From an uncultured Methanosarcinales archaeon (lineage in GTDB: Archaea; Nanobdellota; Nanobdellia; Woesearchaeales; UBA119): a stretch of DNA of 33,820 nucleotides. The notes under the pieces are model-generated. The model had not been told where the DNA came from, did no database searches, and saw only the letters and a program-made list of their open reading frames with translations. Numbering within the stretch: position 1 is the stretch's first letter; the number at the start of each line of letters is the position of its first letter. The position numbers and the translations under genes are program-made. Of the stretch, positions 1 through 33,820 are shown piece after piece. Where the stretch lies: the NCBI GenBank assembly GCA_964580745.1, contig CAZOKS010000002.1, positions 1-33,820 on the forward strand, written 5' to 3'.

Positions 1-1138
1 ATTCTCCCAAACATTCTTGCTCAGAAAAATTCCAATCCCTGCATTTATATAATTCTGTACCCACTGCAACCTTAATAAGTTGTCCTTGACTGAAATCGAT
101 GTCCTGGGGATTTATAGCAAAAGAGGATATAAACGCAGGATTGTGCTTCCTTACCTTGTCTATGGGAACATACTCAAGCCCAAGCTCCACCCCTGCTTCA
201 ATGTTTACATCCTCTAATTCTACCCTTTTAATATTCTTTATGTTTGGAGACAACCTGAGGTTTATTCTTCCTGAATGTTGTGTTGACAATGCATTTACTC
301 TGTTTGAACCTTCTTTCTCAATAATCTCTGCCCGGATGAACCGCTCTTTTCCTTTGCTGGTTCTTATCTTGATTTGAACCGAGTTAGATGTATCCAAGTT
401 AGAAGTATTATTCAGATGGACATTGTTCTCTTTCCCAATATTATTCTCCTTATTTACACTCTTTGAAGCTACCACTTCAAAAGATGCATTGGGGCTATCA
501 TCTCTTCCCTCAATATCAAGCCTAACAAAGTATTCTCCCTCTTCCGGCGGCTTAAACCTAACAACCTCCTGGCCAGAACTTAGGGAATATCTTTTGCTTC
601 CATGTTCAACTATCAATCTATAATCAAATTTGCAGTTTATGCTTATCTCAACCTCTTCTCCAATATGATAAACCCTTTTATCTGTTTCAACCGTGATATT
701 ATTATTGTCATCACCAATATCTTTCTTTGAAGTATTGGCTGTTGGGACAGCTGGTTTTGTTGGCATCTCTTTTTTTATTTCCCCAATAGAATCTTTACTC
801 TCTACTATCTCATTCAATACAAATTCCTGTTTTTCTGTAATATTGTCAGCCTGAAGGATTATCTCATATGGCCCAACAAATTTTGGCTGGATAGTTATGT
901 TTGATAAATTGCAATCGATACATTTCTTTGAACTCCCAGGGCCCTTGATAGTTAAGTTATAAACTGAGAGATTTTTAATCCTGATATCTACCTTTTCTCC
1001 CTCGTAATAATTTTCTCTATCTATCTGGAGAAGACTTGAGCTTACAAGGGTTGCAAGGCTTATTGATAGCAATACAACTAATAAAGTAATCTTCAATTGT
1101 CCCTCCTTTGATAGTTTTGCTGGACTCATATTATTCAT
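1..1138 (-). CDS. Large secreted surface protein, 5' part only (gene continues past the left edge); N-terminal paralogue of the 3151-aa protein
   Basis: Absent from the ORF track because no stop lies in the window. My minus-strand translation from ATG 1138 is open to position 1; there is also an in-frame ATG at 1129, 10 nt after AAGGAG. Sequence: MNNMSPAKLSKEGQLKITLLVVLLSISLATLVSS (signal/anchor), beta-rich modules with EGEYFVRL, then FAINPQDIDFSQGQLIKVAVGTELYKCRDWNFSEQECLGE. This parallels FAIDPRGLNFSFAQIELEASGNALYKCQEYDFDAQECLGGW in the 3151-aa ORF. The plus-strand ORFs 99-377 and 423-623 are its antisense shadows. Confidence 0.8.
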   Translation of the reverse strand, partial: MNNMSPAKLSKEGQLKITLLVVLLSISLATLVSSSLLQIDRENYYEGEKVDIRIKNLSVYNLTIKGPGSSKKCIDCNLSNITIQPKFVGPYEIILQADNITEKQEFVLNEIVESKDSIGEIKKEMPTKPAVPTANTSKKDIGDDNNNITVETDKRVYHIGEEVEISINCKFDYRLIVEHGSKRYSLSSGQEVVRFKPPEEGEYFVRLDIEGRDDSPNASFEVVASKSVNKENNIGKENNVHLNNTSNLDTSNSVQIKIRTSKGKERFIRAEIIEKEGSNRVNALSTQHSGRINLRLSPNIKNIKRVELEDVNIEAGVELGLEYVPIDKVRKHNPAFISSFAINPQDIDFSQGQLIKVAVGTELYKCRDWNFSEQECLGE

Positions 1139-1152
1139 GCTCCTTAGCTAAC

Positions 1153-1296
1153 TTATTTCTCCTTTTTCTCGTTGTTAAAATTTCTCATCATAAGCTCCAC
1201 CTTAGAGGAAACCTTCATAGCATTCTCTTTGCATAGCTTTTTGAACTCAAGAAAAATATCCTCGTCAATGGTCATTGTGATTTTCTTCTTGCTCAC
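1153..1296 (-). CDS. Small ribbon-helix-helix (CopG/Arc-like) DNA-binding protein, about 47 aa
   Basis: Below the ORF-track size cutoff. Translation: (GTG 1296) SKKKITMTIDEDIFLEFKKLCKENAMKVSSKVELMMRNFNNEKKEK, stop TAA at 1155-1153. It shows a beta-strand (KITMTID) followed by two helices, the RHH pattern. Start is uncertain (GTG 1296 or ATG 1275). It ends 14 nt upstream of the next gene, with AAGGAG in between. Confidence 0.6.
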   Translation of the reverse strand: MSKKKITMTIDEDIFLEFKKLCKENAMKVSSKVELMMRNFNNEKKEK

Positions 1297-1430
1297 TTTC
1301 AGCAGCCCCTCTTTTTTCTATTCTTTGTGGATTGAAATGATGTGATGTCTGATATGATAAATTGATTTTGTTTAAAGAACAAAGTATTTCTTCCCATAGT
1401 CTCCTCTTTTTTAATCAAAAAACCATATTT

Positions 1431-1448
1431 ATACATATTAATATGTAT
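1431..1448. promoter_or_regulatory. Perfect 18-bp palindrome ATACATATTAATATGTAT in the intergenic region upstream of the RHH gene
   Basis: Read directly; the sequence equals its own reverse complement. It carries the hexamer ATGTAT, which is also repeated upstream of the RHH pair at 20605-20717. It lies 135-152 nt upstream of GTG 1296. Confidence 0.4.
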
Positions 1449-1648
1449 TTTCTAATAATTCATATATAAATATTCGCTTTTTGAGTCTAGAACCAATTTA
1501 GGGTTGAATGATTAAGAATATTCAAAATATGTAAATGAAAAATTGAAATAGAATGAATAAATAACGATTTGGCATTATAAGCGTTTAAGGAATATTCTTT
1601 TTATTTCTACGATAAAATAATTTGTTTCTGTCTGCTATTTCAATTCCC

Positions 1649-4600
1649 CTACTTTATCTCGGTATAGAAGGCAACCTTGTCATTGTCGGGCCCGACCAAT
1701 TGCCCCAAAGTAGCGGGGATCCGAATCTCAAAGTCTCTTGTTTCATTATATCCTTGCTGGGATTTATTCACTACCGTTAAGAAGATCACATCCTGAACCT
1801 CTGAATAAGTTGTTCCCCCATCGCTAAAATCCCATAAAATGCCCGTCTTGAAACTAGTGGAATTTGTGCTATTGACTACAGGGATATTTGTAATCTCTTG
1901 ATTATATACCTCCAGCTCTATTGTCTCCTTTGGATTTCCATTCTCCAGATATGTGGCATTAACAGAGTCAAAAAAAGTTGAGGAATTCAATGCATTATCC
2001 AACTCGCCAAAGTCCTCAATCCGTTCATTGCCCGAAGTGTCTCTCCCCAATGCTTGTAGGGATTGCCAATTAACATCCGCATCATAATCCGAAACATATA
2101 TGTTGCTTCCTGTTGAGTTTGCCACTTGCCATTGGAATATACCCTCCAGCTCTTCATCCTCAAGGGTTATCGTATCATTTGTCTCTCCTCCTGCATAATG
2201 CCAGAACTCTACTGTAATCGATTTAGAAGCATTGTTATTTGTCTCGTTCTCTTCCTCTATTTCGTTGCTTGGGTCCACTACTACAAAAATATCATTTGTA
2301 CCGAGCTCTGCAGTGTATTCAACACTCACGTTCTCCGATTCCAATGCTGTCAGGTTTATCGTTTGATTGCTTCCAATTTGGCTTCCGGAACCTCCAATCT
2401 CATTCTCCCAGAACTGAACAGTAATGTTCTTTGCATCTCCTCCGCCTATATTAAATACAGTCGCGGTAATATTCACAATTGAACCCTCGCTTGGCGAATC
2501 ATCACTGAAAAAGATGTTTGAAGAGTTAACCTCTAAATCAGGATAAGGTGAATAAAACAGATATGTCTCGCTCTGCCCTATATTTGTTGCATTATCAATA
2601 CAGCTTACATTCCAATAATGAGGCCCTCCCTCTAAATCGACCACACTCACATTCTCCTCGCTTCCATTTAACACCAAGATGTTCTGTTCGATAATCTCCC
2701 CATCCAATGTCAAATTGCAAATAAGCGACTCAGCCATGTTGTCCTCAACACTAAAGTTTAGGTTTGTAGTATCCGTGTCAATGGAAGAATCATTCTCAGG
2801 ATATGTAAGGTTGATACTTGGCTCAACAGTATCATAATAAACAATTATAGATGAAGAATTTTGTGCATTCAGCGCATTATCCTTTGCCTCAACTTTTATC
2901 TCGTATGTCCCATTCTGCAACCCAAGAAGATTCGCGCTATCCTCTGAATTGTTTCCTGAATTGCCCTCTGAATTGAAAGAATCATTCACATACACCGTAT
3001 AGTTAATAGGATTTGCCATATTGTCTTCAAGGATGAAGGAAATAGAAGGATTAGAATTAAACCAGGTATGATTTACAGTGGTAATGGTGCTGCTGGGTTC
3101 AACCAAATCAACATACAAAACCCTCTCAGAACTGATACCATATGCATGATAAGACGAATTGTCATAGCATTCTATTTGCCAGATATTTGTGTTGTTCATC
3201 CCTGAAACAGTAAAGGAATTCTCGCTGTTGTTTATTATGTTAAATTTAGTATCCTTTATTGCCCCATTCAAAACAATGGAACAATTCTCGATTCCGGTAT
3301 CATCAGTAACATTAAATCGAAATGTATTCGTATCTTGATTGCTCCATGTCAGATTCTTAGGAGACGTCACTTCAATCACGGGCGGAAAAAATACATTAAA
3401 TATCCTTGTTTCCGATGTGTTTGAGTTGTTTGCTTCATCAAAGCAGGTAACATTCCATAAGTGCTCTCCTTCACTTAGGTCCGTAGCCAGATATGAATTT
3501 TCCTCTCCCACATTCACATTACTCAAACCCTTATCTTCACCATCTAATGTAATATAACAGTCCGCAACAGACGCAAGGTTATCATAGACAGTATAATTCA
3601 AACTTACATCTGAAGTAGAAAAGTTTTCCTGATTAGGAGGATAATTAAGCTCAATGCTTGGCTTTTCAGTATCAATGTATATTATTTTAGAGGAACTGTT
3701 TTCCTTATTGCTCGCATCATCCTCTCCTTCTAAAACCAATAAATACTCACCATCCGGTTGAGTGTTCAAGGTAATGTTCTCAATAGAGTTGTTGCTAACA
3801 TATCCCTGATTCTCGGAACTTCCATTAATGTATAAAGTATAGTTGAGAATACTATCTAAGCTATCTATTATTCTAATGCTGATATTAGGTGCCGAGATGT
3901 TGAACCAGCTCTCGTTTGCTGTTAAAATCTCGCTTGTTGGAGCATTGGTATCCAGTGTAATATAAAGCTCACTTGAATTCTTTCTTCTATCCAAATAATC
4001 TAATCCTTCCACAAAAATAGTATTCAGACCCTCGTTCAGGTTAACACTGATGTTTTCTGAAACACCATCTATCCCTTCCCCTTCTTCTCCACTGAACATA
4101 TCATTCACATAAATTGAATAGTTTATTGCGCCGCCAGTATAATCATGGAGCGTAAAATTTAAATCCACATTACTGCTATTGAAAACGCTTTCATTCTCAG
4201 GAGAATTCCATTCCACCCACAACACAGATATGTTTAGTGTAGCATTATTATTAGATTCATTCAATTCATTTATGCTGTTTGAAGGATCTGCCGAAACAAA
4301 TACCACATGCATTCCTTCAGTAATGTTCCATTCTATATAAAATAAGGAAGAGTCATTATAAGCCACATTCTTCTGATCGCTTCCAATCAAGCTGCCCCCA
4401 TCATCAGGCCTTCCATCCCAGAACTCCACCTCAACATTGGAGGCATCTATACCTCCGATATTAGATACATTAGCAGTTATGTTTATCGTATCATTTATGC
4501 TTGGGTTTGTGTTATTGAAACCTATCAAAGACGCATTAATGTAAAGATCAGGCTGGTTGACAACAAAACGCCATGTCACCGAATAATCAGTATTGTTCAA

Positions 4601-7600
4601 ATCATCAGTACAACTCACATTCCAGAAATGCTCTCCATCGGACAGATTTTTTACTAACTTTGAGCTAACCTCTCCTGAAAAGCTTGTTATATTCTCTTCA
4701 AGGATATCCCCTTCTGGATCAGAAATGAACAAATCACAGCTAACCTCTACCGAAGAATTAAAGTCGGTGGCAGTCCAATTGAACAAAATATCATTTTGAT
4801 TAAAGAGCTGGTCATCGCTAGGATGATGTAGCTCCACACTAGGCCCTTCCAAATCAACATAAAAGCTCTTTGAAGAACCATTCGTTCCTGTATTAGAATT
4901 TGGATCAGAACAATTCACATCCCATGTATAGCTTCCGTTTGGCAAGTCATAGAGGTTGAAGCTCGCTTCTACCCCTGATTCCACTCCTGCGTTTGTTTCG
5001 TTTGCTTCAGAATTTAATATTAGGGTGCATAGGGATATGTTTCCAGAGTTGTCAGTCGCAGTAAAGTAAAGAGTCACATTAACACTATTATTCCTATAGT
5101 TGGCAATCGGATTGCCCAAGCTAACCTTGGGCGGTTCCTGAACAGCAAAATCCTCGCTATTGCTTTGGTTCTCATTTAGAGCATTATCCCTGCAAAAAAT
5201 ACTCCAATTATAATCCCCATCATCTATCCCTTCTATCGTAAAAGTCGTAGGTGCTCCATTATTGCTTGTAATATCGGTAACATTCAAGCTGTCATTTAGC
5301 CAAAGATCACAGCTCAGCTCAGTAGCAAGATTGTCAGAGGCAGTCCAATTAAACAATACCGAGCTAGAATCCAGCTCTTCTGAGTTGATAGGTGAATTAA
5401 GAGAAATTTGAGGAGACAGGTTGTCCACATAAAAGGTTTTGTTAGTGGGCATAAAGCTATTCCCATCGCTGTCATTACACTGAACACTCCAAAGGTATGC
5501 CCCTTGTGCAAGATCTCCCATCTCAAAGGTATTGTTTTGTTTATTTAATACAAAAGAAGCAGTTCTATTGTAGCTCCCATTTATATATAACGCACAGCCC
5601 GTTATCAGGATATCATCCGAAGGGAAATATGTTAGGTTTACATCTGTTTCATTGAACCAGCTTTCATTATCGGGCGCAACCAAAGTAACGTTGGGTGGTG
5701 CTTCAACATCAAAAAACCAGGTGTCAGAAACATTGAAGTTCCCTGCTTTATCAGTGCAATCCACACTCCAGTTGTACGTTCCATCATTTAAAATATAATA
5801 ATAGGTATATTCAGTTCCATTGGTTGTATTCAAGTCGGAACCTATTGAATAAGTAGAGCCTTCATCGGTAAGATAAACATCACAGCTTAACTCATCTGAG
5901 ATTTTATCTTTAGGAATAAATTTGAATGAAACATTATTTCTTGCTACAGTGGAATCATTCTCAGGATAAGTTAATTCAATCTCAAACGGCTCTTCTGAAT
6001 CCACATAATAAGTCCAATTCTCCGGAGCCATTCCCGAAAGATTATTAGTATCATAGCACTTAACATTCCAATTATACCTTCCATCTGGCAGAGTTACAGT
6101 AAAGTTGTTCTCTACCTTTGCATTAATGTCATACTTTGTTTCGTTTTCTTGGCCGTTTAGCATAAGAGTACAGTTTGTAAAATTCTCGCTTCCCAGACTT
6201 GGAATGTATTTGAAACTAACATCATGGAATAAGTCTCCATCACCATCCTCTGGCGATGTTAGATTAACTCTCGGGCTTAATAGCACTGTAAAATTCCTCG
6301 TTTCAGATATGTTTGTATTGGTTGCATTATCAACACATGAAACACTCCAGTTGAAATCCCCGTTCCTCAACCCAGTAACATTAAACAAGGCAGGTACACC
6401 ATTATTGCTCTCAATATTGCTTCCATTAACACTATCGTTTATTGAAAGATTACAGAGTAATCCTGTTGCGAAATTATCTGCCGCAGTCCAGTTAAAGGTA
6501 TAAACTGTAGTGTTAATCGTATAATCATTTTCAGGCAGATTTAATGAAATTGTTGGCCCAGTTCTATCCACAATAAACCTCCAAGTATCAGAACTATCTG
6601 AATTACCATATACGCCGCTGTCATTGCACTTCACAAACCAGTTATATTCAGCTTCAGCAGGGGAAGAAAGGGTGAAGTTGTTTGTTTGCCCTTTAAGAAC
6701 ATTAGTTGAATTGGACTGATTAAATGTGCTATTGATATACAGAGAACAGCCCTCAATGTCATCATTATCACTTATATTATACTCAATAAGCACATTACTC
6801 TGATTAGTATGCGTATTGTTGCTTGGTGATATTGGCTCAACAACAGGAGTCTGGTTAATAGTAAAGTTTCTTGTTTCAGAGTAGTTTATATTGCCTCCAA
6901 TGTCTGTGCAGCTCACATTCCAGTAATGCACCCCGTCTTTATAACCGTCTAGAGTAACATCATATTGATTTCCACTACTCACAATAGAAGTATCATTCTC
7001 TACTCCATCCACATACAAGGTGCAGTTTAGAGTGTCATAGTTGTCTGTAGGTGTGTAAGAGAAGGCAACCTCAGAATCAGTAAAATAAGCATCATTCCCT
7101 GGGCTTTGCAGGTTTATATACGGTTTAGTTAAATCAACATAAAGGGTTGCATTCCCTGTTGAAGCATTATTGCCATTATTATCATAACAAGTAACGCTCC
7201 AATTATACTCTGTTTCATCAAAAGAAACGCTAAAATTATTCAATCCATTTATCAGCACAGACTGATTACTTTGATTATAAATCCCATTTATGTATAACTC
7301 ACATTCGTCAAGCGCAAAATTATCAGAAGCATTATAGGTAAGCTCCACACTTGTTTCATTCGTCCCGCTTTCATTCTCAGGAGAATACAAAGAGACTTGA
7401 GGCGGCTCGTCAGATATGTTAAAGCTTCTTGTCTCCGAGGTATTGGTATTGTTAGCCAAATCTTGGCATGCAATATCCCAAATATAGTATCCTATTTCAA
7501 ACCCTTCGATGGTGGTAGTCGCAGGAGTAGCATTATAAGCAGTAATCGTTGTATTTCTTGTTCCGTTTATCCTCAAATCACAGCTCATGTTTGCAGCTCT

Positions 7601-10600
7601 GTTATCATAGGCAGTCCAGTTAAACTCAATGTCTGGGGAGGTGGTGCTCCAATCATCTATGGGCTTATTAAGCTCAATCAGATAAGGCCCTTCATAATCC
7701 ACCTTAAGATACCATGTAGATGAATTTCCTACCCTTGATGATGTATCTTGGCAGGAAACACTCCAGTTATATTTCCTTTGCTCAAGTGATGAAAGGGTAA
7801 AGTTATTCATTCCACCATTGTTTATAGGGCTGGAATTAGTTTGGTTAAATATGCCATTTATGTACAAACTACAATTATCAATCTGACTATACGAAGAAGG
7901 GATGTATTCTAGGGTTACGCTTGAGCTGTTTACCCAGCTATTATTTTTGGGAGAGCTCAAATTTACTTCAGGCGCTTCAGTGCTAGCTACACTAACCTCA
8001 ACTGCCTCAGTATAAGAAGTTGAGTATTTACTTTGAGCAGCACACCTTATATATGTAGAACCCGGGGAAGACGCATTCAGTCCAAAGGATGTTGAATTAG
8101 ATGTGTTGAAAACATCTCCCATTGCGTGAGGATTAGTCTCGCTTCCATTCAACGAAATAATCCCTGAGCCAGATATAGCACTCCAACTCCCAGAGGCATT
8201 TGTCTGAGCAGTAACATTGGTTGAAAGGCAAGTTCCATCGGTGCAATTGACTTGACAAGATAATGTTAAGGAATTCCCCTGATCAACATATACCTTGGAG
8301 GAAGGAGCTGTTTTTGTTGCTTCCAGCGTTCCCAGCTGGGTAAAGCCAGTTACATTCACAAAGCTTGAAATATGGTCAATAAGATGCACAAAATCTCTGG
8401 ATTGGGCAGGATGCGTGTTTGTAAGCTCTATTTCGTAATAGAGCTTATCAGTGCTAAGAAGCCTTTTATCACTTGAAGGATTGCAGCTTCCCGTTGTGGC
8501 AGCTCCTGATGAGCTGGCCGTCCCTACTGTATTAGAGCATATTAATTCCTCTTCATCTGAACTATTTAAAATATAAAGCCACCAACTTACCTCAACCCTT
8601 GTATCGGAGGTTTGAAAATAAGTGCTGAATAAAACATCCCCTGATGAGGAGACCTCAGCACCATTCGCACCCATAAAAGGAGATTCCGCTTCTACAACCA
8701 ACTCGGAAGAGGAAGCAGCGATTGTTCCAGAGACAGAATTCTGGGTCCCATCTGTTCCCTGTTCTAAGGAAATCTCGCAAGGGAAGGAACTGCAATCACT
8801 TGTTGAAGATTCAAACCAATTACCATAATAAATTGGCTTGATAACTGATACTGTTAAGCTCCGAGAACTGCTTTGATTTGCATTCCCTGCTTCATCTACA
8901 CATCTAACATACCAAGAATAATCCCCATTATCAAGGTTATGATTAATGGTTTGGTTCTGATTCTTTGTTATTGATGTGTCTGTTTTTACACCGCTTCCAT
9001 TTACATAGAGGGTGCAATTGTCTATTCCAGAATCATCACTAACATTATACACAAAGGGAACCACATTAGAATCAGTATATGTGTCTCCATTACTTGGCAA
9101 AACCAAACTAACATCAGGCCCACTTCTATCGATTATGATTGTTCTATTAGTAGGAGAGGTAGCACTATTGCCATTAGAGTCCCAACACTCTACATTCCAA
9201 GCAAAATGCCCTTCATTGTTAAATGCAGCTATTATAGTGTTCTGACTCCCATTCGTAATAGAGTAAGTAGTGTTCTTAGCACTCCAGCTTGTTTCATTCG
9301 TGTATATGGAACAATTACTGATAGAGTACTCCTCGTTACTTGGGGTATAAGTGAACTCTTCTGAGGAGGCATTTGTTCTGTAATTGTTGTCAGGAGAATC
9401 AAGGGAAACCGAAAAAGCTCCAGGTTCAGTATAATTAATGGTATAGTTAACTCCATCAACACTTATGCTCATGCTTGGGCTTTTTCTTGATCTTCCCGGA
9501 GCCTGGAAATCCATGCTTGAATCTATATATATATAGTAGGTGCAATAATCAGGCCAATTGCTGCAATCCAAATTTGTAAAAGAGCGAGAACCGCTCTGCT
9601 CAATGCTTGAGTTGGTCCAACTTACTGATGTGGTTGAGGTATAAGACCCACTTCCAATAGTTGCTTCATCCCCATCATCATGGTTTTGGTCATGGTCAAA
9701 ATCCCCGCTTTGCTGAGCATTGCTCATAGTGCATCCATCAGCATTAACAGTAATAGTAACATTGATAATCATCTCTTCAAGAAAGAAACTTGTTGCATCT
9801 TGAGGGATGTTCAATGTAAAAGGGCAAAAGGTCGAGCAGGAAAGCGAGCCGCTATTCTGCTGATTGACCGAATCAGAACAACTGCATCCCACAGATGTGT
9901 TTACCTCGCTATACAATGGGTCTTCAGGCGTAAGCATAATGGTATAATTCTCTCCAGGAACAATATCCCTATCCTTCTGCCATCCACCCAAGCATTCCTG
10001 AGCATCAAAGTCATACTCTTGGCATTTATACAGCGCATTACCACTCGCTTCCAATTCAATCTGCGCAAAGGAAAAATTTAATCCTCTCGGATCAATAGCA
10101 AAGGACTGTACCGCTCTATTCCTGTTAACCCATACCTCTTTATTATCAATATCCTCCATCCTCAAACTATCCAGATTTTTGAGCTTAAGGTCATGAAACC
10201 TAATCTTGTTAACCTTGTTTGTTGGGTTAAGAACATCAATAAACTCTCCTCTGAAAGACCTGCCATATTCCCCCCTTACCTGCTTGCTTTGCCCTGCATG
10301 ATTCTTAATTTTTATAGGTATGGTAGCAAGCTTTTTCTCTTGGCCAAAAGAAGGGAGTGTCAGTGCTTTTTCTTCTCCAAGTATTTTCTCAGATTGCTTA
10401 TCAAATTGTTTATTTGTTTGCTTCCCTGATTGCAGCCCAACATCGCCGGCTTTATCCCCAACAAAGAAACTCGCTTCGTCAATTATCTTTCCCGAATCCC
10501 TCAGCTGGACAAAGTATTCCCCATTCTCAGAAGGAGCAAACCGAATCTCTTTGGAAAGCTCTAAGAGTTTGAAGCTTTTATCTTTATGAACAACAAACAG

Positions 10601-11104
10601 CTCCAAGGAAGGGTTATTAATGTTTCCCCCAACAAGCTGCACAACAAGCTCCTCTCCCTTTTGGAGTTTATTTGAGTTGATTCTCAGAGAAGGATAGCTG
10701 TTCCCCTCTTTTTTCTGAGAAAATTCCTTTTTATCCGAATTTATCTCACCTGAAACAACAAACTCAAGACTACTCATATCCCTGCCTGATTTATCCCTAA
10801 GAAAAACAGAATATTCACCTTCCTGAGCAAAACTTAATATTATAGGAAAAATCAACTCTCCCCAATACATACTTCTTCTTCCATCCTTGACCATTATTAA
10901 GTCATATTCCTTAGAAACATCTTTTCCATTCATGTTTTCAGGAACAAGCCTTAACTCTATCTTTTCATTAATGCCATAAACAATCTTCTCAAGCGGATTA
11001 AAAGAAACCTCAAAAGGCTGAATCTCAGAAAAAGAGCTATGATTACCTAAAACGATGAATACAAGTACAACTAATAAACCCGCAAAAATCTTTGGCCTTT
11101 CCAT
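1649..11104 (-). CDS. Giant (3151 aa) secreted adhesin-like protein with about 20 Ig-like repeats, two CARDB-like modules and a distinctive C-terminal domain
   Basis: 9456-nt uninterrupted ORF with an N-terminal hydrophobic signal/anchor (IFAGLLVVLVFIVLG). The N-terminal region has EGEY(S/F)V modules and the LYKC..(Y/W).F..QEC motif. Two Ig-like repeats lie at about 8840-9420, followed by a unique ~290-aa region and then the repeat arrays listed below. No C-terminal TM. N-X-S/T sequons occur about once per 10 residues in the repeats I inspected. Confidence 0.93.
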   Translation of the reverse strand: MERPKIFAGLLVVLVFIVLGNHSSFSEIQPFEVSFNPLEKIVYGINEKIELRLVPENMNGKDVSKEYDLIMVKDGRRSMYWGELIFPIILSFAQEGEYSVFLRDKSGRDMSSLEFVVSGEINSDKKEFSQKKEGNSYPSLRINSNKLQKGEELVVQLVGGNINNPSLELFVVHKDKSFKLLELSKEIRFAPSENGEYFVQLRDSGKIIDEASFFVGDKAGDVGLQSGKQTNKQFDKQSEKILGEEKALTLPSFGQEKKLATIPIKIKNHAGQSKQVRGEYGRSFRGEFIDVLNPTNKVNKIRFHDLKLKNLDSLRMEDIDNKEVWVNRNRAVQSFAIDPRGLNFSFAQIELEASGNALYKCQEYDFDAQECLGGWQKDRDIVPGENYTIMLTPEDPLYSEVNTSVGCSCSDSVNQQNSGSLSCSTFCPFTLNIPQDATSFFLEEMIINVTITVNADGCTMSNAQQSGDFDHDQNHDDGDEATIGSGSYTSTTSVSWTNSSIEQSGSRSFTNLDCSNWPDYCTYYIYIDSSMDFQAPGRSRKSPSMSISVDGVNYTINYTEPGAFSVSLDSPDNNYRTNASSEEFTYTPSNEEYSISNCSIYTNETSWSAKNTTYSITNGSQNTIIAAFNNEGHFAWNVECWDSNGNSATSPTNRTIIIDRSGPDVSLVLPSNGDTYTDSNVVPFVYNVSDDSGIDNCTLYVNGSGVKTDTSITKNQNQTINHNLDNGDYSWYVRCVDEAGNANQSSSRSLTVSVIKPIYYGNWFESSTSDCSSFPCEISLEQGTDGTQNSVSGTIAASSSELVVEAESPFMGANGAEVSSSGDVLFSTYFQTSDTRVEVSWWLYILNSSDEEELICSNTVGTASSSGAATTGSCNPSSDKRLLSTDKLYYEIELTNTHPAQSRDFVHLIDHISSFVNVTGFTQLGTLEATKTAPSSKVYVDQGNSLTLSCQVNCTDGTCLSTNVTAQTNASGSWSAISGSGIISLNGSETNPHAMGDVFNTSNSTSFGLNASSPGSTYIRCAAQSKYSTSYTEAVEVSVASTEAPEVNLSSPKNNSWVNSSSVTLEYIPSSYSQIDNCSLYINGIFNQTNSSPINNGGMNNFTLSSLEQRKYNWSVSCQDTSSRVGNSSTWYLKVDYEGPYLIELNKPIDDWSTTSPDIEFNWTAYDNRAANMSCDLRINGTRNTTITAYNATPATTTIEGFEIGYYIWDIACQDLANNTNTSETRSFNISDEPPQVSLYSPENESGTNETSVELTYNASDNFALDECELYINGIYNQSNQSVLINGLNNFSVSFDETEYNWSVTCYDNNGNNASTGNATLYVDLTKPYINLQSPGNDAYFTDSEVAFSYTPTDNYDTLNCTLYVDGVENDTSIVSSGNQYDVTLDGYKDGVHYWNVSCTDIGGNINYSETRNFTINQTPVVEPISPSNNTHTNQSNVLIEYNISDNDDIEGCSLYINSTFNQSNSTNVLKGQTNNFTLSSPAEAEYNWFVKCNDSGVYGNSDSSDTWRFIVDRTGPTISLNLPENDYTINTTVYTFNWTAADNFATGLLCNLSINDSVNGSNIESNNGVPALFNVTGLRNGDFNWSVSCVDNATNTNISETRNFTVLLSPRVNLTSPEDGDGDLFHDVSFKYIPSLGSENFTNCTLMLNGQENETKYDINAKVENNFTVTLPDGRYNWNVKCYDTNNLSGMAPENWTYYVDSEEPFEIELTYPENDSTVARNNVSFKFIPKDKISDELSCDVYLTDEGSTYSIGSDLNTTNGTEYTYYYILNDGTYNWSVDCTDKAGNFNVSDTWFFDVEAPPNVTLVAPDNESWFNETDVNLTYFPSDDILITGCALYINGSYNRTASFVLNKQNNTFEMGDLAQGAYLWSVQCNDSDGNSFMPTNKTFYVDNLSPQISLNSPINSEELDSSSVLFNWTASDNLATELSCDLWLNDSLNVTDITSNNGAPTTFTIEGIDDGDYNWSIFCRDNALNENQSNSEDFAVQEPPKVSLGNPIANYRNNSVNVTLYFTATDNSGNISLCTLILNSEANETNAGVESGVEASFNLYDLPNGSYTWDVNCSDPNSNTGTNGSSKSFYVDLEGPSVELHHPSDDQLFNQNDILFNWTATDFNSSVEVSCDLFISDPEGDILEENITSFSGEVSSKLVKNLSDGEHFWNVSCTDDLNNTDYSVTWRFVVNQPDLYINASLIGFNNTNPSINDTINITANVSNIGGIDASNVEVEFWDGRPDDGGSLIGSDQKNVAYNDSSLFYIEWNITEGMHVVFVSADPSNSINELNESNNNATLNISVLWVEWNSPENESVFNSSNVDLNFTLHDYTGGAINYSIYVNDMFSGEEGEGIDGVSENISVNLNEGLNTIFVEGLDYLDRRKNSSELYITLDTNAPTSEILTANESWFNISAPNISIRIIDSLDSILNYTLYINGSSENQGYVSNNSIENITLNTQPDGEYLLVLEGEDDASNKENSSSKIIYIDTEKPSIELNYPPNQENFSTSDVSLNYTVYDNLASVADCYITLDGEDKGLSNVNVGEENSYLATDLSEGEHLWNVTCFDEANNSNTSETRIFNVFFPPVIEVTSPKNLTWSNQDTNTFRFNVTDDTGIENCSIVLNGAIKDTKFNIINNSENSFTVSGMNNTNIWQIECYDNSSYHAYGISSERVLYVDLVEPSSTITTVNHTWFNSNPSISFILEDNMANPINYTVYVNDSFNSEGNSGNNSEDSANLLGLQNGTYEIKVEAKDNALNAQNSSSIIVYYDTVEPSINLTYPENDSSIDTDTTNLNFSVEDNMAESLICNLTLDGEIIEQNILVLNGSEENVSVVDLEGGPHYWNVSCIDNATNIGQSETYLFYSPYPDLEVNSSNIFFSDDSPSEGSIVNITATVFNIGGGDAKNITVQFWENEIGGSGSQIGSNQTINLTALESENVSVEYTAELGTNDIFVVVDPSNEIEEENETNNNASKSITVEFWHYAGGETNDTITLEDEELEGIFQWQVANSTGSNIYVSDYDADVNWQSLQALGRDTSGNERIEDFGELDNALNSSTFFDSVNATYLENGNPKETIELEVYNQEITNIPVVNSTNSTSFKTGILWDFSDGGTTYSEVQDVIFLTVVNKSQQGYNETRDFEIRIPATLGQLVGPDNDKVAFYTEIK
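1652..2203 (-). other. C-terminal ~184-aa domain of the giant protein (unnamed module, copy 1 of 4 in the window)
   Basis: FWHYAGGETNDTITLEDEELEGIFQWQV...NIYVS...FFDSVNATY...NIPVVNSTNSTSFKTGILWDFSDGG...VIFLTVVNKSQQGYNETRDFEIRIPATLGQLVGPDNDKVAFYTEIK(stop). It aligns by eye with ORFs 23821-24582 and 24648-25424, and with aa 93-262 of the 1369-aa protein. Confidence 0.65.
2204..2548 (-). other. CARDB-like module 2 of the giant protein
   Basis: PDLEVNSSNIFFSDDSPSEGSIVNITATVFNIGGGDAKNITVQFWENEIGGSGSQIGSNQTINL...DIFVVVDPSNEIEEENETNNNASKSITVE. This shows the V.N.G...A / F..D / D..N...E.NE.NN pattern typical of CARDB domains. Confidence 0.6.
2549..4219 (-). repeat. Tandem array of 6 Ig-like protein repeats (~93 aa, ~279 nt each)
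   Basis: Repeat starts read as LWVEWNSP, NAPTSEIL, EKPSIEL, FPPVIEV, VEPSSTI and VEPSINL. Three repeats have the Cys pair (DCYITLDG..WNVTCFD; NCSIVLNG..WQIECYD; ICNLTLDG..WNVSCID) and three have no Cys at all. DNA identity between units is low; the repeat is visible at protein level. Confidence 0.75.
4220..4555 (-). other. CARDB-like module 1 of the giant protein
   Basis: QPDLYINASLIGFNNTNPSINDTINITANVSNIGGIDASNVEVEFWDGRPDDGGSLIGSDQKNV...HVVFVSADPSNSINELNESNNNATLNISV. The pattern matches module 2. Confidence 0.6.
4556..7984 (-). repeat. Tandem array of 12 Ig-like protein repeats (~95 aa each), mostly alternating between two subtypes
   Basis: Subtype A looks like P.V.L.SP.N....V.L.Y..S.....C.LYING..N........NNF.......YNW.V.C.D. 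Subtype B looks like P.I.L..P........F.WTA.DN.A..LSCDL..N.....NG.....T..G...G.Y.W...C.D.A.N...SE.R.F. The order I read is A,B,A,A-like,A,B,A,B,A,B,A,B. 3429 nt / 12 = ~286 nt per unit. Confidence 0.75.
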
Positions 11105-11128
11105 CTGAAATCCTTACTTACCTTTCCT

Positions 11129-12022
11129 TTACTTACCCTTCTCTTTATTTATCTCCTTAAGGGACCCTTCAACCTCCTCCTTAATCTCTTTGGAAAGCTT
11201 AGAGAATTTATTCTTCAACTCCTCCATGGTTGATTTGGTCTTGTCATCCAGCAGGTTTATAAGATTGGTAGTGTGCTTCTCAAACTTGTTGAACTTTTTG
11301 ATGAACTTTACCAGCTCATTCTTATCCGCTTTCTCGTCCACTTCTACCTTCAACTTATCAAAATCCCCCTGCAACTTGTCAAAACTTCTCTGAAGATTCT
11401 TTGTTATCTCATTAAACTGGTCAAACTCCGAAAATTTCTTCTCTACCTCAACAAACATAGACTCAACCTTGTTGGAATGCCTTTCAACATTTGCTTCCCT
11501 CTTCTTAATCTCAATCAGTTCCTCCTTAATTTCATCGTTGAGCTTGGTTACCTGTTCAACCCCCTTGTAGAAATCAATCTTGCTCTGAACTGATTTAAGC
11601 TGCTCCAGCACATTCTTCACAAGGGATTCATTGCTCTCAATATTCGCCTTCAGCGCTTCAGTCTTAGAATCAACCTTTCTAACCTCAATCATCAATTTGT
11701 CTGGTTTAACAGATTCCACAAGGTCAATCGCTTTAGTAGCAGCAGTTTCAAGGTTTGCAATCGTTTTTGATGTGTCTGTAAGCATCCCCCTCAGCTCTCC
11801 AATCTCCTCATTAAGTTTAGAAAATCTTTCATTTGTGGCTTTTCTCTCCTCGCTCAACCCTTCAATCTTGGCACTGAGCTTCGTCAACTCTATACCAAGC
11901 TTTGAATCACCGAAATTTTCCTCTTTAGAGCTCTGCCTAGCACTCGCTCTCCTTTGCTTTTCCTCTTCCAGATTTTGCTTAATCCTTTCCTCATCGCTTA
12001 GCTTTTTCTTAAAAGGCCACAT
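11129..12022 (-). CDS. Cytoplasmic coiled-coil protein (297 aa), function unknown
   Basis: K/E/L-rich heptad-like sequence throughout, with no hydrophobic TM segment. GAAGGTGGA lies just upstream of ATG 12022. The stop is 24 nt upstream of the giant gene start. Confidence 0.8.
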   Translation of the reverse strand: MWPFKKKLSDEERIKQNLEEEKQRRASARQSSKEENFGDSKLGIELTKLSAKIEGLSEERKATNERFSKLNEEIGELRGMLTDTSKTIANLETAATKAIDLVESVKPDKLMIEVRKVDSKTEALKANIESNESLVKNVLEQLKSVQSKIDFYKGVEQVTKLNDEIKEELIEIKKREANVERHSNKVESMFVEVEKKFSEFDQFNEITKNLQRSFDKLQGDFDKLKVEVDEKADKNELVKFIKKFNKFEKHTTNLINLLDDKTKSTMEELKNKFSKLSKEIKEEVEGSLKEINKEKGK

Positions 12023-12159
12023 ATTTCCACCTTCTTGTTTTACGTCTTTTTAATTTCATTATTTTCTCTCATCCGCATTTACCCACATTTTCTCATATAG
12101 CAAACATAATGTTGTATTATGGATTCCTTTTGATTTTTATTGAGTATTATCCCTTGATA

Positions 12160-12672
12160 TTAGTCCCCTTTATTTCCATTGTCCTCCCTAACTCGCCTCA
12201 TAATCTCGCTCTTCAAGTCATACTCCTTCTTTTCTTTATCCTGTTTAATTTGTTTCTCAATTTGGCTAATCAACTCTCCAAGTTCGTTAATCCGTTCCTC
12301 ATCATCTTCAATCTCGAGAAAGCCAATCTTCCCCTTAGCCATCGTTAATAACGCCGAAGCATGAAACATATCCTTTCCTTCTTTTCTGGCAGCTGAAATC
12401 TCTCTATCCAACTCAGCCATCTTTTCCTTCAAACCCTCAAGCTTCTCCATTCCAACCCGAACATCTATTAGAGAGGATTCTTTCATCACATTAACCTTCT
12501 CAAGGTATTTCTCTGATTCTTTCATTACTTTATCAAACTCCTCTCTGCTTATGCTTCCCTCATTCTTTTTCTCATTCCTATTTTCATAACTCTCAGGATT
12601 TCTCTTTTCAGTTTTGTCTTCTTTATTCCTTACCTTATTCATTTCCTGGGCCATTAGACAACGCCTCAACAA
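12160..12672 (-). CDS. Small cytoplasmic coiled-coil protein (about 160-170 aa), function unknown
   Basis: The ORF limit is ATG 12672. In-frame ATGs at 12654 (MAQEMNKV) and 12642 (MNKV) are more plausible starts. ATG 12642 overlaps the TAA of the upstream 1369-aa gene as ATGAATAA. The protein is charged and helical with no TM. Confidence 0.7.
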   Translation of the reverse strand: MLRRCLMAQEMNKVRNKEDKTEKRNPESYENRNEKKNEGSISREEFDKVMKESEKYLEKVNVMKESSLIDVRVGMEKLEGLKEKMAELDREISAARKEGKDMFHASALLTMAKGKIGFLEIEDDEERINELGELISQIEKQIKQDKEKKEYDLKSEIMRRVREDNGNKGD

Positions 12673-15600
12673 GCTTGTCCTTCTTCATTAGATTACCAAT
12701 CCTTTCCGCGAATTCCTCATCCTCAAGGGAGTATTTTATCCAATTGGAAAAATCATGCTTTTCCTCATTTACATACTTCCTGAATGTCTCATCTGGCATA
12801 TCCTTTAATATCTCCTTTAATTCCTTAAGATTAGAGGCCACCTTTCCATCGGAAAATCTGAACTCCTTTCCTTTAGGAGCCTTCTTATTCAGCAGTCCTT
12901 CAAGATTATTCTTAGATTCAGGGCTCTCCAGAGTATCATCTTTATTCTTTTCCTTAGTTGTTTCATCAACATTCCCTTCACCTTCTTCGCCAGCCTCTTT
13001 GTTATTGCTTTTCCCTTCCTTTTCTTCCCTTTCTTTCCCCTCTTCTTTATTTTCTCTATCCTCTTCTCCTTTTTCTTTTCCTCCATCTTTCTCTTCTTTT
13101 CTATCTTCTCTGTTCTCATTATTTTCTCCTTCATCTCCTTTTTCTTCACTTACAGTATCGCTTTCTTCATCGTCTTTCCCTTCTTTTCTATCTTCTCCGT
13201 TCTCTTCACCCTTTCCATCCTCTCCATCCTTTCCATCATCCTCCTTGCTTTCGTTCTTCTTTTTATCATCCTTGCCTTTTTCTTTTTTAGGAAGTTTTTC
13301 TCCCTTGCTCCTTTTATCCAACAACTCCAAAATCTCCTTTCGGTCTTTAGTTTCATCAAGCAAATCAGCGAGCTCATCATCTCCAACTGCATTTCGAATC
13401 CAATCAGCAAAATCATTTTTCTCATCATTAACATGGAACTTGAAGTCTGAGTCCTTCATTGCCTCAATCTCTGCATACAAATCTCTGGGATTTACTACCA
13501 ACATGCCATTGTTAAGCTTCAGCATATTTTCAGGCTTTACATCTCTGTTAAATCTCTCCGTTACGGACTTCTCTGATTCCCCTTCCTTCTTCTTACCTTC
13601 TTCATCACCTTTTTTCTGTTCAGCCTCAATCTTCTCCCTTTCCTTCTTCGCTTTCTCCAGCTCCCTTCTCATCTCCTCTTCCGAAACCTTCGGCCTCTCC
13701 AACTTCTTTGGCTTTTTGCCAAGCTTCTTCCACAGCTTCTCAACCCTGGGCTTCAGGCCATCAAGATAGATTTTGGCCATGTTGAAACCTCCCGCCTTAA
13801 CCTTATCTAGTGCAAGTTTCAACTCCAACTTCAAGTCAAACACATCCTGGTCCAACTGTTCCAGCTGCTCCAACTCAAACTGCATCTGGTCAATAATATC
13901 ATTGTATTCGTTGTATTTCTCAATCTCTTCATCAGAAAGCCTCTCAACCGAATGCTTAATAGGTTTGAAAGTAACAAAGTAAGGCCGGCCTCTATTATAT
14001 GCCGAATTTTGCACCATCCCAGTTCCAACGCTTGCTTTAACCAAACTCTTCAAAACCTCATCACCGTACTTGGTCTTAATCCTCTCCAAATCCCCTTCAT
14101 CCCTTGTTCGCATCTGGATTTCCGTATTGATGTTAGCTTTAATCTGCCCCACGAAGTCCGCCAAAACCTGGCTAATAAGCATAACGCCAATTCCCCACTT
14201 CCTAAACTCTCGGCAAGCCCTTTCAATCTGGATAAAGCCCTCCCCACTTCCACCAAACTTGGATAGCAACCTATGGACCTCATCGTAAACCAAGCATAAT
14301 CTTAACTCTTGAGACTCATCAAAACCCTCATGGAATACCTCTCTAACTGTGTTCGCAACAAATACATCAATATCCTTAGGGTCAAGCTTATGAAGAGCAA
14401 AAACCTGAATTTCTCCCGGTTTCATATACTTCTTTATGTTAATAATCTCTTTAGCATCTGTAATCTCTCGAATGTTTCCCTTGAAAGCTTTAGCATCATT
14501 CGGCTTCATCCCAAATCCTGAATAAAGATTCAGCAACCCCTTATTCTCCAATTTCCTTAAAAATCCAGTCCACTGAGCAGTAGGATCAAACACAATAACA
14601 GCAACATCCTTATCCAACAACTCTTCAATAATTACCTGGGCAGCGAAACTCTTACCACCACCAGTACTACCTGCCACAATCGTGTGAGTCTTAAAGTTCT
14701 CAATCTTGAAATAAGTCCTATTATTCGTTTCTGCAATCTTCCCAACATATATCGTATCGGGTCCAGGTTTAGGAAGCTGCGAATACTCCACCTTCAAATG
14801 ATACTTCTTCTTCGCTTCAATTTCCTTTCTAAGCATAAATATGCCGAAAATCAATAAAGCCAATCCAATACCCATTAAGATGGCCTGCCAAACCCTTATC
14901 TTTCCAAACAAGAGATGCTGATAGAAAGGCTCTGTTACAGTAAAAACAGCACTAGTACTGCTCGTTAAATCAAGATAGCTGGCGCTTGCCCTGATTATAT
15001 ATTCGCCTGTAGGCAAATCAGGAGGCAGCTCATAATTCTTAATTATTGAAAGAGAAGTCCTCAAAAAAACATTCGTTTGATGAGTCCATAAAGTCTCATT
15101 GCCATTTATATTCTGAATAGTATAAACCAACTGCACCGGATACTGCTGGTCGGTAAGCAGATTTGTTAGAGAATTCTTGAATCTAACAAACGAGCCCGGA
15201 TAGTAATTCTTTTCAGGAACGCTGATTTCCATTAACATCGCCTGAACAGGACTCTTCTCCTTGCCTAAAATCTCAATAATGATAGGGATTGTCGTATTAA
15301 TCCCGCCAGTAATGTTAAGCGTTCCATTGTATACCCCTGGAGTGCTGTTTCCAAAGAAAGTCAAGGTCAAATCATCAAGGTCCTTTGCCCCAATAAACGT
15401 TCCCCTTTTATCCATCATTGTTATTTTCTTAACATCTCCTGTAATGTTAAATTGAAGCTGAATCCCCTTGTTCTTAAAACTCTGGATATGAATAACCTCT
15501 TGGGCAAACTCAGCCAGCCTAATCTTCTTATAGATTTTATTGACAGAAATCCAGAACTCCTTCCCCTCAATCTCAGAGGGCCTTTCTTTTCTATATGGGA

Positions 15601-16744
15601 TTTCGCCAGGACCCACATTCGGCCCAAAATCCGGTCCCACATTTTGTTCCGCGGGCGGGCTGTCATACTCTTTCTGCTCGACCTCCAGCTCCATGATAAT
15701 ATTATGCATGGTTGAATTGCCTTCCGGAATCGTGATATTGCTTTCATATACCTGATAGTTCTCCTTTATCGCGATTATCTGCGTCTCGCCCGCCCGCGTT
15801 GTCAGATTGTAAAAACCCTTCTCATCCGTAACCGTGGATTTTGGGCCGGATGTTATCAGCACATTCTCTAATGGATTCCCGCTTATATCAGTTACAATTC
15901 CATAAACTATTCCTTTTACATATGGTTCTTCTTGCCCCGAAATACAAACATTTGTAGGGTCTATGAAAACATAGTATTTTGTGGTTTGATTGTTGTGAAC
16001 AGGCAGGAGAAACTGGTAGTTGTAGTATCGATTGGTAAACCCCTTAACTAATCTCTCATTCAAGATGGTAACCACGACAGGATTCCCATTGCTGTCCTTC
16101 AAAAGGCCTGTTTTGAATGTGCCCTCTTCAGTGCCACTTCCTACTTTGGTTGTCGCAGCAGGTATGTTGTTGATGGTTTTGGAGCCAATCTCTATGCTCA
16201 TTGTCCCGGTAAAGGTATTGGAAGCAGAATCATAGTCATCTGGGTTCGAATTTATGAAGGCATTAACCTCGGCAGGAGACATTGGAACAAGGTCTTGCAC
16301 AACTATTTCTTCAGGAGGTACGGTAGATGCAAACAATAGGTTGTCTTTTCCTTCTTCTACACAATCAAAGAACATATTGGCTTCTTCTGTTCCCCCCGGC
16401 TCAAATGTGTATTCCCATGGCTGAGAAAAACCAACGCCAAATGCAGCACCGTATAAGGCAACCCAGTTGTATGTTGGTCTTGTGTATATAAGATTCATAT
16501 TATAGATATAACCGCCTCGCCCTTCATGATATATTATAAAACCGGTTATTCCTTCACGCCCTAAAAAAGAGGCTGTGATTAGGATTATTGCGCATACAAC
16601 AAGAGATATGATTATCGCCCAGTTCCTTTTACTATCCCTTTTCCTTTTATCTCTTTCATCTAGGAATTTCTCAAGGGCAGGCTCTCTTTCTATGAGATGT
16701 TCAATATCCTTATTTATCTGCTGCGGTTTTTTTATCCCAACCAC
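12635..16744 (-). CDS. Two-TM membrane protein (1369 aa): large ectodomain, cytoplasmic HerA/FtsK-superfamily P-loop ATPase, low-complexity linker and two conserved tail modules
   Basis: GTG start at 16744, directly after an in-frame TAG.
- Basic N-terminus.
- TM1 at aa 42-62 (16559-16621).
- Ectodomain with a carboxypeptidase-regulatory-like beta-sandwich (GIVYGIVTDISGNPLENVLITSG..TDEKGFYNL, about 15690-15930).
- TM2 at aa 618-638 (14831-14893).
- Walker A GSTGGGKS (14648-14671).
- Walker B LCLVYDE (14279-14299).
- Further context: VIVFDPTAQW, MLISQ, NTEIQMRTRD.
- Coiled coil, then a K/E/D/G-rich linker (about 12888-13295).
- Tail modules at about 13296-13560 and 12638-12887. Confidence 0.9.
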   Translation of the reverse strand: MVGIKKPQQINKDIEHLIEREPALEKFLDERDKRKRDSKRNWAIIISLVVCAIILITASFLGREGITGFIIYHEGRGGYIYNMNLIYTRPTYNWVALYGAAFGVGFSQPWEYTFEPGGTEEANMFFDCVEEGKDNLLFASTVPPEEIVVQDLVPMSPAEVNAFINSNPDDYDSASNTFTGTMSIEIGSKTINNIPAATTKVGSGTEEGTFKTGLLKDSNGNPVVVTILNERLVKGFTNRYYNYQFLLPVHNNQTTKYYVFIDPTNVCISGQEEPYVKGIVYGIVTDISGNPLENVLITSGPKSTVTDEKGFYNLTTRAGETQIIAIKENYQVYESNITIPEGNSTMHNIIMELEVEQKEYDSPPAEQNVGPDFGPNVGPGEIPYRKERPSEIEGKEFWISVNKIYKKIRLAEFAQEVIHIQSFKNKGIQLQFNITGDVKKITMMDKRGTFIGAKDLDDLTLTFFGNSTPGVYNGTLNITGGINTTIPIIIEILGKEKSPVQAMLMEISVPEKNYYPGSFVRFKNSLTNLLTDQQYPVQLVYTIQNINGNETLWTHQTNVFLRTSLSIIKNYELPPDLPTGEYIIRASASYLDLTSSTSAVFTVTEPFYQHLLFGKIRVWQAILMGIGLALLIFGIFMLRKEIEAKKKYHLKVEYSQLPKPGPDTIYVGKIAETNNRTYFKIENFKTHTIVAGSTGGGKSFAAQVIIEELLDKDVAVIVFDPTAQWTGFLRKLENKGLLNLYSGFGMKPNDAKAFKGNIREITDAKEIINIKKYMKPGEIQVFALHKLDPKDIDVFVANTVREVFHEGFDESQELRLCLVYDEVHRLLSKFGGSGEGFIQIERACREFRKWGIGVMLISQVLADFVGQIKANINTEIQMRTRDEGDLERIKTKYGDEVLKSLVKASVGTGMVQNSAYNRGRPYFVTFKPIKHSVERLSDEEIEKYNEYNDIIDQMQFELEQLEQLDQDVFDLKLELKLALDKVKAGGFNMAKIYLDGLKPRVEKLWKKLGKKPKKLERPKVSEEEMRRELEKAKKEREKIEAEQKKGDEEGKKKEGESEKSVTERFNRDVKPENMLKLNNGMLVVNPRDLYAEIEAMKDSDFKFHVNDEKNDFADWIRNAVGDDELADLLDETKDRKEILELLDKRSKGEKLPKKEKGKDDKKKNESKEDDGKDGEDGKGEENGEDRKEGKDDEESDTVSEEKGDEGENNENREDRKEEKDGGKEKGEEDRENKEEGKEREEKEGKSNNKEAGEEGEGNVDETTKEKNKDDTLESPESKNNLEGLLNKKAPKGKEFRFSDGKVASNLKELKEILKDMPDETFRKYVNEEKHDFSNWIKYSLEDEEFAERIGNLMKKDKLVEALSNGPGNE
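15959..16468 (-). other. Ectodomain segment (aa 93-262) of the ATPase protein carrying the unnamed module shared with the giant adhesin and the small secreted proteins
   Basis: TYNWVALYGAAFG...NLLFAS...DDYDSASNTFTGT.SIEIGSKTINNIP...GTFKTGLLKDSNGNPVVVTILNERLVKGFTNRYYNYQFLLPVHNNQTTKYYVFIDP. Compare FKTGILWDFSDGG..VIFLTVVNKSQQGYNETRDFEIRIPA..FYTEIK at the giant C-terminus. Confidence 0.6.
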
Positions 16745-16933
16745 CTATATAGTTTTCTTATCTTGTTTTAATGTTGTTTTGAGCGAAGTTTGGTTGCTGT
16801 TTTTGTGATTTTTTCCCCTTTTTCTTTGATTATATTCTATTTTGTTTTGCATGCGCTTTTTGTATGACTTTTTTCAAATTCCAATTAATGCTGTTTTTTT
16901 TATTTTCTTCATTTGGCTGTTTCTTTTATTTGG

Positions 16934-19900
16934 CTATTCGATGCTTTGGTTGTTGAGTATCTTAAGCAGGTCTTCTACCTCTTCCTTCAATTCTTTCTTA
17001 TCAGCATCATTTAAGAGGTCATAGGCTTCATTCAATTCCCTCATCCTTTCAATTTTGTCAATCTGTTTATCATCTCTTATCTCTTCTGCTGTTTTGTCTA
17101 TCATTTTTAAGAGATATGCTTTATTGATTTTGTCATGAATGCTAAGGGCTTCTTCATAAGCATCTTCTTTGATTCTCTGAGGCATCTTTTCATAAATCAA
17201 TTTAATTTCCTTGAACACCATGTTTGCTCTTTCCAAATTTCCTTCCTGAAGATAATCCAGAGCATCGTTTATCAAGGACCTTATCTGAGCCAATTGTTTT
17301 TTCTTTCTGCGTTTGGCAACGCTCAATATATTTTCTCCAACCTCAGTTGAAAATATTAGGTAAATGGCTATTACTACTGATACAAGGATTATGCCAAATA
17401 TAGGAGAGGTGAAATCAACATCAGGCAAAGAGAACGCTCCTGTTATCAAATTCCCTCCTTTATCAGTGGAGATTAGATTCTCTGAGAATACAATAGTTTG
17501 TGATTCTTTTATGCTCTCAAAATCTTTAAATTCATCAGTATAATAGATTATTTTATCCTTTAATTCGAATTTTACTAGCGGGTCTTTCTTTATTGTTTCC
17601 TGGCTGCTCACAAAAGTTATGGCATTTGTTGTTTCTGCGAAGCCTTTTGAGATGTTCTCTAATATAAAAACGCGAGTATGGTCCGCTCCTGAATAAGTGA
17701 TTACTTTTTCTACCAGCGTAATCTCTTCTGTATGGTTGTCAAGGAATTGGAGTGTTACATGGCTTGCCTTTGTTTCTACAGAAAGTTTGTTTTGGAGTTC
17801 CTTTAGTTTCTCTTCATCAACTTTTCCTAAAATTCCTTTCTCTTTAATATATTGGTTTGCTATACTAACCAGTTCTTGTTGTTTTGGGTAACTAACATAG
17901 CTCTCTGTTTTTTCTACCTTTAGAGTAGAAATTGTGTTTTTCTCCAACTCTTTTAACTCAGCCTGATATTCCTCAGCTTTCTTTTTCTTTTCGTCATTGC
18001 TTAGGTCTTTTCGGTATTGAAGATTGTTCAAATCCCTTATCTTTCTTTCGAATGTCTGGAGGGTCCTTTCCAGGTCTTGTTTTACTGATAACGCTTCGGC
18101 CGCTGATTTTGATTGTAGGTCAAGTCCGTTTAGGTTTTCAAATCCTTCTTCTATCTTTGTTCTTAAAGAGCCTGCATCTATGCTTCCATCTGTTTGCTCT
18201 TCTTTTGAACTCTTTTCTGTATCTGACTGCTGAACAGATGCAGTATTGTCCTTTTCCACCTCAAAGCTCGCAATCTCTGATGAGAATGTGTCATTCCCTG
18301 AATCACATTCAATCTTCCATTCATACTTTCCCTTATCTAGGGTTTTGGTTAGCTCTGCTACATAGTTTTCTTCTACATCGAAACTTTTAATCTCTTCAAA
18401 CCAATCAGATTTACTTGGTTTTAGGAAAATGGTACATTCTGCATCTTCTGCACTGCTCACGCTTGCTAAGAAAGTTATATCTTGGTAATCAAATGAGCTT
18501 TCATCTTTCGGCTGGAACAGGACTATTTGGTTGAGCTTCTCTCTTAAAGAGTTATCCAATTGAAGAACCACATCTATAGTCTGCTTCTCTTTGACTTCTA
18601 TAGCCCTTCTGTATGCTTCGTAATCCTTTTTCTCCACCCTTAAGGTATGCTCTCCAAGAGGCACCTTCAGCTTAATTTCACCATTATCTTTCGTATATCC
18701 GCTTCTGTCTCCGAAGTCCACATAGGCAGATTCGATAGCTTTGCCATTAGAGTCCTTAACTCTGATTGTGATTTCTCTCCAATCATCCACATCAACAGCA
18801 ATCTGCTTGGTTTTAGAGTTTCCTTCACTATCCTTAACCTCAAGAGTAATGCCATAATTTCCTTTTTCATCATATTTTATCTCCAGGTTTTTGTCTTCAA
18901 TTCTAGTTCCGTTCTCTAAAATCCATGAGTAGTGATAGCCGGGAATTCCTCCAGATGCGCTTGCTTCAAGCTCAAGTTCTTCCCCAACAAGAACATCTAG
19001 TTTTCCTTCAATCTCAATCTGCAGGTTATTTGAAACAACAAAGCTCTTTCCTATTTTATATGTTTTGTTTTGGTGGCTGATTGTTGCATTTATTGAATAT
19101 TCTCCCGTTGTGTTTAAACTTCCCAATGACTTTATCAGGGGGTATGTTTCTTTATTTAGAGTGTAAATATTGGAGCAGGTTATCCAGGTTTGTCCTGCCA
19201 TATACTCCGGCCCGCAAAACTCAATGTTGGCATTTGAACCATTCGGAGCTGTTATCTTGAAATATCCTTCCTCTCCTATTGTATAATTCTCCTTATTAAG
19301 CTCGAGTGAGAATACCAGCGGCAGAACCCCAATTTCCTTTTCAATCCTTTTTTCTTCGTAATTTTCAGAACCATTATATACTATTTCTATAAGGTATTCC
19401 CCCTTTTCAGAAAAGGTATGATTAACTGAAATGCTTTCTGAGGATACATAAGAATCATTGATTATTGAGCCATTGATTAGAAGGTATATCTTTCCTTCAG
19501 GGTTATTATTCTTGGCGTTAATCTCTATACTATCTCCTTCATATATGATGTTTTCAGAAATAGAAAACTCTATGTTTGGCTCAGCCCTCTTAACCTCAAA
19601 CTTAAATGTGGGAGTTGAATAAGTTTCATCTAACACATCTAACAGAAAAGATAGACTCCAAGTATAATTTCCCGAAGGAATTTCAGGAGTGGTGCAGGAA
19701 AAGTTATAAAGATTATCATCTGTTATTGTATTATAACTATATGTCCACTCAATATCTTCATTAATTGCTTCTCCATCTGGACCTATTGGTCCGTTTGGTT
19801 CTCCTCCATTGGAAATATTCCATACGCTCCATAATACAAATTTTTTATTAGGTTCATAAATAAAGCTTGAACCATCTTCTGGTCCGTACTTGTCAATCCA

Positions 19901-20131
19901 TTCTGCTGTTGGTTCGTTGTTTGTTTCGGGGTTGTTTGTTGTTTCATTGGTTTTAATTGTTTTTGCTGATTCATTGGTTTCATTGGTTTCATTTGTTGGG
20001 TCTAAGGTATCAGCCCCTATAACTATGTCCATTTCAATGGCAAAGCCCACAGCAAATACCGCAGCAATCAGCAATATCATTATGCTGGTATTAAAGATAT
20101 CCCAAAACCCAAATCTCCTCTCCTTTTTCAT
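16934..20131 (-). CDS. Bitopic surface protein (1065 aa): Ig/PKD-like and carboxypeptidase-regulatory-like domains, extracellular coiled coil, C-terminal TM and helical cytoplasmic tail
   Basis: Domain order:
- N-terminal signal/anchor (IMILLIAAVFAVGFAI).
- PKD-like GGIPGYHYSWILENGTRIEDKNLEIKYDEKGNYGITLEVKDSEGN (about 18790-18985).
- ITIRVKDSNGKAIESAYVDFGDRSGYTKDNGEIKLKV (about 18565-18775).
- One Ig repeat like those of the giant protein (KYEWKIECDSGND).
- Coiled coil.
- Juxtamembrane TIVFSENL...ITGA.
- TM PIFGIILVSVVIAIYLIFS (about 17345-17405).
- ~136-aa helical tail.
The start overlaps the upstream RHH stop as ATGA. Confidence 0.9.
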   Translation of the reverse strand: MKKERRFGFWDIFNTSIMILLIAAVFAVGFAIEMDIVIGADTLDPTNETNETNESAKTIKTNETTNNPETNNEPTAEWIDKYGPEDGSSFIYEPNKKFVLWSVWNISNGGEPNGPIGPDGEAINEDIEWTYSYNTITDDNLYNFSCTTPEIPSGNYTWSLSFLLDVLDETYSTPTFKFEVKRAEPNIEFSISENIIYEGDSIEINAKNNNPEGKIYLLINGSIINDSYVSSESISVNHTFSEKGEYLIEIVYNGSENYEEKRIEKEIGVLPLVFSLELNKENYTIGEEGYFKITAPNGSNANIEFCGPEYMAGQTWITCSNIYTLNKETYPLIKSLGSLNTTGEYSINATISHQNKTYKIGKSFVVSNNLQIEIEGKLDVLVGEELELEASASGGIPGYHYSWILENGTRIEDKNLEIKYDEKGNYGITLEVKDSEGNSKTKQIAVDVDDWREITIRVKDSNGKAIESAYVDFGDRSGYTKDNGEIKLKVPLGEHTLRVEKKDYEAYRRAIEVKEKQTIDVVLQLDNSLREKLNQIVLFQPKDESSFDYQDITFLASVSSAEDAECTIFLKPSKSDWFEEIKSFDVEENYVAELTKTLDKGKYEWKIECDSGNDTFSSEIASFEVEKDNTASVQQSDTEKSSKEEQTDGSIDAGSLRTKIEEGFENLNGLDLQSKSAAEALSVKQDLERTLQTFERKIRDLNNLQYRKDLSNDEKKKKAEEYQAELKELEKNTISTLKVEKTESYVSYPKQQELVSIANQYIKEKGILGKVDEEKLKELQNKLSVETKASHVTLQFLDNHTEEITLVEKVITYSGADHTRVFILENISKGFAETTNAITFVSSQETIKKDPLVKFELKDKIIYYTDEFKDFESIKESQTIVFSENLISTDKGGNLITGAFSLPDVDFTSPIFGIILVSVVIAIYLIFSTEVGENILSVAKRRKKKQLAQIRSLINDALDYLQEGNLERANMVFKEIKLIYEKMPQRIKEDAYEEALSIHDKINKAYLLKMIDKTAEEIRDDKQIDKIERMRELNEAYDLLNDADKKELKEEVEDLLKILNNQSIE

Positions 20132-20394
20132 TTTAAAGTCCTCAACGATTCTTTCAACTCTTTGAGTAATTGTTCGTTTCTTTCCAACATCGCTTCTAAT
20201 TCCTTTGCTTTTTTGGATGTGTTTTCGCGCTTTTTTGGAGTAAGAAGCCTTCGTTCTTTATCTTCGAGGAATCTCTTGTTTAAGACCGCCCTAATCTGTT
20301 CTGAAATATCCATATAAAAGTTCTTCTCGCTTAATGATTTCAATCTTCTTGCTAATCCAGCGGGCATTCTTATGCTAACTAAAGTGTCATTCAT
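20128..20394 (-). CDS. Ribbon-helix-helix DNA-binding protein with coiled-coil C-terminal extension (88 aa)
   Basis: LVSIRMPAGLARRLKSLSEKNFYMDISEQIRAVLNKRF fits the RHH strand plus two helices. There are ATGA overlaps with both neighbours (20391-20394 and 20128-20131). Confidence 0.8.
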   Translation of the reverse strand: MNDTLVSIRMPAGLARRLKSLSEKNFYMDISEQIRAVLNKRFLEDKERRLLTPKKRENTSKKAKELEAMLERNEQLLKELKESLRTLK

Positions 20395-20582
20395 TTCAGC
20401 GCCTCCTCTTCTTTTCTTATTCTTTTGTCATCCTTGTTATTACTTTCTTCCAACACATATTCTCTAAGGAAAGCCCTTATTGCTTCAGAACGAGATTTGA
20501 ACAAACCTTCTTTGATTAAATCATCTAACCAATTCACAATTTTTCTTGGAATTCTGACATTAACTGTTTCTATCTTAACCAT
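20391..20582 (-). CDS. Ribbon-helix-helix (CopG family-like) DNA-binding protein (63 aa)
   Basis: VNVRIPRKIVNWLDDLIKEGLFKSRSEAIRAFLREYV is a textbook CopG/NikR-N-terminal-type RHH pattern. It is the first gene of the minus-strand train. Confidence 0.85.
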   Translation of the reverse strand: MVKIETVNVRIPRKIVNWLDDLIKEGLFKSRSEAIRAFLREYVLEESNNKDDKRIRKEEEALK

Positions 20583-20604
20583 TCTGTTTCAACAAATACT
20601 TGTT

Positions 20605-20637
20605 TTGTATGCGTTATGTATGCTTTATGTATTTTAA
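20605..20637. promoter_or_regulatory. Three tandem 11-bp units (TTGTATGCGTT / ATGTATGCTTT / ATGTATTTTAA); candidate RHH operator overlapping the minus-strand promoter
   Basis: Read directly. (T/A)TGTAT begins at 20605, 20616 and 20627, one helical turn apart, 23-55 nt upstream of ATG 20582. A TTTAAAA/TTTTAAA TATA-like element lies at 20633-20639. Confidence 0.45.
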
Positions 20638-20700
20638 ATGTTGCATTTTGTAACTTTTTGTATGTTTTATATAATCTTAAAAGCATTTTTTGTAGTTGTC

Positions 20701-20717
20701 ATGTAAACGTCATGTAT
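20701..20717. promoter_or_regulatory. Second phased pair GTCATGTA-N3-GTCATGTA in the divergent intergenic region
   Basis: GTCATGTA occurs at 20698-20705 and 20709-20716, again with 11-bp spacing and the same ATGTA core as the 20605-20637 units. Confidence 0.35.
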
Positions 20718-20800
20718 CTTTTTTATGGATTCCCCTATTTAAAACTTTTGTTTCTTGCTGAATAATTTTTTAGGTCTTTTTCTGACATTTAACAACAAAG

Positions 20801-20808
20801 TTTAAAAA
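20801..20808 (+). promoter_or_regulatory. TATA-like box TTTAAAAA upstream of the ABC ATPase gene
   Basis: Located 25-32 nt upstream of ATG 20833. This spacing would give a leaderless or near-leaderless archaeal transcript. Confidence 0.35.
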
Positions 20809-20832
20809 CTGATTAGCCATATTAATGCAGAC

Positions 20833-21816
20833 ATGACTCACCCTATACTGAAAGTGCAAGGTTTGAGAAAGGCCTTTAGAAAACTTTTAGTTCTAAAAGG
20901 CGTTTCTTTCTCTCTTGATGAAGGAGAGGTTTTTGGGATCATTGGAGAAAGCGGCGCTGGAAAAACTACTTTACTTAGCTGTATTATTGGACTTCTTAAG
21001 CCAGACAAAGGTGATGTTAAGTATTTAGTTCAGAGAAAGCGATTCCCAAATTATGAAAAACAGGAATTCCGTTCGGTCTTCAAACACAGGAAGGATTTCA
21101 AGGATTTCTTTGGTTTTGCTGCCCAGACCCCCAGCTTTTATGATAAAATGACTGTTTACGAAAATCTGATGTATTTTGGAAAACTGTATAAGCTTTCCAA
21201 GAGCACATTAAAATCAAATATTGATACCCTTTTGGAGCTTATGTCTCTCTCTAAATTCAAGGATGTTTTAGGTTGTAATCTTTCGGGTGGGATGAGAAGA
21301 AGATTGGATATTGCTTGCGCACTCATCCACAACCCGAAACTCCTAATCTTGGATGAACCAACATCCGATTTAGATCCTTTGCTTACAGAGAAGATATGGA
21401 CTCTTGTCAGGAAGGTAAATAAGGCAGGCACGACCATTCTTCTTTCCAGTCATTCGGTAAATGACCTTGAGCGGGTATGCTCTAAGGTGGCTCTTCTTGA
21501 GAAAGGGAAGATAAAAGAAAGTGGTTCCCCTGCTGAGTTAAGGGAGATGTTTTCTAGAGGTCATAAAATAATCCTGAGAACTAGGGAAGGGAACTACCAG
21601 CCCTTACTCAAAAAAGTTGGGGAACGGTTCAGGCAAAATATACTTATGAAGGATGTGAATGAATATCATAATGGGATCGTGGAGGCGGTCTTTATATGCA
21701 AGGATCCTCTTAAGATAATGAATTATATTAAAAAGCAGATAGAAGAGGACGATGACGAAATAATTGAGCTGAAACTCAAGAATCCCTCCTTAGACCAGGC
21801 TTTCCTTAAGGAGTAA
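20833..21816 (+). CDS. ABC transporter ATP-binding protein (327 aa)
   Basis: Walker A GESGAGKTT (from 20944), ABC signature LSGGMRRRL, Walker B LLILDEPTSDLD, H-loop LSSHS. There is an extra ~100-aa C-terminal domain. Confidence 0.93.
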   Translation: MTHPILKVQGLRKAFRKLLVLKGVSFSLDEGEVFGIIGESGAGKTTLLSCIIGLLKPDKGDVKYLVQRKRFPNYEKQEFRSVFKHRKDFKDFFGFAAQTPSFYDKMTVYENLMYFGKLYKLSKSTLKSNIDTLLELMSLSKFKDVLGCNLSGGMRRRLDIACALIHNPKLLILDEPTSDLDPLLTEKIWTLVRKVNKAGTTILLSSHSVNDLERVCSKVALLEKGKIKESGSPAELREMFSRGHKIILRTREGNYQPLLKKVGERFRQNILMKDVNEYHNGIVEAVFICKDPLKIMNYIKKQIEEDDDEIIELKLKNPSLDQAFLKE

Positions 21817-21918
21817 AACAGAAGAATATAGGAATAGATGTGGAGTAAAAAGATGTGAGGTAAAAAGACCTACTAAATACTAATAATGAATGAACTAATA
21901 AAGAATAGCTGATGAAGA

Positions 21919-23604
21919 ATGATACCCTTTACAATTTTTTTCAAGAACCTCAGAATTCTTTTTAGATCTTGGGGTTCTGCACTAATAGTTCTGATAGCTC
22001 CGCTTCTACTTGTTTTAATAATAGGGGTAAGTTTATCATCGCCAAGTTCGGCTGGTCTGAAGATTGGCTATTCTGGAAATGTTACTGGAGAGCTTAATCA
22101 AAGGATAATTGAAAGTTTAAACTCTACTGAAAATGAATTGGTTTATTTCGCTTCAATCCCCTCTTGCAAGAGAGCCATAGAATTAGGAGTTGTGAGCGCA
22201 TGTATTGATATGTCCCCAAACTTATCTTTAGACCCAAATTCTGAAAATTTCTTGGATTTCTATGTGGATGAATCAAGGATGAATCTTGTTTACCAAATAA
22301 TCAGCTCTCTTACTGCAAATATACACTCTGAGAGTGCTGAGATTACAAAAGAGATTGGCACTAAACTCTTATCAATACTTCAAACCTCTCAAAGATTGGT
22401 GGATGAGAGCATAGCTCAATTGGAATCTTTAAAGCAACAGTTGAAAGAGAATAAAGCCACTGCTTCAAGAATAAGCAGGCAGTTAGACTCCCTGAATATC
22501 CCGGATATGAATCTAGATATATCTCATTTAAATTCAGATGTAAAAACATTAGAGGATTATCTTTATTCTGTTAGAAAAGCTAGCAAAGAAGTGGTGGATA
22601 CTGCTGATGATGTTCTTCCCGGCCAGAATAATTCTGAACTTGATGACTTGGAAGAAGAAATAAACAATTTGGAAGAGGAGTGGAGAAATACAATATCTTA
22701 CTTTACTTATGCCACTTCATTGCACAAAGGGATTAATTCCGCTCAAGGTAAGATAGATAGTGTTGAGAGGCAGATTGAGGGCTTGAAAGAGGACAAAGAG
22801 GAGCTTCACAACCTTATTCGAGACTTAGAAGCTGGCTTAAAGAAAGAGGAAACCATGATTTCTTCGATAGATGAAAAACAATCATCTATCTCTGGTGAAG
22901 TTGAATCCTTTAAAGTCACCAATCCTGAACTTATTGCTACCCCTGTGAAGATGAATATTACATCAGTAAATGCTGATAGGAGAAAACTTGTTTATACTTT
23001 TCCTTATCTTCTTATGCTTGTTGCACTCTTTGTGGGGATGATGCTTCCAAGCACATTGCTGCTTATGGAGAGGAAGTCTAAGGCATTCTTCAGAAATTTT
23101 GTTACCCCTGTAAGATTATCCTTCTTTACCTTTATGACATATATCACATCCATTGTCTTAATTTCTCTGCAGTTGTTGGCAATATTCCTCGTTGCTTACT
23201 TCTATTTAGACCTCTCAGTGATAACCAATCTTGTTCCTACCCTTCTTGTTTTGTTTCTCACGATCACAGTATTCTCTCTTTTGGGCATATTTCTCGGGAA
23301 TATATTTAATACATTTGAAGGCATTACAATGATTTCCATTACACTTGGCTCAGTATTCCTATTTCTTTCTAATCTTGTGCTTTCCCTAGAGAATCTTTCT
23401 CCTCTTGTCCAGCGCATAGCTCATTTCAATCCTTATGTGATAGGCTCCGAAGCCCTTCGACGCTCGTTACTTTTCGGAGATTCTGTTTCTTCAATATTCC
23501 CTTCATTGGCACCCCTCTTTTTTTACATAGGAGGCTTAATTGTTCTTGTCATTCTATCTTTAATTCTTATAAAATCTCGGTACTTCTATCTTGCTCGGGG
23601 TTAA
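21919..23604 (+). CDS. ABC-2 type permease with 1+5 TM topology and a ~310-aa extracellular coiled-coil insert (YhgE/Pip-like architecture)
   Basis: N-terminal TM (ALIVLIAPLLLVLIIGVSL), a helical and heptad-rich stretch at about 22050-22985, then five C-terminal hydrophobic helices. It lies immediately downstream of the ABC ATPase. Confidence 0.85.
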   Translation: MIPFTIFFKNLRILFRSWGSALIVLIAPLLLVLIIGVSLSSPSSAGLKIGYSGNVTGELNQRIIESLNSTENELVYFASIPSCKRAIELGVVSACIDMSPNLSLDPNSENFLDFYVDESRMNLVYQIISSLTANIHSESAEITKEIGTKLLSILQTSQRLVDESIAQLESLKQQLKENKATASRISRQLDSLNIPDMNLDISHLNSDVKTLEDYLYSVRKASKEVVDTADDVLPGQNNSELDDLEEEINNLEEEWRNTISYFTYATSLHKGINSAQGKIDSVERQIEGLKEDKEELHNLIRDLEAGLKKEETMISSIDEKQSSISGEVESFKVTNPELIATPVKMNITSVNADRRKLVYTFPYLLMLVALFVGMMLPSTLLLMERKSKAFFRNFVTPVRLSFFTFMTYITSIVLISLQLLAIFLVAYFYLDLSVITNLVPTLLVLFLTITVFSLLGIFLGNIFNTFEGITMISITLGSVFLFLSNLVLSLENLSPLVQRIAHFNPYVIGSEALRRSLLFGDSVSSIFPSLAPLFFYIGGLIVLVILSLILIKSRYFYLARG

Positions 23605-23697
23605 TTTCCTGACTTTTGATGTTCTCGTATATATCTTCTACTATATGGAGTATTCATTAGTAAGAACAAAACGTATTTTAGTATGTTTTTCCGAAAG

Positions 23698-23706
23698 TTT
23701 TATATA
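23698..23706 (+). promoter_or_regulatory. TATA-like box TTTATATAT upstream of the secreted-protein operon
   Basis: Preceded by a purine-rich CGAAAG (BRE-like). It lies ~115 nt upstream of ATG 23821, and GAGGTGG sits 6 nt before that ATG. Confidence 0.3.
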
Positions 23707-23820
23707 TCAGTATGCTTTTAGGTATACTAACAGTCAGGTTGGAGGATGAGAAGACATCCGTGAAGTTGTTTGAACAGCTTGACTTGGTATCAAAGGTTTG
23801 ATGGTTGAAGAGGTGGAATT

Positions 23821-24582
23821 ATGGAAACAAATAATTGGAAAGTGTTGGTAGTTACAATGCTCTTAGTAGGGGTTTTTTCTGTAGGCTTAGCTCTTGCAGA
23901 GAATGTGCCCCTTGGTGCTGAGAGTGCAAATGTTGTTCGTTCTGAAACATCTAATGCTAGCTTATATACGCCAGATTCGGTGGATGCAATTGCAGGAAAC
24001 CTGACAGAGCTTAATATAACAGGTGTGGCTCAGACAAAATCTTGGCAGGGTTTCTACGGTAATGTTTCTGGTGAAATAATCTTGGCTGATTCCTCCGGAT
24101 ACAGGTTTTATGATTGGTCTGTTGCAGAACCTCAGGGAGAGGTATTTGCTTCGGTAAACGACACAATAACTTGGACAGACATCAACTGTGCTCCAATCAG
24201 CGATGATTCTACCTATCGGACAAATTGGTATAGTTTTTATGGCATGGCGGAAAGCGACTATGATGACATAAATGATACATATAACTTTACAAATCATCCT
24301 GAGTTTTATGTTGGCTTTTCAACTTTGAATAACTGCCAGACAGCTTATACATTTGTGAATAATGTAAGCCAAAGCACGGATTTCCCAGCAGTCCTGCTTG
24401 CAAGTGATTCCAACTCCACTTTGATATTTACTTCTATCCTGGAAGATAAAACAGCAGGTCAAAGACAAGGAATCACAGGCTACGATGGACAGAACTATGA
24501 TTTTCAGGTTTTGGTAGCAGAGAATGGCCAACAAGGTAATAGTCAGGTAACACCTTATTACTTTTGGCTGGAGATAGAGTAA
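23821..24582 (+). CDS. Small Sec-secreted protein (253 aa), stand-alone copy of the unnamed module
   Basis: Signal peptide VLVVTMLLVGVFSVGLALA/E. Body: SWQGFYGNVSGEIILADSSGYRFYDW...GEVFAS...DYDDINDTYNFTNHPEF...DFPAVLLASDSN...YDFQVLVAE...TPYYFWLEIE(stop). Confidence 0.88.
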   Translation: METNNWKVLVVTMLLVGVFSVGLALAENVPLGAESANVVRSETSNASLYTPDSVDAIAGNLTELNITGVAQTKSWQGFYGNVSGEIILADSSGYRFYDWSVAEPQGEVFASVNDTITWTDINCAPISDDSTYRTNWYSFYGMAESDYDDINDTYNFTNHPEFYVGFSTLNNCQTAYTFVNNVSQSTDFPAVLLASDSNSTLIFTSILEDKTAGQRQGITGYDGQNYDFQVLVAENGQQGNSQVTPYYFWLEIE

Positions 24583-24647
24583 ACCCTCTATCTTTTTGTT
24601 TTATTTTTTCATGTGTATATTTATATTGAAGGTCGGTGGTGTATAAA

Positions 24648-25424
24648 ATGAACAACAACTTAAGAAAAACCCAAAATAAGGAAGGGCATTCCATTGTAAA
24701 CAGAAAAGGGTCTTATGTCCTTATTGCGGTAATGTTTGCTTTTATCATAATAAACTCTTTGCTTAGTTATGTTAAGGCTGAACCTGCTGGGATGACTATT
24801 TCAAGCAATGTTACGGAATCCAAACAAACGACTTCGCCAGATAATCGATCTGATGAGGGAGGAACTATAACAACTCTTGGGGTTAATGTACTTCAACAGA
24901 ACCAGTTCTGGAAAGCATATGTAGGAAACATTACCGGTAAATTTATCTTAGAAGATGCCTCTGGCTTCTCAATCTATGAATGGCCTATTCAGTCTGCCGA
25001 CCTTACTGGAGAGGTTTATGCTTCAAGGGAAATGCAGCCAAACTGGACTGCTATAGAATGTTCAAATGACACTGTTCTCGCAAGCGAGGATACATTTATG
25101 GGCTTTAATTCAACTTCAGTTTACAGTATAAATAGAACATTTAATGAATCAGAGCATCCTAAGCTGGAAATAGGTTCAGTAACAATATCTGCTGACCAAT
25201 GTAGGAGCACCAGCACTTATGTGAATGATACCGCTCAAGCCCAGGCTTCTGCAAGCTTCCCGGTGGTGTTGTTGGCTGCTGATACAAATGTGATTTATGC
25301 TTCCCCAATAAACCAAGGAAGCGATAGCTTCCATAATGGAACCAAAGTAGACTTCCAGTTGATGATACCAGATAAGGACCAAGATACAACGACTTATTAC
25401 TTTTTCGCGGAGATTGCTCAATAA
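24648..25424 (+). CDS. Small Sec-secreted protein (about 258 aa), paralogue of 23821-24582
   Basis: The ORF opens at GTG 24636. I prefer ATG 24648, which is 7 nt after GGTGGTG. Signal peptide YVLIAVMFAFIIINSLLSYVKA/E. Body: FWKAYVGNITGKFILEDASGFSIYEW...GEVYAS...SINRTFNESEHPKL...SFPVVLLAADTN...VDFQLMIPD...TTYYFFAEIAQ(stop). Confidence 0.88.
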   Translation: MNNNLRKTQNKEGHSIVNRKGSYVLIAVMFAFIIINSLLSYVKAEPAGMTISSNVTESKQTTSPDNRSDEGGTITTLGVNVLQQNQFWKAYVGNITGKFILEDASGFSIYEWPIQSADLTGEVYASREMQPNWTAIECSNDTVLASEDTFMGFNSTSVYSINRTFNESEHPKLEIGSVTISADQCRSTSTYVNDTAQAQASASFPVVLLAADTNVIYASPINQGSDSFHNGTKVDFQLMIPDKDQDTTTYYFFAEIAQ

Positions 25425-25455
25425 AGGTAATCAAGTCTCATTGAGGTATGTAAAC

Positions 25456-26355
25456 ATGATAACTCGTTTAAAAACAAACAAGCTTTGGCAGATGGGAGTG
25501 ATAGGGTTTCTTTTTTCTCTATTGTTCCTTTTTCCTTCTTTTGTTAATGCTTATAACTACGAACACGTTAATGTTACCTCTACAGTGAATATAACAGATT
25601 CCATGCCTGAGATTTTAAGCATTGACTCTGAGCAAGACATAACTTTAAATGCAGGAGCTAACACTACAATTACCTGCAATGTTACTATTAGAGATTGGAA
25701 TGGATTCAACGATATATCAAGCGTAAATGGTACTTTTTATTATTACCTAAACGAATCCTCAGATCCTGACCATAGAAATGTGCATTATACAAATTCCAGC
25801 TGCGCAGAAATCAGCAATGATGGTGAGTTTCTGGCTAATTATACCTGTTCATTCGCTTTGGCTTATTTTGCCAATAATGGAAGCTGGGAGTGTAATGTAA
25901 CTGCAGAAGATACATTTGGCTTTACTGACTCTGCTAACAATACAACAAGCATAAACGCCCTTTATGCTTTGAACGTAACGGATGTTATTGACTTTGGCGA
26001 TTTGGCTGTTACTGAAACGAGCAGTAATATAACCGTTAACATCACCAACTTCGGCAACATGGACATAAATGTAAGTGTTCTGGGTTATGGTCAGACTGAA
26101 GGAGATGGTATCGGCTTAATATGTGAATATGGCAATAACATCTCCGTGGAAAATGAAAGGTTCTCAGGATATCAAGTGCCTTGGGATAATAAAGTCCCTC
26201 TTGATTCAATAGCCCAAGACATGAATATAACAATCCCTCAGGCAACTGAGGAAAGCAACCCCGAGATTTGGACATCTTATTGGCAGTTATATGTGCCCCC
26301 AAATCCATATGGGGAATGCAACGGTACCATAAGATTCACGGCGACTGCCCCTTAA
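25456..26355 (+). CDS. Secreted two-beta-sandwich protein (about 299 aa), function unknown
   Basis: The ORF opens at TTG 25414. I prefer ATG 25456, 8 nt after GAGGT. Signal peptide GVIGFLFSLLFLFPSFVNA/Y. It contains two Ig-like halves: ITLNAGANTTITCNVTIRDWNGFNDIS and VIDFGDLAVTETSSNITVNITNFGNMDINVSVLG. Confidence 0.8.
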   Translation: MITRLKTNKLWQMGVIGFLFSLLFLFPSFVNAYNYEHVNVTSTVNITDSMPEILSIDSEQDITLNAGANTTITCNVTIRDWNGFNDISSVNGTFYYYLNESSDPDHRNVHYTNSSCAEISNDGEFLANYTCSFALAYFANNGSWECNVTAEDTFGFTDSANNTTSINALYALNVTDVIDFGDLAVTETSSNITVNITNFGNMDINVSVLGYGQTEGDGIGLICEYGNNISVENERFSGYQVPWDNKVPLDSIAQDMNITIPQATEESNPEIWTSYWQLYVPPNPYGECNGTIRFTATAP

Positions 26356-26373
26356 TTAAGAGGTTTTATTAAT

Positions 26374-26384
26374 TCTTTTTTATT
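26374..26384 (+). terminator. Oligo-T tract downstream of the secreted-protein operon
   Basis: TCTTTTTTATT lies ~20 nt after stop 26353-26355. Archaeal terminators are typically T-runs. Support is weak in AT-rich DNA. Confidence 0.25.
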
Positions 26385-26478
26385 AATTTAATAATTACAG
26401 AATTAGTTGGATTTGTCTTATTTTCCTTTTTGGGACTTGAGGATAAGATGTAAACTGAACTAAGAAGAGGTCTTTGAG

Positions 26479-26673
26479 ATGGTTAAAAACAAGCCCATGT
26501 ACTCAAAAAAAGAAGCAGGCTTTGGCCTTATAATAGGAACAGCAATAGGAGCTTCTATAGAGTTCATATCAGGTCGTTTTACTGGCATTATCTCTGCAGC
26601 AGGTGCAGGTTTAGGGCTTTGTATGGGGGCATTGTTAGGATGTCTTAGTGGCAAGAAAGCTAAAAAAAGCTAA
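26479..26673 (+). CDS. Possible glycine-zipper small membrane protein (64 aa)
   Basis: GFGLIIGTAIGASIEF...GIISAAGAGLGLCMGALLGCLSG shows G/A-xxx-G/A repeats, followed by a basic tail KKAKKS. GAGG lies 9 nt upstream of the ATG. The overlapping minus ORF 26460-26654 looks like its antisense shadow. Confidence 0.4.
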   Translation: MVKNKPMYSKKEAGFGLIIGTAIGASIEFISGRFTGIISAAGAGLGLCMGALLGCLSGKKAKKS

Positions 26674-26839
26674 TAAAACAGAAAGTAAGAAATAATTCTT
26701 CTTTAATACATCATGACTGATTTAGTTAATTCTGTGTTTTTGTATTTTAGCAGTTATTAAATTAGTTGATTGTAGTTCTGCTTTCAATGTCTTTAATGCC
26801 AAAGAATATTATCCTGATCAGATTACATTCCAGGCTACT

Positions 26840-29800
26840 TTAAAACCTCTCCTTTACTTTATCTAAGAAAGCAGTCCTGTCTTTGGCTTTGTTGAGTTCT
26901 TGAAAAGAATCTTCCATTCCGAAAACATCCCTCAGCCAAACAGCAAAATCATTCCTCACTCCTGAATTATTATCTTCTCTTACATGCTGGAAAAAGATTT
27001 CATCATTCATTTGTTCAAGCTTATCAATCAACTCTGATATGCTTCTAATTATATCCCCGTTTGCAAGTCTGAATTCCTTTCCTTCAGGGGCTTTAATATC
27101 CCTGTGCTTCATTTCTTCTTCTCTGCTTTTTTCTTCCTGGCTTTCCCTCTTTCTTTCTCCCTTTTCCTTTTCTTTCTTATCTTGAAGCTCTTTCTCTTTC
27201 TTACCTGCAATGCCTTTCTTTACCAAGAGCTTTCTTTTATCCAGTCCAAGCTTGGATTTTCTTTCCTTTTCTTTTCTATATTTGGATTCGTTATTCTCTT
27301 CAATCTGTTTAAGCGCTTTGAGTATATATCTCTTGGTGGTCTCGGCATGTTTTTCAGTATTGATAGCCAGAATCTCCTTGCAAAGCGATTGAATCTTCTT
27401 TGCATGCTCCTTAATCGTCTCACTCTCATTTAACCCAACTTCGTCCTTGTCTTTGAGCTTATCCTTATATTCTGCTAAATATGAATATATGCTGATTATT
27501 GGATGTTCCTCATTTATCTTAATCATTATATCACCCCTATCAAATGTGTGTTTATTTGCCTTTATGTAAGTAGAATAATTTTCTATCATCTTATGATACT
27601 CTTCCTCTTTTTTCCTTTCCCCTTTTTCCTCTTCTAAATCTTTTATCTTTAATTTTCTGTCTGATTCTCTTCTATCATCGCTTTTCTCATACCTTTTTAT
27701 CTTAGAAGTATAACCCTCCTTGCTTACCATAAAAATATAATAAGATAGCAAAGCAGCGGCAATTACCATAGCAACAATCATAGGGATGAATAAAGGATGA
27801 AATCCTTCTTCTTTCTCCCCTTCTTCCTTCGTCTCCTTCATGCTTGCTCCTGTTATTGGATTGTCCTTCTTTGTTATAATCTTCAGCAACTCATTGTTAA
27901 AAACAATGGTCTTGGTCTCTTTAAGTTCAATAGGTTTGATTTCTCCTTCAATATAGTATGCAATTCTTATACTAGTTAGCTTGTTCTTATTCCAGCTATA
28001 GAGATTGTTCTTTACAACCTCTTCTCCATTGCTGAGAAGGGTAAGTCCTTCCATCTTCGCTTCAAGATTTGGAGGCAGCCATTCTAGGATTATGGCTTCT
28101 GAAATTGTTCTTGAAGCACTAATCTCTTTATCAACCATCAAATAATTCCTTGATTCATTTCCAAAAGTACCTATTGTAATCTCAAGTATTTGACTCTTTA
28201 CCGTTATATCATCTTGTGCTTTTTCCACTTGGGAAATTATATCTTCATTTTCCTCAATACCCTTCTCTGAAAGATATTCCCTAAAAACCAAAGAAGTCTT
28301 CTCGTCATTAATTTCCTCTTCGTACTTTTCGGCGTCATCAATAGATATATGCTTAGAACAGCTTGCCCAAGCATTTTCTGCTTCTTCCAAAGCAGCTTTG
28401 GTAACCCTGTCAAACTCATCTTCACTTAGACTCTGGTTTTCAAGCTTCCTCATCTCTTTCCTCAAATCAGATATGCGTTGTTCAGCACCCTTTAGTTTTG
28501 CTATTATGTTGAAATTTTCAAGAACCCTAATCTTATCCTCTTCTTTTATTCGTTGAAATTCCTCAATCTTGCCCTTGATGTCAAGCAACCATTTATCCAT
28601 CTGAGACAGCATCCCATCCAATTCTGTTCTTAGTGTCGGCTTTAACTTTTCTTCTTTCTCGGTTTCTTCCTCTTCTTTTTCTCCTTCCTCTTCCGCCTCT
28701 TCTTTTTGTTCCTCAGGTCGGAATGTTATGAATACCTCCTTTGAAAGTTCTCCTTCATTTCCTGCTTCATCAACAGCACTTACTCTATAATAATATGCCT
28801 TATTGTATTCTACATCCTCATCATAAAAATATGTCTTGCTTGTAGAATCATAGTAATCAATTAATCCAGTTCCTCCGCTTCCTTCCCTTCGATATATCTT
28901 GTATTCATCTATGTCATCCCCGTCTCCATAATTCCACACCAACCTAACTCGAGTTTGCTGGTTCTCTACCCTCAAACTTTCAATCCTCTCAGGCGCTATT
29001 GTATCCACCAAAAAGATTTCTCCTGATTCAATCTCTTTTCCTTCCAGGCCTGTTAAATCTCTACCCTTGAAGTTGAAACTGCCAATCTTTTCAATATCAT
29101 CTTCTCTTATTACCAAATATCCTTCCCAGAATCTTCCTTCTCCTACTAGATACACAGGTTTTGGTGTTTTATCATTGTCAAATACATAGGTTAGCTCAGG
29201 GGCTGAGGAAAGCGGTTCAGAAGCGCTTAATTCTACCTCAACCCTGCCCTCTTTTAATGGAGGTTTAGGATGGAGACTTATGCTTGCACTTGGTGGGAGG
29301 TTAACCTCAAAGTCGACCTTAGATGGCTCTTCCATATAATTCCCACATTCATCAATGCATCTAATAAACATAGAATAAGAACCCTGGCTTAATTCCCCTA
29401 ATCTTGCTTTATATAGAGTTTCATTCTTCTCGACAAAACCAAATCTCATATCCTCGAAGCTTTTATTGGAGAAATCATACTTGCATTCATAAGGAGCATT
29501 AACCTGACTGAAGGATATGTTTATGGTTGTTTCTTTGGAATAAATCTCTTGATTATAATATACCTTTTCTATGGATAGCTCGTCGTTTATCCTATTTACC
29601 GTTATATTAACATCTTTCTTATCAGTTGAGTTATCATCCTTGCCAGTTATCTCAACCACATAGTTTTTCTTGTTTGTTCCTTTTTCACAAAAATCTTCAA
29701 CCAAGAATGTTAGATTAGCATTAGTATTGTTTATTTTGGTTATGTTAGCAAATTCTGAATTCTCGCTGAAACTGACATTGCCACTGACATTATAGGCTTT

Positions 29801-30013
29801 AATACTTATCTCAAGGGTTTCATTCTCTTCAATCTCATAACTGGAATTAGAAACATTTAGTTCTAGCCCTAAACTATAAGATGAGAGAAGGGCTACCAAG
29901 ATAAACCCAAAGCACAAAATCTTCAAATCCTTTGTTACTCTTTCATTCCCGGTTTTATTATTCCATCTCATCTTAGTTTTCAAGTTTATCGATTTTATTC
30001 TTGTTCTCGTCAT
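26840..30013 (-). CDS. Bitopic surface protein (1057 aa): Ig-like and FN3 domains, extracellular coiled coil, TM, K/E-rich cytoplasmic region and conserved tail module
   Basis: Domain order:
- Signal/anchor ILCFGFILVALLSSYSLG.
- FN3-like LRVENQQTRVRLVWNYGDGDDIDEYKIYRRE...YYYRVSAVDEAGNEGELS (about 28728-28998).
- Coiled coil.
- Juxtamembrane TIVFNNELL...ITGA.
- TM FIPMIVAMVIAAALLSYYIFMV (about 27727-27805).
- C-terminal EGKEFRLANGD...ELIDKLEQMNDEIFFQHV....NDFAVWLRDV (about 26843-27097).
An alternative start is ATG 29971 (M15), 1 nt after the RHH stop. Confidence 0.9.
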   Translation of the reverse strand: MTRTRIKSINLKTKMRWNNKTGNERVTKDLKILCFGFILVALLSSYSLGLELNVSNSSYEIEENETLEISIKAYNVSGNVSFSENSEFANITKINNTNANLTFLVEDFCEKGTNKKNYVVEITGKDDNSTDKKDVNITVNRINDELSIEKVYYNQEIYSKETTINISFSQVNAPYECKYDFSNKSFEDMRFGFVEKNETLYKARLGELSQGSYSMFIRCIDECGNYMEEPSKVDFEVNLPPSASISLHPKPPLKEGRVEVELSASEPLSSAPELTYVFDNDKTPKPVYLVGEGRFWEGYLVIREDDIEKIGSFNFKGRDLTGLEGKEIESGEIFLVDTIAPERIESLRVENQQTRVRLVWNYGDGDDIDEYKIYRREGSGGTGLIDYYDSTSKTYFYDEDVEYNKAYYYRVSAVDEAGNEGELSKEVFITFRPEEQKEEAEEEGEKEEEETEKEEKLKPTLRTELDGMLSQMDKWLLDIKGKIEEFQRIKEEDKIRVLENFNIIAKLKGAEQRISDLRKEMRKLENQSLSEDEFDRVTKAALEEAENAWASCSKHISIDDAEKYEEEINDEKTSLVFREYLSEKGIEENEDIISQVEKAQDDITVKSQILEITIGTFGNESRNYLMVDKEISASRTISEAIILEWLPPNLEAKMEGLTLLSNGEEVVKNNLYSWNKNKLTSIRIAYYIEGEIKPIELKETKTIVFNNELLKIITKKDNPITGASMKETKEEGEKEEGFHPLFIPMIVAMVIAAALLSYYIFMVSKEGYTSKIKRYEKSDDRRESDRKLKIKDLEEEKGERKKEEEYHKMIENYSTYIKANKHTFDRGDIMIKINEEHPIISIYSYLAEYKDKLKDKDEVGLNESETIKEHAKKIQSLCKEILAINTEKHAETTKRYILKALKQIEENNESKYRKEKERKSKLGLDKRKLLVKKGIAGKKEKELQDKKEKEKGERKRESQEEKSREEEMKHRDIKAPEGKEFRLANGDIIRSISELIDKLEQMNDEIFFQHVREDNNSGVRNDFAVWLRDVFGMEDSFQELNKAKDRTAFLDKVKERF

Positions 30014-30140
30014 TTTTTAGGGCTTCAAGAATGGCTTTTTCAATATAAGAATTGAGTGTTTCTCCTTTAAGAATTGCAGCAATCTTCGCTCTTTTATGAG
30101 TCTTGTTGTCAATTCTGATGTTCAGTTGTTTTCTTGCCAT
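29973..30140 (-). CDS. Small ribbon-helix-helix DNA-binding protein (55 aa)
   Basis: Below the ORF-track cutoff. Translation: MARKQLNIRIDNKTHKRAKIAAILKGETLNSYIEKAILEALKNDENKNKIDKLEN, stop TAA at 29975-29973. It shows the strand plus two helices of an RHH. It overlaps the first ATG of the 1057-aa ORF by 41 nt. Confidence 0.65.
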   Translation of the reverse strand: MARKQLNIRIDNKTHKRAKIAAILKGETLNSYIEKAILEALKNDENKNKIDKLEN

Positions 30141-30260
30141 CTTTTATGCACGAGAGATTTGTCTAGGTATAGAATCTTATTTTTTTGCTATTTAAATATT
30201 TCTATTCTTTTTTAGTAAAATATTTTGTTATTTTGCTAGCAGTTTGATTAAAACGAAAAT

Positions 30261-30269
30261 TTTATATAA
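30261..30269 (+). promoter_or_regulatory. TATA-like box TTTATATAA upstream of the 593-aa gene
   Basis: Located ~35 nt upstream of ATG 30300. A purine-rich AGAAGGGGG immediately precedes the ATG. Confidence 0.35.
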
Positions 30270-30299
30270 TCTTAAATCGGTTTCAGAGAGAGAAGGGGG

Positions 30300-32081
30300 A
30301 TGAACATCTTGAAGGGAAGAATGGGGTTTTTGGTATTGATGGTTCTTTCTGTTAGTTTGTTAACCCCTGGTGTTTTTGCGGCTCCAAGATTAATAGCTAA
30401 TTCCGCAGATTGGAAGGATGTTTATTCAACCATGCTTTATGGAAGACTCAAGAATTATGAAACCAGTTTCTTGACTAGCACGCCCCATGCCAGGCTAATC
30501 CTGAATACAATCCCTCATGATGTTGAAGAGATTGTAGTTCATAGTTCTATTAGAAATCCCTTTGTAAATAACTATGAAAGCATACTCCTATCTGAGGGAT
30601 TTGATAACGTTGAGCAGATTCGTTCTAATAACTTTAATCTTGAGCTTTTGGATGACTTGCCTGATATTACAAAGTTTATTATTATAGATCCATCTTACGG
30701 TTATAATGCTATCTCTGTGGCTCCCTTCGCAGTTTTAGGGCATTATTATGTCTTGTTTGTTGATGAAACCAATCTTCCAAGGGTTGATGCTGCTCTATCT
30801 GCCAGAACTGTTCATGAGATTGTTCTTTATGGGATCTTAGATAGAACTGTAAGAGACACATTTTCAAGATATAATCCTATCGTAATAAACACAGGAGACC
30901 GTTTTGATAATAATATTGAGATAACTAAGATGTATCAAGAGCTTCATAAAGATATAAGAGGAGCTCCTAGGAAACAGGTTTTGCTCACAAACGGCGAGTT
31001 TATAGAAGCCAGTTTCTTCACAGGAGCAGACCCTGTTTTGTTTATCGGCTATTCTAATGTGCCTGAGCAAGTAAGGGAATACCTTAAATCCAGTGCTTTT
31101 GAAGTAGGTACCTTGATTGGCAATGAGTTAATAGGAACAGGCACTTTTGTAAAAAGACAGACAGGTCTAAGTGTATTTGTAAAATTTGGGCAGGGTGCAA
31201 GATCCCCCTCAGGTCCTGTTGCCCGAGTAGAAGATTTAGACCGATTCCCGCTTCCAGTTTATAACCTTAACCTTGATGTGGTGTCAGCTACAATAAATAC
31301 AGCTACCCAACGATTAGAGATTACTTATCAGAATCTGGCAGAGATAGGTAGTTATTTGCAGAATATCCTGCTCAGGCTTAACATAGATGATGAGTCCTAT
31401 GTTATCCCTGATGATTCAGATCCTATCTTCATAGATGGAAATTCTTTCAAGACCTTAGTTTTTGAGTTGAAGGATGCTGAGGGTAATGATATACCTTTCC
31501 AGGGCTCTAACAACATAACCTTAGATGTTAGCGCAATCTATGGAGAATCTTCAAAATCACTTGAGCAAACATTGGATAAAACACTTGTTGTGGAAAAAGT
31601 TACTGTTATGGATGAGGCTTCTATAGAGCTTCTTGATGCTGTTTATTCCAAGAGGGATAAAGGATTCTATATCACTGTAAAGAATATTGGAACAGTTGAA
31701 GCATATGCTGCTGCTGAGATATACGACTTGTATGTGAATACTCTGTATGGTGTTTATGGCTCAGAGAGAACCATCCTCCTCAAGAAAGGAGAAACTGGAA
31801 AAATCTTTGTTCCTGTTGAACTTGTGGAAGAGGATATTGCCAACAATGAAAAAATCAATGTGAGAGTTCTATATGGGCAGAGGGAGAATGCCTTAATTAA
31901 AAGTGTGAGTGGGGTGTTTGAGTTTAAGTATTCCTCGCCAGACCTTGCGGTGTATGTTCTAATAGCACTTGTTGTGTTGCTCTTGCTCCTACTTTTCCTC
32001 AGGAAGAAATGCAAAAACTGCGGCTACAAAAACCCAATCTTGAGAAAGACCTGTAAGAAATGCAAGGAACCATTAAGATAA
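30300..32081 (+). CDS. Membrane-anchored surface protein (593 aa): three CWB2-like repeats, CARDB-like modules, TM and cytoplasmic zinc ribbon
   Basis: Signal peptide FLVLMVLSVSLLTPGVFA/A. Three ~100-aa units resemble cell-wall-binding repeat 2: FIIIDPSYGYNAISVAPFAVLGHYYVLFVDETNLPRVDAAL..EIVLYG; QVLLTNGEFIEASFFTGADPVLFIGYSNVPEQVREYL..VGTLIGNE; plus a more divergent first unit. A CARDB-like FYITVKNIGTVEAYAAAEIYDLYVN follows, then TM LAVYVLIALVVLLLLLLFL, then CKNC..(10)..CKKC at 32010-32063. Confidence 0.85.
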   Translation: MNILKGRMGFLVLMVLSVSLLTPGVFAAPRLIANSADWKDVYSTMLYGRLKNYETSFLTSTPHARLILNTIPHDVEEIVVHSSIRNPFVNNYESILLSEGFDNVEQIRSNNFNLELLDDLPDITKFIIIDPSYGYNAISVAPFAVLGHYYVLFVDETNLPRVDAALSARTVHEIVLYGILDRTVRDTFSRYNPIVINTGDRFDNNIEITKMYQELHKDIRGAPRKQVLLTNGEFIEASFFTGADPVLFIGYSNVPEQVREYLKSSAFEVGTLIGNELIGTGTFVKRQTGLSVFVKFGQGARSPSGPVARVEDLDRFPLPVYNLNLDVVSATINTATQRLEITYQNLAEIGSYLQNILLRLNIDDESYVIPDDSDPIFIDGNSFKTLVFELKDAEGNDIPFQGSNNITLDVSAIYGESSKSLEQTLDKTLVVEKVTVMDEASIELLDAVYSKRDKGFYITVKNIGTVEAYAAAEIYDLYVNTLYGVYGSERTILLKKGETGKIFVPVELVEEDIANNEKINVRVLYGQRENALIKSVSGVFEFKYSSPDLAVYVLIALVVLLLLLLFLRKKCKNCGYKNPILRKTCKKCKEPLR

Positions 32082-32188
32082 CTCTTGATTTTCTATTTAC
32101 TTTGTTGTTCTTGAATTGAGCCGAAGAAATAAGCAAAATATTTAAATTGTCTTACTCATGTTTTCTGAGTATACTCTGGTATCTGAAA

Positions 32189-32860
32189 ATGCATTTTAAG
32201 ACAGTATTGGCCTTGTTGGTTGTAATTTCAGTCATCTCAGTATTCTTTTATATGGGGTTTAAGGAACAGATTGATTCTGTTTTAACGGGGCTGAGTACTG
32301 CTCGTGTATATATATATAGGACTCTGCCTTATAATTGCTCAATCAACTTGACTCAAGGGATGAACCTTGTGAGTTTTTATTGTATAGCTGATAAATCAGC
32401 ATTGAATTCAACCCTTAAGGATATAAACAACAACACCCTTAACTATTCAGCAATATATTCTTATGGTTCTGATGAAGCATCAGACCCTTGGGGCAGTTAT
32501 AGCCCCCTGCTTCCGAATTGGACAGTTCAAACTCTCAATGAAATCGATAGAAAACACGGCTATGTTATAATAATGAACCAGAACCAGACATTCTTTAATC
32601 AAGGTTATCATTTTCGGCTGACCCAAATGAATCTCAAGAAAGGTTGGAACCTGGTTAGTTATCCCGTCGGCATTGAAAAAAATCTTTCTGATGTATTAGC
32701 TTCTATTGAAGGCAATTATACAATGGTAAAAACCTTTAGAGATGGAGAATGGATATACTATAATCCTTTAACGAATCAAGGTAATCTTTCAGTAATGAAG
32801 CCTGGAGAGGCATACTGGATAAACCTAACTCAGGCCTTAGAACTTGTTGTGAACTGGTAA
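32189..32860 (+). CDS. Membrane-anchored or secreted protein (about 223 aa) with an internal duplication
   Basis: The ORF opens at TTG 32147. I prefer ATG 32189 (MHFKTVLALLVVISVISVFFYMG), with TATA-like ATATTTAAA at about 32138-32146. Two units: L.QGMNLVSFYC...L..I....Y.AIYSY and LKKGWNLVSYPV...L..I.GNY.MVKTF...MKPGEAYWINL. Confidence 0.75.
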   Translation: MHFKTVLALLVVISVISVFFYMGFKEQIDSVLTGLSTARVYIYRTLPYNCSINLTQGMNLVSFYCIADKSALNSTLKDINNNTLNYSAIYSYGSDEASDPWGSYSPLLPNWTVQTLNEIDRKHGYVIIMNQNQTFFNQGYHFRLTQMNLKKGWNLVSYPVGIEKNLSDVLASIEGNYTMVKTFRDGEWIYYNPLTNQGNLSVMKPGEAYWINLTQALELVVNW

Positions 32861-32884
32861 ATGATAAACAAATTAGAGAATCGG

Positions 32885-33820
32885 ATGGAGAAGTTATCAT
32901 TCCTCTTACTTGTTTTTCTTCTGATTCTAACATTTTACGCCCCTCTTTATGCTTATGCCTCTCATCCTCCTTTGCCTATGGAACTCTATGGGGAGGTTTC
33001 GCTTTTCAATGAGCCGGCTCCTCCCGGCACCTTGATAATCGCTTTTGATAGTTCGGGCAATGAGTGTGGAAGATTTATTATAACTAATGGAGGTTATTAT
33101 GGTGTATTAACATGTAAGGGAGCTGTACCTTTCAATAATATATCTGGGCCTTCTTCAGGCGATGAAATCCGTTTTAAGATAGGAACTTACCCTGCTTCAG
33201 CTTCTATAAACAACAAAACTGTTGAGGTAACTTGGACTGAAGGAATATTTTGGAGAGTTGACTTGAATGCTCCTCCTGTTGTTTGCGGAGATGGTTTTTG
33301 TGATTTCAGGGTTGAAAACTGTAATAACTGTTTAGAGGATTGCGGAGAATGCCAGTCTGCTCAGGAAGAGACAGGAGAAGGAGAGAAAACATCTGCGGAG
33401 GAAGCAGGCAGAGTTGAGAGCTCTGCAGGAGCAAGAGGAGCAGGCGGTAGAGGCGAAGCCATTGCTGATGTAAAAAAAGAGGAAGAAAAAGAAGAATGCA
33501 AGGAAGATTGGGTTTGCTCAGGGTGGGGTCCTTGTCTGCCAGAAGGAATAAGAAAAAGAGAATGTGTAGACCTGAATAAATGCGGTACCAATAAGTCTAA
33601 GCCCCCTGAAACTGAAAAATGTGTTTACCAGCGCCCTATAAATGAAACTGCTAATGAAACCAAAGTAGAGCAGGAGGAACCTCGCAGGATTACAAAAAAA
33701 GCAGTTATAGATTTCTGTGAATTGCATATGGATATATTCAGCCTACCTTCAATATTCTTCTTTGTGATTCTTTTTACATTTGTGGGCTCTTTTGTTGTTT
33801 GGAATAGAAGAAAAATAAGG
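32885..33820 (+). CDS. Cysteine-rich secreted/membrane protein, 5' 312 codons (gene continues past the right edge)
   Basis: Absent from the ORF track because there is no stop in the window. My translation from ATG 32885 (in-frame ATG also at 32861): MEKLSFLLLVFLLILTFYAPLYAYA (signal), a beta-rich domain, CGDGFCDFRVENCNNCLEDCGEC, an acidic/Gly linker, ECKEDWVCSGWGPCLPEGIRKRECVDLNKCGT, then the hydrophobic IFFFVILFTFVGSFVVW followed by NRRKIR. It is open to 33820. The minus ORFs 33361-33591 and 33518-33727 are antisense shadows. Confidence 0.8.
   Translation, partial: MEKLSFLLLVFLLILTFYAPLYAYASHPPLPMELYGEVSLFNEPAPPGTLIIAFDSSGNECGRFIITNGGYYGVLTCKGAVPFNNISGPSSGDEIRFKIGTYPASASINNKTVEVTWTEGIFWRVDLNAPPVVCGDGFCDFRVENCNNCLEDCGECQSAQEETGEGEKTSAEEAGRVESSAGARGAGGRGEAIADVKKEEEKEECKEDWVCSGWGPCLPEGIRKRECVDLNKCGTNKSKPPETEKCVYQRPINETANETKVEQEEPRRITKKAVIDFCELHMDIFSLPSIFFFVILFTFVGSFVVWNRRKIR

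Follow-up and report, generated by a model that had tools for sequence, protein, structure and literature searches.

A conserved gene cassette of DPANN archaea as a candidate envelope complex built around a membrane-embedded HerA-type ATPase

Large envelope-spanning attachment organelles have been observed by cryo-ET in a cultured DPANN archaeon (PMC11420986); a term search of that paper returned no mention of an ATPase, a gene cluster or candidate genes. The enzyme at the centre of the locus reported here is nearest to HerA from Sulfolobus, whose structure 4d2i is the closest PDB sequence to the ATPase domain (E 6.5e-7) and also the top Foldseek match of the ATPase model (E 1.3e-6), followed by Sir2-HerA, TcpA, DndH, EccC and VirB4. 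The model is, however, of moderate confidence only (pLDDT 69.5) and the Foldseek TM-scores are low. The cassette does not correspond to a listed defence system, as PADLOC matched the ATPase only, on generic HerA-type models. No published description of the cassette was found, and we consider it undescribed, with partner proteins that lack known relatives, the ATPase superfamily excepted.

The window, i.e. the whole stretch of 33,820 nucleotides that was analysed, derives from a tiny archaeon (Woesearchaeota) that probably depends on a host. Every close relative bears Woesearchaeota or Nanoarchaeota in its title, which fits the earlier guess of an episymbiotic archaeon. Our analysis confirmed the train of seven minus-strand genes proposed in the initial annotation, which lies together with its upstream region as follows.

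20583-20832, minus strand: divergent intergenic region upstream of RHH63, with A/T-rich TATA-like boxes
20391-20582, minus strand: RHH63, first gene of the train
20128-20394, minus strand: RHH88, second gene of the train
16934-20131, minus strand: BIT1065, a bitopic protein of 1065 aa
12635-16744, minus strand: ATP1369, a HerA-like ATPase of 1369 aa with two TM helices
12160-12672, minus strand: CC170 open reading frame, 170 aa
12160-12642, minus strand: CC170 from the likely real ATG at 12642, 160 aa
11129-12022, minus strand: CC297, a predicted coiled coil of 297 aa
1649-11104, minus strand: ADH3151, a giant surface protein of 3151 aa

The junctions were likewise read correctly: ATGA overlaps join RHH63 to RHH88 and RHH88 to BIT1065, gaps of 189 nt and 24 nt separate BIT1065 from ATP1369 and CC297 from ADH3151, and the claimed overlap of the CC170 start with the ATPase stop amounts to 8 nt from the ATG at 12642, with an identical overlap in locus L001. 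The GTG start of ATP1369 immediately follows an in-frame TAG. CC170 and CC297 are 137 nt apart; this gap and that of 189 nt are large enough that internal promoters could lie within them. The divergent region probably serves as promoter for the train and, in the opposite direction, for an ABC operon; this function is inferred, and the TATA-like boxes come from a simple pattern search only. Whole-window searches yielded no tRNA, no Rfam RNA and no metabolic or informational Pfam domain, in agreement with the absence of such genes noted before.

The ATPase is encoded in at least 565 species-representative genomes. Its neighbourhood was analysed at 84 related loci, mostly from different species-representative genomes, where neighbours were counted among same-strand flanking genes and only at loci with enough flank. 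The conserved order is RHH, RHH, a bitopic Ig/PKD protein of about 1000 aa, the two-TM HerA-like ATPase of about 1300 aa, a small "mid" protein and a predicted coiled coil of about 350 aa, and it is retained in 92–98% of the adequately flanked loci. In detail, the BIT1065 orthologue lies directly upstream of the ATPase in 60 of 64 loci, the first RHH orthologue was found in 56 of 57 testable loci and the second in 56/57, the CC297 orthologue in 56/61, and the mid protein between ATPase and CC297 in 55/56. Absence of the gene order from every relative had been set beforehand as the result that would refute the train; this is decisively not the case. Indeed, the arrangement is far beyond chance and recurs in essentially every related locus examined, and order, strand and near-zero spacing are retained across dozens of species despite orthologue identities of only about 20–60%. 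The train genes are inherited as one block. A Micrarchaeota locus carries a CC297 orthologue 450 nt downstream of the ATPase gene (E 2.2e-57). Some distant members of the ATPase family are solitary or soluble (L090, L092).

Two of the previously proposed associations held only in part. A giant Ig/CARDB ORF follows CC297 in 28 of 46 loci, so that the adhesin is a frequent but not a universal member. About one locus in three lacks it or has another gene in its place. The second is the divergent neighbour of the train:

20833-23604, plus strand: ABC ATPase and ABC-2 permease with a large coiled-coil insertion

In the 84-locus set the same ABC-train arrangement occurs, besides the window, only in L001/L002, L008 and L013. 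The ABC operon is an occasional associate rather than a core member of the cassette.

ATP1369 consists of a cytoplasmic N-terminus, TM1 (residues 43-61), an ectodomain of 560 aa, TM2 (residues 620-638), the ATPase domain, a helical bundle and a K/E/G-rich tail. This topology is backed by the N-glycosylation sequons, 10 in the ectodomain versus 2 in the cytoplasmic part, as well as by the charge flanks of the TM helices.

15962-16534, minus strand: S253-like module of the ATPase (residues 71-261, next to TM1), by BLASTP and family HMM
14831-14887, minus strand: TM2 (residues 620-638), by topology prediction
13715-14827, minus strand: HerA-type ATPase domain and helical bundle (residues 640-1010), by Pfam DUF87
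13316-13534, minus strand: DUF5752/OrfY-like module 1 of the tail (residues 1071-1143), module HMM E 1.7e-27
12659-12877, minus strand: DUF5752/OrfY-like module 2 of the tail (residues 1290-1362), module HMM E 3.9e-22

Pfam identifies DUF87/HerA (DUF87 45.1 bits, cut-off 23.2) and DUF5752. Walker A (GSTGGGKS, 692-699), Walker B (LVYDEVHR) and the REFRKWG...SQ motif are invariant across 19 orthologues, 364 clusters match the domain at E<=1e-30, and a TM helix at the position of TM2 recurs across the family representatives. The catalytic core is intact, extremely conserved and placed on the cytoplasmic side of the TM helix; its activity is inferred. The ectodomain is a variable, glycosylation-prone beta-sandwich: its model is all-beta with tandem Ig/FnIII/PapD-like matches, and apart from the conserved first 28 or so residues (pLDDT 29-44) it reaches a pLDDT of about 75-94.

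Shared modules had been proposed to link the train to the secreted-protein operon and to a second bitopic protein of 1057 aa. They are real and extend further than claimed.

1652-2206, minus strand: S253-like module at the adhesin C-terminus (residues 2967-3151), by hhalign
23821-25424, plus strand: S253 and S262, secreted paralogues consisting almost wholly of the S253-like module, outside the train coordinates
25414-26355, plus strand: S313, third secreted protein of the triad, with 18 sequons
26840-30013, minus strand: BIT1057, second bitopic protein, 1057 aa
26861-27088, minus strand: DUF5752/OrfY-like module ending the BIT1057 tail (residues 976-1051), by module HMM

The S253-like module is found in the membrane-proximal part of the ATPase ectodomain (BLASTP to S253 E 1.5e-6; family HMM after iteration E 2.9e-63), at the adhesin C-terminus (hhalign probability 96%, E 3.6e-9) and in the two free paralogues S253 and S262 (BLASTP E 4.8e-31 to each other). 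The family HMM further places it at the N-terminal end of 86 related ATPase ORFs, and in L005 the complete adhesin carries it C-terminally as well (HMM E 8.3e-29). Neither Pfam nor the PDB contains a sequence relative of the family, and the module has no fold match. The S253-S262-S313 triad is encoded close to the cassette in L003/L004, L005/L009, L008, L039, L047, L054 and L059, with S313 orthologues of 56% identity directly after those of S262 in L003 and L005; L082 has S253/S262-like genes near the cassette without S313.

ADH3151 has an N-terminal hydrophobic signal/anchor and, by topology prediction, no other hydrophobic segment. It comprises at least 17 Ig-like repeats of about 94 aa with a conserved Cys pair and two CARDB domains (Pfam Big_13, Big_7, CARDB), and carries 184 N-glycosylation sequons. 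BIT1065 is built of a signal/anchor, Ig-like, PKD and CarboxypepD_reg domains (the latter two by Pfam), a coiled-coil segment, a juxtamembrane domain, a TM helix (911-929; the first is at 16-34) and a helical cytoplasmic tail of about 135 aa, with 20 sequons in the ectodomain versus 1 in the tail. The juxtamembrane domain is common to BIT1065 and BIT1057 (BLASTP).

Across DPANN, the ectodomain that precedes the same ATPase domain ranges in length from about 200 to more than 5600 aa, from which we conclude that giant surface proteins are often fused directly to the motor. In 40 N-complete family representatives of at least 2000 aa a giant ectodomain precedes this domain, none of them (0/40) with an S253-like module, which is present in 24 of 39 representatives of 1100-2000 aa. 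These fusions provide independent support for a physical coupling of motor and adhesin.

On the cytoplasmic side, the acidic DUF5752/OrfY-like module occurs twice in the ATPase tail, once in the BIT1057 tail and in orthologues of CC170. A profile of these modules matches OrfY in the PDB (4cso, E 2.7e-7), which has two DUF5752-like repeats within one chain. CC170 is a short mid protein: the N-terminal module present in 38 of 55 mid orthologues is absent, and the C-terminal helical region with its IS..RK.GKD motif is kept. CC297 has 220 homologues but no Pfam or PDB sequence relative; orthologue alignment reveals an N-terminal MWPFKKK/MGLFKKK motif and, in many orthologues, a C-terminal amphipathic motif of the KKGFFxKLFKKK type. 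Both proteins contain 45–49% charged residues and no TM helix. Their designation as coiled coils is a prediction from composition, weak SMC/Rad50-type matches and direct reading of the sequence, without a dedicated predictor.

RHH63 matches Pfam RHH_1 (26.7 bits, cut-off 20.5) and is predicted to regulate the cassette. As it resembles the RHH domain of NikR and CdrS about equally, we regard it as a generic RHH protein. RHH88 has a C-terminal helical extension and no Pfam match; it is related to RHH63 by BLASTP (E 0.003), and its orthologues retain an RHH-like N-terminus.

We interpret the train as encoding a single envelope complex, made of several proteins and conserved in DPANN archaea, in which a membrane-embedded HerA-type ATPase is physically coupled to surface adhesins, an interpretation to which we would give an even chance of being correct. 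Like its relatives, the ATPase would assemble into a ring, each subunit being fixed in the membrane through two TM helices. The adhesin, which has no anchor at its C-terminus, and the small proteins S253 and S262 may dock onto the S253-like domains of the ATPase; such docking is inferred from homology and distribution of the module only. The bitopic Ig/PKD protein beside the ATPase might be a stalk or co-receptor, and inside the cell the DUF5752 modules, the mid protein and CC297, the latter bound to the membrane through its terminal amphipathic motifs, might constitute a membrane-bound scaffold or motor regulator. Transcription would be controlled by the two RHH proteins. ATP hydrolysis at the contact site would then move a polymer through the ring, most likely DNA, given the homology with HerA, FtsK, coupling proteins and CedB, or alternatively a polypeptide. 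Substrate and transport direction, inferred by analogy, are the least supported steps: apart from the RHH regulators the locus lacks any recognisable DNA-binding domain, nor does it encode a nuclease; its DUF5752 modules are acidic, and nothing in it points to DNA. The adhesin has its own N-terminal signal-like segment and therefore does not need to pass through the ATPase. Direct evidence is lacking for complex formation, ring assembly and localisation; that the genes are co-transcribed, that the structure spans the envelope, that it acts in cell-cell contact and that any substrate is transferred are likewise inferences.

It is unlikely, though a serious possibility, that the ATPase is instead a dedicated protein export or assembly motor without DNA transport, like EssC/EccC of type VII or VirB4 of type IV secretion. 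The ATPase model has EccC, EssC and VirB4 among its structural neighbours, but the nearest relatives by sequence and fold are HerA enzymes acting on DNA; similarly, genes for small helical proteins adjoin the ATPase gene as in type VII loci, but no FHA domains, multiple ATPase domains, WXG-like proteins or VirB-type partners were found. Cargo could be S253, S262 and S313 or the cytoplasmic coiled-coil proteins. The three secreted proteins and the adhesin, however, bear N-terminal signal-like hydrophobic segments, so that Sec export suffices. In a variant, S253-like modules would form a fibre that is tipped by the adhesin and rooted in the ATPase ectodomain. Such a layout of anchor, small free subunits and a C-terminal domain of a large adhesin recalls tip/shaft/base pili, the low pLDDT of the first ectodomain residues is that expected of a strand ordered only in an oligomer, and archaeal donor-strand filaments without a known assembly machine exist (PMC9715654), yet there is no evidence that the module polymerises.

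It also seems rather improbable that the ATPase is the DPANN counterpart of FtsK, a membrane-anchored DNA pump clearing or segregating chromosomes at the division site, with the coiled-coil/amphipathic-helix proteins as divisome scaffolds, the RHH pair as cell-cycle regulators and the surface proteins only loosely linked. That a pump of the HerA/FtsK superfamily is anchored in the membrane would agree with this, as would the very strong conservation of its core among DPANN phyla, which a housekeeping function would lead one to expect, and HVO_1301, a HerA-domain protein, is at midcell in Haloferax; FtsK_SpoIIIE, however, does not reach the Pfam cut-off, and a gamma domain is lacking. The terminal motifs of CC297 are of the membrane-binding kind known from MinD, SepF and CdpC (10.64898/2026.07.16.738847), but the Pfam-annotated flanks contain no ftsZ, sepF, min, smc or xer genes. 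RHH63 reaches 40 bits against the CdrS model, and among 49 orthologues 9 match the aCcr1 cell-cycle regulator model; the similarity is generic, as NikR scores equally well. Finally, a division pump leaves unexplained the ectodomains of adhesin-type domains in their full size range, and the adhesin has a specific module in common with the ATPase ectodomain.

A mobile-element or virus-derived module, in which, for instance, a conjugation-like or packaging ATPase would be combined with receptor-binding proteins and RHH regulators, is very improbable: archaeal plasmids and viruses commonly encode HerA/FtsK-type ATPases and RHH regulators (PMC4158269), the coupling protein TcpA is one of the fold matches, and weak PHROG matches to terminase, Hoc-like and tail-fibre families were obtained, but a search of 2.9 million viral contigs gave a single weak P-loop match, the window is of uniform sequence composition and holds no integrase, relaxase, capsid, portal or replication gene, and the ATPase is widespread with a fixed cassette order. 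That the genes are functionally unrelated and adjacent merely because surface-protein genes cluster in small genomes is hardly credible and ruled out by the conservation data; the homologous modules common to several of the proteins and the ectodomain-ATPase fusions also speak against it, even though no gene other than the ATPase has a known function and the adhesin and ABC operon are variable neighbours.

If true, the proposed adhesin-coupled complex would offer a concrete candidate for how Woesearchaeota cells hold, and perhaps exchange material with, other cells. Compared with the soluble enzyme of the same superfamily, the ERACREFRKWG...SQ stretch of the ATPase aligns with REGRKFG...SQ of HerA, and TM2 lies some 50 residues ahead of Walker A, where soluble HerA has its HAS-barrel.

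The initial annotation had read seven minus-strand genes at 1649-20582 as one co-directional train, and all seven are present in the ORF table.

Features of the window, with the Pfam matches of the train proteins
20391-20582, minus strand: first RHH protein, RHH63 (RHH_1)
20128-20394, minus strand: second RHH protein, RHH88
16934-20131, minus strand: 1065-aa bitopic protein, BIT1065 (PKD and CarboxypepD_reg)
12635-16744, minus strand: ATPase, ATP1369 (DUF87, the HerA central domain, CarboxypepD_reg and DUF5752)
12160-12642, minus strand: 'mid' protein of 160-170 aa
11129-12022, minus strand: 297-aa coiled coil, CC297
1649-11104, minus strand: adhesin, ADH3151 (Big_13, Big_7 and CARDB)
99-377 and 423-623, plus strand: two small ORFs downstream of the adhesin, no family match
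21919-23604, plus strand: ABC-2 permease with a coiled-coil insertion of ~320 aa between TM1 and the other five TM helices, and a weak EzrA match
23821-25424, plus strand: secreted paralogues S253 and S262
26840-30013, minus strand: second bitopic protein, BIT1057
30300-32081, plus strand: P593, with a signal sequence, an ectodomain, a TM helix at 549-567 and a short cytoplasmic tail carrying a CxxC...CxxC zinc-ribbon-like motif
32147-32860, plus strand: P237, a secreted protein of 237 aa with 11 sequons at the opposite end of the window, no family match

The ATGA overlaps between the two RHH genes and between the second RHH gene and that of the 1065-aa protein were seen in the sequence, and the reported gaps of 189 nt between the 1065-aa protein and the ATPase and of 24 nt between the 297-aa protein and the adhesin proved correct; an additional gap of 137 nt (12023-12159) lies between the genes for the 170-aa and 297-aa proteins. 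The start codon of the ATPase is GTG 16744, immediately preceded by an in-frame TAG. The true start of the 170-aa ORF is most likely ATG 12642, which gives a protein of 160 aa and overlaps the ATPase stop by 8 nt, an overlap also found in the orthologous locus L001. At the position of the 189-nt gap (16745-16933) the nearest loci (L003, L005 and L001) have an overlap of 4 nt or a gap of 1 nt. A simple T-run check detected no oligo-T tract in the internal gaps 16745-16933 and 12023-12159, and this absence is weak evidence in favour of read-through, transcription itself being inferred; internal promoters in the 189-nt and 137-nt gaps cannot be excluded.

The claim that metabolic and informational genes are missing from the window also held, as no such domain, no tRNA and no Rfam RNA was found in it, and outside the train an ABC transporter is the sole recognisable system. 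A plus-strand ORF of 364 aa (12675-13769), S/F/L-rich in translation, was rejected as a gene, being an antisense shadow cast by the tail of the ATPase, which is rich in K, E and G. The same purine-rich coding also accounts for the GC and AT skew, which is strongly negative at 11-14 kb.

A search with the whole ATPase returned 20 full-length relatives of 1077-1438 aa, and both of those with a named source belong to Candidatus Woesearchaeota. Five genomic contexts, obtained by exact protein look-up, show one and the same order, namely an RHH protein (53-75 aa), a further protein (87-89 aa), a bitopic protein (991-1083 aa), the ATPase and two mid-size proteins, followed by a giant Ig/CARDB protein of 2464-7158 aa where the contig continues. 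According to BLASTP, each of the seven proteins of the window has its orthologue at the corresponding position of those contexts. In a distribution scan with one genome per species, at least 565 species-level genomes encode a relative of the ATPase, and the titles of the best 80 of these at least 565 loci are nearly all Woesearchaeota or Nanoarchaeota. Odd titles on cassette contigs and proteins include Methanosarcinales, Saccharibacteria, Alphaproteobacteria, Patescibacteria, Nitrospirae and Leptospiraceae (locus records L009, L010, L012, L013, L062 and others; ATPase-family proteins P0101, P0200 and P0253) and probably stem from errors made in the binning or labelling of public MAGs.

For the neighbour counts, ORFs were called in all loci and assigned by BLASTP, and only loci with enough flanking sequence were used. 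The bitopic protein lies directly upstream of the ATPase in 60/64 testable loci, the first RHH gene is found in 56/57 and the second likewise in 56/57, the protein between ATPase and coiled coil in 55/56 and the 297-aa coiled coil downstream in 56/61. A downstream giant ORF of any kind was seen in 32 of 46 loci and an adhesin-like one in 28 of 46. From these counts it is concluded that the six genes other than the adhesin form a fixed core, of which the adhesin is a frequent companion. The proposal of a functional train would have been refuted by a gene order not conserved in any relative; the order is kept in relatives, with neighbour counts from 56/61 to 56/57.

Several further genes were observed around the cassette. 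In ~21 loci a protein of ~197 aa with a winged-helix-like N-terminus is encoded between the CC297 orthologue and the adhesin (e.g. L020 17346-17939, L017 16182-16775 and L049 14892-15488); the window lacks it. An ABC gene pair divergent from the RHH genes occurs only in the window, L001/L002, L008 and L013, and the insertion in the ABC-2 permease presumably recalls the layout of YhgE/Pip/EsaA. An orthologue of P593 with 41% identity is located in L006 (8009-9700, minus strand) downstream of P0020, a distant relative of the ATPase, with one 191-aa gene between them, and P593 may be a further associate of the ATPase family. One P237-like ORF was found downstream of the cassette in L071.

The part of the ATPase that follows its second TM helix is cytoplasmic and carries a Walker A motif (GSTGGGKS), a Walker B motif (LVYDEVHR) and the stretch ERACREFRKWG...SQ, which aligns with REGRKFG...SQ of Sulfolobus HerA. 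Walker A, Walker B and the Arg-rich SQ motif are invariant in 19 orthologues, and the mean column identity of this part reaches 78% in 11 orthologues. Pfam assigns DUF87 (PF01935) with 45.1 bits against a cut-off of 23.2. The closest solved relative by sequence is HerA (4d2i, E 6.5e-7), and anti-phage HerA proteins were also retrieved. An AlphaFold model of residues 640-1150, of moderate quality (pLDDT 69.5), gave 4d2i again as top Foldseek match (E 1.3e-6, probability 1.00) with low TM-scores of 0.33-0.36, followed by Sir2-HerA, the coupling protein TcpA, DndH, EccC and VirB4. From motifs, sequence matches and fold matches we conclude that the ATPase is a member of the HerA clade of the FtsK-HerA superfamily. 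There is no room for the usual HAS-barrel, as only ~50 residues separate the second TM helix (620-638) from Walker A (692) and the TM helix takes its place, and no NurA nuclease or Sir2/DUF4297 effector accompanies the ATPase in the window or in related loci.

Scores for other families of the superfamily remained below their cut-offs: 18.4 bits against 24 for FtsK_SpoIIIE, 16.2 against 20.5 for TrwB_AAD_bind and 28 against 366 for SXT_TraD, with TraC also under its cut-off. The top NCBIfam match, CedD, reached 32.3 bits against 600 and covers the P-loop region only. The reading as a defence system was rejected, as PADLOC matched the ATPase alone, by its generic HerA and mad8 models, and gave nothing for the partners. 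A virus or provirus was likewise rejected, with nothing beyond weak PHROG matches and one P-loop match on a viral contig.

According to hydrophobicity, TM helices are located at 43-61 and 620-638 of the ATPase and at 16-34 and 911-929 of the 1065-aa protein. The region between the two helices of the ATPase is predicted to be extracellular and contains 10 N-glycosylation sequons versus 2 in the cytoplasmic part. The model of this ectodomain (62-618; pLDDT 77.9) is all-beta, and Foldseek retrieved tandem Ig/FnIII/ASH/PapD-like proteins. Residues 62-89 (window ~16478-16561) carry the strongly conserved sequence YTGY.AYHEG.GGYIY..NL, yet were modelled at a pLDDT of 29-44 versus ~75-94 for the remainder of the S253-like domain, a module named after the secreted protein S253. 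Judging from this model, the segment could be ordered only in an oligomer, e.g. as a donor strand.

With the ATPase domain alone, 364 clusters were found at E<=1e-30 among 1.84 billion representatives, and the record names cover six DPANN phyla (Woese-, Pace-, Nano-, Alti-, Micr- and Aenigmarchaeota). Most N-complete representatives follow one plan, with an N-terminal hydrophobic segment, an ectodomain of ~200 to >5600 aa, a TM helix and the ATPase domain; among the giants are P0084 with 6253 aa, P0103 with 5743 aa and P0052 with 4862 aa, the last named Woesearchaeota. A relative of 402 aa from a metabolically richer genome has no N-terminal ectodomain and is followed by a TPR protein of 500 aa (L092 9250-10752). 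TPR repeats are also found in the C-terminal tail of some Woesearchaeal orthologues (P0018, P0019 and P0223), at the position where most close orthologues have their second DUF5752 module; the tail apparently serves as a region for exchangeable adaptors. In the Altiarchaeota locus L089 (1-2971) ectodomain plus TM helix and ATPase are encoded by two ORFs, the second beginning just before Walker A, which is probably due to a frameshift or assembly error dividing one gene. A 'fused' ORF of 2019 aa in the Micrarchaeota locus L088 was discarded as a spurious extension, as it lacks a TM helix and its N-terminal composition is odd.

Shared modules had been proposed to link the train with the plus-strand secreted-protein operon and the 1057-aa protein, and such links were indeed recovered in the form of S253-like, DUF5752-like and juxtamembrane homologies. 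S253 and S262, the secreted paralogues encoded after the ABC genes, consist almost wholly of the S253-like module. Residues 71-261 of the ATPase, adjoining its first TM helix, are homologous to it. The N-terminal parts of 86 related ATPase ORFs show this homology too, and so does the adhesin in its final 185 residues (hhalign probability 96%, E 3.6e-9). The adhesin of L005 (duplicate L009), the sole complete related one among the loci, also ends with this module (E 8.3e-29). Among N-complete ATPase representatives the module occurs in 24 of the 39 with 1100-2000 aa and in none of the 40 with at least 2000 aa. We infer that it serves to attach a separate adhesin to the ATPase and is dispensable where a giant ectodomain is fused to the latter. 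A profile search of Pfam and PDB found no relative of the S253-like family, and the Foldseek result for the whole ectodomain model is dominated by its two C-terminal Ig-like domains, leaving the S253-like fold unmatched.

Two copies of the DUF5752-like module lie in the ATPase tail (1071-1143 and 1290-1362). The BIT1057 tail ends with another, and 38/55 orthologues of the 170-aa protein carry the module at the N-terminus, the 170-aa protein in the window being a short form without it. For PF19027 the ATPase scores 30.6 bits against a cut-off of 23, and 29/31 modules match this family; a profile of the 31 modules matches both repeats of OrfY from Thermoproteus tenax (PDB 4cso, E 2.7e-7). The modules are acidic, and in our reading they are protein-protein connectors rather than DNA binders. 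A compensation of DUF5752 copy number between ATPase and 'mid' protein was considered, without any clear rule being found. Additionally, BIT1065 and BIT1057 have a juxtamembrane ectodomain in common, and the Cys-pair Ig module of the adhesin is also present in the BIT1065 family.

The adhesin matches Big_13 (E 6.7e-36), Big_7 (E 4e-26) and CARDB (E 3.3e-18), includes at least 17 repeats, each of ~94 aa, carries 184 sequons, and has a single hydrophobic segment, located at the N-terminus. It thereby qualifies as an Ig-repeat/CARDB surface adhesin, its adhesive function being inferred. CC297 is the second most conserved protein of the cassette (48-59% identity in the nearest loci). Its N-terminus reads MWPFKKK or MGLFKKK, and many orthologues end with a KKGFFxKLFKKK-like sequence; we take these motifs to resemble amphipathic membrane-targeting helices of the MinD type. 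No relative in Pfam or by sequence in PDB was found for CC297, and none of its 220 homologues has an informative source name, most being unnamed or 'hypothetical protein'. In a Micrarchaeota locus the ATPase gene is followed, 450 nt downstream, by a CC297 orthologue (E 2.2e-57), from which we conclude that the ATPase-CC297 pair predates the Woesearchaeal cassette. An assignment of CC297 to ESCRT-III/PspA/Vipp1, prompted by 'MGLFGKK', was rejected, as 0/55 members matched Pfam Snf7 or PspA and no PDB sequence match was better than E 0.3; the similarity is kept merely as a comment on motifs for membrane binding. The lead RHH protein could not be identified as CdrS (NF058555) either: it reaches 40.2 bits against 100, and the window has no ftsZ. 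NikR RHH models match as many of the 49 orthologues of this protein as CdrS does, with equal E-values.

Taken together, the cassette is real, strongly conserved and, as far as can be told, undescribed, and its reading as a single envelope complex is supported, the complex and the motor activity remaining inferences. A HerA-type motor would sit in the membrane with an ectodomain that carries or docks adhesins, and a bitopic stalk-like partner, a membrane-associated cytoplasmic scaffold and two RHH regulators would complete the complex. Polymer translocation is what homology would lead one to expect of the motor. To our knowledge, all characterised HerA-clade relatives act on DNA; nothing else in the locus speaks for DNA as the substrate. 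We give a motor-coupled adhesion/translocation complex about an even chance of being the correct description.

The wider FtsK-HerA superfamily includes protein-secretion and pilus-assembly ATPases, and a cassette devoted to protein export or fibre assembly is unlikely without being negligible. A division role like that of FtsK is distinctly unlikely: the extreme conservation of the ATPase core, the amphipathic motifs of CC297 and the midcell location of a HerA-domain protein in Haloferax (preprint 10.64898/2026.07.16.738847) would fit it, but the ectodomains are hypervariable and adhesin-like, that of the ATPase has a module in common with the adhesin, and the RHH similarity is merely generic. 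A mobile-element module is very improbable, given the absence of integrase, relaxase and capsid genes and the one weak match to viral contigs, and the notion of unrelated genes that happen to be neighbours, with their order kept in relatives, deserves practically no credence.

Returning to the motor-coupled complex, a stronger version of it would regard the cassette as a categorically new DPANN surface organelle, a 'motorised adhesin', which we put forward only tentatively and consider rather doubtful. Here a membrane-embedded HerA-type ring would bear a giant adhesin or a short S253-like fibre, either fused or docked via the S253-like module, and would, driven by ATP, pull DNA or another polymer from the attached host cell or push it into the host. 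In that case the envelope-spanning structures for attachment and feeding seen in cryo-ET of cultured DPANN archaea would have their genetic basis in the cassette.

DPANN archaea make up a large share of archaeal diversity, and most of them appear to live attached to other cells. As far as we know, the molecules for their attachment and for acquisition of host material are almost unknown. The cassette is a defined and widely conserved gene set joining a cytoplasmic motor to hypervariable giant surface proteins, and it provides handles for tagging, pull-downs and subtomogram assignment. It predicts specific docking between modules, an active, ring-forming ATPase and a complex positioned at host contacts. 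Should DNA or protein be carried from cell to cell by the motor, archaea would have a new route for transfer between species, and this would be the first adhesin directly joined to a HerA/FtsK-type pump.

In the literature searched, no paper with DUF5752 and none on DPANN together with DUF87 was found, and a search for DPANN or Woesearchaeota with HerA gave nothing on the cassette. Work on archaeal 'dark matter' includes HerA-like helicases solely as probable ATPases of viruses (PMC4158269), and the giant PKD/Kelch/CARDB surface proteins of a cultured Micrarchaeon were described without noting any link to an ATPase (PMC5498576). By cryo-ET, a very large attachment organelle was seen to bridge a Nanobdellota cell (YN1) and its host (PMC11420986); searching this paper by term gave no mention of any ATPase, gene cluster or candidate genes. 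Two possible analogues were dismissed, the Ig-protein module VARTIG of Thermococcales, whose paper does not mention an ATPase, and the Sulfolobus thread cluster, where no ATPase is assigned to the thread genes.

Among known systems, HerA (HerA-NurA end-resection, 4d2i; Sir2-HerA and DUF4297-HerA) is the best match in sequence and fold, with DUF87, Walker A and B and REGRKxG...SQ. Unlike HerA, however, ATP1369 has a TM helix ~50 residues before Walker A in place of the HAS-barrel, a second TM helix, an extracellular domain of 560 aa and a long tail with DUF5752 modules, and instead of NurA, Sir2 or a nuclease partner its neighbours are all envelope or coiled-coil proteins. VirD4/TrwB/TcpA and the archaeal Ced ATPases are pumps of the same superfamily with N-terminal TM anchors and a cytoplasmic ATPase that act at cell-cell contacts, and the mark of a type IV coupling protein, a pair of N-terminal TM helices ahead of an ATPase in the cytoplasm, is also found in ATP1369. 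The loop between these helices is short in coupling proteins and Ced, whereas in ATP1369 it is a multi-domain ectodomain of 560 aa, and the window contains no relaxase, VirB4/VirB6-like, CedA-like or pilin genes.

FtsK/SpoIIIE are hexameric pumps anchored in the membrane, as ATP1369 is inferred to be; the two belong to one superfamily and both have a long linker or tail and small modules at the C-terminus. FtsK, however, has a four-TM N-domain, a gamma winged helix and a genetic link to division genes, whereas ATP1369 has two TM helices, no gamma domain, OrfY-like C-terminal modules, a large variable ectodomain and a link to adhesins. Type VII secretion (EssC/EccC with EsaA) likewise employs a two-TM ATPase of the FtsK/HerA superfamily, EccC and EssC being among the distant fold matches, and its neighbours are also a large membrane protein with a long extracellular domain and small helical proteins. 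In contrast to Type VII, ATP1369 has a single ATPase domain instead of three, FHA, WXG100 and LXG are missing, and only the ATPase superfamily is homologous.

The type I-secreted adhesins SiiE and LapA offer a giant tandem Ig-repeat adhesin beside a dedicated ATPase and a proposed terminal cell-holding module. The motor of the train is HerA-like, not ABC, the archaeon has no outer membrane, and ADH3151 has an N-terminal signal-like segment, with the proposed retention module at its C-terminus. Finally, OrfY (4cso, DUF5752) is matched in both of its repeats by the ~75-aa cytoplasmic module found in the ATPase tail, in BIT1057 and in the 'mid' proteins. OrfY is a small, soluble two-repeat protein and, according to its depositors, a transcription factor, whereas the modules of the cassette are single, acidic and appended to membrane proteins. 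The accessory parts of the cassette have nothing in common with type IV, type VII, Ced or FtsK systems; it is of a known kind only through its ATPase superfamily, while its architecture and all of its partners are new.

Follow-up and report, generated by a model that had tools for sequence, protein, structure and literature searches.

A candidate docking domain shared by a giant adhesin-like protein, small secreted proteins and a membrane ATPase in DPANN archaea

The C-terminus of a giant surface protein (residues 2968–3151 of 3151) from a very small DPANN archaeon of symbiotic type is homologous to residues 72–253 of a 253-aa secreted protein and to the corresponding segment of the latter's 262/258-aa paralogue. 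The shared domain defines a previously unannotated extracellular family with three architectures, all of them encoded within the window, the 33,820-nucleotide stretch of DNA analysed here. We tentatively propose, at slightly less than even likelihood, that the domain is a docking or retention module by which large adhesin-like proteins are kept on the cell surface through binding to like domains. This reading combines observations (homology, the same predicted fold, a strictly terminal position, reciprocal gene linkage and extracellular location) with domain–domain binding and a geometry, whether fibre, lattice or discrete complex, that we infer; in its broad form, the idea that proteins dock through a common C-terminal domain finds support in context. 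Woesearchaeota and Pacearchaeota are abundant archaea, most of them uncultured, whose genomes are reduced and whose presumed way of life is attachment to other cells. The features of the window that bear on the proposal are as follows.

2..1138, minus strand: second giant paralogue, N-terminal 379 aa, downstream of the giant gene and continuing beyond the window edge (C-terminus outside the window).
1649..11104, minus strand: giant surface protein gene, 3151 aa, with a signal-peptide-like N-terminal segment, Ig-like repeats (Big_13, Big_7), two CARDB modules and the C-terminal domain (ORF list, translation, Pfam).
1652..2212, minus strand: C-terminal docking-type domain of the giant, residues 2965–3151 (hhalign, AF2, secondary-structure match to the model of the 253-aa protein).
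2225..2542, minus strand: second CARDB module of the giant, residues 2855–2960, directly before the C-terminal domain (Pfam PF07705, Foldseek 3idu).
12635..16744, minus strand: 1369-aa membrane protein, in the order TM1, extracellular domain copy, CarboxypepD_reg-like domain, TM2, cytoplasmic HerA/FtsK-type P-loop ATPase and two DUF5752-like modules (Pfam, NCBIfam partial matches).
15950..16528, minus strand: domain copy in the ectodomain of the 1369-aa protein, residues ~73–265, right behind TM1.
23821..24582, plus strand: small secreted paralogue A, 253 aa, with a signal peptide (~1–26), a conserved N-terminal stretch (27–62) and the domain core (63–253) (translation, homologues, AF2 model, conservation profile).
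24636..25424, plus strand: small secreted paralogue B, 262 aa from GTG or 258 aa from ATG at 24648.
25414..26355, plus strand: third conserved cluster gene, a ~300-aa (313-aa) secreted protein rich in cysteines and sequons (translation, orthologues).

By pairwise sequence comparison alone, the relationship between the giant and small proteins appears borderline. BLASTP found no match between the giant C-terminus and the 253-aa protein and a weak one to the 262-aa protein (E 4e-4), a two-sequence HMM did not detect the giant, and a word-indexed search with the giant C-terminus alone as query returned 2 matches. Profile methods decide the homology claim. A small-family profile (65 sequences) matched giant residues 2967–3129 (i-E 2.9e-7), and hhalign aligned 3 giant-type C-termini with 42 small proteins (93.8%, E 1.7e-7) and 17 giant-type C-termini with the small family (98.75%, E 1.4e-16, 167 columns). 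The sequence-only reading had proposed this homology to small stand-alone secreted proteins, and the hhalign result bears it out, at exactly the coordinates proposed: positions 1652–2203 on the minus strand encode giant residues 2968–3151, from the W of 'FWHYAGG' to '...AFYTEIK', followed by the stop codon. The 167 columns run from residue 72 of the 253-aa protein to its last residue, as that reading had said of the C-terminal end; its further claim of an alignment over the full mature length needs correction to ~80%, with the first ~45 mature residues unmatched in the giant (residues ~27–71 of the 253-aa protein, comprising an A-x-A-G-N-x-T-E-L stretch and the first strand).

Shuffle controls (2000 for the giant C-terminus, 1000 for each of the small proteins) all scored below the real comparisons in both directions (28.9 versus a maximum of 14.2 bits; 26.9 versus 23.0; 22.6 versus 11.7). 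In plain BLASTP, a small-B orthologue from a related locus (L001, 10808–11647) matched giant residues 2968–3150 (E 6.8e-6). Core motifs are common to the giant and small proteins (W-x-x-x-Y/G-G-N, F-x-T-G-I-L-W-D / F-P-x-V-L-L, D-[FY]-[EQ] and a terminal [FY]-Y-x-E-[IL]), and polar residues D19, D82, T87, D160 and E185 (alignment A3 numbering) are conserved across all three subfamilies. The invariant small-family cysteines C123 and C172 have no equivalents in giant-type copies, which also consistently lack the N-terminal ~25–45 residues of the small proteins (profile start 51–72 versus 1–15).

AF2 predicted a mixed beta/alpha fold of about 12 strands and 2 helices. Structure prediction had been suggested as a check on the relationship, and models built from separate alignments of small proteins (A1) and giant-type copies (A5) agree: strands and helices come in the same order, 129/171 aligned positions (75%) have the same 3-state secondary structure and, in these models, the giant and small domains share one predicted fold. 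The last 300 residues of the giant gave a confident, compact two-domain model (pLDDT 91.4, pTM 0.82), in which the second CARDB module is predicted to pack rigidly on the C-terminal domain. That module (residues 2855–2960) is a true CARDB member (PF07705, E 3.3e-18, 66.2 bits versus a Pfam gathering score of 22.7; Foldseek match to 3idu, E 5e-8, TM 0.89 on target), the domain at residues 2968–3151 lies outside it, and the 'NETNNxA' at its end is kept in 17/17 giant-type relatives. Foldseek searches of the PDB and BFVD gave no match to the domain: in the PDB, the best E for the 253-aa model was 0.73 (TM < 0.2), and with the giant C-terminal model only the CARDB part was matched.

These models bear on the mechanism developed from the sequence-only reading, in which the small proteins polymerize by donor-strand exchange and the giant is a tip subunit whose pilin-like domain lacks the N-terminal extension. 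Some features speak for it: the N-terminal stretch (27–62) of the small proteins is length-invariant and moderately conserved (occupancy 0.93–0.99 in 118 diverse representatives), AF2 leaves it unplaced in the monomer (pLDDT < 50), and its first ~25–45 residues are missing from giant-type and HerA-type copies alike. The incomplete Ig-like fold or missing strand that had been envisaged did not emerge. The fold is not recognizable as an Ig-like pilin because no PDB chain was matched by Foldseek, and so none of a chaperone-usher pilin or a solved archaeal or bacterial fibre subunit therein; PDB sequence searches were likewise empty. The confidently modelled giant domain gives no sign of a missing strand because the last CARDB strand takes the sequence position of the first strand of the small proteins; the AF2 secondary-structure summary, as distinct from coordinates, contains no unpaired N-terminal segment. 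Nor does the N-terminal stretch need a free N-terminus, because many other large family members retain it internally (profile start 21–35), and absence of the extension from both the giant and the membrane protein is a misfit for a head-to-tail chain with a donor at its base. Pfam and NCBIfam scans of all window proteins and related loci found no chaperone or usher genes, the conserved neighbours being other surface or TM proteins, and we know of no outer membrane in archaea of this group. Of the chaperone-usher-like tip logic, the formal resemblance survives (a shared domain, the giant copy being without the N-terminal extension), whereas the Ig pilin fold, the missing strand and the chaperone and usher do not, and we regard a donor-strand fibre as very improbable.

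The family is large, with 1841 representatives at E ≤ 1e-3, and most of the records in which we saw it bear the title Woesearchaeota, Pacearchaeota or Nanoarchaeota (DPANN archaea). Searches with the domain of Pfam, NCBIfam and, by sequence profile, the PDB returned no family and no match, and we found no description of it in the literature on DPANN/Woesearchaeota surface systems, HerA, CARDB or donor-strand complementation. Its members are stand-alone Sec-exported proteins of ~250 aa, encoded as an adjacent A/B pair with a third, ~300-aa secreted protein; large signal-peptide-bearing proteins that carry the domain at their extreme C-terminus behind interchangeable passenger domains; and two-TM HerA/FtsK-like ATPases with a membrane-proximal copy in the ectodomain. 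Among the best 150 of the 1841 representatives, the domain ends within 2 residues of the C-terminus in 27/27 long proteins (325–2359 aa), and no ORF in 162 loci has it in mid-protein. Passengers include Big_7/DUF2341, Beta_helix/NosD, Laminin_G_3 and S59-like domains, and here Ig repeats with CARDB; in the S59-like case, an HFS motif precedes the domain in relatives.

Giant and small genes are neighbours in both directions, which supports a functional link between them. Counting with hmmsearch --max, as the default bias filter drops many giant ORFs, we found a large C-terminal-type protein in 24/35 long small-seeded loci and small genes in 14/32 giant-seeded loci, 11 of these directly downstream on the same strand. 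Four loci (L001, L003, L008 and L081) have a domain-ending protein of 2.3–3.2 kaa directly upstream of the small trio, again on the same strand. Large members occur in tandem in 12/32 giant-seeded loci, and in about one-third of the small clusters no large member lies within 10 kb. Within the trio, paralogue A has 64 homologues and is related to paralogue B by BLASTP (1e-32); the B type adjoins the A type in 68/82 loci, at least two small-domain copies are present in 77/82, and an orthologue of the third gene is present in 68/82. The third protein lacks the docking-type domain and, judging from weak fn3/Ig-type Pfam matches only, is probably beta-rich or Ig-like. A relationship of this 313-aa protein to the WxL-interacting DUF916 family (PF06030, E 0.03) was rejected, as the match appeared in 1/39 family members only. 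Inspection of the sequences of the small proteins likewise led us to reject class III (type IV pilin-like) signal peptides, and we discarded the idea that the ABC transporter encoded upstream of these proteins belongs to the system, as it is found in only 1–2/82 loci.

The third architecture, absent from the sequence-only reading, is represented by the 1369-aa membrane protein, which matched DUF87 (1.7e-11), CarboxypepD_reg and DUF5752 in Pfam and, partially, CedD/TraD/HerA in NCBIfam. Its ectodomain copy was detected by hmmsearch (1.5e-12), and HerA-type copies (alignment A8) aligned by hhalign with the small family (99.3%, E 3.7e-20) and with the giant type (95.7%, E 8.8e-9). Read along their common strand, the window has the HerA-type gene first and the giant gene after it, with short gaps; the HerA-type copy is not an obligatory neighbour of the small genes because it lies near them in only 5/35 long loci.

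This copy helps to weigh a further explanation, which we consider somewhat unlikely: that the domain is an envelope-binding anchor (WxL-, SLH- or CWB2-like), each copy binding a non-homologous S-layer protein, glycan or lipid, so that small and large proteins are retained independently, with no co-assembly. The strict C-terminal position, varied passengers, many paralogues per locus and an organization that parallels WxL clusters are all in keeping with such an anchor, and a membrane-proximal HerA-type copy would be compatible with a target close to the membrane. An envelope anchor is, however, superfluous in a protein with two TM helices, and a partner-binding role is favoured over mere envelope binding because the domain is displayed by a protein already fixed in this way. 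Structural partners also better explain the tight A/B pairing of proteins that consist of little besides the domain, and no similarity in sequence links the domain to WxL, SLH or any Pfam family.

The giant itself matches Big_13 (6.7e-36), Big_7 (4e-26) and CARDB (3.3e-18) in Pfam and contains 184 N-x-S/T sequons, a density that fits extracellular glycoproteins; the second giant paralogue is 27% identical to its residues 168–373 (E 5.6e-16). The absence of a C-terminal TM segment or known sorting signal, remarked on from the sequence, stands: the protein terminates ...GPDNDKVAFYTEIK, an NCBIfam scan of its last 203 aa found no family, and it has neither the C-terminal hydrophobic helix nor the sorting motif of PGF-CTERM and its relatives. 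The view that the domain serves as the attachment device of the giant is sustained to the extent that it is the only candidate for retention at the C-terminus. At the other end, the hydrophobic segment resembles a signal peptide whose cleavage we assume; were it uncleaved, the N-terminus would be the anchor and the C-terminal domain would be distal. This segment lends something to an improbable alternative in which the domain is a working head, acting as an enzyme or as a lectin-like module that binds a host or ligand, borne on large proteins that are N-terminally signal-anchored or released, with the small proteins as soluble binders; the conserved polar residues could build its binding site. 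CBM-type binding modules, however, usually occur also at N-terminal or internal positions, whereas this domain is terminal without exception. Moreover, most complete large members have a signal-peptide-like start resembling an ordinary cleavable signal peptide and no other visible anchor, and the position right behind TM1 in the HerA-type protein is an odd site for a distal binder.

Under the docking reading, Sec export and signal-peptide cleavage would leave the giant without a membrane anchor. Its C-terminal domain would then associate with like domains, in the small A/B proteins, in the membrane-anchored copy or in both, and so keep the giant on the cell, with the long Ig-repeat stalk and the N-terminal region pointing outwards as the adhesive part. 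Such logic would resemble that of a tip adhesin, or of cohesin–dockerin with a homologous partner domain, and not chaperone-usher donor-strand exchange. Speaking against this reading are the monomer summaries, which, as distinct from coordinates, give no indication of an open groove, the small share of loci with a HerA-type copy near the small genes, the small clusters that lack a nearby large member and the assumed cleavage of the signal peptide. An extension that we consider unlikely would make the domain the self-assembling building block of a surface organelle, as yet undescribed, that Woesearchaeota, Pacearchaeota and related DPANN archaea would possess: a small A/B fibre or lattice nucleated on the ectodomain copy of a hexameric HerA/FtsK-like ATPase and decorated or tipped by interchangeable giant adhesins plugged in through the same domain. 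If true, it would be a new kind of archaeal host-attachment (possibly transfer) apparatus. The domain itself ties giant adhesin-like proteins to a strictly conserved small secreted pair and a membrane ATPase in a large unannotated family with no PDB counterpart, giving a concrete, testable parts list for the attachment surface of Woesearchaeota and Pacearchaeota and a handle for annotation, in that any large protein with the terminal domain is a candidate surface 'cargo'. In archaea, it also mirrors the way in which bacterial WxL clusters share one domain between small and large proteins.

These WxL/Csc surface clusters of Firmicutes are the closest analogue, the resemblance being one of organization only and not of membership. 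Unlike in WxL/Csc hosts, peptidoglycan is, to our knowledge, not expected in these archaea. Every WxL cluster contains a DUF916 protein alongside a small and a large WxL protein (CscA, CscB and CscC, respectively), with proposed binding to peptidoglycan (PMC9772566, PMC1534035). One C-terminal domain of ~160–190 aa is common to the small protein (~250 aa) and the large, multi-domain one and serves non-covalent surface retention (PMC1534035, PMC9772566), as would be the case here if the domain acts in retention. Both kinds of cluster consist of secreted proteins only, and both also have a third conserved secreted protein, signal peptides and no covalent anchors (PMC1534035, PMC9772566). They differ in that the WxL/Csc cluster includes one small protein, whereas the archaeal system has two small paralogues and an additional, domain-bearing membrane ATPase; PF13731 (WxL, with two W-x-L motifs) was matched in Pfam by none of 42 small-type and 30 giant-type members, even at E ≤ 10.

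Chaperone-usher tip adhesins such as FimH and PapG are, like the giant, large adhesins that end in a subunit-homologous domain without the N-terminal extension of the subunits, and FimH has the same orientation, with the adhesive part N-terminal and the subunit-like domain C-terminal. The archaeal domain differs from these pili in having no Ig-like pilin fold, no indication of a missing strand and no accompanying chaperone, usher or outer membrane. Donor-strand fibres such as Sulfolobus threads and Pyrobaculum bundling pili/TasA are built from small, beta-rich subunits that are exported by Sec, bear N-terminal extensions and are encoded in small clusters of surface-protein genes; TasA, archaeal thread and bundling-pilus subunits gave no Foldseek (PDB) or PDB sequence match to the domain, and strand exchange is without support here. 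Cohesin–dockerin systems and T9SS C-terminal domains likewise place one conserved module at the extreme C-terminus of diverse passengers. No sortase-like or T9SS genes are present with the archaeal domain, which further differs from those modules in that its presumed partner is homologous, free-standing copies exist and its size far exceeds that of a dockerin or a T9SS C-terminal domain.

Genes for secreted and membrane proteins predominate in the low-GC (35–41%) 33.8-kb window, whose nearest relatives bear the title Candidatus Woesearchaeota: NCBI gives that name to a homologue 58% identical to the 253-aa protein, and the nearest genome locus (81% identity) is a Woesearchaeota MAG. Upstream of the giant, its strand also carries genes for a pair of small coiled-coil proteins, for a 1369-aa protein and for a PKD/TM protein of 1065 aa. 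On the opposite strand, three small genes (253, 262 and 313 aa) come after an ABC transporter, and additional TM proteins are encoded elsewhere in the window. N-x-S/T sequon density is 3.6–6.1 per 100 aa in the giant and in the 253-, 262- and 313-aa proteins, versus 0.3 in the ABC ATPase, which supports an extracellular location for these four.

Features of the window
2–1138, minus strand: first 379 aa of a further giant paralogue, which adjoins the giant on its downstream side and continues past the window edge; 27% identical to giant residues 168–373
1649..11104, minus strand: giant ORF, 3151 aa
1652–2203, minus strand: C-terminal domain of the giant, residues 2968–3151
12635..16744, minus strand: 1369-aa HerA-type protein, comprising a basic N-terminus, TM helix, domain (~73–265), CarboxypepD_reg-like domain, further extracellular sequence, second TM helix, cytoplasmic HerA/FtsK-type P-loop ATPase and two DUF5752-like modules
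12675–13769, plus strand: 364-aa S/F/L-rich ORF, antisense to the part of the 1369-aa gene that encodes its K/E/G-rich tail and almost certainly a shadow ORF
20833–23604, plus strand: ABC-2-type transporter (ATPase, and permease with an extracytoplasmic coiled-coil insert of ~330 aa), a short way upstream of the genes for the small proteins
23821..24582, plus strand: 253-aa small protein
24636..25424, plus strand: 262-aa small protein (B type)
25414..26355, plus strand: 313-aa protein
30300–32081, plus strand: 593-aa secreted protein with a C-terminal TM helix, then a CxxC...CxxC zinc-ribbon-like cytoplasmic tail
32861–33820 (right window edge), plus strand: secreted cysteine-rich protein with a C-terminal TM segment

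Across 12675–13769, GC and AT skew are both extreme (about -0.49 for GC). Orthologues of the 593-aa protein occur in 34 of 82 related loci; the ABC-2-type transporter has the same placement in only 1–2 of the 82 and is probably no part of the system.

The giant ends in a domain that is homologous to the small proteins. It starts at the W of 'EFWHYAGG', next to the end of a CARDB module (residues 2855–2960 by Pfam), and closes with '...AFYTEIK' and the stop codon. BLASTP of the giant C-terminus gave no match to the 253-aa protein and a weak one to the 262-aa protein (E 4e-4 across 96 residues), the two small proteins being clear paralogues (E 1e-32). A profile of 65 small-family sequences matched giant residues 2967–3129 colinearly (i-E 2.9e-7), and hhalign between three C-termini of the giant type and 42 small proteins gave 93.8% (E 1.7e-7). 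With 17 giant-type C-termini gathered from related loci for a deeper profile, hhalign gave 98.75% (E 1.4e-16, 167 columns) over residues 72 to 253 of the 253-aa protein. The giant-type motif 'W-[HQ]-x-x-Y-G-N-x-S' is an obvious intermediate to 'WQGFYGNVSG' of the small proteins, true scores exceeded every shuffle in both directions (2000 of the giant C-terminus, 1000 per small protein), and a B-type orthologue from another locus matched giant residues 2968–3150 by BLASTP alone (E 6.8e-6). AlphaFold2 models of the small protein (core pLDDT 80–96) and of the giant's last 300 residues (pLDDT 91.4, pTM 0.82), built from separate alignments, show the same succession of ~12 strands and two helices, and of 171 aligned positions 129 have the same 3-state class. 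Because profile methods, shuffles, orthologue BLASTP and models agree, the homology and the domain family are essentially certain. The profile alignment and structure prediction proposed in the sequence-only reading thus bear out its alignment to the last residue (253 of 253), and the giant indeed has no recognisable C-terminal anchor, with no NCBIfam family there. Its claim that the full mature length aligns stands only for residues 72–253, mature residues ~27–71 being unmatched in the giant.

Those residues form a length-invariant stretch that bears the conserved motifs P-x-G and A-x-A-G-N-x-T-E-L, together with the first strand, and their place in the giant is occupied by the last CARDB strand. 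Giant-type and HerA-type copies lack the stretch (profile starts at 51–72, versus 1–15 in small proteins); in the small proteins it is length-constrained, moderately conserved and not placed by AlphaFold in the monomer. This is a formal point for the tip-adhesin logic that the sequence-only reading offered, by analogy with chaperone-usher pili, as something that may apply here. The chaperone-usher or donor-strand specifics lack support: the fold is not recognisably that of an Ig-like pilin, the confident model of the giant's domain gives no sign of a missing strand, chaperone and usher genes are absent, other large members keep the stretch internally, and the giant and the membrane protein, both putative chain ends, are without it. 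A chaperone-usher-like mechanism is therefore unlikely, and we regard strict donor-strand fibre assembly as improbable; the broader idea of an adhesin joining small subunits through a subunit-like domain is supported by the homology and gene linkage. Sequence searches of Pfam, NCBIfam and the PDB gave no match for any of the domain's subfamilies. Foldseek of the domain against PDB and BFVD gave no match (best E 0.73 and 0.03, TM < 0.2), and with the giant fragment the match was confined to the CARDB half (3idu, E 5e-8).

An exhaustive profile search recovered 1841 representative clusters at E <= 1e-3, including 526 that reach E <= 1e-30. Among the best 150 were 27 proteins of 325–2359 aa, and in all 27 the domain ended at most 2 residues from the C-terminus; no ORF in the 162 fetched loci or the window had the domain mid-protein. 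The N-terminal passengers vary, including Ig repeats combined with DUF2341, beta-helix/NosD, a concanavalin-like lectin domain and an autopeptidase-like domain of the S59 (Nup98) type, and most complete large members start with an ordinary signal-peptide-like segment, no other anchor being seen. The S59-like domain scores up to 31 bits against Pfam PF04096 (cut-off 28.4) in large relatives from outside the window, P0085, P0104, P0110, P0163 and P0189, whose C-terminal domain is of small type. It has a conserved H-F-S motif ('VQHFSAYSAAE'), which in P0085 lies ~130 residues ahead of the C-terminal domain and suggests self-cleavage that would free an Ig-plus-domain fragment. In species-representative genomes, relatives are encoded in 370 stretches, the best 80 of which all fall in records titled Woesearchaeota, Pacearchaeota, Nanoarchaeota/Nanoarchaeia, Diapherotrites, unclassified 'archaeon'/Euryarchaeota, or 'binchicken' MAGs. 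The 'binchicken' titles (Methanosarcinales, Candidatus Saccharibacteria bacterium; loci L007, L008, L011 and others) are probably wrong, since L007 is near-identical to L001, a separate metagenome contig with the same Woesearchaeota-type cluster.

Large and small members are linked. In two relatives identified by exact protein, proteins of 2778 and 3206 aa, each with the domain at the C-terminal end, are encoded directly upstream of the trio of 253-aa-type, B-type and third genes on the same strand. Of the 82 loci obtained with the small protein as seed, 77 contain two or more small copies, 68 the B type and 68 a 313-aa orthologue; where ~10 kb was available on both sides (35 loci), a large domain-ended protein occurred in 24, the HerA type in 5 and either in 28. 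Among metagenome contigs seeded on the giant-type domain, 32 loci had at least 5 kb downstream; small genes were present in 14 (directly downstream on the same strand in 11), and two or more large members in tandem in 12. Tandem large members, as seen in the window with the giant and the paralogue at 2–1138, are common in related loci too.

The HerA-type copy also belongs to the family: six such proteins aligned gave 99.3% (E 3.7e-20) against the small family and 95.7% (E 8.8e-9) against the giant type. Alignment with homologues establishes the long, GTG-initiated frame of the 1369-aa gene as correct. Its ATPase matches DUF87 (1.7e-11) and, partially, CedD, TraD, TraC and HerA models, with Walker A 'GSTGGGKS', and the protein has a long acidic tail rich in K, E and G. 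Such a translocase-like membrane ATPase amid surface-protein genes hints at a trans-envelope machine. The DUF5752-like module (~80 aa; window 12635–13550 and 26840–27100, both minus strand; L001 8533–9546, L003 8749–9657, L008 8845–9768) is found in the cytoplasmic tails of two TM proteins, of 1369 and 1057 aa, and, as a third setting, in stand-alone cytoplasmic coiled-coil proteins of ~300 aa whose genes, in many related loci, immediately precede those of the small proteins. It may be a cytoplasmic interaction module tying the cluster's membrane proteins together.

A C-terminal module on varied exported passengers, free-standing copies in neighbouring genes, a copy in a membrane protein and large proteins without another anchor together make the domain a probable retention or docking module. 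Alternatively, every copy might independently bind some envelope component, as proposed for WxL domains; we consider this plausible but less likely. A protein that two TM helices already hold in the membrane still displays the domain, and the small proteins consist of little besides it. These two features are the main argument for homotypic binding over plain envelope binding; in homotypic binding, like domains would associate and the small proteins, the membrane copy or both would hold the giants on the cell. Homotypic association is, tentatively, the most likely mechanism, and homotypic co-assembly is plausible but unproven. That the domain is a distal ligand binder is improbable, given its invariably terminal position and its placement directly after the first TM helix in the ATPase protein.

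The closest organisational analogue is found in lactobacilli, enterococci and listeriae, in their WxL/Csc surface clusters, in which a small and a large protein with a common C-terminal domain of ~160–190 aa, retained non-covalently, lie beside a third conserved secreted protein (PMC1534035, PMC9772566). The two domain families have no sequence relation, and the 313-aa protein was rejected as a DUF916 relative, a weak match that just 1 of 39 members of its family shows. The likeness is thus one of logic, not membership: a shared C-terminal docking domain is familiar in principle, whereas here the fold and family are undescribed, the organisms are archaea and the membrane-ATPase partner is unusual.

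Follow-up and report, generated by a model that had tools for sequence, protein, structure and literature searches.

The SPEARE proteins of the Nanohaloarchaeota were named in 2019 by Hamm et al. (PMC6642349), who annotated a restriction-enzyme-like domain in them and recovered peptides of the ectodomain by proteomics. In 2023 the proteins were re-annotated as an ectodomain, a transmembrane (TM) segment, a "VirB4/TraG-like ATPase" and a coiled coil (Reva et al., PMC10266531). Homologues of the ATPase region were reported in 2019 from Woesearchaeota, Aenigmarchaeota, Micrarchaeota and Altiarchaeales, and Table S3 of that study lists a protein whose MAG also contains one of the syntenic loci analysed here, L046 (PMC6642349). 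Hence the SPEARE core and its woesearchaeal homologues are already known; the function of the family has so far only been hypothesised.

In this study, we analysed a stretch of DNA of 33,820 nucleotides (the window), whose host lineage is Woesearchaeota, a tiny symbiotic archaeon. The open reading frame of the original prediction, 12635 to 16744, is real according to the ORF list and its translation: it is read from the minus strand, has GTG as its start codon and encodes 1369 aa. The identical protein (P0001) is already annotated on a public contig of 33,867 nt. Moreover, 19 full-length homologues (43-76% identity, E = 0) and 80 syntenic loci with the ATPase gene confirm that the gene is real, far beyond chance. 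The domain order is a basic N-terminus, TM1, an ectodomain of 557 aa, TM2, a P-loop ATPase, a helical region and a K/E-rich tail:

12635 to 16744, minus strand: whole gene, assigned to a short SPEARE-family protein (ORF list, P0001, alignment with the Nha. antarcticus SPEARE)
16619 to 16744, minus strand: basic cytoplasmic N-terminus, aa 1-42, with KRKRDSKRN at aa 33-41 (sequence, charge count)
16562 to 16618, minus strand: TM1, putative signal-anchor, aa 43-61 (Kyte-Doolittle peak 2.91)
15962 to 16465, minus strand: D1, aa 94-261 (AlphaFold2 pLDDT ~90; hhalign; HMM)
15692 to 15916, minus strand: D2, CarboxypepD_reg-like beta-sandwich, aa 277-351 (Pfam PF13620, E 5.4e-8, 33.5 bits; AlphaFold2)
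15566 to 15676, minus strand: disordered Pro/Gly-rich linker between D2 and D3, aa 357-393 (AlphaFold2 pLDDT <50; sequence)
14936 to 15556, minus strand: D3 (aa 397-493) and D4 (aa 503-603), membrane-proximal tandem of Ig-like domains (AlphaFold2; Foldseek; HMM)
14828 to 14890, minus strand: TM2, aa 619-639, followed by basic RKEIEAKKK (hydropathy)
13940 to 14806, minus strand: cytoplasmic HerA-clade P-loop ATPase, aa 647-935 (Pfam DUF87; PDB profiles; Foldseek)
14648 to 14671, minus strand: Walker A GSTGGGKS within the ATPase (VAGSTGGGKSF is aa 690-700)
14273 to 14293, minus strand: Walker B LVYDEVH within the ATPase, aa 818-824
14168 to 14221, minus strand: EFRKWG...ISQ within the ATPase
13724 to 13933, minus strand: conserved helical or coiled-coil region, aa 938-1007 (AlphaFold2 helices)
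13310 to 13540, minus strand: tail module 1, DUF5752-like, aa 1069-1145 (Pfam PF19027, 30.6 bits against a cut-off of 23, two stretches)
12890 to 13309, minus strand: K/E/D/G-rich low-complexity linker, aa 1146-1285 (charged fraction ~0.58)
12659 to 12886, minus strand: tail module 2, DUF5752-like, aa 1287-1362 (Pfam; BLASTP against module 1)

For comparison we took the Nha. antarcticus SPEARE sequence given in the SI of PMC6642349. The two proteins share 47% identity across the ATPase (aa 647-998, E 4e-110) and 38% across 580 aa of the C-terminal part (E 6.6e-132); the D3-D4 HMM matches the same protein with E 3.4e-10, and the D3-D4/TM/ATPase/helical core is collinear in both. A similarity limited to generic P-loop motifs is contradicted by the 580-aa collinear alignment. 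The taxon spread of the family, DPANN plus Altiarchaeales, matches that of PMC6642349, and the order of the domains agrees with the one given in PMC10266531. Judged from these alignments, the gene almost certainly encodes a short SPEARE-family member among the DPANN surface proteins. The original prediction, aware of no published member in which a large ectodomain is inserted in this manner, proposed a candidate new apparatus; this premise fails, since the same core defines the SPEARE proteins. We show that the family core consists of two membrane-proximal Ig-like domains, one TM segment, a HerA-clade ATPase whose Walker A/B motifs are intact, and a helical region that is conserved, and that the variable outer part is small here, namely D1 and the CarboxypepD_reg-like domain. 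The family is large, with no fewer than 398 clusters at 50% identity and 577 or more loci in species genomes. Its size, the HerA-nearest ATPase, a near-invariant woesearchaeal operon, a W_297-type partner and the D1 link are new.

Concerning topology, two TM helices bracketing an ectodomain of ~555 aa had been expected, and hydropathy reveals exactly two strong hydrophobic segments (aa 43-61 and ~619-639) with 557 aa in between. Their cytoplasmic sides are flanked by basic residues. Among 150 family representatives, 82 have a hydrophobic segment at the N-terminus, and a TM segment lies 30-90 aa before Walker A in 114 of the 125 representatives possessing Walker A. NxS/T density across the family is 2.9 per 100 aa outside vs 0.2 inside; the 1369-aa protein itself has a modest excess of sequons (10 observed vs 6.0 expected given composition). 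A topology with the N-terminus in, the ectodomain out and the ATPase in is supported.

HerA is normally soluble and ~500-600 aa long, and metagenome contigs can be chimeric. A mis-assembly or chimeric ORF might accordingly have joined a surface-protein gene to the gene of a soluble HerA repair helicase. This is refuted by the comparative data, since 19 independent homologues and ~80 loci, drawn from different samples, show this full-length architecture too. Moreover, TM2 is located ~50 aa ahead of Walker A, where HerA has its HAS-barrel, and genes for NurA, Mre11 and Rad50 are not nearby. The probability of such an artefact is practically negligible.

The AlphaFold2 model of the ectodomain (mean pLDDT 80) shows four beta-rich domains, D1-D4, in agreement with the several beta-sandwich modules that had been predicted. 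D1 has no Pfam match. Foldseek matches of D3-D4 are tandem Ig/FnIII/ASH-like domains, e.g. RbmA and WxLIP. Both belong to the family core: of the 150 representatives, 101 carry D3 and 109 carry D4, and their spacing from the ATPase is constant. The 1369-aa protein showed no laminin-G, protease-like or toxin-like regions.

All motifs of the original prediction were found in the order given, including VIVFDPTAQW (aa 716-725), MLISQ (aa 855-859) and NTEIQMRTRD (aa 873-882). Across the 19 homologues there is no variation in Walker A/B, in the SQ motif or in EFRKWG, which aligns with HerA EGRKFG, and the whole ATPase is strongly conserved (mean column identity 82%). The central Pfam match is DUF87/HerA (45.1 bits, E 1.7e-11; cut-off 23.2). 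Profile comparison against PDB gives HerA 3e-10, ahead of FtsK (0.0096-0.023) and VirB4 (0.04). HerA structures are also the top Foldseek matches of the ATPase model, which is a poor one (pLDDT 63, TM-scores ~0.3), and the nearest PDB cores by sequence and fold, from the comparison with HerA and anti-phage HerA, are 4d2i, 9x1l, 8xau and 9c1m. Pfam, PDB profiles and fold thus bear out the predicted FtsK-HerA superfamily membership and support HerA, not VirB4, as the nearest relative. The best curated (NCBIfam) matches are the DNA motors CedD, TraD and HerA, all far under their family cut-offs; the best, CedD (E 4.3e-8), reaches 32 bits vs a cut-off of 600 over ~70 residues around Walker A.

These searches bear on two published readings. 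A restriction-enzyme-like intracellular domain degrading imported DNA was the original SPEARE annotation (PMC6642349), and it is echoed here by a weak Pfam ResIII match (E 0.0057, 17.0 bits) that recurs in the precomputed lists of many homologues. However, this match is under the cut-off of 22.5 and overlaps the DUF87/HerA match region, no nuclease domain was detected with Pfam or NCBIfam, and the re-examination of SPEARE by Reva et al. found no endonuclease domain (PMC10266531). The reading is largely refuted and very improbable. The second is the T4SS-like "straw" proposed for SPEARE proteins by Reva et al. 2023 (PMC10266531), in which the ectodomain binds the host and the VirB4/TraG-like ATPase secretes protein effectors into it. 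The superfamily does include the protein-secreting VirB4, T4CP and EssC, all of them among the fold matches, and the precomputed Pfam annotation of family members contains weak TrwB_AAD_bind, AAA_10 and T4SS-DNA_transf. Yet no T4SS hallmarks were found in the ATPase with Pfam and NCBIfam: the VirB4 N-terminal domain is absent, and TraC (24.5 bits vs 567), TraD (28.3 vs 366) and TrwB_AAD_bind (16.2 vs 20.5) all stay under their cut-offs. In the PDB profile search, HerA beats VirB4 by eight orders of magnitude.

Beyond the ATPase, the predicted coiled coil, K/E/D/G-rich linker and two tail modules were all located by AlphaFold2 helices, charge count and Pfam. Invariant residues of the helical region in the 19 homologues include D967-D970, K976 and D980, and the region aligns with the C-terminal end of the Nha. 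antarcticus SPEARE. The tail modules are repeats of one another (BLASTP 28% identity, E 4e-11), and module 1 also repeats the tail of a nearby membrane protein, W_1057. The extreme strand skew at 12-14 kb is due to the K/E/D/G-rich linker.

Conservation of the neighbouring genes was counted by a homologue scan of 80 woesearchaeal-type syntenic loci. The operon is near-invariant, encoding RHH, RHH-like, PKD membrane, ATPase, coiled-coil and giant secreted proteins, and starts and stops of its genes overlap. The operon partners of the ATPase gene and further genes of the window are:

20391 to 20582, minus strand: gene 1, RHH (CopG-type) protein, 63 aa (Pfam RHH_1, E 5e-6; homologue in 25/80 loci)
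20128 to 20394, minus strand: gene 2, RHH-like protein, 88 aa (homologue in 56/80 loci; related to the RHH protein)
16934 to 20131, minus strand: gene 3, PKD/CarboxypepD_reg membrane protein, 1065 aa (Pfam PKD_4, E 2.5e-10)
12160 to 12672, minus strand: gene 5 (W_170), cytoplasmic helical protein, 170 aa (detected in 19/80 loci)
11129 to 12022, minus strand: gene 6 (W_297), coiled-coil protein, 297 aa (66/80 loci, 41-93% identity)
1649 to 11104, minus strand: gene 7, secreted giant adhesin-like protein, 3151 aa (Pfam Big_13, Big_7, CARDB)
23821 to 25424, plus strand: W_253 (23821-24582) and W_262 (24636-25424), small secreted D1 paralogues (BLASTP to the ATPase ectodomain; D1 HMM E 3e-10 and 9e-14)
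26840 to 30013, minus strand: W_1057, membrane protein with two hydrophobic segments; its tail, 26843-27118, is DUF5752-like (BLASTP tail against tail 32%, E 4e-10)

The count for gene 1 is limited because the protein is small and harder to detect; gene 2 overlaps both of its neighbours by 4 nt. No RHH genes were found beside the Altiarchaeales or Pacearchaeota members, and those seen here may be ordinary operon regulators. The PKD protein, with an N-terminal hydrophobic segment, a TM segment at 17345-17401 and a helical cytoplasmic tail of 136 aa, is matched by a homologue just upstream of the ATPase gene in 72/80 loci; absences of operon genes are mostly at contig ends. Gene 5 is fused behind DUF5752 modules in other genomes (BLASTP to C-terminal parts, L001 13618-15024 and L003 14310-15353). 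Of all the partners of the ATPase, W_297 is conserved most widely, and its type adjoins the ATPase also in Pacearchaeota (L006), in Altiarchaeales (L007) and at L089, where the giant is fused (6253-aa form). The Pfam and PDB matches of W_297 are uninformative, amounting to the non-specific background expected of coiled coils. The giant adhesin is encoded three genes downstream of the ATPase gene as a separate secreted protein with only an N-terminal signal-like segment, and has a homologue downstream in 56/80 loci. The operon link to giant adhesin-like genes is far stronger than the original prediction could know.

Helical, cytoplasmic, without signal peptides and encoded directly downstream, W_170 and W_297 could be substrates or chaperones of a T4SS-like straw. 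However, neither the window nor the conserved operon contains VirB6-, VirB2- or VirB3/8-like genes or a second VirB4-type ATPase gene, close homologues of the ATPase protein were not found on plasmids or phages, and W_297 is as conserved as the motor, which favours a structural partner over an effector. We consider secretion of effectors by such a straw unlikely. As originally predicted, no NurA, Mre11/Rad50 or CedA-like partner was found nearby (Pfam and PDB profile searches, window).

D1 is common to the tip of the ATPase protein, the C-terminus of the giant (1652-2284) and W_253/W_262. By hhalign it matches the W_253/262 family (99.4%, E 1.4e-21) and the giant C-terminus (95.6%, E 1.2e-8), and the D1 HMM supports the same relationships. 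Sets similar to W_253 and W_262 occur near the ATPase gene in ~13 loci, with one W_253-type, one to three W_262-type and usually one W_313-type gene. Among family representatives D1 was found only at the N-terminal tip of 30 proteins of 875-1970 aa and in none above 2000 aa, and no separate giant gene was called among the neighbours of the fused locus L089. Taken together, this suggests a "split SPEARE".

We propose that the protein and its operon partners probably form an adhesion complex at the cell surface, in which the PKD membrane protein and cytoplasmic W_297 would be fixed partners. D1, at the tip of a stalk, would be the docking site of the giant adhesin and possibly of the small D1 paralogues, re-creating non-covalently what the giant SPEARE has in one chain; docking between D1 domains is taken from homology and from fused vs split architectures, not from an interaction prediction. 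With ring formation and pore properties assumed from its relatives, the ATPase would form a ring under the membrane, as FtsK-HerA enzymes do, held by TM helices and six ectodomain stalks. The complex would attach to a host cell and the ring would use ATP to move a polymer at the contact site. By analogy, the chances that the ATPase is a ring translocase of some polymer are about even, and the predicted "translocase wired to surface domain" appears reasonable. Nucleic acid (DNA uptake or hand-over) would be preferred to protein effectors as substrate, because its closest characterised relatives are motors acting on DNA, and dependence on a host is expected of these archaea; this choice is tentative, at less than even odds, and the points behind it, curated matches to DNA motors and two RHH proteins at the operon head, are weak. 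We lean slightly towards accepting the full statement, including a ring motor coupled to an adhesion complex.

The TM helices conserved family-wide amount to one per protomer, and no polytopic channel neighbour is conserved (an ABC-2 permease homologue occurs in 3/80 scanned loci); therefore a membrane conduit is not evident. The same observations suit a non-translocating organiser, an ATP-driven ring that would cluster six ectodomains as a rosette and couple the adhesion complex to a W_297 scaffold and to adaptor tails (DUF5752-like, TPR), with a role in positioning, tensioning or turnover of the attachment structure and no polymer crossing the membrane. The coiled-coil partner is universal, the cytoplasmic tails vary and are assembled from modules for protein interaction (DUF5752-like in this protein and W_1057; TPR in P0018, P0172, P0274 and L008), and giant forms carry Sec-type signals, so that the motor is not needed to export the ectodomain. 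To our knowledge, however, all FtsK-HerA superfamily ATPases characterised so far pass DNA or protein through the ring they form. Invariant catalytic motifs and the high column identity indicate a constrained enzyme, though they do not discriminate between roles, and the generic coiled-coil matches of W_297 provide no positive evidence for a cytoskeletal role. On balance, an organiser of this kind is rather improbable compared with the proposed motor of an adhesion complex.

Among characterised motors, HerA-NurA and the anti-phage HerA proteins (Sir2-HerA, DUF4297-HerA) have the nearest ATPase core, with the DUF87 domain. In place of their HAS-barrel there is a TM helix here, the Walker A-Walker B segment measures ~120 aa vs about 200 aa in the Sulfolobus HerA chain of the alignment, NurA, Mre11/Rad50, Sir2 and DUF4297 partners are missing, and the protein is membrane-anchored with an ectodomain. 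T4CP (VirD4/TrwB/TraD) likewise have an N-terminal TM hairpin before a cytoplasmic FtsK-HerA ATPase, a formally identical topology if TM1 is retained. Their inter-TM loop, however, is a few dozen residues vs 557 aa here and up to ~4,800 aa in relatives; their all-alpha domain is absent here, TraD and TrwB matches are sub-threshold, and there is no relaxase or T4SS context and no plasmid-borne close relative. EssC/EccC of type VII secretion share a membrane-anchored FtsK-like motor, membrane partners with large ectodomains and small helical cytoplasmic proteins, and appear among the fold matches, but have three ATPase domains vs one here; FHA and WXG100- or LXG-type genes are absent here, and sequence similarity is weaker than to HerA. 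CedB/CedD of crenarchaeal Ced DNA import are archaeal, TM-anchored HerA-clade ATPases at cell-cell contacts; they have a cytoplasmic VirB4-NTD-like domain, lack an ectodomain and act with polytopic CedA/CedE and CedA1 pili (PMC11868833). None of these partners is present here, and the CedD match is short and far under cut-off. Closest are the SPEARE proteins NAR1_1133 of Ca. Nanohaloarchaeum antarcticus (5,998 aa) and SVXNc_0300 of Ca. Nanohalococcus occultus (9,409 aa), with the same topology, an extracellular adhesion-domain region, an Ig-like tandem, a single TM segment, a P-loop ATPase and a helical/coiled-coil end. The VirB4-type ATPase gene reported downstream of SPEARE, SVXNc_0299 (PMC10266531), is absent here. 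Unlike the SPEARE proteins, which span 4,000-9,400 aa and belong to halophilic Nanohaloarchaeota, the 1369-aa protein is much shorter, comes from a non-halophilic host and has its giant adhesin in a separate gene; it adds a D1 tip and, on the cytoplasmic side, a long tail containing two DUF5752-like modules, neither of which the Nha. antarcticus SPEARE possesses.

The ATPase is encoded by a single ORF (12635..16744, minus strand, GTG start, 1369 aa), and an identical protein (P0001) is already predicted in public sequence collections. The window has a composition of ~38% G+C, and scans of it gave neither tRNAs nor Rfam matches. The nearest genomic relatives among the matches listed are Candidatus Woesearchaeota MAGs, e.g. 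UBA119, with 93% identity in the ATPase region. All motifs of the original prediction are found in the order claimed, and hydropathy reveals the two transmembrane (TM) segments it had proposed as exactly two strong ones (TM1, aa 43-61; TM2, aa ~619-639). Basic flanks lie on the predicted cytoplasmic sides (KRKRDSKRN before TM1, RKEIEAKKK after TM2). By hydropathy and AlphaFold2, TM2 at aa 619-639 has the ectodomain upstream and the ATPase downstream in the chain. At 730 aa, the cytoplasmic part of this short form exceeds the ectodomain, which has 557 aa. The ectodomain (aa 62-618) was modelled with AlphaFold2 from a 24-row alignment, with a mean pLDDT of 80. The protein is laid out as follows.

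aa 94-261: D1, mixed beta domain with short helices (AlphaFold2)
aa 277-351: D2, CarboxypepD_reg domain (Pfam, E 5e-8)
aa 357-393: Pro/Gly linker, disordered (AlphaFold2)
aa 397-493: D3, Ig-like sandwich (AlphaFold2)
aa 503-603: D4, Ig-like sandwich (AlphaFold2)
aa 938-1007: conserved helices after the ATPase (AlphaFold2 model, conservation)
aa 1069-1145 and 1287-1362: tail modules (Pfam DUF5752 matches)
aa 1146-1285: K/E/D/G-rich stretch

The several beta-sandwich modules expected in the ectodomain were thus correctly called, as judged by the AlphaFold2 domains and by Foldseek, which returned generic tandem Ig/FnIII/ASH-type matches only (RbmA, WxLIP and hydin-like proteins). D1, D3 and D4 match no Pfam model, and a homologue search with an ectodomain profile recovered only five proteins and no name for D1. 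Pfam and PDB sequence searches with D1, D3-D4 and the window proteins W_253, W_262, W_313, W_237, W_593 and W_1057 (named by their length in amino acids) gave nothing significant. The window protein carries 10 NxS/T sequons against 6.0 expected from composition; this excess is modest and was dropped as topology evidence for the single protein, the bias being striking only as a family-wide contrast.

The original prediction knew of no described member with such an ectodomain. This part of it does not stand, since the architecture is known from the papers on SPEARE, a surface-protein family named by Hamm et al. 2019, and the window protein is collinear with SPEARE. Compared with the reference sequence from Ca. 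Nanohaloarchaeum (Nha.) antarcticus (SI Fig. S18 of PMC6642349), aa 647-998 show 47% identity and 69% positives over 356 aa (E 4e-110). The collinear alignment of aa 432-998, with 38% identity over 580 aa (E 6.6e-132), runs through D3-D4 and the TM segment, and the helices at aa 938-1007 align with the C-terminal end of SPEARE. An HMM of D3-D4 from homologues of the window protein matches SPEARE at E 3.4e-10 (database size set to one million), and the weak ResIII Pfam signal of SPEARE is present in the window protein as well. Judged by these alignments, the window protein is a short member of the SPEARE family, a family already known, and the evidence from the window is not enough to claim a system of a new kind. 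Reva et al. 2023, working on cultivated nanohaloarchaea, described giant surface proteins with a Sec signal, ~75 Ig-like domains, a TM segment, a 'VirB4/TraG-like ATPase domain' and a coiled coil, equated them with SPEARE and disputed protease and endonuclease domains for SPEARE generally (PMC10266531). Hamm et al. 2019 found the most conserved part of SPEARE to be intracellular, interpreted this part as a type III restriction enzyme and noted that sequences like it occur in Woesearchaeota, Aenigmarchaeota, Micrarchaeota and Altiarchaeales (PMC6642349); the taxon list of our homologues, obtained independently, is the same. Their Table S3 (PMC6642349) also lists a protein of 'Euryarchaeota archaeon SM23-78', the MAG from which our syntenic locus L046 comes. 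The family is not described in the survey of archaeal dark matter by Makarova et al. 2014.

Regarding the ATPase domain, the HerA/FtsK-like assignment made from the sequence alone is upheld: the Pfam DUF87/HerA central domain (PF01935) scores 45.1 bits against a cut-off of 23.2, and HerA-type chains are the best matches (E 3e-10 to 1e-5) in a PDB search with a profile of 13 family members, against E 0.0096-0.023 for FtsK and 0.039 for VirB4 (4ag5). Pfam matches to HerA_C, FtsK_SpoIIIE, TrwB_AAD_bind and ResIII are weaker or sub-threshold, and matches to NCBIfam are fragmentary only and all far under their cut-offs. No protease or nuclease family was found in the protein with Pfam or NCBIfam. 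A monomer model of the ATPase from a 13-sequence alignment is of low confidence (pLDDT 63). Foldseek ranks HerA first, followed by DndH, VirB4, TcpA, EccC and FtsK, and because of the low pLDDT and TM-scores of ~0.3 it was used only to rank superfamily members. Among 19 full-length homologues, Walker A (GSTGGGKS), Walker B (LVYDEVH), EFRKWG and the SQ motif are invariant; EFRKWG aligns with EGRKFG of Sulfolobus HerA. From the family scans, the PDB comparisons and the invariant motifs, the ATPase is apparently an active enzyme of the FtsK-HerA superfamily, nearest to the HerA clade, and by the same scans it meets no curated family definition.

With a profile of TM2, ATPase and helices, 1.84 billion cluster representatives were searched; at least 398 of them match at E <= 1e-30, the best-scoring 150 all below 1e-131. 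The TM2-ATPase-helices module lies near the C-terminus of proteins of 452-6253 aa, and only a cytoplasmic tail of variable length lies beyond it. In 63 clearly full-length representatives, 0-4823 aa separate the N-terminal hydrophobic segment from the TM segment before the ATPase, 59 of the 63 have no further TM segment, and sequons number 2.9 per 100 aa outside as against 0.2 inside. D3 and D4 are present in 101 and 109, respectively, of the best 150 representatives, at a fixed distance to the ATPase. Minimal forms are proteins of ~700 aa with D3-D4 alone outside (Altiarchaeales, Pacearchaeota), and one of 402 aa (P0268) that consists of TM and ATPase without ectodomain and is followed by a TPR gene. 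In the species genomes of GTDB, relatives are encoded at no fewer than 577 loci. Close relatives were found on neither plasmids nor phages; an origin from mobile elements was rejected, as there was no phage match and three plasmids gave DUF87 matches of only 24-26% identity. Many loci with the Woesearchaeota-type operon are titled 'uncultured Methanosarcinales archaeon', 'Candidatus Saccharibacteria bacterium' or 'Alphaproteobacteria bacterium', and these look like mislabelled or contaminated bins and not true hosts of the genes.

The ATPase gene is part of an operon of seven genes, here in transcription order, with gaps of -4, -4, 189, -38, 137 and 24 nt.

20391-20582, minus: RHH protein
20128-20394, minus: RHH-like protein of 88 aa
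16934-20131, minus: PKD membrane protein
12635-16744, minus: ATPase
12160-12672, minus: W_170, after the ATPase gene
11129-12022, minus: W_297
1649-11104, minus: giant secreted protein (3151 aa, adhesin-like)

ORFs were called in the best 80 of the at least 577 loci and compared with the window proteins. In these 80 loci the gene order recurs almost wherever flanks exist, with the PKD protein in 72, the 88-aa protein and the giant in 56 each, and W_297 in 66 (41-93% identity). Association with surface-protein genes, on which the original prediction had staked its refutation, is strongly borne out by this recurrence. W_297 is a cytoplasmic coiled-coil protein whose homologues also lie near or adjoining the ATPase gene in Pacearchaeota (L006), Altiarchaeales (L007) and a further locus (L005), and directly after a fused family member of 6253 aa (L089). 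Because of this distribution, W_297 is, on gene-neighbourhood evidence, a core partner of the ATPase. Searches of PDB and Pfam with the single sequence and with a profile returned coiled-coil noise only; matches to Rad50/SMC were coiled-coil only and far under cut-offs, and a PspA/ESCRT-III-like identity was dropped for want of support. The RHH proteins were likewise dropped as universal DNA-handling partners, since their genes were not found beside the ATPase genes of Altiarchaeales and Pacearchaeota; for the same reason they are probable regulators.

Surface-protein genes dominate the whole window. At its left end (1-1146, minus) lies an incomplete ORF (382 aa or more) encoding a secreted protein with a 'YKCRDWNFSEQECLGE' stretch like that of the N-terminal part of the giant, and at its right end (32860-33820, plus) a 320-aa Cys-rich secreted protein with a C-terminal TM segment. 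W_593 (30300-32081, plus) is secreted and membrane-anchored (TM aa 549-567) with a short, Cys-rich, zinc-ribbon-like cytoplasmic tail (KKCKNCGYKNPILRKTCKKCKEPL); a homologue with 41% identity adjoins the ATPase gene in L005. Divergent from the RHH gene, 20833-23604 (plus) encodes an ABC_tran ATPase and an ABC-2 permease with a long coiled-coil insert, a pair that occupies the same position in L003/L004, L009, L010 and L017 and is missing from most loci. Two distant lineages (L005, 10056-10862; L007, 3889-4734) have a gene for a SpoIIM-family membrane protein no more than a few kb from that of the ATPase, which may be coincidence.

W_253, W_262 and W_313, encoded one after another at 23821-26355 (plus), are small secreted proteins rich in sequons. 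Near the ATPase gene in ~13 loci (L041, L052, L054, L064, L066 and others) there are one W_253-type, one to three W_262-type and usually one W_313-type protein. W_313 has no family match (best WxLIP_PGBD, E 0.03). D1 is homologous to W_253 and W_262 (hhalign 99.4%, E 1.4e-21), and the relatives of these two in ~13 of the best 80 of at least 577 loci are D1 homologues as well. The last ~210 aa of the giant match both D1 (hhalign 95.6%, E 1.2e-8) and the W_253/W_262 family (98%, E 1.8e-13). D1 is found in 30 of the best 150 representatives, in each case at the N-terminal tip; these proteins measure 875-1970 aa, and no representative of more than 2000 aa carries the domain. This distribution, the homology to the C-terminus of the giant and the existence of fused giants elsewhere suggest that the adhesin and the motor-anchor of the woesearchaeal operon are separate chains which may associate via D1-type domains.

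The two tail modules of the ATPase are repeats of each other (E 4e-11). W_1057 (26840-30013, minus) is a membrane protein of 1057 aa: a hydrophobic segment at the N-terminus is followed by an ectodomain and, at aa 745-763, a TM segment, and the cytoplasmic tail ends in a DUF5752-like module of the ATPase type (32% identity, E 4e-10). The occurrence of the module in both tails suggests that several surface proteins may share a common cytoplasmic binding partner. A PDB match of the tail to the 'CAP repeat' of 8vd6 (E 0.005) was rejected, 8vd6 being a designed protein, the comparison with OrfY (4cso) was not significant (E 0.24), and a literature search on DUF5752 found no paper. In some members, TPR repeats replace the DUF5752-like tail, either fused or in the next gene (L008, 10001-12752; P0018, P0172, P0274). 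Elsewhere, the gene that follows the ATPase gene encodes a fusion with DUF5752 modules in front and W_170 behind them; in the window these modules are fused to the ATPase itself and not to W_170. An S/F/L-rich ORF of 364 aa (12675-13769, plus), antisense to the K/E-rich linker, is a shadow ORF and not a gene; both it and the extreme GC/AT skew at 12-14 kb result from the purine-rich coding strand of the ATPase gene.

As to function, the reading we prefer is that of a ring translocase linked to an adhesion complex; that the ATPase assembles into rings, docks the giant, acts at a host contact and moves a polymer is inferred. The motor would be a HerA-like ring anchored by single TM helices and Ig-like stalks, with the W_297 family, conserved from Woesearchaeota to Altiarchaeales, as its obligatory coiled-coil partner; the PKD membrane protein would be a further part, and the giant adhesin would dock through a D1 domain. 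The complete proposal, a 'split SPEARE' machine forming a distinct archaeal envelope apparatus, not derived from type IV secretion systems (T4SS), that moves DNA or another polymer between DPANN symbiont and host, is speculative and on present evidence unlikely to hold in full. There is a weak preference for nucleic acid as substrate, by analogy, since the nearest characterised relatives are DNA motors and the operon contains RHH genes. Against a translocation conduit speaks that only one TM segment per protomer is conserved and that the operon holds no conserved polytopic partner in the best 80 of at least 577 loci. A non-translocating organiser role for the ATPase would do without such a conduit; we regard it as doubtful too. 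The published T4SS-like 'straw' with a VirB4/TraG-type ATPase (Reva et al. 2023) is an improbable description here, as family searches among the window ORFs found no VirB4 N-terminal domain, no second VirB4 gene and no VirB6-like polytopic protein, VirB2-like pilin or VirB3/8 partner. None of the examined window ORFs of at least 100 aa has more than two hydrophobic segments, the ABC-2 permease excepted.

DPANN archaea are abundant, mostly uncultivated symbionts, and a central question is by what means they bind to a host and trade material with it. The leading candidates for both are SPEARE proteins, but work on these has been confined to a few nanohaloarchaea, and annotations of their motor domain disagree. 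This motor core is widespread in Woesearchaeota and their relatives, appears nearest to HerA-type enzymes and is accompanied by a fixed partner, a coiled-coil protein; the short form belongs to an operon of seven genes, with the giant adhesin as a separate protein that shares a domain with the tip of the motor. Motor, partner and docking domain pair are concrete components for structural and biochemical work. If true, the split SPEARE would represent a translocation system of a new class, acting at cell contacts and occurring in hundreds of DPANN species.

Compared with known systems, the window ATPase shares the DUF87/HerA central domain with HerA but lacks the N-terminal HAS-barrel, for which there is no room, TM2 ending ~50 aa before Walker A, and reaches only 27.6 bits with the HerA equivalog NF040937 (cut-off 800). 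Genes for NurA, Mre11 or Rad50 are found neither in the window nor in the conserved operon and a CedA-like gene is absent from the window, in agreement with the original prediction. Unlike VirB4, the protein has no match to the N-terminal domain CagE_TrbE_VirB (PF03135), and TraC scores 24.5 bits against a cut-off of 567. For type IV coupling proteins (VirD4/TraD/TrwB), TrwB_AAD_bind gives 16.2 bits (cut-off 20.5) and TraD 28.3 (cut-off 366), the match spanning the Walker A region only. For FtsK/SpoIIIE/EssC, PF01580 gives 18.4 bits (cut-off 24), and the window protein has a single ATPase domain. The Ced ATPases (CedB/CedD) have a cytoplasmic domain resembling the VirB4 NTD and work with a polytopic protein of the CedA type (PMC11868833). 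The CedD model NF053655 matches the window protein over aa 666-732 only (32.3 bits, cut-off 600). SPEARE proteins have most of the chain outside the cytoplasm, a single TM segment toward the C-terminus and a cytoplasmic C-terminal region; they are very large, carry one or more laminin-G domains and several adhesion domains in the ectodomain, and are named after protease and restriction endonuclease activities, although versions of 655 and 717 aa were also counted (Hamm et al. 2019, PMC6642349). The window protein has only 1369 aa, and Pfam finds CarboxypepD_reg alone in its ectodomain, neither laminin-G nor multiple adhesion domains; the adhesion load that SPEARE carries in its ectodomain is here in the separate giant gene (Big, CARDB; Laminin_G_3 in that of L003). 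Relative to the SPEARE papers, the placement in the HerA clade, the universal coiled-coil partner, the seven-gene operon and the D1 link between motor tip and giant appear to be new.

Follow-up and report, generated by a model that had tools for sequence, protein, structure and literature searches.

The window analysed here, which is the whole stretch of DNA of 33,820 nucleotides, carries on its minus strand a membrane-anchored ATPase with its neighbouring cluster genes and a further surface protein, and three copies of one small module are distributed over two of these proteins. The features, in order of position, are:

1649 to 11104, minus strand: giant surface protein (3151 aa) with Big_13, Big_7 and CARDB repeats (Pfam), the last gene of the cluster.
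11129 to 12022, minus strand: coiled-coil protein (297 aa), a conserved cluster member whose Pfam matches are weak and of coiled-coil type.
12160 to 12672, minus strand: helical adaptor (170 aa) with an RKEGKD motif, overlapping the ATPase stop and carrying no module here.
12635 to 16744, minus strand: HerA/FtsK-type membrane-anchored ATPase (1369 aa) with Pfam matches to DUF87, CarboxypepD_reg and DUF5752.
12653 to 12889, minus strand: module A2, residues 1286-1364 of the ATPase, scoring 98.9 bits against the family HMM.
12890 to 13303, minus strand: E/K/G/D-rich leash of about 135 aa between A1 and A2, disordered by its composition and a pLDDT below 50.
13304 to 13549, minus strand: module A1, residues 1066-1147 of the ATPase, scoring 100.7 bits against the family HMM.
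16934 to 20131, minus strand: PKD/CarboxypepD_reg surface protein (1065 aa; PKD_4 at 40.7 bits), directly upstream of the ATPase.
20128 to 20582, minus strand: two small genes that head the cluster, for a 63-aa RHH (CopG) protein (RHH_1 at 26.7 bits) and an 88-aa protein.
26840 to 30013, minus strand: surface protein (1057 aa) with an N-terminal TM or signal anchor, an ectodomain, a TM at aa 745-763 and a cytoplasmic tail of about 290 aa.
26846 to 27094, minus strand: module B, residues 974-1056 of the 1057-aa protein, scoring 83.9 bits against the family HMM.

The original prediction described three homologous copies of a module on two different membrane-spanning proteins, and our results bear this out: the quoted peptides were found in the expected minus-strand ORFs, two in the ATPase and the third C-terminal in the 1057-aa surface protein, and the module boundaries, set here with a family HMM made from 72 sequences, fall inside the approximate coordinates first given for all three. 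Each module is about 80 aa long with the signature F-x-L-x-x-G ... F-x-x-H-V-N-x-x-K-N-D-F-A-x-W-I, the conserved columns being hydrophobic, aromatic or N/D/H (F12, G17, L26, F38, H41, V42, N47, D48, F49 and W52), and module B has a 5-residue insertion ahead of its NDF motif. Shuffled sequence had been chosen beforehand as the comparison on which the similarity could fail, and pairwise Smith-Waterman scores among A1, A2 and B (109-112) lie far above it (mean about 30, SD about 5.8, maximum 64; z about 14), the observed score being reached by 0 of 2000 shuffles. Moreover, the three modules score 60-93 bits with HMMs built solely from unrelated DPANN loci. A search of all six frames of the window with two HMMs and filters off found no fourth copy (next best match 5.6 bits) and no degenerate copy in the tail of the 1065-aa protein or in the coiled-coil proteins. 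The cytoplasmic placement that had been proposed likewise agrees with the layout of both carriers, which have two hydrophobic segments each (aa 43-61 and 620-638 in the ATPase, 32-50 and 745-763 in the 1057-aa protein), the second with a C-terminal flank enriched in K/R; the modules come after this second segment and after K/E-rich linkers, with the P-loop domain of the ATPase placed between TM2 and the modules.

The module had been thought to belong to no named family, and on this point the record can be corrected, as it corresponds to one repeat of Pfam PF19027 (DUF5752), a domain already catalogued and with a crystal structure solved (PDB ID 4CSO, OrfY of Thermoproteus tenax). With high confidence A1, A2 and B are single units of this DUF5752/OrfY domain. 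The whole ATPase passes the gathering cut-off of 23 at 30.6 bits (E = 2.7e-7, in 2 stretches), whereas isolated A1 (21.7 bits) and A2 (22.6 bits) stay below it because each spans one half of the two-repeat Pfam model, the isolated modules matching profile positions 51-102 or 128-201. The 1057-aa protein fails the cut-off (isolated module B 20.7 bits, the full protein unlisted at E ≤ 1), yet the homology of module B is secure despite this score, as it reaches 83.9 bits with the 72-sequence module HMM and 60-64 bits with HMMs made without any window sequence. Additional support comes from the structure itself. 4CSO matches the 72-sequence profile at E = 1.3e-8 over residues 18-87 and 134-191, that is in both repeats, and a 3-sequence profile at E = 9.2e-5. 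Foldseek searches with an AF2 model of A2 (pLDDT 84.9) returned 4cso_B and 4cso_D at the top (probability 0.84, TMq 0.68 and 0.62), with an rmsd of 2.4 Å over 81 columns and a Foldseek E-value that is itself only 0.6-0.7, and gave nothing credible beyond 4CSO in PDB and BFVD, the remaining matches having a probability ≤ 0.11. Among these DusB (TM about 0.4, probability 0.11) was treated as noise. The A2 module is thus predicted to have the same fold as OrfY, a small one of a beta-hairpin and five helices. Nowhere in the window do two repeats lie side by side in a soluble protein of about 200 aa, as they do in OrfY; the repeats sit singly on membrane proteins, and our data show that DUF5752 is a single unit of about 80 aa, not a family of about 200 aa. 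No relevant paper on DUF5752, OrfY, 4CSO or DUF87 in DPANN turned up in the literature searched, and the T. tenax trehalose-operon and genome papers leave OrfY unmentioned.

The larger of the two carriers runs from an N-in TM (aa 43-61) through an ectodomain with CarboxypepD_reg, TM2 (aa 620-638), the P-loop ATPase and a helical region to its two modules. It passes the Pfam DUF87 (PF01935) cut-off of 23.2 with 45.1 bits, has its Walker A motif (GSTGGGKS) at aa 692, and has HerA (4d2i, 8xau) as its closest solved sequences. No named equivalog was found among CedD, TraD, TraC, DNA-repair HerA and anti-phage HerA, for which NCBIfam scores were 12-32 bits against cut-offs of 366-850. An anti-phage defence role was considered and set aside, the PADLOC matches to HerA/mad8 being ≤ 56 bits and confined to the generic HerA core; the adaptor and the surface proteins had no PADLOC matches. 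Twenty orthologues of the ATPase were collected and A1 is present in all of them (20/20), with a mean identity of 0.61 as compared with 0.78 for the ATPase core and 0.13 for the leash, so that in this ATPase family A1 is the invariably present DUF5752 unit, conserved nearly as well as the core. A2 is a variable terminal unit found in 13/20, and two of the seven orthologues without it (P0196 and P0197) have C-terminal TPR repeats. Between the two modules the leash (E37, K27, G18 and D17 of its 134 residues here) ranges from 58 to 220 aa among orthologues. In this lineage A2 has exchanged H41 for Y and N47 for H, and A2-type modules are nearer to the adaptor modules than to A1. An AF2 monomer model of the tail gives both modules confidently (A1 with pLDDT above 90) and does not pack A1 on A2; its pTM of 0.35 is lowered by the disordered linker, and it differs from the two-repeat arrangement of 4CSO (rmsd 16.4 Å, TMt 0.26).

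In this Woesearchaeota-like organism the ATPase belongs to a conserved, uncharacterised Woesearchaeota gene cluster with TM-anchored and giant surface proteins. Jackhmmer searches placed the adaptor downstream of every ATPase orthologue examined, and by BLASTP the 170-aa adaptor matches module-bearing proteins at loci L085 and L074 (2e-9 and 4e-8). The adaptor carries the module in 9/12 lineages, on one or the other side (N- or C-terminal) of its adaptor domain. Three of the lineages examined have an ATPase without A2, and in each of the three the adaptor is module-bearing. Orthologues of the 297-aa coiled-coil protein adjoin the adaptor in L003, L040, L056, L074, L083, L084, L085 and L086. 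Both proteins to which the original prediction referred simply as coiled-coil proteins are conserved members of the cluster, the 170-aa one being the adaptor. The 1065-aa protein, which ends in a C-terminal TM and a helical tail of about 140 aa without a module, is kept upstream of the ATPase in L003, L084, L085, L087, L088 and L089; the RHH gene and a gene for a protein of about 88 aa precede the cluster in L003, L084, L085 and L087, and equivalent giant CARDB/Big_13 proteins come after the coiled-coil gene in L084, L085 and L087. The 1057-aa carrier of module B is a paralogue of the 1065-aa cluster protein (BLASTP 7e-8, over the membrane-proximal ectodomain and TM) and has orthologues in Woesearchaeota (P0064/P0203) and at locus L049.

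Well beyond this cluster, the DUF5752 domain is greatly expanded in DPANN archaea. A word-index homology search with one module recovered two proteins only, and an exhaustive HMMER search recovered 4591 cluster representatives at E ≤ 1e-3, 2023 of them at E ≤ 1e-10. The genome loci that we retrieved were labelled mostly Woesearchaeota, Pacearchaeota or Nanoarchaeota, several MAGs having more than one module locus; the retrieval started from a single peptide pattern (KNDFANW), which biases the sample to one orthologous group. Fusion partners include ATPases and coiled coils (HerA, KaiC-like ATPases, FlaC coiled coils and long coiled coils), enzymes (GH57, the C-terminal half of transketolase, acetate kinase and Pyr_redox_2 flavin reductase) and membrane parts (an ABC-2 permease and bare C-terminal TM anchors). 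Module genes also occur as adjacent same-strand pairs, 46 in 41 loci, and in 25/46 of these a small soluble module protein is followed by a tail-anchored module protein without any other domain. Such soluble and tail-anchored pairs recur in glycogen operons, directly downstream of GH57 in 19/23 loci and near genes for the glycogen synthase GT3, amylo-1,6-glucosidase and a sugar-nucleotidyltransferase. Across the family, gene context points most strongly to glycogen metabolism and not to surface machinery. No carbohydrate-metabolism (alpha-glucan or trehalose) gene lies within the 33.8-kb window.

Taken together, the distribution of the domain leads us to propose as the best reading, with a likelihood that we place somewhat short of even, that the DUF5752 unit may be a cytoplasmic protein-docking module. 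The modules would bind one another or a shared module-binding partner. On the ATPase A1 would be fixed just past the motor and A2 would sit at the tip of the disordered leash of about 135 residues, with one further module at the tip of the cytoplasmic tail of the paralogous 1057-aa surface protein, and binding would then gather the motor, the adaptor, the coiled-coil partners and the surface-protein tails on the inner side of the membrane. Elsewhere in DPANN the module would serve as a tag on soluble enzymes, ATPases and transporters as well as on tail-anchored membrane proteins. Support for such a role comes from the very varied fusion partners and from the module genes being neighbours, and a receptor role would explain a membrane-tethered module that has no output domain. 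Within the ATPase family it is further supported by the contrast between A2, on its unconserved disordered leash, and A1, conserved nearly to the level of the motor; by the presence of TPR, a protein-binding domain, at the C-terminus of A2-less P0196 and P0197; and by the module on the adaptor beside the ATPase in 9/12 lineages together with the closeness of A2 to the adaptor modules. The original prediction had suggested a common cytoplasmic partner for, or a clustering of, the two carriers, and this appears plausible; it is favoured by the clustering of module genes, the module-bearing adaptors and the TPR repeats. Several observations weigh against docking. The best-conserved positions include polar ones (H41, N47 and D48) that could mark a ligand site and not an interface, A1 does not pack on A2 in the manner of OrfY in the AF2 monomer tail model, and the charges of soluble modules do not complement those of their tail-anchored partners. 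Moreover, glycogen metabolism is the strongest context of the family and the adaptor in the window is module-less, and the KNDFANW seed biases the sample of loci.

The same polar residues bring us to a second reading, doubtful in our view but a realistic competitor, in which the module would be a regulatory ligand-binding domain (CBS/ACT/PAS-like) that senses some metabolite, such as a sugar or an alpha-glucan-derived compound, and signals to its fused partner, here the HerA motor or the surface-protein tail. Sugar-binding sites typically contain H, N, D and W residues such as those conserved here, and the range of fusions (metabolic enzymes, a transporter, ATPases) is classic for small-molecule sensor domains; the gene pair downstream of GH57, with its glycogen-related neighbours, points the same way, as do one module fused to GH57 itself and one source that labels a module fragment ‘trehalose-6-phosphate synthase’. 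However, many members consist of a module with a TM anchor or of a lone module, without an output domain, A2 here swaps two of the conserved polar residues, and a disordered leash of 58-220 aa is a poor position for allosteric coupling. The C-terminal TPR of two A2-less orthologues also suggests protein binding, and the window is without carbohydrate-metabolism genes.

It is distinctly improbable that the module binds nucleic acid, guiding DNA at a HerA/FtsK-type motor across the membrane, with OrfY as a transcription factor. This is the label that the 4CSO depositors gave to OrfY, HerA/FtsK ATPases are DNA pumps (with weak NCBIfam matches here to CedD, TraD and TraB), and several stand-alone module proteins have basic K/A/P-rich N-terminal tails. 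However, the label is the depositor's name only, with no paper on OrfY found; no HTH, wHTH or other DNA-binding family was detected in the module and Foldseek gave no DNA-binding fold; the modules are net acidic (A1 -7, A2 -1, B -3), as are most paired modules, and fusions to transketolase, acetate kinase, GH57 and an ABC permease are hard to reconcile with it. That K/E-rich tail composition alone produces the similarity, with no real domain behind it, has practically no chance of being right, for although the neighbouring linkers are extremely K/E/D/G-rich, it is ruled out by the shuffling, the size of the family, the existence of a Pfam family and a solved homologue, and the confident AF2 fold.

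Returning to the docking module, we can extend it by analogy to a proposal that we regard as unlikely as a whole, namely that DUF5752 might be a general cytoplasmic address tag in DPANN (Woesearchaeota and relatives), an intracellular counterpart of dockerin-cohesin in which membrane receptors would recruit module-tagged proteins. The receptors would be the tail-anchored module proteins, the surface-protein tails and the HerA machine; the recruits would be GH57, transketolase, acetate kinase, flavin reductase, KaiC-like ATPases and coiled-coil scaffolds, and as an outcome these very small cells would organise both their metabolism and their surface or attachment apparatus at the membrane. DUF5752 is one of few sequence links that join the Woesearchaeota HerA/surface cluster to glycogen operons and to enzymes of central metabolism. 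As a docking module, this small, well-folding domain would offer a concrete handle on the assembly of DPANN cell-surface machines, and as a sensor it would indicate a common metabolite signal; either outcome would give DUF5752/OrfY a function.

Among known systems the closest is OrfY (4CSO) with PF19027, which has its sequence family and fold in common with the window modules. OrfY and the Pfam model describe a soluble protein of about 200 aa with two adjacent repeats, whereas in the window the repeats occur singly as additions to large membrane proteins, and A1 and A2 lie 134 aa apart in a tail predicted to be without the OrfY two-repeat arrangement. Similar to HerA/FtsK membrane ATPases (TraD/VirD4, the Ced ATPase and the T7SS proteins EssC/EccC), the 1369-aa ATPase has its DUF87/HerA P-loop after TM segments and is encoded with surface and secreted proteins; its matches to the named families are, however, far below the cut-offs and mostly cover the P-loop region only, and to our knowledge none of the TraD/VirD4, Ced ATPase and EssC/EccC families has an ectodomain of about 560 aa or DUF5752 tails. 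With CBS, ACT and PAS domains the likeness is one of distribution only, since DUF5752 also occurs on enzymes, transporters and ATPases and as a stand-alone domain and has a context tied to glycogen; it differs in that no homology was detected and many of its members have no output domain. With dockerin-cohesin and TPR/SH3-type adaptors the likeness is one of use and not of homology, as DUF5752 has no sequence or fold relationship to them and is cytoplasmic, not extracellular. What it has in common with them is that a small domain is found on many unrelated proteins and on membrane anchors, often on carriers with flexible linkers, several of which are encoded side by side.

The stretch 12638-13560 lies within the 3' part of the 1369-aa ORF of a HerA-type ATPase (12635-16744, -), and the three module copies of the original prediction, two in this protein and one in a 1057-aa surface protein, were all found in the window, with a fourth in none of its reading frames.

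Module copies, with limits set by a family HMM from 72 sequences
13304-13549, -, module A1, ATPase aa 1066-1147
12653-12889, -, module A2, ATPase aa 1286-1364
26846-27094, -, module B, aa 974-1056 of the 1057-aa protein (26840-30013, -)

Pairwise local alignment scores among the modules were 109-112, against a shuffled mean of ~30 (SD ~5.8), which corresponds to z ~14 with 0 of 2000 shuffles as high as the observed score, and A1, A2 and B scored 60-93 bits with HMMs made solely from modules at unrelated loci. The repeat is therefore real, and both the shuffles and the independent HMMs rule out a K/E-rich low-complexity artefact. In the ATPase and the 1057-aa protein alike, a hydrophobic segment at the N-terminus and another further on enclose a large ectodomain; the second segment is enriched in K/R on its C-terminal flank, with the P-loop domain of the ATPase between TM2 and the modules. 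This carrier topology, as read from sequence, supports the cytoplasmic placement that had been predicted.

Although the module had been called unnamed, we found it to be a known domain of unknown function, DUF5752 (Pfam PF19027). The full ATPase scores 30.6 bits against a gathering score of 23, and the isolated modules 20.7-22.6 bits, each over one half of the 208-position model (positions 51-102 or 128-201); the Pfam model is thus a tandem of two module units. The module profile leads to one solved structure, the 216-aa OrfY protein of Thermoproteus tenax (PDB ID 4CSO), in which both repeats are matched (E = 9e-5 with 3 sequences, 1.3e-8 with 72). An AF2 model of A2 (pLDDT 84.9, pTM 0.69) shows a short beta-hairpin region and five helices; its sole credible Foldseek match in the PDB was again 4CSO (probability 0.84, TMq 0.62-0.68, rmsd 2.4 A over 81 columns), and a viral structure library gave no match. 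4CSO was deposited as 'OrfY protein, transcription factor', where 'transcription factor' is the depositors' label only, and the literature searched held no paper on DUF5752, OrfY or 4CSO. Taken together, these profile and model comparisons establish that the module is DUF5752/OrfY in sequence family and in fold.

The window is part of a metagenome contig. Twenty close relatives of the window ATPase, two of them named Woesearchaeota, keep A1 in 20/20 and A2 in 13/20 cases, and two of the seven without A2 (protein representatives P0196 and P0197) carry C-terminal TPR repeats. The A1-A2 linker is compositionally biased and ranges from 58 to 220 aa among relatives. Mean identity to the window protein over 18 orthologues is 0.78 for the ATPase core, 0.61 for A1, 0.25 for A2 and 0.13 for the inter-module linker, and an AF2 monomer model of the native tail gives pLDDT >90 in both modules and <50 in the linker, with A1 not packed on A2. 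The motor carries one fixed copy of the module and one leashed copy. In the closest public genome (locus L003; GCA_002505945.1, DAWM01000019.1) an N run (assembly gap) at ~9500-9760 falls in the low-complexity linker of the ATPase, and because of it gene calling made the terminal module a gene of its own, 87 aa long (P0001); in this family, assemblies and gene calls apparently tend to break at the K/E low-complexity linkers.

The ATPase gene is part of a cluster (window 1649-20582, -) whose gene order is conserved at loci L003, L084, L085, L087, L088 and L089.

Genes of the conserved cluster
20128-20582, -, RHH protein and ~88-aa protein
16934-20131, -, PKD/TM surface protein, ~1000 aa
12635-16744, -, membrane HerA-type ATPase with ~560-aa ectodomain
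12160-12672, -, helical adaptor
11129-12022, -, coiled-coil protein
1649-11104, -, giant CARDB/Big_13 surface protein, 2464 to >7000 aa among loci

In the window, L003 and L085 the cluster has a divergent ABC transporter on its upstream side. The literature searched gave no function for this Woesearchaeota HerA/giant-surface-protein cluster; one possibility is a machine that spans the envelope and serves export, assembly or DNA transfer. Each ATPase orthologue examined has a homologue of the adaptor downstream (BLASTP 2e-9, 4e-8), and the adaptor carries a DUF5752 unit in 9/12 lineages, N-terminal in some and C-terminal in others; that of the window lineage is without the module, and all three examined lineages with an A2-less ATPase have it on the adaptor. 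A2-type modules score 130-180 against adaptor modules and 105-125 against A1, and across lineages the second copy moves between motor tail and adaptor. The adaptor ORF begins with TTG at 12672 and overlaps the last ATPase codons (12635-12672; the source annotation calls a 164-aa adaptor), which suggests translational coupling; overlaps of 4-8 nt also occur in L084, L085, L087 and L088.

The 1057-aa protein is a paralogue of the 1065-aa cluster protein (16934-20131) through its membrane-proximal ectodomain and TM (BLASTP 7e-8), but its tail is longer and has module B at the end, and its orthologues (P0064/P0203, L049) retain the module. Between the ABC transporter and its gene, 23821-26355 (+) encodes three consecutive secreted/TM-anchored proteins of 253, 262 and 313 aa without a Pfam match, of which the 253- and 262-aa proteins look paralogous (like lengths, C-termini '...YYFWLEIE' and '...YYFFAEIAQ'). 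A 593-aa protein at 30300-32081 (+), also without a Pfam match, carries a signal sequence and, towards its C-terminus, a TM segment; its short cytoplasmic tail is zinc-ribbon-like, with CxxC...CxxC (CKNCGYKNPILRKTCKKCKEPL).

Among 1.84 billion cluster representatives, searched exhaustively with HMMER, 4591 family proteins reached E <= 1e-3 and 2023 of them E <= 1e-10. The peptide KNDFANW, a pattern that biases the locus sample, served as seed for a genome scan, which gave 323 confirmed sites; among the best 80 of these most are labelled DPANN (Woesearchaeota, Pacearchaeota, Nanoarchaeota, Aenigmatarchaeota) and about 1/3 Methanosarcinales, Saccharibacteria or Paceibacterota, and several MAGs have more than one module locus. 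Many TPA 'binchicken' MAGs with DPANN-type module loci (L004, L007, L011, L015, L017, L019, L038, L045 and others) are named 'uncultured Methanosarcinales archaeon' or 'Candidatus Saccharibacteria bacterium'. For some TPA MAGs such names are at odds with DPANN-like gene content; either the organisms are mislabelled, perhaps, or the family may reach past DPANN.

The domain partners cover a wide range, from HerA and KaiC-like ATPases to metabolic enzymes and a permease. The module stands alone in proteins of 80-130 aa, some of which have K/A/P-rich basic tails, and it is found in tail-anchored proteins (N-terminal module, linker, C-terminal TM), in surface proteins ending in a cytoplasmic module and in HerA ATPases. 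Other proteins have 2-3 modules at the N-terminus and then a KaiC-like ATPase (PF06745). Soluble proteins of ~360-500 aa combine a coiled coil and a C-terminal pair of modules with an amphipathic N-terminus, 'MVKxFIxGLxGKK', and in P0062, P0074 and P0201 two modules come after a FlaC_arch coiled coil. The soluble DPANN class as a whole (P0007, P0009, P0012, P0016 and ~20 more representatives; L050 5212-6522; L049 9821-10771) spans ~320-500 aa, with an acidic disordered region, a conserved coiled coil ('NYWELKKxEIKxG ... KWQxQKLALEED') and 1-2 C-terminal modules; its N-terminal part matches no Pfam family, and the amphipathic N-terminus is possibly membrane-targeting. P0201 is named 'archaellum component FlaC' in one source, FlaC_arch being archaellum accessory protein C, and a tie of the module to the archaellum or other motor-associated scaffolds is possible. 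In-frame fusions (L009 4987-6264, L059 5002-6225, L023 4807-6261, L037 1112-2251, L082 210-1607, L072 4297-6423) join the module, at 87-99 bits, to GH57, the C-terminal half of transketolase, acetate kinase, a Pyr_redox_2 flavoprotein and an ABC-2 permease.

Module genes also cluster in operons, with 46 same-strand adjoining pairs in 41 loci. In 25/46 a small soluble module protein is followed by a tail-anchored one, without charge complementarity between the paired modules, and such a pair lies directly downstream of GH57 in 19/23 loci. Nearby are glycogen synthase (PF05693, eukaryote-type), amylo-1,6-glucosidase, a sugar-nucleotidyltransferase, a GalT/HIT protein and an ArsR-type regulator. 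Although the KNDFANW seed biases the sample, this operon is clearly conserved in DPANN (L006, L008, L016, L018, L021, L027, L032, L040, L048, L051-L053, L062, L071, L073, L076-L081; position ~6000 in most). Its two DUF5752 genes are parts of archaeal glycogen gene clusters that lack annotation.

Our leading inference is that the DUF5752 unit may be a protein-docking module, which would draw together motor, adaptor, coiled-coil partners and surface-protein tails, through module-module contacts or a common partner. The tail model, in which A1 is not packed on A2, and the missing charge complementarity of the paired modules speak against it. The main rival, a ligand-binding regulatory domain, fits the conservation of H/N/D/W positions and the setting in glycogen operons, but we consider it rather unlikely; docking is favoured over sensing because there are TM-anchored proteins that carry the module alone, because TPR repeats end two A2-less orthologues, and because the module sits on a flexible leash. 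Nucleic acid binding, suggested by the PDB 'transcription factor' label, the HerA context and the basic tails of some module proteins, is highly improbable given that the modules are acidic and are fused to enzymes.

The single-unit nature of the DUF5752 domain, its expansion in DPANN, its range of fusion partners and its tie to both glycogen operons and the HerA/giant-surface-protein cluster appear undescribed in the literature searched. The finding alone settles no function, but it picks out a domain that is tractable and uncharacterised, and a surface-machine locus conserved in DPANN. The window modules belong to the DUF5752/OrfY family, but they do so as single units on the tails of membrane proteins, a non-canonical architecture for it.

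What the first reader, a model, noticed from the sequence alone, without database searches (positions are those of the whole stretch)
15959..16468. The ectodomain of the membrane ATPase carries the same unnamed module as the giant adhesin C-terminus and two small secreted proteins
Residues ~93-262 of the 1369-aa protein lie between TM1 and the carboxypeptidase-regulatory-like module. They read TYNWVALYGAAFG..NLLFAS..DDYDSASNTFTGT..IEIGSKTINNIP..GTFKTGLLKDSNGNPVVVTILNERLVKGFTNRYYNYQFLLPVHNNQTTKYYVFIDP.

Block for block this parallels two other sets:
- The giant protein C-terminus: FWHYAGG..NIYVS..FFDSVNATY..NIPVVNSTNSTSFKTGILWDFSDGG..VIFLTVVNKSQQGYNETRDFEIRIPA..KVAFYTEIK.
- The 253/258-aa proteins: SWQGFYGNVSG..EVFAS..DYDDINDTYNFT..FYVGFSTLNNC..YDFQVLVAE..TPYYFWLEIE.

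So one beta-rich module I cannot name is shared by an energy-transducing membrane protein, a 3151-aa adhesin and two ~25-kDa secreted proteins. These are encoded on both strands, up to ~22 kb apart. Inference: homotypic or strand-exchange contacts between these modules could dock the adhesin, or a polymer of the small subunits, onto the ATPase-containing membrane complex.
Basis: partly seen in the sequence, partly recalled or inferred. Interest (0 to 1): 0.88.

Follow-up and report, generated by a model that had tools for sequence, protein, structure and literature searches.

The report
New surface domain shared by four proteins
A previously undescribed extracellular protein domain, found only in tiny symbiotic archaea (Woesearchaeota/Nanoarchaeota), is shared by a membrane ATPase, a giant adhesin and a pair of small secreted proteins, which suggests they assemble into one unknown cell-surface machine.

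Summary
ATPase residues ~66-273 (finding: 93-262 = 15959-16468), the last ~187 residues of the 3151-aa protein, and almost the whole mature 253-aa and 262/258-aa proteins are one homologous ~190-aa domain.

Profile-profile scores:
- ATPase vs small family: 99.6%, E 8e-25
- small vs giant C-terminus: 97.7%, E 2e-12
- ATPase vs giant C-terminus: 96.5%, E 9e-10

The window holds exactly four copies.

The domain matches nothing in Pfam, NCBIfam or PDB sequences. A confident AlphaFold model (pLDDT 90, pTM 0.85) has no Foldseek neighbour in PDB or BFVD.

The organism is a Woesearchaeota (DPANN) archaeon. At least 550 species genomes encode a relative of the ATPase. Among the 80 best loci examined, every orthologue with an intact N-terminus carries the domain directly after TM1, usually in the operon RHH-RHH-1065aa-ATPase-coiled-coil.

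The small proteins form a conserved alpha-beta-313aa cassette. It usually lies next to a protein ending in the domain.

The docking interpretation fits the gene linkage, the membrane-proximal position and the higher conservation of the giant's C-terminus. It was not tested directly; no multimer prediction was possible. Function is inferred. This is a new domain family and probably a new surface apparatus.

The parts
12635..16744 (-). 1369-aa bitopic membrane ATPase. Layout: cytoplasmic N-tail, TM1, ~555-aa ectodomain, TM2, HerA-type P-loop ATPase, coiled coil, acidic/lysine-rich tail with two DUF5752-like motifs.
   Evidence: Pfam DUF87 scores 45.1 bits (cutoff 23.2); CarboxypepD_reg and DUF5752 also hit. 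The closest solved structures are HerA. TM segments and sequon density support the topology.
15926..16549 (-). Copy 1 of the new domain: ATPase residues 66-273. The finding's 15959-16468 lies inside it. It begins ~4-14 residues after TM1, so it is membrane-proximal.
   Evidence: HMM envelope. hhalign results. AlphaFold model with pLDDT 90, pTM 0.85.
16559..16621 (-). TM1 of the ATPase (res 42-62), preceded by the basic stretch KRKRDSKRN, which indicates N-in orientation.
   Evidence: Sequence and hydropathy.
14831..14893 (-). TM2 of the ATPase (res 618-638), followed by RKEIEAKKK on the cytoplasmic side.
   Evidence: Sequence and hydropathy.
13940..14767 (-). HerA/FtsK-superfamily ATPase domain (res ~660-935). 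Walker A is GSTGGGKS; Walker B is LVYDEVH.
1649..11104 (-). 3151-aa secreted giant protein. It has an N-terminal signal/anchor, Big_13/Big_7 Ig-like repeats and two CARDB domains. Sequon density is 5.8 N-glycosylation sequons per 100 aa.
1652..2212 (-). Copy 2 of the new domain: giant residues 2965-3151. It is the extreme C-terminus, directly after a CARDB domain. It lacks the N-terminal AG-x-x-T-E segment.
23821..24582 (+). 253-aa secreted protein ('alpha'). It has a Sec-type signal peptide (…GLALA|ENVP). Copy 3 of the domain covers residues ~52-253 (23974-24579).
24636..25424 (+). 262-aa secreted paralogue ('beta'); 258 aa from the ATG at 24648. Copy 4 of the domain covers residues ~73-262 (24852-25421). 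It is 30% identical to alpha.
25414..26355 (+). 313-aa secreted, Cys- and sequon-rich beta protein. It is the third member of the conserved alpha-beta-313 cassette. It has no copy of the domain.
16934..20131 (-). 1065-aa single-pass membrane protein with PKD, CarboxypepD_reg and Big_3_5 in the ectodomain and a cytoplasmic coiled-coil tail. It is the conserved upstream partner of the ATPase (67 of 80 loci).
11129..12022 (-). 297-aa cytoplasmic coiled-coil protein. It is the conserved downstream partner of the ATPase (62 of 80 loci).
20128..20582 (-). Two small ribbon-helix-helix (CopG-like) genes heading the ATPase operon. They are conserved in 44-51 of 80 loci.
26840..30013 (-). 1057-aa single-pass membrane protein, syntenic with the alpha-beta-313 cassette in other genomes. 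Its cytoplasmic tail (26864-27106) carries the same DUF5752-like motif as the ATPase tail.
12719..13549 (-). Region of the ATPase tail holding two DUF5752-like ~60-aa motifs (res ~1066-1139 and ~1288-1342).

Best explanation
Shown: the four segments are copies of one lineage-specific extracellular domain of ~190 residues, with 12 beta-strands and two short helices. Its predicted fold has no recognisable relative.

Inferred: the domain is a like-with-like assembly or docking unit of a Woesearchaeota/Nanoarchaeota cell-surface apparatus.
- The membrane copy sits just outside TM1 of a (presumably hexameric) HerA-type ATPase. That ATPase is encoded with a 1065-aa single-pass partner and cytoplasmic coiled-coil proteins. 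I propose this copy is the fixed base.
- The Sec-exported alpha/beta pair, which consists of little else than the domain, co-assembles on that base as a filament, stacked rings or a lattice. The 313-aa protein acts as an accessory.
- Large Ig-repeat adhesins join the assembly through the copy at their extreme C-terminus, leaving their long repeat region free to reach a host cell.
- The cytoplasmic ATPase supplies work across the membrane, either by mechanotransmission to the ectodomain or by translocating a macromolecule through its ring. Which of these applies is unknown.
For: Homology:
- (hhalign, 96.5-99.6%).
- (whole-library cross hits).
- (four copies and no others in the window).
- (block-for-block alignment).
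- The two AlphaFold models have the same order of secondary-structure elements.

The domain sits at fixed, architecture-defining positions:
- Always right after TM1 in the ATPase orthologues examined that have an intact N-terminus (74 of the 76 loci scored; the other two, L047 and L053, are cut at the contig end), drawn from the best 80 loci of >=550 species genomes.
- Always at the extreme C-terminus in giants and in ~620-650-aa CARDB proteins.
- The whole mature protein in the small family.

Gene linkage:
- Window, L004 and L005 carry all four gene types within ~25 kb.
- A large same-strand ORF follows ATPase-cc297 in 25 of 56 loci with room. All three complete giants of >=2400 aa end in the domain.
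- 5 of 6 independently retrieved small-protein loci have a C-terminal-domain protein within 10 kb.
- The alpha-beta-313 order is conserved in 10 genomes.

A second shared module, the cytoplasmic DUF5752-like motif, links the ATPase tail to the 1057-aa protein and to ~300-aa genes of the small-protein cluster.

The giant's C-terminal domain is more conserved (36-53% identity) than its body (26-41%). That pattern fits a docking end better than a host-specific tip.

Sequon densities support the extracellular location of all copies.
Against: - No direct test of any contact was possible.
- Only 15 of 80 ATPase loci have another domain-bearing gene within 10 kb. By a rough estimate this is only a few-fold above random expectation for a ~1 Mb genome.
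- The secreted partners carry Sec signal peptides, so the ATPase is not needed to export them and its role is unexplained.
- The giant also has an N-terminal hydrophobic segment that might be an uncleaved anchor. In that case its C-terminal copy would be a distal tip, not a docking end.
- Other architectures (SP-domain-CARDB, and ~515-aa SP-domain-Cys-rich proteins) show the domain is used promiscuously.
Confidence: 0.42

Rival explanations
1. The domain is a ligand-binding (lectin-like or envelope-binding) module. Each protein independently binds the same external target, such as a host-cell envelope component or the organism's own surface glycan. The proteins do not contact each other. On the giant it would be the distal tip, as in RTX-type adhesins.
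For: - The giant has an N-terminal hydrophobic segment that could serve as an anchor.
- In many bacterial giant adhesins the ligand-binding domains are C-terminal (general knowledge).
- The domain occurs in several other secreted architectures.
- No oligomer evidence was obtained.
Against: - In the ATPase the domain starts only ~4-14 residues after TM1. That is a poor position for reaching another cell.
- The giant's C-terminal copy is more conserved than its body, whereas host-recognition tips are usually the most variable part.
- The obligate alpha-beta pairing in conserved order suggests a heteromeric structure.
Confidence: 0.28
2. The alpha/beta proteins are the S-layer (2-D lattice) subunits of these archaea. 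The copies in the ATPase and in the adhesins are lattice-insertion domains. This resembles the way SLH or CWB2 modules are shared by S-layer proteins and other surface proteins in Firmicutes. It is a geometric variant of the assembly idea, with no filament.
For: - There are tandem arrays of 2-6 small paralogues.
- The small-protein cassette recurs in loci from many different genomes.
- The small proteins are sequon-rich and Sec-exported.
- No other S-layer candidate is evident in the window.
Against: - 25-kDa subunits are small for archaeal S-layer proteins (general knowledge).
- No expression or abundance data are available.
- The lattice idea does not explain the tight operon with a 313-aa accessory, or the ATPase.
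Confidence: 0.15
3. This is domain shuffling only. A lineage-specific structural domain has been reused in unrelated surface proteins, and the genes are neighbours simply because surface-protein genes cluster. There is no common machine.
For: - 65 of 80 ATPase loci lack another copy within 10 kb.
- There are at least five different architectures.
Against: - The same gene types recur in the same order across genomes whose ATPases are only 40-60% identical.
- There is a second shared cytoplasmic motif between the two gene groups.
Confidence: 0.13
4. The resemblance is chance or compositional (Asn/Ser/Thr-rich surface proteins).
For: Direct pairwise BLAST is weak for some pairs: giant vs P253 gives E 1.5.
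Against: - Profile-profile E values are 1e-9 to 1e-24 over 168-179 aligned columns.
- The HMMs hit no other Asn/Ser/Thr-rich ORF in the window.
- Predicted secondary structure is collinear between the two models.
Confidence: 0.01

Closest known systems
SLH and CWB2 anchoring modules of Firmicutes surface proteins (Bacillus anthracis Sap/EA1/BSLs; Clostridioides difficile SlpA/Cwp family)
   Same: One module is shared by an abundant small or structural surface protein and by many larger surface proteins, including adhesins. It gives them a common attachment to the envelope.
   Different: - There is no sequence or fold relationship.
- Those modules bind a cell-wall polysaccharide. Here there is no wall, and one copy is part of a membrane ATPase.
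- The binding partner here is unknown.
Two-domain tip adhesins and donor-strand pilins (FimH/FimG/FimA of type 1 pili; archaeal 'threads' and TasA-like bundling pili)
   Same: - A large adhesin carries a subunit-like domain at its C-terminus.
- The small subunits consist of that domain plus a conserved N-terminal segment.
- Subunits are exported by Sec.
   Different: - The fold is not Ig-like or pilin-like, and Foldseek finds no match to any solved pilin.
- No usher or chaperone is recognisable.
- Strand exchange was not tested.
- The base is an ATPase ectodomain, which has no counterpart in those systems.
Membrane-anchored FtsK/HerA-superfamily translocases of secretion or transfer systems (EccC/EssC of type VII secretion, VirB4/VirD4 of type IV secretion, CedB of the crenarchaeal Ced DNA-import system, SpoIIIE/FtsK)
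   Same: A P-loop ATPase of the FtsK-HerA superfamily is tethered to the membrane by N-terminal TM helices. It is encoded with membrane proteins that have large ectodomains, and with small and very large exported proteins.
   Different: - There is a single HerA-clade ATPase domain, not three FtsK-like ones.
- There is a ~555-aa ectodomain between two TMs.
- The partners have Sec signal peptides and are beta-rich, not WXG100/LXG helical hairpins.
- No CedA/VirB6-like polytopic protein is present.
- NCBIfam CedD, TraD and TraC scores are far below their cutoffs.
HerA (soluble hexameric helicase of HerA-NurA DNA end resection and of anti-phage systems)
   Same: The ATPase core is closest to HerA. 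The Pfam DUF87 hit is above its cutoff. The best PDB sequence matches are 4d2i and 8xau.
   Different: - It is membrane-embedded, with an ectodomain in place of the N-terminal HAS barrel.
- There is no NurA, Sir2 or DUF4297 partner in the operon.
- It has a long coiled-coil and DUF5752-like tail.

Membership tests
FtsK-HerA superfamily P-loop ATPase (HerA clade) | Walker A and B motifs, plus a match to the DUF87/HerA central-domain profile above its curated cutoff. | tested here: met
   GSTGGGKS and LVYDEVH are present. PF01935 scores 45.1 bits against a cutoff of 23.2. The best PDB sequence hits are HerA, E 3e-7.
Canonical HerA-NurA or anti-phage HerA systems | A soluble protein with an N-terminal HAS barrel and an adjacent NurA, Sir2 or DUF4297 partner. 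Full-length equivalog score. | tested here: not met
   NCBIfam HerA models score 16-28 bits against cutoffs of 800-850. The N-terminus is TM1-ectodomain-TM2. The neighbours are RHH, PKD-membrane and coiled-coil proteins.
Ced DNA-import system / type IV secretion coupling and VirB4 ATPases | An equivalog-level match to CedB/CedD, TraD/VirD4 or TraC/VirB4, with polytopic CedA/VirB6-like partners. | tested here: not met
   CedD scores 32 bits (cutoff 600), TraD 28 (366) and TraC 24.5 (567). The matches cover the P-loop region only. No polytopic partner was found among the scanned ORFs of the operon.
Type VII secretion (EccC/EssC with WXG100/LXG substrates) | Three tandem FtsK-like ATPase domains, and ~100-aa helical WXG100 substrates without Sec signals. 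| tested here: not met
   There is one ATPase domain. The small proteins are ~250 aa, beta-rich and carry Sec-type signal peptides.
Type IV filament systems (archaeal pili/archaellum) | Class III signal peptide on the subunits, a PilB/FlaI (T2SSE) ATPase and a PilC/FlaJ platform. | tested here: not met
   The small-protein N-termini are n-h-c Sec signals ending in AxA before a conserved Pro. No T2SSE hit occurs among the window proteins scanned. The ATPase is of the HerA clade.
Donor-strand-complemented pilins (chaperone-usher, archaeal threads, TasA/bundling pili) | An incomplete Ig-like or jelly-roll subunit fold related to solved pilins. | tested here: not met
   Foldseek of two models against PDB gave best E 0.23-0.26 and TM <= 0.25, with no pilin among the hits.
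Donor-strand-complemented pilins (chaperone-usher, archaeal threads, TasA/bundling pili) | An N-terminal strand inserted into the neighbouring subunit. | not testable with these tools
   This needs a multimer prediction or a structure. The only hint is a conserved AGNxTE segment with pLDDT 39-54 in the monomer model.
SLH / CWB2 / other named surface-anchoring domains | A match to the corresponding Pfam profiles. | tested here: not met
   P253, P262, ATPase residues 60-275 and the giant C-terminus have no Pfam or NCBIfam hit at E <= 0.1.
The new domain family itself (provisional) | Conserved blocks: W-x-G-x-Y-G; (E/N)-(V/I)-(Y/F)-A-S; D-S-x-N-x-T-(F/Y); F-x-x-G-(I/L)-L-x-D; G-(F/Y)-(N/D); (D/N)-(F/Y)-(Q/E)-x-x-(V/I)-P; (Y/F)-(Y/F)-x-x-(E/D). 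| tested here: met
   All four window copies align through these blocks. Reciprocal HMM hits support this.

The most novel reading that the evidence does not exclude
The gene set encodes a DPANN-specific host-contact nanomachine of a kind not yet described. In this reading, a hexameric membrane-embedded HerA-type translocase has a ring of ectodomain copies that nucleates a conduit or stalk of alpha/beta subunits. A giant adhesin joins the assembly through its C-terminal copy. The machine moves a macromolecule (DNA or protein) or transmits force between symbiont and host.
Probability: 0.12. Interest if true: 0.95.

Novelty: categorically new. Interest (0 to 1): 0.72.

Why it matters
DPANN archaea such as Woesearchaeota have tiny genomes and are thought to depend on physical contact with host cells. 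The molecules that make and use that contact are almost unknown.

This work identifies several things:
- a widespread membrane ATPase, with relatives in at least 550 species genomes, together with its conserved partners;
- a new domain with no recognisable structural relative, which ties that ATPase to giant adhesins and to a conserved pair of small secreted proteins.

If the domain is the glue of one apparatus, this gives a defined, testable parts list for a new archaeal surface machine. It also gives a sequence signature for finding its cargo and adhesins in metagenomes.

Even if the proteins do not interact, a new fold family that defines several surface-protein architectures in a major uncultured lineage is worth a family entry and a structure.

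Tried and rejected
1. A word-index search with the ATPase ectodomain found nothing. The exhaustive phmmer search was needed instead.
2. Sequence searches of PDB with the small-family profile and with the 313-aa protein gave no informative match.
3. Foldseek against PDB with the first, medium-confidence model (pLDDT 76.7) gave nothing. I repeated it with a pLDDT-90 model of the ATPase copy and again found nothing in PDB or BFVD. The negative result is therefore not due to model quality.
4. Type IV pilin reading rejected: the signal peptides are Sec-type. A T2SSE ATPase appears near only one distant locus, L086.
5. Defence-system reading rejected: PADLOC gives only generic HerA-core hits and no partner genes.
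6. Mobile-element or conjugation reading rejected: the ATPase operon is a conserved chromosomal feature across hundreds of species. No tRNA was found, and no relaxase- or integrase-like Pfam hit appeared among the ORFs scanned.
7. Seven literature searches found no description of this ATPase, the domain or the cassette. The one candidate paper, PMC4858521, mentions HerA only in passing.
8. I looked for further copies in the 1065-, 1057-, 593-, 313- and 237-aa proteins and found none.
Full report
**The window**

The 33.8-kb window comes from a Woesearchaeota (DPANN) archaeon. The 253-aa protein is 100% identical to a database protein from a 33,867-nt contig. A homologue is named 'Candidatus Woesearchaeota archaeon'. 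The ATPase is 90% identical to one in MAG UBA119 and 74% identical to another Woesearchaeota MAG.

The gene order is as follows:
- a 3151-aa Ig-repeat/CARDB protein (1649-11104, -);
- a 297-aa coiled-coil protein;
- a 170-aa protein;
- a 1369-aa membrane ATPase (12635-16744, -);
- a 1065-aa PKD/CarboxypepD_reg membrane protein;
- two RHH genes;
- an ABC-2 transporter pair (+);
- secreted proteins of 253, 262 and 313 aa (+);
- a 1057-aa membrane protein (-);
- proteins of 593 and 237 aa (+).

**Checking the observation**

The coordinates 15959-16468 encode ATPase residues 93-262. TM1 is residues 42-62, preceded by a basic stretch. TM2 is residues 618-638. The HerA-type ATPase domain follows TM2 in the cytoplasm. 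Sequon density is 1.8 per 100 aa in the ectodomain and 0.3 in the cytoplasmic part, which fits this topology.

Direct pairwise BLAST between the four segments is weak to moderate. The best cross-class pair is ATPase vs P253 at E 1e-7, and the worst is giant vs P253 at E 1.5. I therefore built family alignments:
- A1: 29 small-protein homologues.
- A2: 14 homologues of the giant's C-terminus.
- A3: 16 ATPase orthologues, taken from an exhaustive phmmer search of 1.84 billion representatives with ATPase residues 60-275.

Profile-profile comparison gave these results:

| Comparison | Probability | E-value | Columns |
|---|---|---|---|
| A3 vs A1 | 99.6% | 7.9e-25 | 179 |
| A1 vs A2 | 97.7% | 1.7e-12 | 169 |
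| A3 vs A2 | 96.5% | 9.1e-10 | 168 |

The exhaustive search itself retrieved small-family proteins at library-wide E values of 6e-6 to 8.5e-5. The small-family HMM hits 27 of the 33 Walker-A-bearing ATPase representatives.

Within the window, each family HMM finds the other three proteins and no other ORF. It also adds one block. The small proteins have a conserved segment just before the first Trp (AGNVTEL), and the ATPases have its equivalent (AG-x-I-T-E). The giants lack it; in them a CARDB domain ends at that point.

**What the domain is**

Neither Pfam-A nor NCBIfam matches any copy. A PDB sequence search with the small-family profile also finds nothing.

AlphaFold2 on the small protein gave pLDDT 76.7, with the core above 85. 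On the ATPase copy, with an 81-sequence alignment, it gave pLDDT 90.0 and pTM 0.85. Both models show the same order of about 12 strands and two short helices.

Foldseek of either model against PDB gave no hit better than E 0.23 or TM 0.25. Nothing was found in BFVD either. As far as these tools can see, this is a new domain family with no recognisable structural relative.

The domain occurs in at least five architectures:
- TM-domain-CarboxypepD_reg(n)-Ig-TM-HerA ATPase;
- signal peptide plus the domain alone (~250 aa);
- Ig repeats-CARDB-domain at the extreme C-terminus, in giants of 2100-3200 aa and in proteins of ~620-650 aa;
- signal peptide-domain-CARDB;
- ~515-aa proteins with signal peptide, domain, Cys-rich linker and a beta domain.

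**Genomic context elsewhere**

A scan of one genome per GTDB species found at least 550 genomes encoding a relative of the ATPase. The 80 best loci that were listed are labelled Woesearchaeota or Nanoarchaeota, or are evidently mislabelled MAGs. I examined those 80 loci.
- Every ATPase with an intact N-terminus carries the domain right after TM1.
- The 1065-aa protein lies upstream in 67 loci.
- The coiled-coil protein lies downstream in 62 loci.
- The two RHH genes are present in 44-51 loci.
- A large same-strand ORF follows in 25 of 56 loci with enough sequence. Most run off the fetched DNA, but all three complete giants of >=2400 aa end in the domain.
- Another domain-bearing gene lies within 10 kb in 15 of 80 loci.

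I then started from the small proteins and looked at six independent loci. Five have a protein ending in the domain nearby. The order alpha (253-type), beta (262-type), 313-type is conserved in ten genomes including the window. Loci L004 and L005 reproduce the window's whole layout. In MAG UBA153 the ATPase and the small-protein cluster sit on different contigs (L033 and L087).

A second link between the two gene groups is a ~60-aa cytoplasmic DUF5752-like motif. It occurs twice in the ATPase tail and once in the tail of the 1057-aa protein. It also occurs in ~300-aa genes next to alpha in other genomes.

**How it most likely works**

Shown: common ancestry of the four segments, their extracellular location, their fixed positions in each architecture, and recurrent gene linkage.

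Inferred: the domain mediates like-with-like association. On this reading the membrane-proximal copy on the ATPase is the base. The alpha/beta pair builds on it, and adhesins join through their C-terminal copy.

Indirect support:
- The ATPase copy begins ~4-14 residues from the membrane.
- The giant's C-terminal copy is more conserved (36-53% identity) than its body (26-41%).
- Alpha and beta are obligately paired.

The role of the ATPase is the weakest step. The partners have Sec signal peptides, so the ATPase is not their exporter. HerA/FtsK relatives translocate DNA or protein through a hexameric ring, so either translocation or mechanotransmission is possible.

I put the co-assembly reading at about 0.4. 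A common-ligand (lectin-like) reading gets about 0.3, an S-layer-lattice variant about 0.15, and mere domain shuffling about 0.13.

**Comparison with known systems**

In principle this resembles three things:
- SLH or CWB2 module sharing among Firmicutes surface proteins;
- FimH-type adhesins that carry a subunit-like C-terminal domain;
- membrane-anchored FtsK/HerA-superfamily ATPases of type VII and type IV secretion and of the Ced system.

Membership in each of these was tested and not met. Only the ATPase core qualifies as a HerA-clade member. Seven full-text literature searches found no description of the ATPase, the domain or the cassette.

**Verdict**

The finding is real and extends well beyond the window. 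It is a new domain family marking what is probably a new, lineage-wide surface apparatus of DPANN archaea. The mechanism remains an inference. Multimer prediction, phylogenetic profiling and biochemistry could settle it.

Noticed in passing
window 12719-13549 (-) and 26864-27106 (-): A ~60-aa cytoplasmic DUF5752-like motif (…EFRxxxGxxxxxxxELxxxLxxMxDExFxxHVxxxxNDFAxWIR…) occurs twice in the ATPase tail and once in the tail of the 1057-aa membrane protein (BLAST E 5e-10 and 2e-8). It also occurs in ~300-aa genes upstream of the alpha gene in L001 and L085, and in a 91-aa gene in L084. It may be a cytoplasmic docking motif linking the two gene groups.
   Followed up: partly
window 23821-26355 (+); L001, L003, L004, L005, L034, L041, L084, L085, L087: The two small proteins belong to two distinct paralogue lineages (alpha = 253-type, beta = 262-type). 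They are always adjacent in the order alpha-beta, followed by a 313-type secreted Cys-rich protein. Some genomes have arrays of up to six small paralogues.
   Followed up: yes
window 11129-20582 (-); L004-L083: The conserved core operon is RHH-RHH-1065aa (PKD/CarboxypepD_reg single-pass protein)-ATPase-(170aa)-297aa coiled coil. It is present in 62-67 of 80 loci from different species. The ATPase is therefore a lineage-wide gene and not part of a mobile element.
   Followed up: yes
window 2-1147 (-): A second large surface-protein gene starts just downstream of the giant and runs off the window. It has a weak A2M bait-region hit. It resembles the large ORFs that follow the ATPase operon in 27 other loci.
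   Followed up: partly
window 12675-13769 (+) and other + strand ORFs inside 12635-16744: The 364-aa Ser/Phe/Leu-rich ORF is antisense to the Lys/Glu/Asp-rich low-complexity tail of the ATPase (res ~1150-1290). It is almost certainly a shadow ORF and not a gene.
   Followed up: no
window 30300-32081 (+): The 593-aa protein has a signal peptide, a C-terminal TM helix and a cytoplasmic zinc-ribbon-like CxxC…CxxC tail. Its sequon density is unusually low (0.2 per 100 aa) for a predicted ectodomain. It is syntenic with the small-protein cassette in 8 loci. It has no Pfam match.
   Followed up: partly
window 20833-23604 (+): An ABC-2-type transporter pair (ATPase plus a permease with a long coiled-coil extracytoplasmic insert) lies between the two gene groups. 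It is conserved at this position only in the two closest relatives (L004, L069).
   Followed up: partly
L070 3394-12580: Two full-length ATPase paralogues, each with the N-terminal domain, lie in tandem in one genome.
   Followed up: no
P0177, P0188, P0199, P0143 (one search hits): A tight size class of ~515-aa secreted proteins has the domain at the N-terminus, followed by a Cys-rich linker and a ~250-aa beta domain with no Pfam match. This further architecture is not present in the window.
   Followed up: partly
L041, L005, L014 and other loci: Many genome records carrying this clearly Woesearchaeota-type operon are titled 'uncultured Methanosarcinales archaeon' or 'Candidatus Saccharibacteria bacterium'. 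These MAG labels are probably wrong.
   Followed up: no

Follow-up and report, generated by a model that had tools for sequence, protein, structure and literature searches.

Described systems that resemble the locus

The closest described counterparts of the genes analyzed here are the tafi or taf-like (DUF1102) fimbrial clusters of Thermococcales, Archaeoglobus, and haloarchaea (Galeva et al. 2025, PMC11821415). These clusters and our cassettes are both archaeal and independent of the type IV pilus machinery, and both combine two or three small secreted subunits (150-250 aa) with a ~300-aa two-domain beta-sandwich protein, often with a small HTH regulator and sometimes with a membrane-anchored terminal protein (PMC11821415). 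They differ in that the small secreted proteins studied here, A and B, always form two distinct subfamilies in a fixed order, have no detected similarity to taf-like subunits in sequence or in fold, and have a structural model that is complete, with no evidence of donor-strand exchange.

Other systems share single properties with A and B. The PGF-CTERM, PEF-CTERM, and LPXTG signals of secreted surface proteins are also conserved motifs near the C-terminus, but those signals are cleaved, and a transmembrane (TM) helix and a basic tail come after them, whereas the chains of A and B stop one or two residues after their motif. Chaperone-usher systems (FimH, PapG, CfaE, CsuE) are comparable only in their way of working. 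In FimH/PapG-type tip adhesins the pilin domain is C-terminal, and the C-terminal strand of Pap/Fim subunits, with its free carboxylate, is gripped by the chaperone. Both there and in our family, the domain with the actual or presumed assembly role is always found at the extreme C-terminus, including in adhesins with extra N-terminal domains, and its conserved, aromatic-rich C-terminal strand ends at a free carboxylate. Unlike chaperone-usher subunits, A and B belong to an archaeon with neither outer membrane nor usher, their fold is not Ig-like, and one copy of the domain is internal, in an ATPase. We rejected chaperone-usher pilins as relatives: there is no pilin in the Foldseek matches listed for A, and no PapD-like chaperone or usher was identified. 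Finally, the CWB2 module of Clostridioides difficile cell-wall proteins and the SLH module each retain surface proteins through a shared module. As for the A/B domain, the same module is present in a small main component and in many larger surface proteins with diverse domains; unlike it, CWB2 and SLH lack a strict C-terminal placement, and they have no homology to A/B. To our knowledge, no member of Woesearchaeota or Pacearchaeota has been cultured, and we know of no account of how their surface is built or of how they stay attached to partner cells.

Two secreted paralogues of a large family

The window, by which we mean the whole stretch of 33,820 nucleotides that was analyzed, comes from a tiny symbiotic-type DPANN archaeon that is Woesearchaeota-like (features in Table 1). 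The original prediction had presented A and B as tandem paralogous secreted proteins sharing a series of sequence blocks and belonging to no recognized family, and all of this held. The two proteins align with 30% identity over 254 columns (BLASTP, E=1e-32), every one of the blocks named falls inside this alignment, and both chains start with a Sec-type signal peptide, in which a hydrophobic N-terminal segment is followed by A-L-A before E in A and by V-K-A before E in B. Both are probably exported via Sec and cleaved after the A-x-A site, and neither has a membrane anchor once the signal peptide is removed. A class III (archaeal type IV pilin) signal was rejected, given the position of A-x-A after the hydrophobic segment and the conserved [DE]-P-x-G mature N-terminus; Pilin_N had no match in Pfam scans of the single proteins and of 93 alignment members. 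The reading frame of B also opens at a GTG (24636), which would give 262 aa, and the public gene call (P0212) is the 258-aa form.

Table 1. Coordinates of the features discussed in the text, in positions of the window.
Feature	Position	Strand	Description
Diverged A/B-domain copy in giant surface protein	1652..2203	-	extreme C-terminus of a 3,151-aa protein (ORF 1649-11104); hmmsearch
Diverged A/B-domain copy in HerA/FtsK-type ATPase	15956..16537	-	residues ~70-263, in the ectodomain of a 1,369-aa protein (ORF 12635-16744); hmmsearch
ABC ATPase	20833-21816	+	Pfam ABC_tran, 6e-32
ABC-2 permease	21919-23604	+	Pfam ABC2_membrane(_3); ~330-aa coiled-coil outer loop
Candidate archaeal BRE/TATA element	23694..23707	+	AAAGTTTTATATAT; ~110 nt upstream of A, in the 216-nt spacer; inferred by reading the sequence
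Protein A	23821..24582	+	ORF of 253 aa; A-type by profile score
Predicted signal peptide of A	23821-23898	+	residues 1-26, read from sequence; mature chain is one domain
C-terminal motif of A	24550..24576	+	T244-P-Y-Y-F-W-L-E-I252, one residue before the stop (TPYYFWLEIE, stop); predicted last beta-strand, E247-252
A-B spacer	24593..24627	+	T-run TTTTTGTTTTATTTTTT (24593-24609), then TATA-like TATATTTATATT (24616-24627), 21 nt before the ATG of B
Protein B	24648..25424	+	258 aa from ATG; B-type by profile score
Predicted signal peptide of B	24648-24779	+	residues 1-44, read from sequence
C-terminal motif of B	25389..25415	+	T-T-Y-Y-F-F-A-E-I, two residues before the stop (TTYYFFAEIAQ, stop)
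Protein C	25453..26355	+	300 aa from ATG (ORF opens at TTG 25414); secreted; third gene of the cassette

The homologue search retrieved 64 homologues of protein A, and at 50% identity the whole family falls into at least 1,453 clusters, assigned by the record titles almost entirely to Woesearchaeota, Pacearchaeota, or Nanoarchaeota. Across 84 loci, we counted 125 A-type and 130 B-type genes. Neither A nor B gave anything above noise against Pfam, NCBIfam, and PHROGs, PDB sequences were matched no better than E=0.6 by single-protein and profile queries alike, and the cluster look-up returned no public name for either protein. When the 93 alignment members were scanned against Pfam at E<=1, no family was matched by more than 3 of them, and the match to Caf1 in a single member (E=0.05) is noise. 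Literature searches on DPANN/Woesearchaeota surface proteins, HerA, and DUF5752 likewise turned up no description of the family, and an analogy was offered by the tafi paper alone. We interpret A and B as two versions, free-standing and paired, of an undescribed, predicted extracellular domain. The family is large, is nearly confined to the three clades according to the record titles, and has a confident predicted fold.

Predicted fold and conserved residues

In the AlphaFold2 model of A (pLDDT 90.3, pTM 0.83), the mature chain forms from end to end a single domain, which is compact, rich in beta-strands, and has two short helices. Foldseek searches with this model returned no PDB match at E<=0.001 (best E 0.7), a best E of 0.08 in BFVD, and TM-scores of 0.1-0.2 across both libraries, and therefore we do not assign the fold. 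Since the query included the signal peptide and the libraries compared were the PDB and BFVD, the absence of a known fold relative is provisional, and so is the standing of the domain as a candidate new fold without detectable solved relative.

We aligned 225 non-redundant small homologues from the 84 loci. Cysteines C123 and C172 are invariant and probably form a disulfide; other conserved core positions include W75, G80, W99, G106, T153, and D227-F-Q. Sequons for N-glycosylation are numerous (median of 9 per protein, with one at N81 in 85% of the sequences), which suggests that the proteins are glycosylated. The positions that discriminate A-type from B-type members concentrate in one segment, at 56-66 and 76-79.

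A set of polar residues (D90, D148, T153, H159, D227, Q229, and E251) is invariant or nearly so, and among these D90, D148, H159, D227, and E251 could just as well mark where an enzyme or binding protein holds a metal or ligand. Together with secretion and a disulfide-type cysteine pair, this is what one would expect if A and B were secreted enzymes or ligand-binding proteins (hydrolase, metal- or sugar-binding) without any role in assembly. We consider this very unlikely. No enzyme or binding family was matched by sequence or by fold, and a structural role better accounts for two observations described below, the strictness of the A>B>C cassette and the fusion of the domain to giant adhesin-like proteins. 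Moreover, the equivalent of H159 is absent from the copy of the domain found in an ATPase, whereas the last two strands retain their acidic positions in both diverged copies of the window, a pattern more like that of a structure or an interface.

The C-terminal motif

Proteins A and B end with the consensus T-x-YYF-[WYF]-[VA]-E-[LI], placed one or two residues ahead of the stop. Its conservation in homologues, on which the original prediction depended, is very high among the 225 small proteins: the first tyrosine is present in 97-98%, the second in 87-91%, the phenylalanine in 96-98%, the following aromatic residue in 100%, the glutamate in 86-98%, and the final leucine or isoleucine in 97-99%. 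The motif is trailed by 0-3 residues throughout this set, more precisely by one residue in 104 of 109 A-type proteins, while 103 of 111 B-type proteins have one or two. All of the 150 best representatives of the at least 1,453 clusters likewise carry the motif, or something close to it, 0-3 residues from the C-terminus; 26 of these representatives are multidomain proteins of 343-2359 aa. For 251 family ORFs the alignment to the profile extends to the domain's end, and in 247 of them the motif keeps this distance.

Two functions had been proposed for such a tail, a terminal beta-strand or a recognition/sorting element. The former fits the model, in which residues 247-252 form the last strand (pLDDT ~95) after a strand at 228-233; the DFQ-LLV strand, equally conserved, adjoins the tail strand in sequence. 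The latter finds no support: the motif is only one among several core blocks of equal conservation, and a version of it, TTKYYVFID, lies inside the ectodomain of the neighboring HerA-type ATPase, with further domains after it. On the strength of the model, the motif is a structural strand, the last one of the core, and not a sorting signal, and the tail is conserved because it is structural. A purely structural role leaves unexplained why the position is strictly C-terminal in all classes but the ATPase.

This strict placement, and the presence of ABC genes directly upstream of A in the window, could suggest that the motif is instead recognized by a dedicated export or processing machine, either the ABC transporter (in a type-1-secretion-like manner) or a sortase-like enzyme. 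Such a reading is already largely refuted, and we regard it as highly improbable. Proteins A and B already bear Sec signal peptides, and the ABC genes adjoin them in only 2 of the 84 loci, the window and its 81%-identical relative (locus L007), both from one lineage. The transporter is of the ABC-2/DrrA type, and we noticed neither a membrane-fusion partner nor a C39-peptidase partner in the window. Besides, the motif is modelled with high confidence as a strand of the fold and is internal in the ATPase class. Neither a TM segment nor a basic tail follows it, and therefore it is not of the archaeosortase/sortase type; the lack of a following TM segment is also why the exclusion of PGF-CTERM, PEF-CTERM, and LPXTG signals was correct. 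We likewise rejected A and B as type 1 secretion substrates in view of their Sec signal peptides, the rarity of adjoining ABC genes, and the type of these genes. The statement that the pair lies downstream of an ABC exporter is thus true of the window, but the association is not conserved: the exporter is an incidental neighbor and not a conserved part of the system, and synteny argues against a functional link.

A conserved cassette with a third secreted protein

Gene order is highly conserved across the 84 loci, with A followed by B 85 times and the reverse found once, while B is followed by a third gene, C, 64 times. Gene C of the window, together with the two diverged copies of the domain, comes in addition to what the original prediction had noticed. 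Protein C has 293 homologues, none with a Pfam domain. Its AlphaFold2 model is all-beta (pLDDT 92.8) and was read as two tandem Ig/FnIII-like beta-sandwiches, so that C is predicted to be a tandem Ig/FnIII-like surface protein. It has 56 Foldseek matches in the PDB at E<=0.001, including RbmA, CfaE, CsuE, SdrG, and integrins, and the matches to tandem-Ig proteins (RbmA, CfaE, CsuE, MSCRAMMs) range from E 1e-6 to 1e-4. We rejected C as a third A/B paralogue because comparison of its profile with that of the A/B family gave a probability of only 1.9%.

The cassette recurs in a few genomic contexts. In one, a giant protein and a ~300-aa DUF5752-like protein precede A, B, and C; in another, they are preceded by a PKD protein, a HerA-type ATPase, and a coiled-coil protein. 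A second type of cassette is self-contained, and runs from an HTH regulator through A, B, and C to a ~400-aa TM-anchored protein in which repeated Ig-like domains are visible by eye; in locus L073, housekeeping genes come after it.

Such an organization invites comparison with fibers whose subunits assemble by donor-strand exchange, be it an archaeal fimbria (tafi/DUF1102), TasA or bundling pili, threads, or a fiber of chaperone-usher style. The shaft would then consist of A and B, with C or the giant proteins at the tip and the TM-anchored protein at the base. In multidomain proteins the A/B domain is always C-terminal, like the pilin domain of FimH/PapG-type tip adhesins, the chaperone-usher tip adhesins CfaE and CsuE are among the Foldseek neighbors of C, and cassettes of the second type finish with a membrane-anchored, apparently Ig-like protein. 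The operons also follow the logic of taf-like clusters, in which a regulator and a ~300-aa protein of two domains accompany two or three small subunits secreted via Sec (PMC11821415). We nevertheless consider this explanation unlikely. The list of the 25 Pfam families that the 93 members match most often (E<=1) does not include DUF1102, Peptidase_M73, or Fimbrial, and DUF1102 is also absent from the Pfam scan of A and B, so that DUF1102/TafA-type subunits were rejected as relatives. TasA/camelysin (Peptidase_M73) and AbpA were rejected as well, on this Pfam result and on the lack of significant structural matches for A: TasA, bundling-pilus, thread, and pilin entries, which are presumably part of the PDB set compared, do not appear among the 50 Foldseek matches listed. 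The monomer is complete in the model, which does not imply an open groove. The 45-residue N-terminal segment is predicted with a pLDDT of 84-93, and is therefore not a floppy donor strand. Finally, the cassettes showed neither a chaperone nor a dedicated signal peptidase (TafD/SipW-like), and none of the adjoining genes that were read revealed a TafD-type peptidase or TafG (DUF5305).

Copies of the domain in a giant protein and in an ATPase

The window encodes two further, more diverged copies of the domain. One ends a giant surface protein (A2 profile, hmmsearch E=6.9e-11 over residues 2968-3132), whose last residues before the stop are VAFYTEIK. Homologous giants ending in the domain are found in other loci (L015, L027, L056, L065, L070, L078, and L080). 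The other copy lies just after the first TM segment of the ATPase (hmmsearch E=2.5e-13), with a CarboxypepD_reg-like domain behind its motif, and has reciprocal phmmer matches to small A/B proteins with E down to 1.2e-11. This ATPase has an unusual architecture: a TM segment, a ~550-aa ectodomain that starts with the A/B-like domain, a second TM segment, the ATPase, a coiled coil, and two DUF5752-like motifs. Its matches above the Pfam gathering score (DUF87, E=1.7e-11 and 45.1 bits for a cut-off of 23.2; HerA_C, 22.2 for a cut-off of 22), besides CarboxypepD_reg, indicate a member of the HerA/FtsK superfamily with a P-loop core, like that of CedD, TraD, and HerA. HerA was matched in the PDB with E 3e-5, and CedD and TraD in NCBIfam with 4e-8 and 6e-7; because the NCBIfam scores are far under the family cut-offs, we did not assign the protein to CedD, TraD, or TraC.

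Within a single neighborhood, the domain is thus put to three uses: it makes up free subunits that come in pairs, it ends giant adhesin-like proteins at their C-terminus, and it is the outer domain of a translocase-type membrane ATPase. Since it also ends giant adhesin-like proteins and sits outside a membrane ATPase, it probably ties a cell-surface structure together. Our preferred reading, to which we give an even chance, is that the A/B domain is a new extracellular module by which parts of a DPANN surface structure dock or assemble, a function we infer from these associations. A and B would act as an obligate pair, together with the tandem Ig-like protein C, and the giant adhesin-like proteins would be tied in by the copy of the domain at their own C-terminus. 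Against this reading, the modelled monomer is complete by itself and so demands no partner, the conserved acidic and His residues would equally suit a metal or ligand site, and the strictly C-terminal position is left unexplained by a purely structural strand. The structure could be held at the membrane in two ways: by the C-terminally TM-anchored Ig-like protein, in the second type of cassette found at other loci, or by the copy in the ectodomain of the HerA/FtsK-type ATPase, as in the window. The three uses provide a concrete and testable parts list for such a structure. With the domain as a marker, metagenomes may also be screened for the giant proteins associated with it, and structural work may take it up as a candidate new fold.

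The sharing of one module by small, abundant-looking proteins, giants, and a membrane protein would also suit a lattice-forming or surface-anchoring function, as in an S-layer-type component or a glycan-binding anchor through which other surface proteins are retained; A and B would then make up the envelope layer or bind to it. The many conserved sequons, the lack of a membrane anchor of their own in mature A and B, and the faster evolution of their genes relative to C (mean column identity of 30-40% vs 51%), as might be expected of an exposed layer, are consistent with this. However, several distinct cassettes may occur per genome, with two loci on one contig in three cases (L007 and L033, L010 and L036, L012 and L048), which is unusual for a main S-layer protein, and neither Foldseek nor Pfam revealed similarity to a known S-layer or carbohydrate-binding fold. 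We see this possibility, too, as unlikely.

A more ambitious version of the docking module can be conceived, in which repeats of the domain would build the extracellular part of a trans-envelope apparatus that only Woesearchaeota/Pacearchaeota have. A and B, perhaps as rings or a stalk, would sit together with C on a hexameric translocating ATPase of the HerA/FtsK/VirD4 type, at its A/B-like ectodomain, the giant adhesins would cap the structure through their C-terminal copies, and the shared DUF5752-like module would tie the parts together on the cytoplasmic side. We find this apparatus decidedly doubtful; if it exists, it could attach the symbiont to its host and pass DNA or protein through the site of contact.

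Intergenic regions

No tRNA genes or Rfam families were found in the window. The spacer between the permease gene and A (216 nt) includes a TATA-like box, and the one between A and B may hold a terminator followed by a promoter.

The A/B protein family

The finding at genes A and B is real and wider than the original prediction saw. New are the family itself, the strict C-terminal placement of its domain, the A>B>C cassette that the pair forms with a third gene, and the reappearance of that domain in giant proteins as well as in a translocase-type ATPase; all of these are testable. ORF reading places the two adjacent genes exactly where they had been predicted, in a window of about 38% G+C. 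The proteins align by BLASTP over 254 columns with 30% identity (E=1e-32), and the alignment contains every shared block that had been named. Both have an N-terminal hydrophobic segment, ending in A-L-A before E in A and in V-K-A before E in B, and their C-termini read TPYYFWLEIE and TTYYFFAEIAQ, respectively.

A word-indexed search retrieved 64 relatives for A and 134 for B. All lack Pfam domains and informative names, and the few names present are Woesearchaeota, Nanoarchaeota or Nanoarchaeia. When the family profile was run through a full HMMER scan, 1,453 representative clusters passed E<=0.001, and 508 of them also passed E<=1e-30. The profile also found 484 coding stretches in species-representative genomes, nearly all from records titled Woesearchaeota, Pacearchaeota or Nanoarchaeota, and, judging by titles alone, a few MAGs are named after other taxa. 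The sequence and fold searches that were run matched no described family, the literature search found no description of this one, and its fold is apparently new. That the proteins are enzymes or binding proteins is disfavoured and highly unlikely.

Coordinates of the features discussed (in the window unless a locus is named)
Feature	Position	Strand	Description
A	23821-24582	+	ORF, 253 aa
B	24636-25424	+	ORF; public gene calls use ATG 24648, giving 258 aa
C	25453-26355	+	293 relatives
Giant	1649-11104	-	ORF, 3,151 aa; diverged A/B domain at residues 2968-3132 (E=6.9e-11)
ATPase-class	12635-16744	-	ORF, 1,369 aa, two TM; family profile E=2.5e-13
ABC-2 permease	21919-23604	+	
DUF5752-like motif	26840-30013	-	C-terminus
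DUF5752-like motif	12635-16744	-	C-terminus
DUF5752-like motif	L001 6749-7657		
DUF5752-like motif	L003 2171-2869		
Three-gene module	30300-32081, 32147-32860, next ORF	+	593, 237, ~550 aa
Two small ORFs	20128-20582	-	63-aa CopG-type ribbon-helix-helix protein; 88-aa protein
Setting (ii)	L073 2066-6454; L031 9345-13831; L050		Second self-contained cassette type

Nature of the C-terminal motif

The motif, which had been read from two sequences, is conserved across homologues, and the refuting condition named with the original prediction, a lack of such conservation, does not hold. In 225 non-redundant small members, collected at 84 loci, the consensus of the tail is T(66-94%)-x-Y(97-98%)-Y(87-91%)-F(96-98%)-[WYF]-[VA..]-E(86-98%)-[LI], followed by one residue in 104/109 A-type proteins and by one or two in 103/111 B-type proteins. 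The motif or a near variant lies 0-3 residues from the end in all 150 of the best representatives of the 1,453 clusters. Of these, 26 are multidomain proteins (343-2359 aa), and the A/B domain is last in every one.

The original prediction offered two readings of this tail, a terminal beta-strand or a recognition/sorting element. The first is very probably right, because the AlphaFold2 model of A (93-sequence alignment; pLDDT 90.3, pTM 0.83) places the last strand at residues 247-252 (YYFWLE), after a strand at 228-233 (DFQVLV), both with pLDDT ~95. The model starts with a signal-peptide helix (residues 6-23) and a confidently modelled extended segment (~27-74), and continues with ~13 strands plus two short helices. 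The tail is one among many conserved core blocks, as P30, G59, W75, G80, W99, G106, C123, T153, C172 and D227-F-Q are equally conserved, and the motif is ordinary in mechanism, a core strand. A C123-C172 disulfide is likely, since both cysteines are invariant in 225/225 sequences. The median number of N-x-S/T sequons per protein is 9, and 85% have the one at N81.

The sorting reading did not stand: a diverged copy of the domain is internal in the 1,369-aa ATPase-class ORF of the same window, so the domain does not require a free C-terminus to exist. We consider an export or processing signal disfavoured and extremely unlikely. The types already set aside in the prediction (PGF-CTERM, PEF-CTERM and LPXTG) are indeed excluded, because neither a TM segment nor any other sequence element follows the motif. 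Yet the domain ends the protein in every class but the ATPase one, a bias that folding alone does not readily explain. Where the alignment reaches the profile end, the stop lies at most 3 residues past the domain in 247 of 251 family ORFs, the four exceptions all being ATPase-class. Such strictness suggests that the strand ends at an interface, or where an extension would clash.

The A>B>C cassette

Profile scores cleanly separate the small proteins into A-type (WQG[FY]YGN..., 125 genes) and B-type (WKAY[VI]GN..., 130 genes). ORFs called at the 84 loci were labelled by profile as A/B family members, as C or as counterparts of one of the large window proteins. The order A>B occurs 85 times and B>A once, and B>C occurs 64 times. 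C has no Pfam family and proved on comparison to be unrelated to A/B; its mean column identity is 51%, against 30-40% for A/B. The AlphaFold2 model of C is all-beta (pLDDT 92.8) and, in our own reading, would comprise two beta-sandwiches in tandem. Foldseek places it near generic surface proteins of the tandem-Ig type (RbmA, CfaE, CsuE, MSCRAMMs; E 1e-6 to 1e-4). C also has a conserved extreme C-terminus (...C-x-G-T-[IV]-R-F-T-A-T-x-P, then the stop), four invariant cysteines, many conserved sequons and several copies per genome.

The cassette occurs in three recurrent settings. In (i), a giant surface protein comes before A>B>C, and between them lies a ~300-aa coiled-coil protein whose C-terminus is DUF5752-like. 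In (ii), a ~205-aa wHTH regulator precedes the cassette and a ~400-aa protein follows. That protein has a signal peptide, repeats that by eye resemble Ig domains, a C-terminal TM anchor and a basic tail; at locus L073 housekeeping genes come next (PIMT-like methyltransferase, SMC). A lone extra B-type gene often lies ahead of the regulator. In (iii), a PKD protein, a HerA-type ATPase and a coiled-coil protein come, in this order, before A>B>C. The window has both (i) and (iii) on the opposite strand, and the inserted ABC genes separate them from the cassette. Three contigs carry two cassettes (L007+L033, L010+L036, L012+L048).

The position downstream of an ABC exporter, part of the original prediction, is correct for the window and fails as an association. 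An ABC ATPase and permease adjoin the pair in 2 of the 84 loci, the window and its 81%-identical relative L007; an unrelated ABC ATPase lies four genes off in L055, and none of five contigs looked up individually has an ABC gene beside the pair. The exporter is incidental. Its ABC-2 permease, found only in these two loci and partnered by a DrrA-type ATPase, has TM1 and TM2 joined by an extracytoplasmic coiled-coil loop of ~330 aa, and gives weak matches to EzrA, SMC and SagH permease.

The 216-nt spacer between the permease gene and A holds a TATA-like AAAGTTTTATATAT. Between A and B (24593-24627), a long T-run TTTTTGTTTTATTTTTT precedes a TATA-like TATATTTATATT 21 nt before the ATG of B. The two elements may act as a partial terminator and an additional promoter, in which case the A transcript would be more abundant.

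Larger proteins and a possible role

One extracellular domain is present in four window proteins: the two free paired subunits, the tail of the giant adhesin-like protein and the first ectodomain of the ATPase. In the giant it forms the last ~180 residues (ending VAFYTEIK), and homologues elsewhere also end in it. The giant's homologue in L001 has DUF2341 and CARDB.

The ATPase-class protein has a charged N-terminus, TM1 (43-63), a ~550-aa ectodomain and TM2 (~617-638). Its cytoplasmic part comprises a DUF87/HerA-type P-loop ATPase, then a coiled coil, long and charged, then the DUF5752-like motifs FKFHVNDEKNDFADWI and FRKYVNEEKHDFSNWI. The ectodomain opens with the A/B-like domain, whose match region ends TTKYYVFID, directly followed by a CarboxypepD_reg-like domain; it also has stretches that look Ig-like by eye. 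Reciprocal phmmer matches of this protein to small A/B proteins reach 1.2e-11. DUF87 scores 45.1 bits against a Pfam cut-off of 23.2, the best NCBIfam matches (CedD, TraD, HerA, TraC) fall far under their cut-offs, and PDB HerA matches at 3e-5. By sequence, the protein is classed as a HerA/FtsK/VirD4 translocase-superfamily ATPase of no named family, with an architecture unusual for a translocating ATPase.

In many species the free subunits stay in the fixed cassette order A>B>C. We infer a general model, about evenly poised between right and wrong, in which the domain would serve for docking or assembly in a surface structure. A would pair with B, the consistent A- versus B-type differences at positions 56-66 and 76-79 marking a candidate interface. 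A, B and C would build the structure, giant proteins would join through their own domain copy, and anchoring would come from the TM-anchored protein of setting (ii) or from the ATPase ectodomain. An S-layer-type or glycan-anchoring module would agree with the sequons and with the way the module is shared, but we regard it as unlikely.

A donor-strand-exchange fibre is attractive but unlikely. In its favour, the pilin domain of tip adhesins likewise sits C-terminally. Taf-like clusters also share the gene logic of the A/B cassettes (PMC11821415). However, the A model is complete, the cassettes showed no dedicated peptidase or chaperone, and Foldseek gave no match at E<=0.001 in a PDB copy expected to include TasA, bundling-pilus, thread and pilin structures. 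By analogy with non-type-IV archaeal fimbrial and surface-assembly cassettes, which they resemble in operon logic and probable role, A and B are probably secreted surface-assembly proteins.

Neighbouring genes

The DUF5752-like motif (HV....NDFa.Wi..vF) occurs in the cytoplasmic ends of the ATPase, in a 1,057-aa fn3/TM protein and in the ~300-aa coiled-coil proteins whose genes immediately precede A at many loci. On the cytoplasmic side it may correspond to the module shared outside the cell; the literature search found no mention of DUF5752. The three-gene module, without a family in Pfam, NCBIfam or PHROG, is repeatedly found beside A>B>C cassettes at numerous loci, and the L003 homologue of its 593-aa protein resembles cell-wall-binding repeat 2 by eye (YNALAVAPFA...). 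The 63-aa and 88-aa ORFs stand first in the gene string of the PKD protein and the ATPase. In L034 and L036 a homologue of the 88-aa protein comes before the PKD protein, and in L001, L004 and L006 the ~1,000-1,100-aa fn3-type protein has small HicB-annotated genes ahead of it. These small ORFs are likely regulators of the surface locus.
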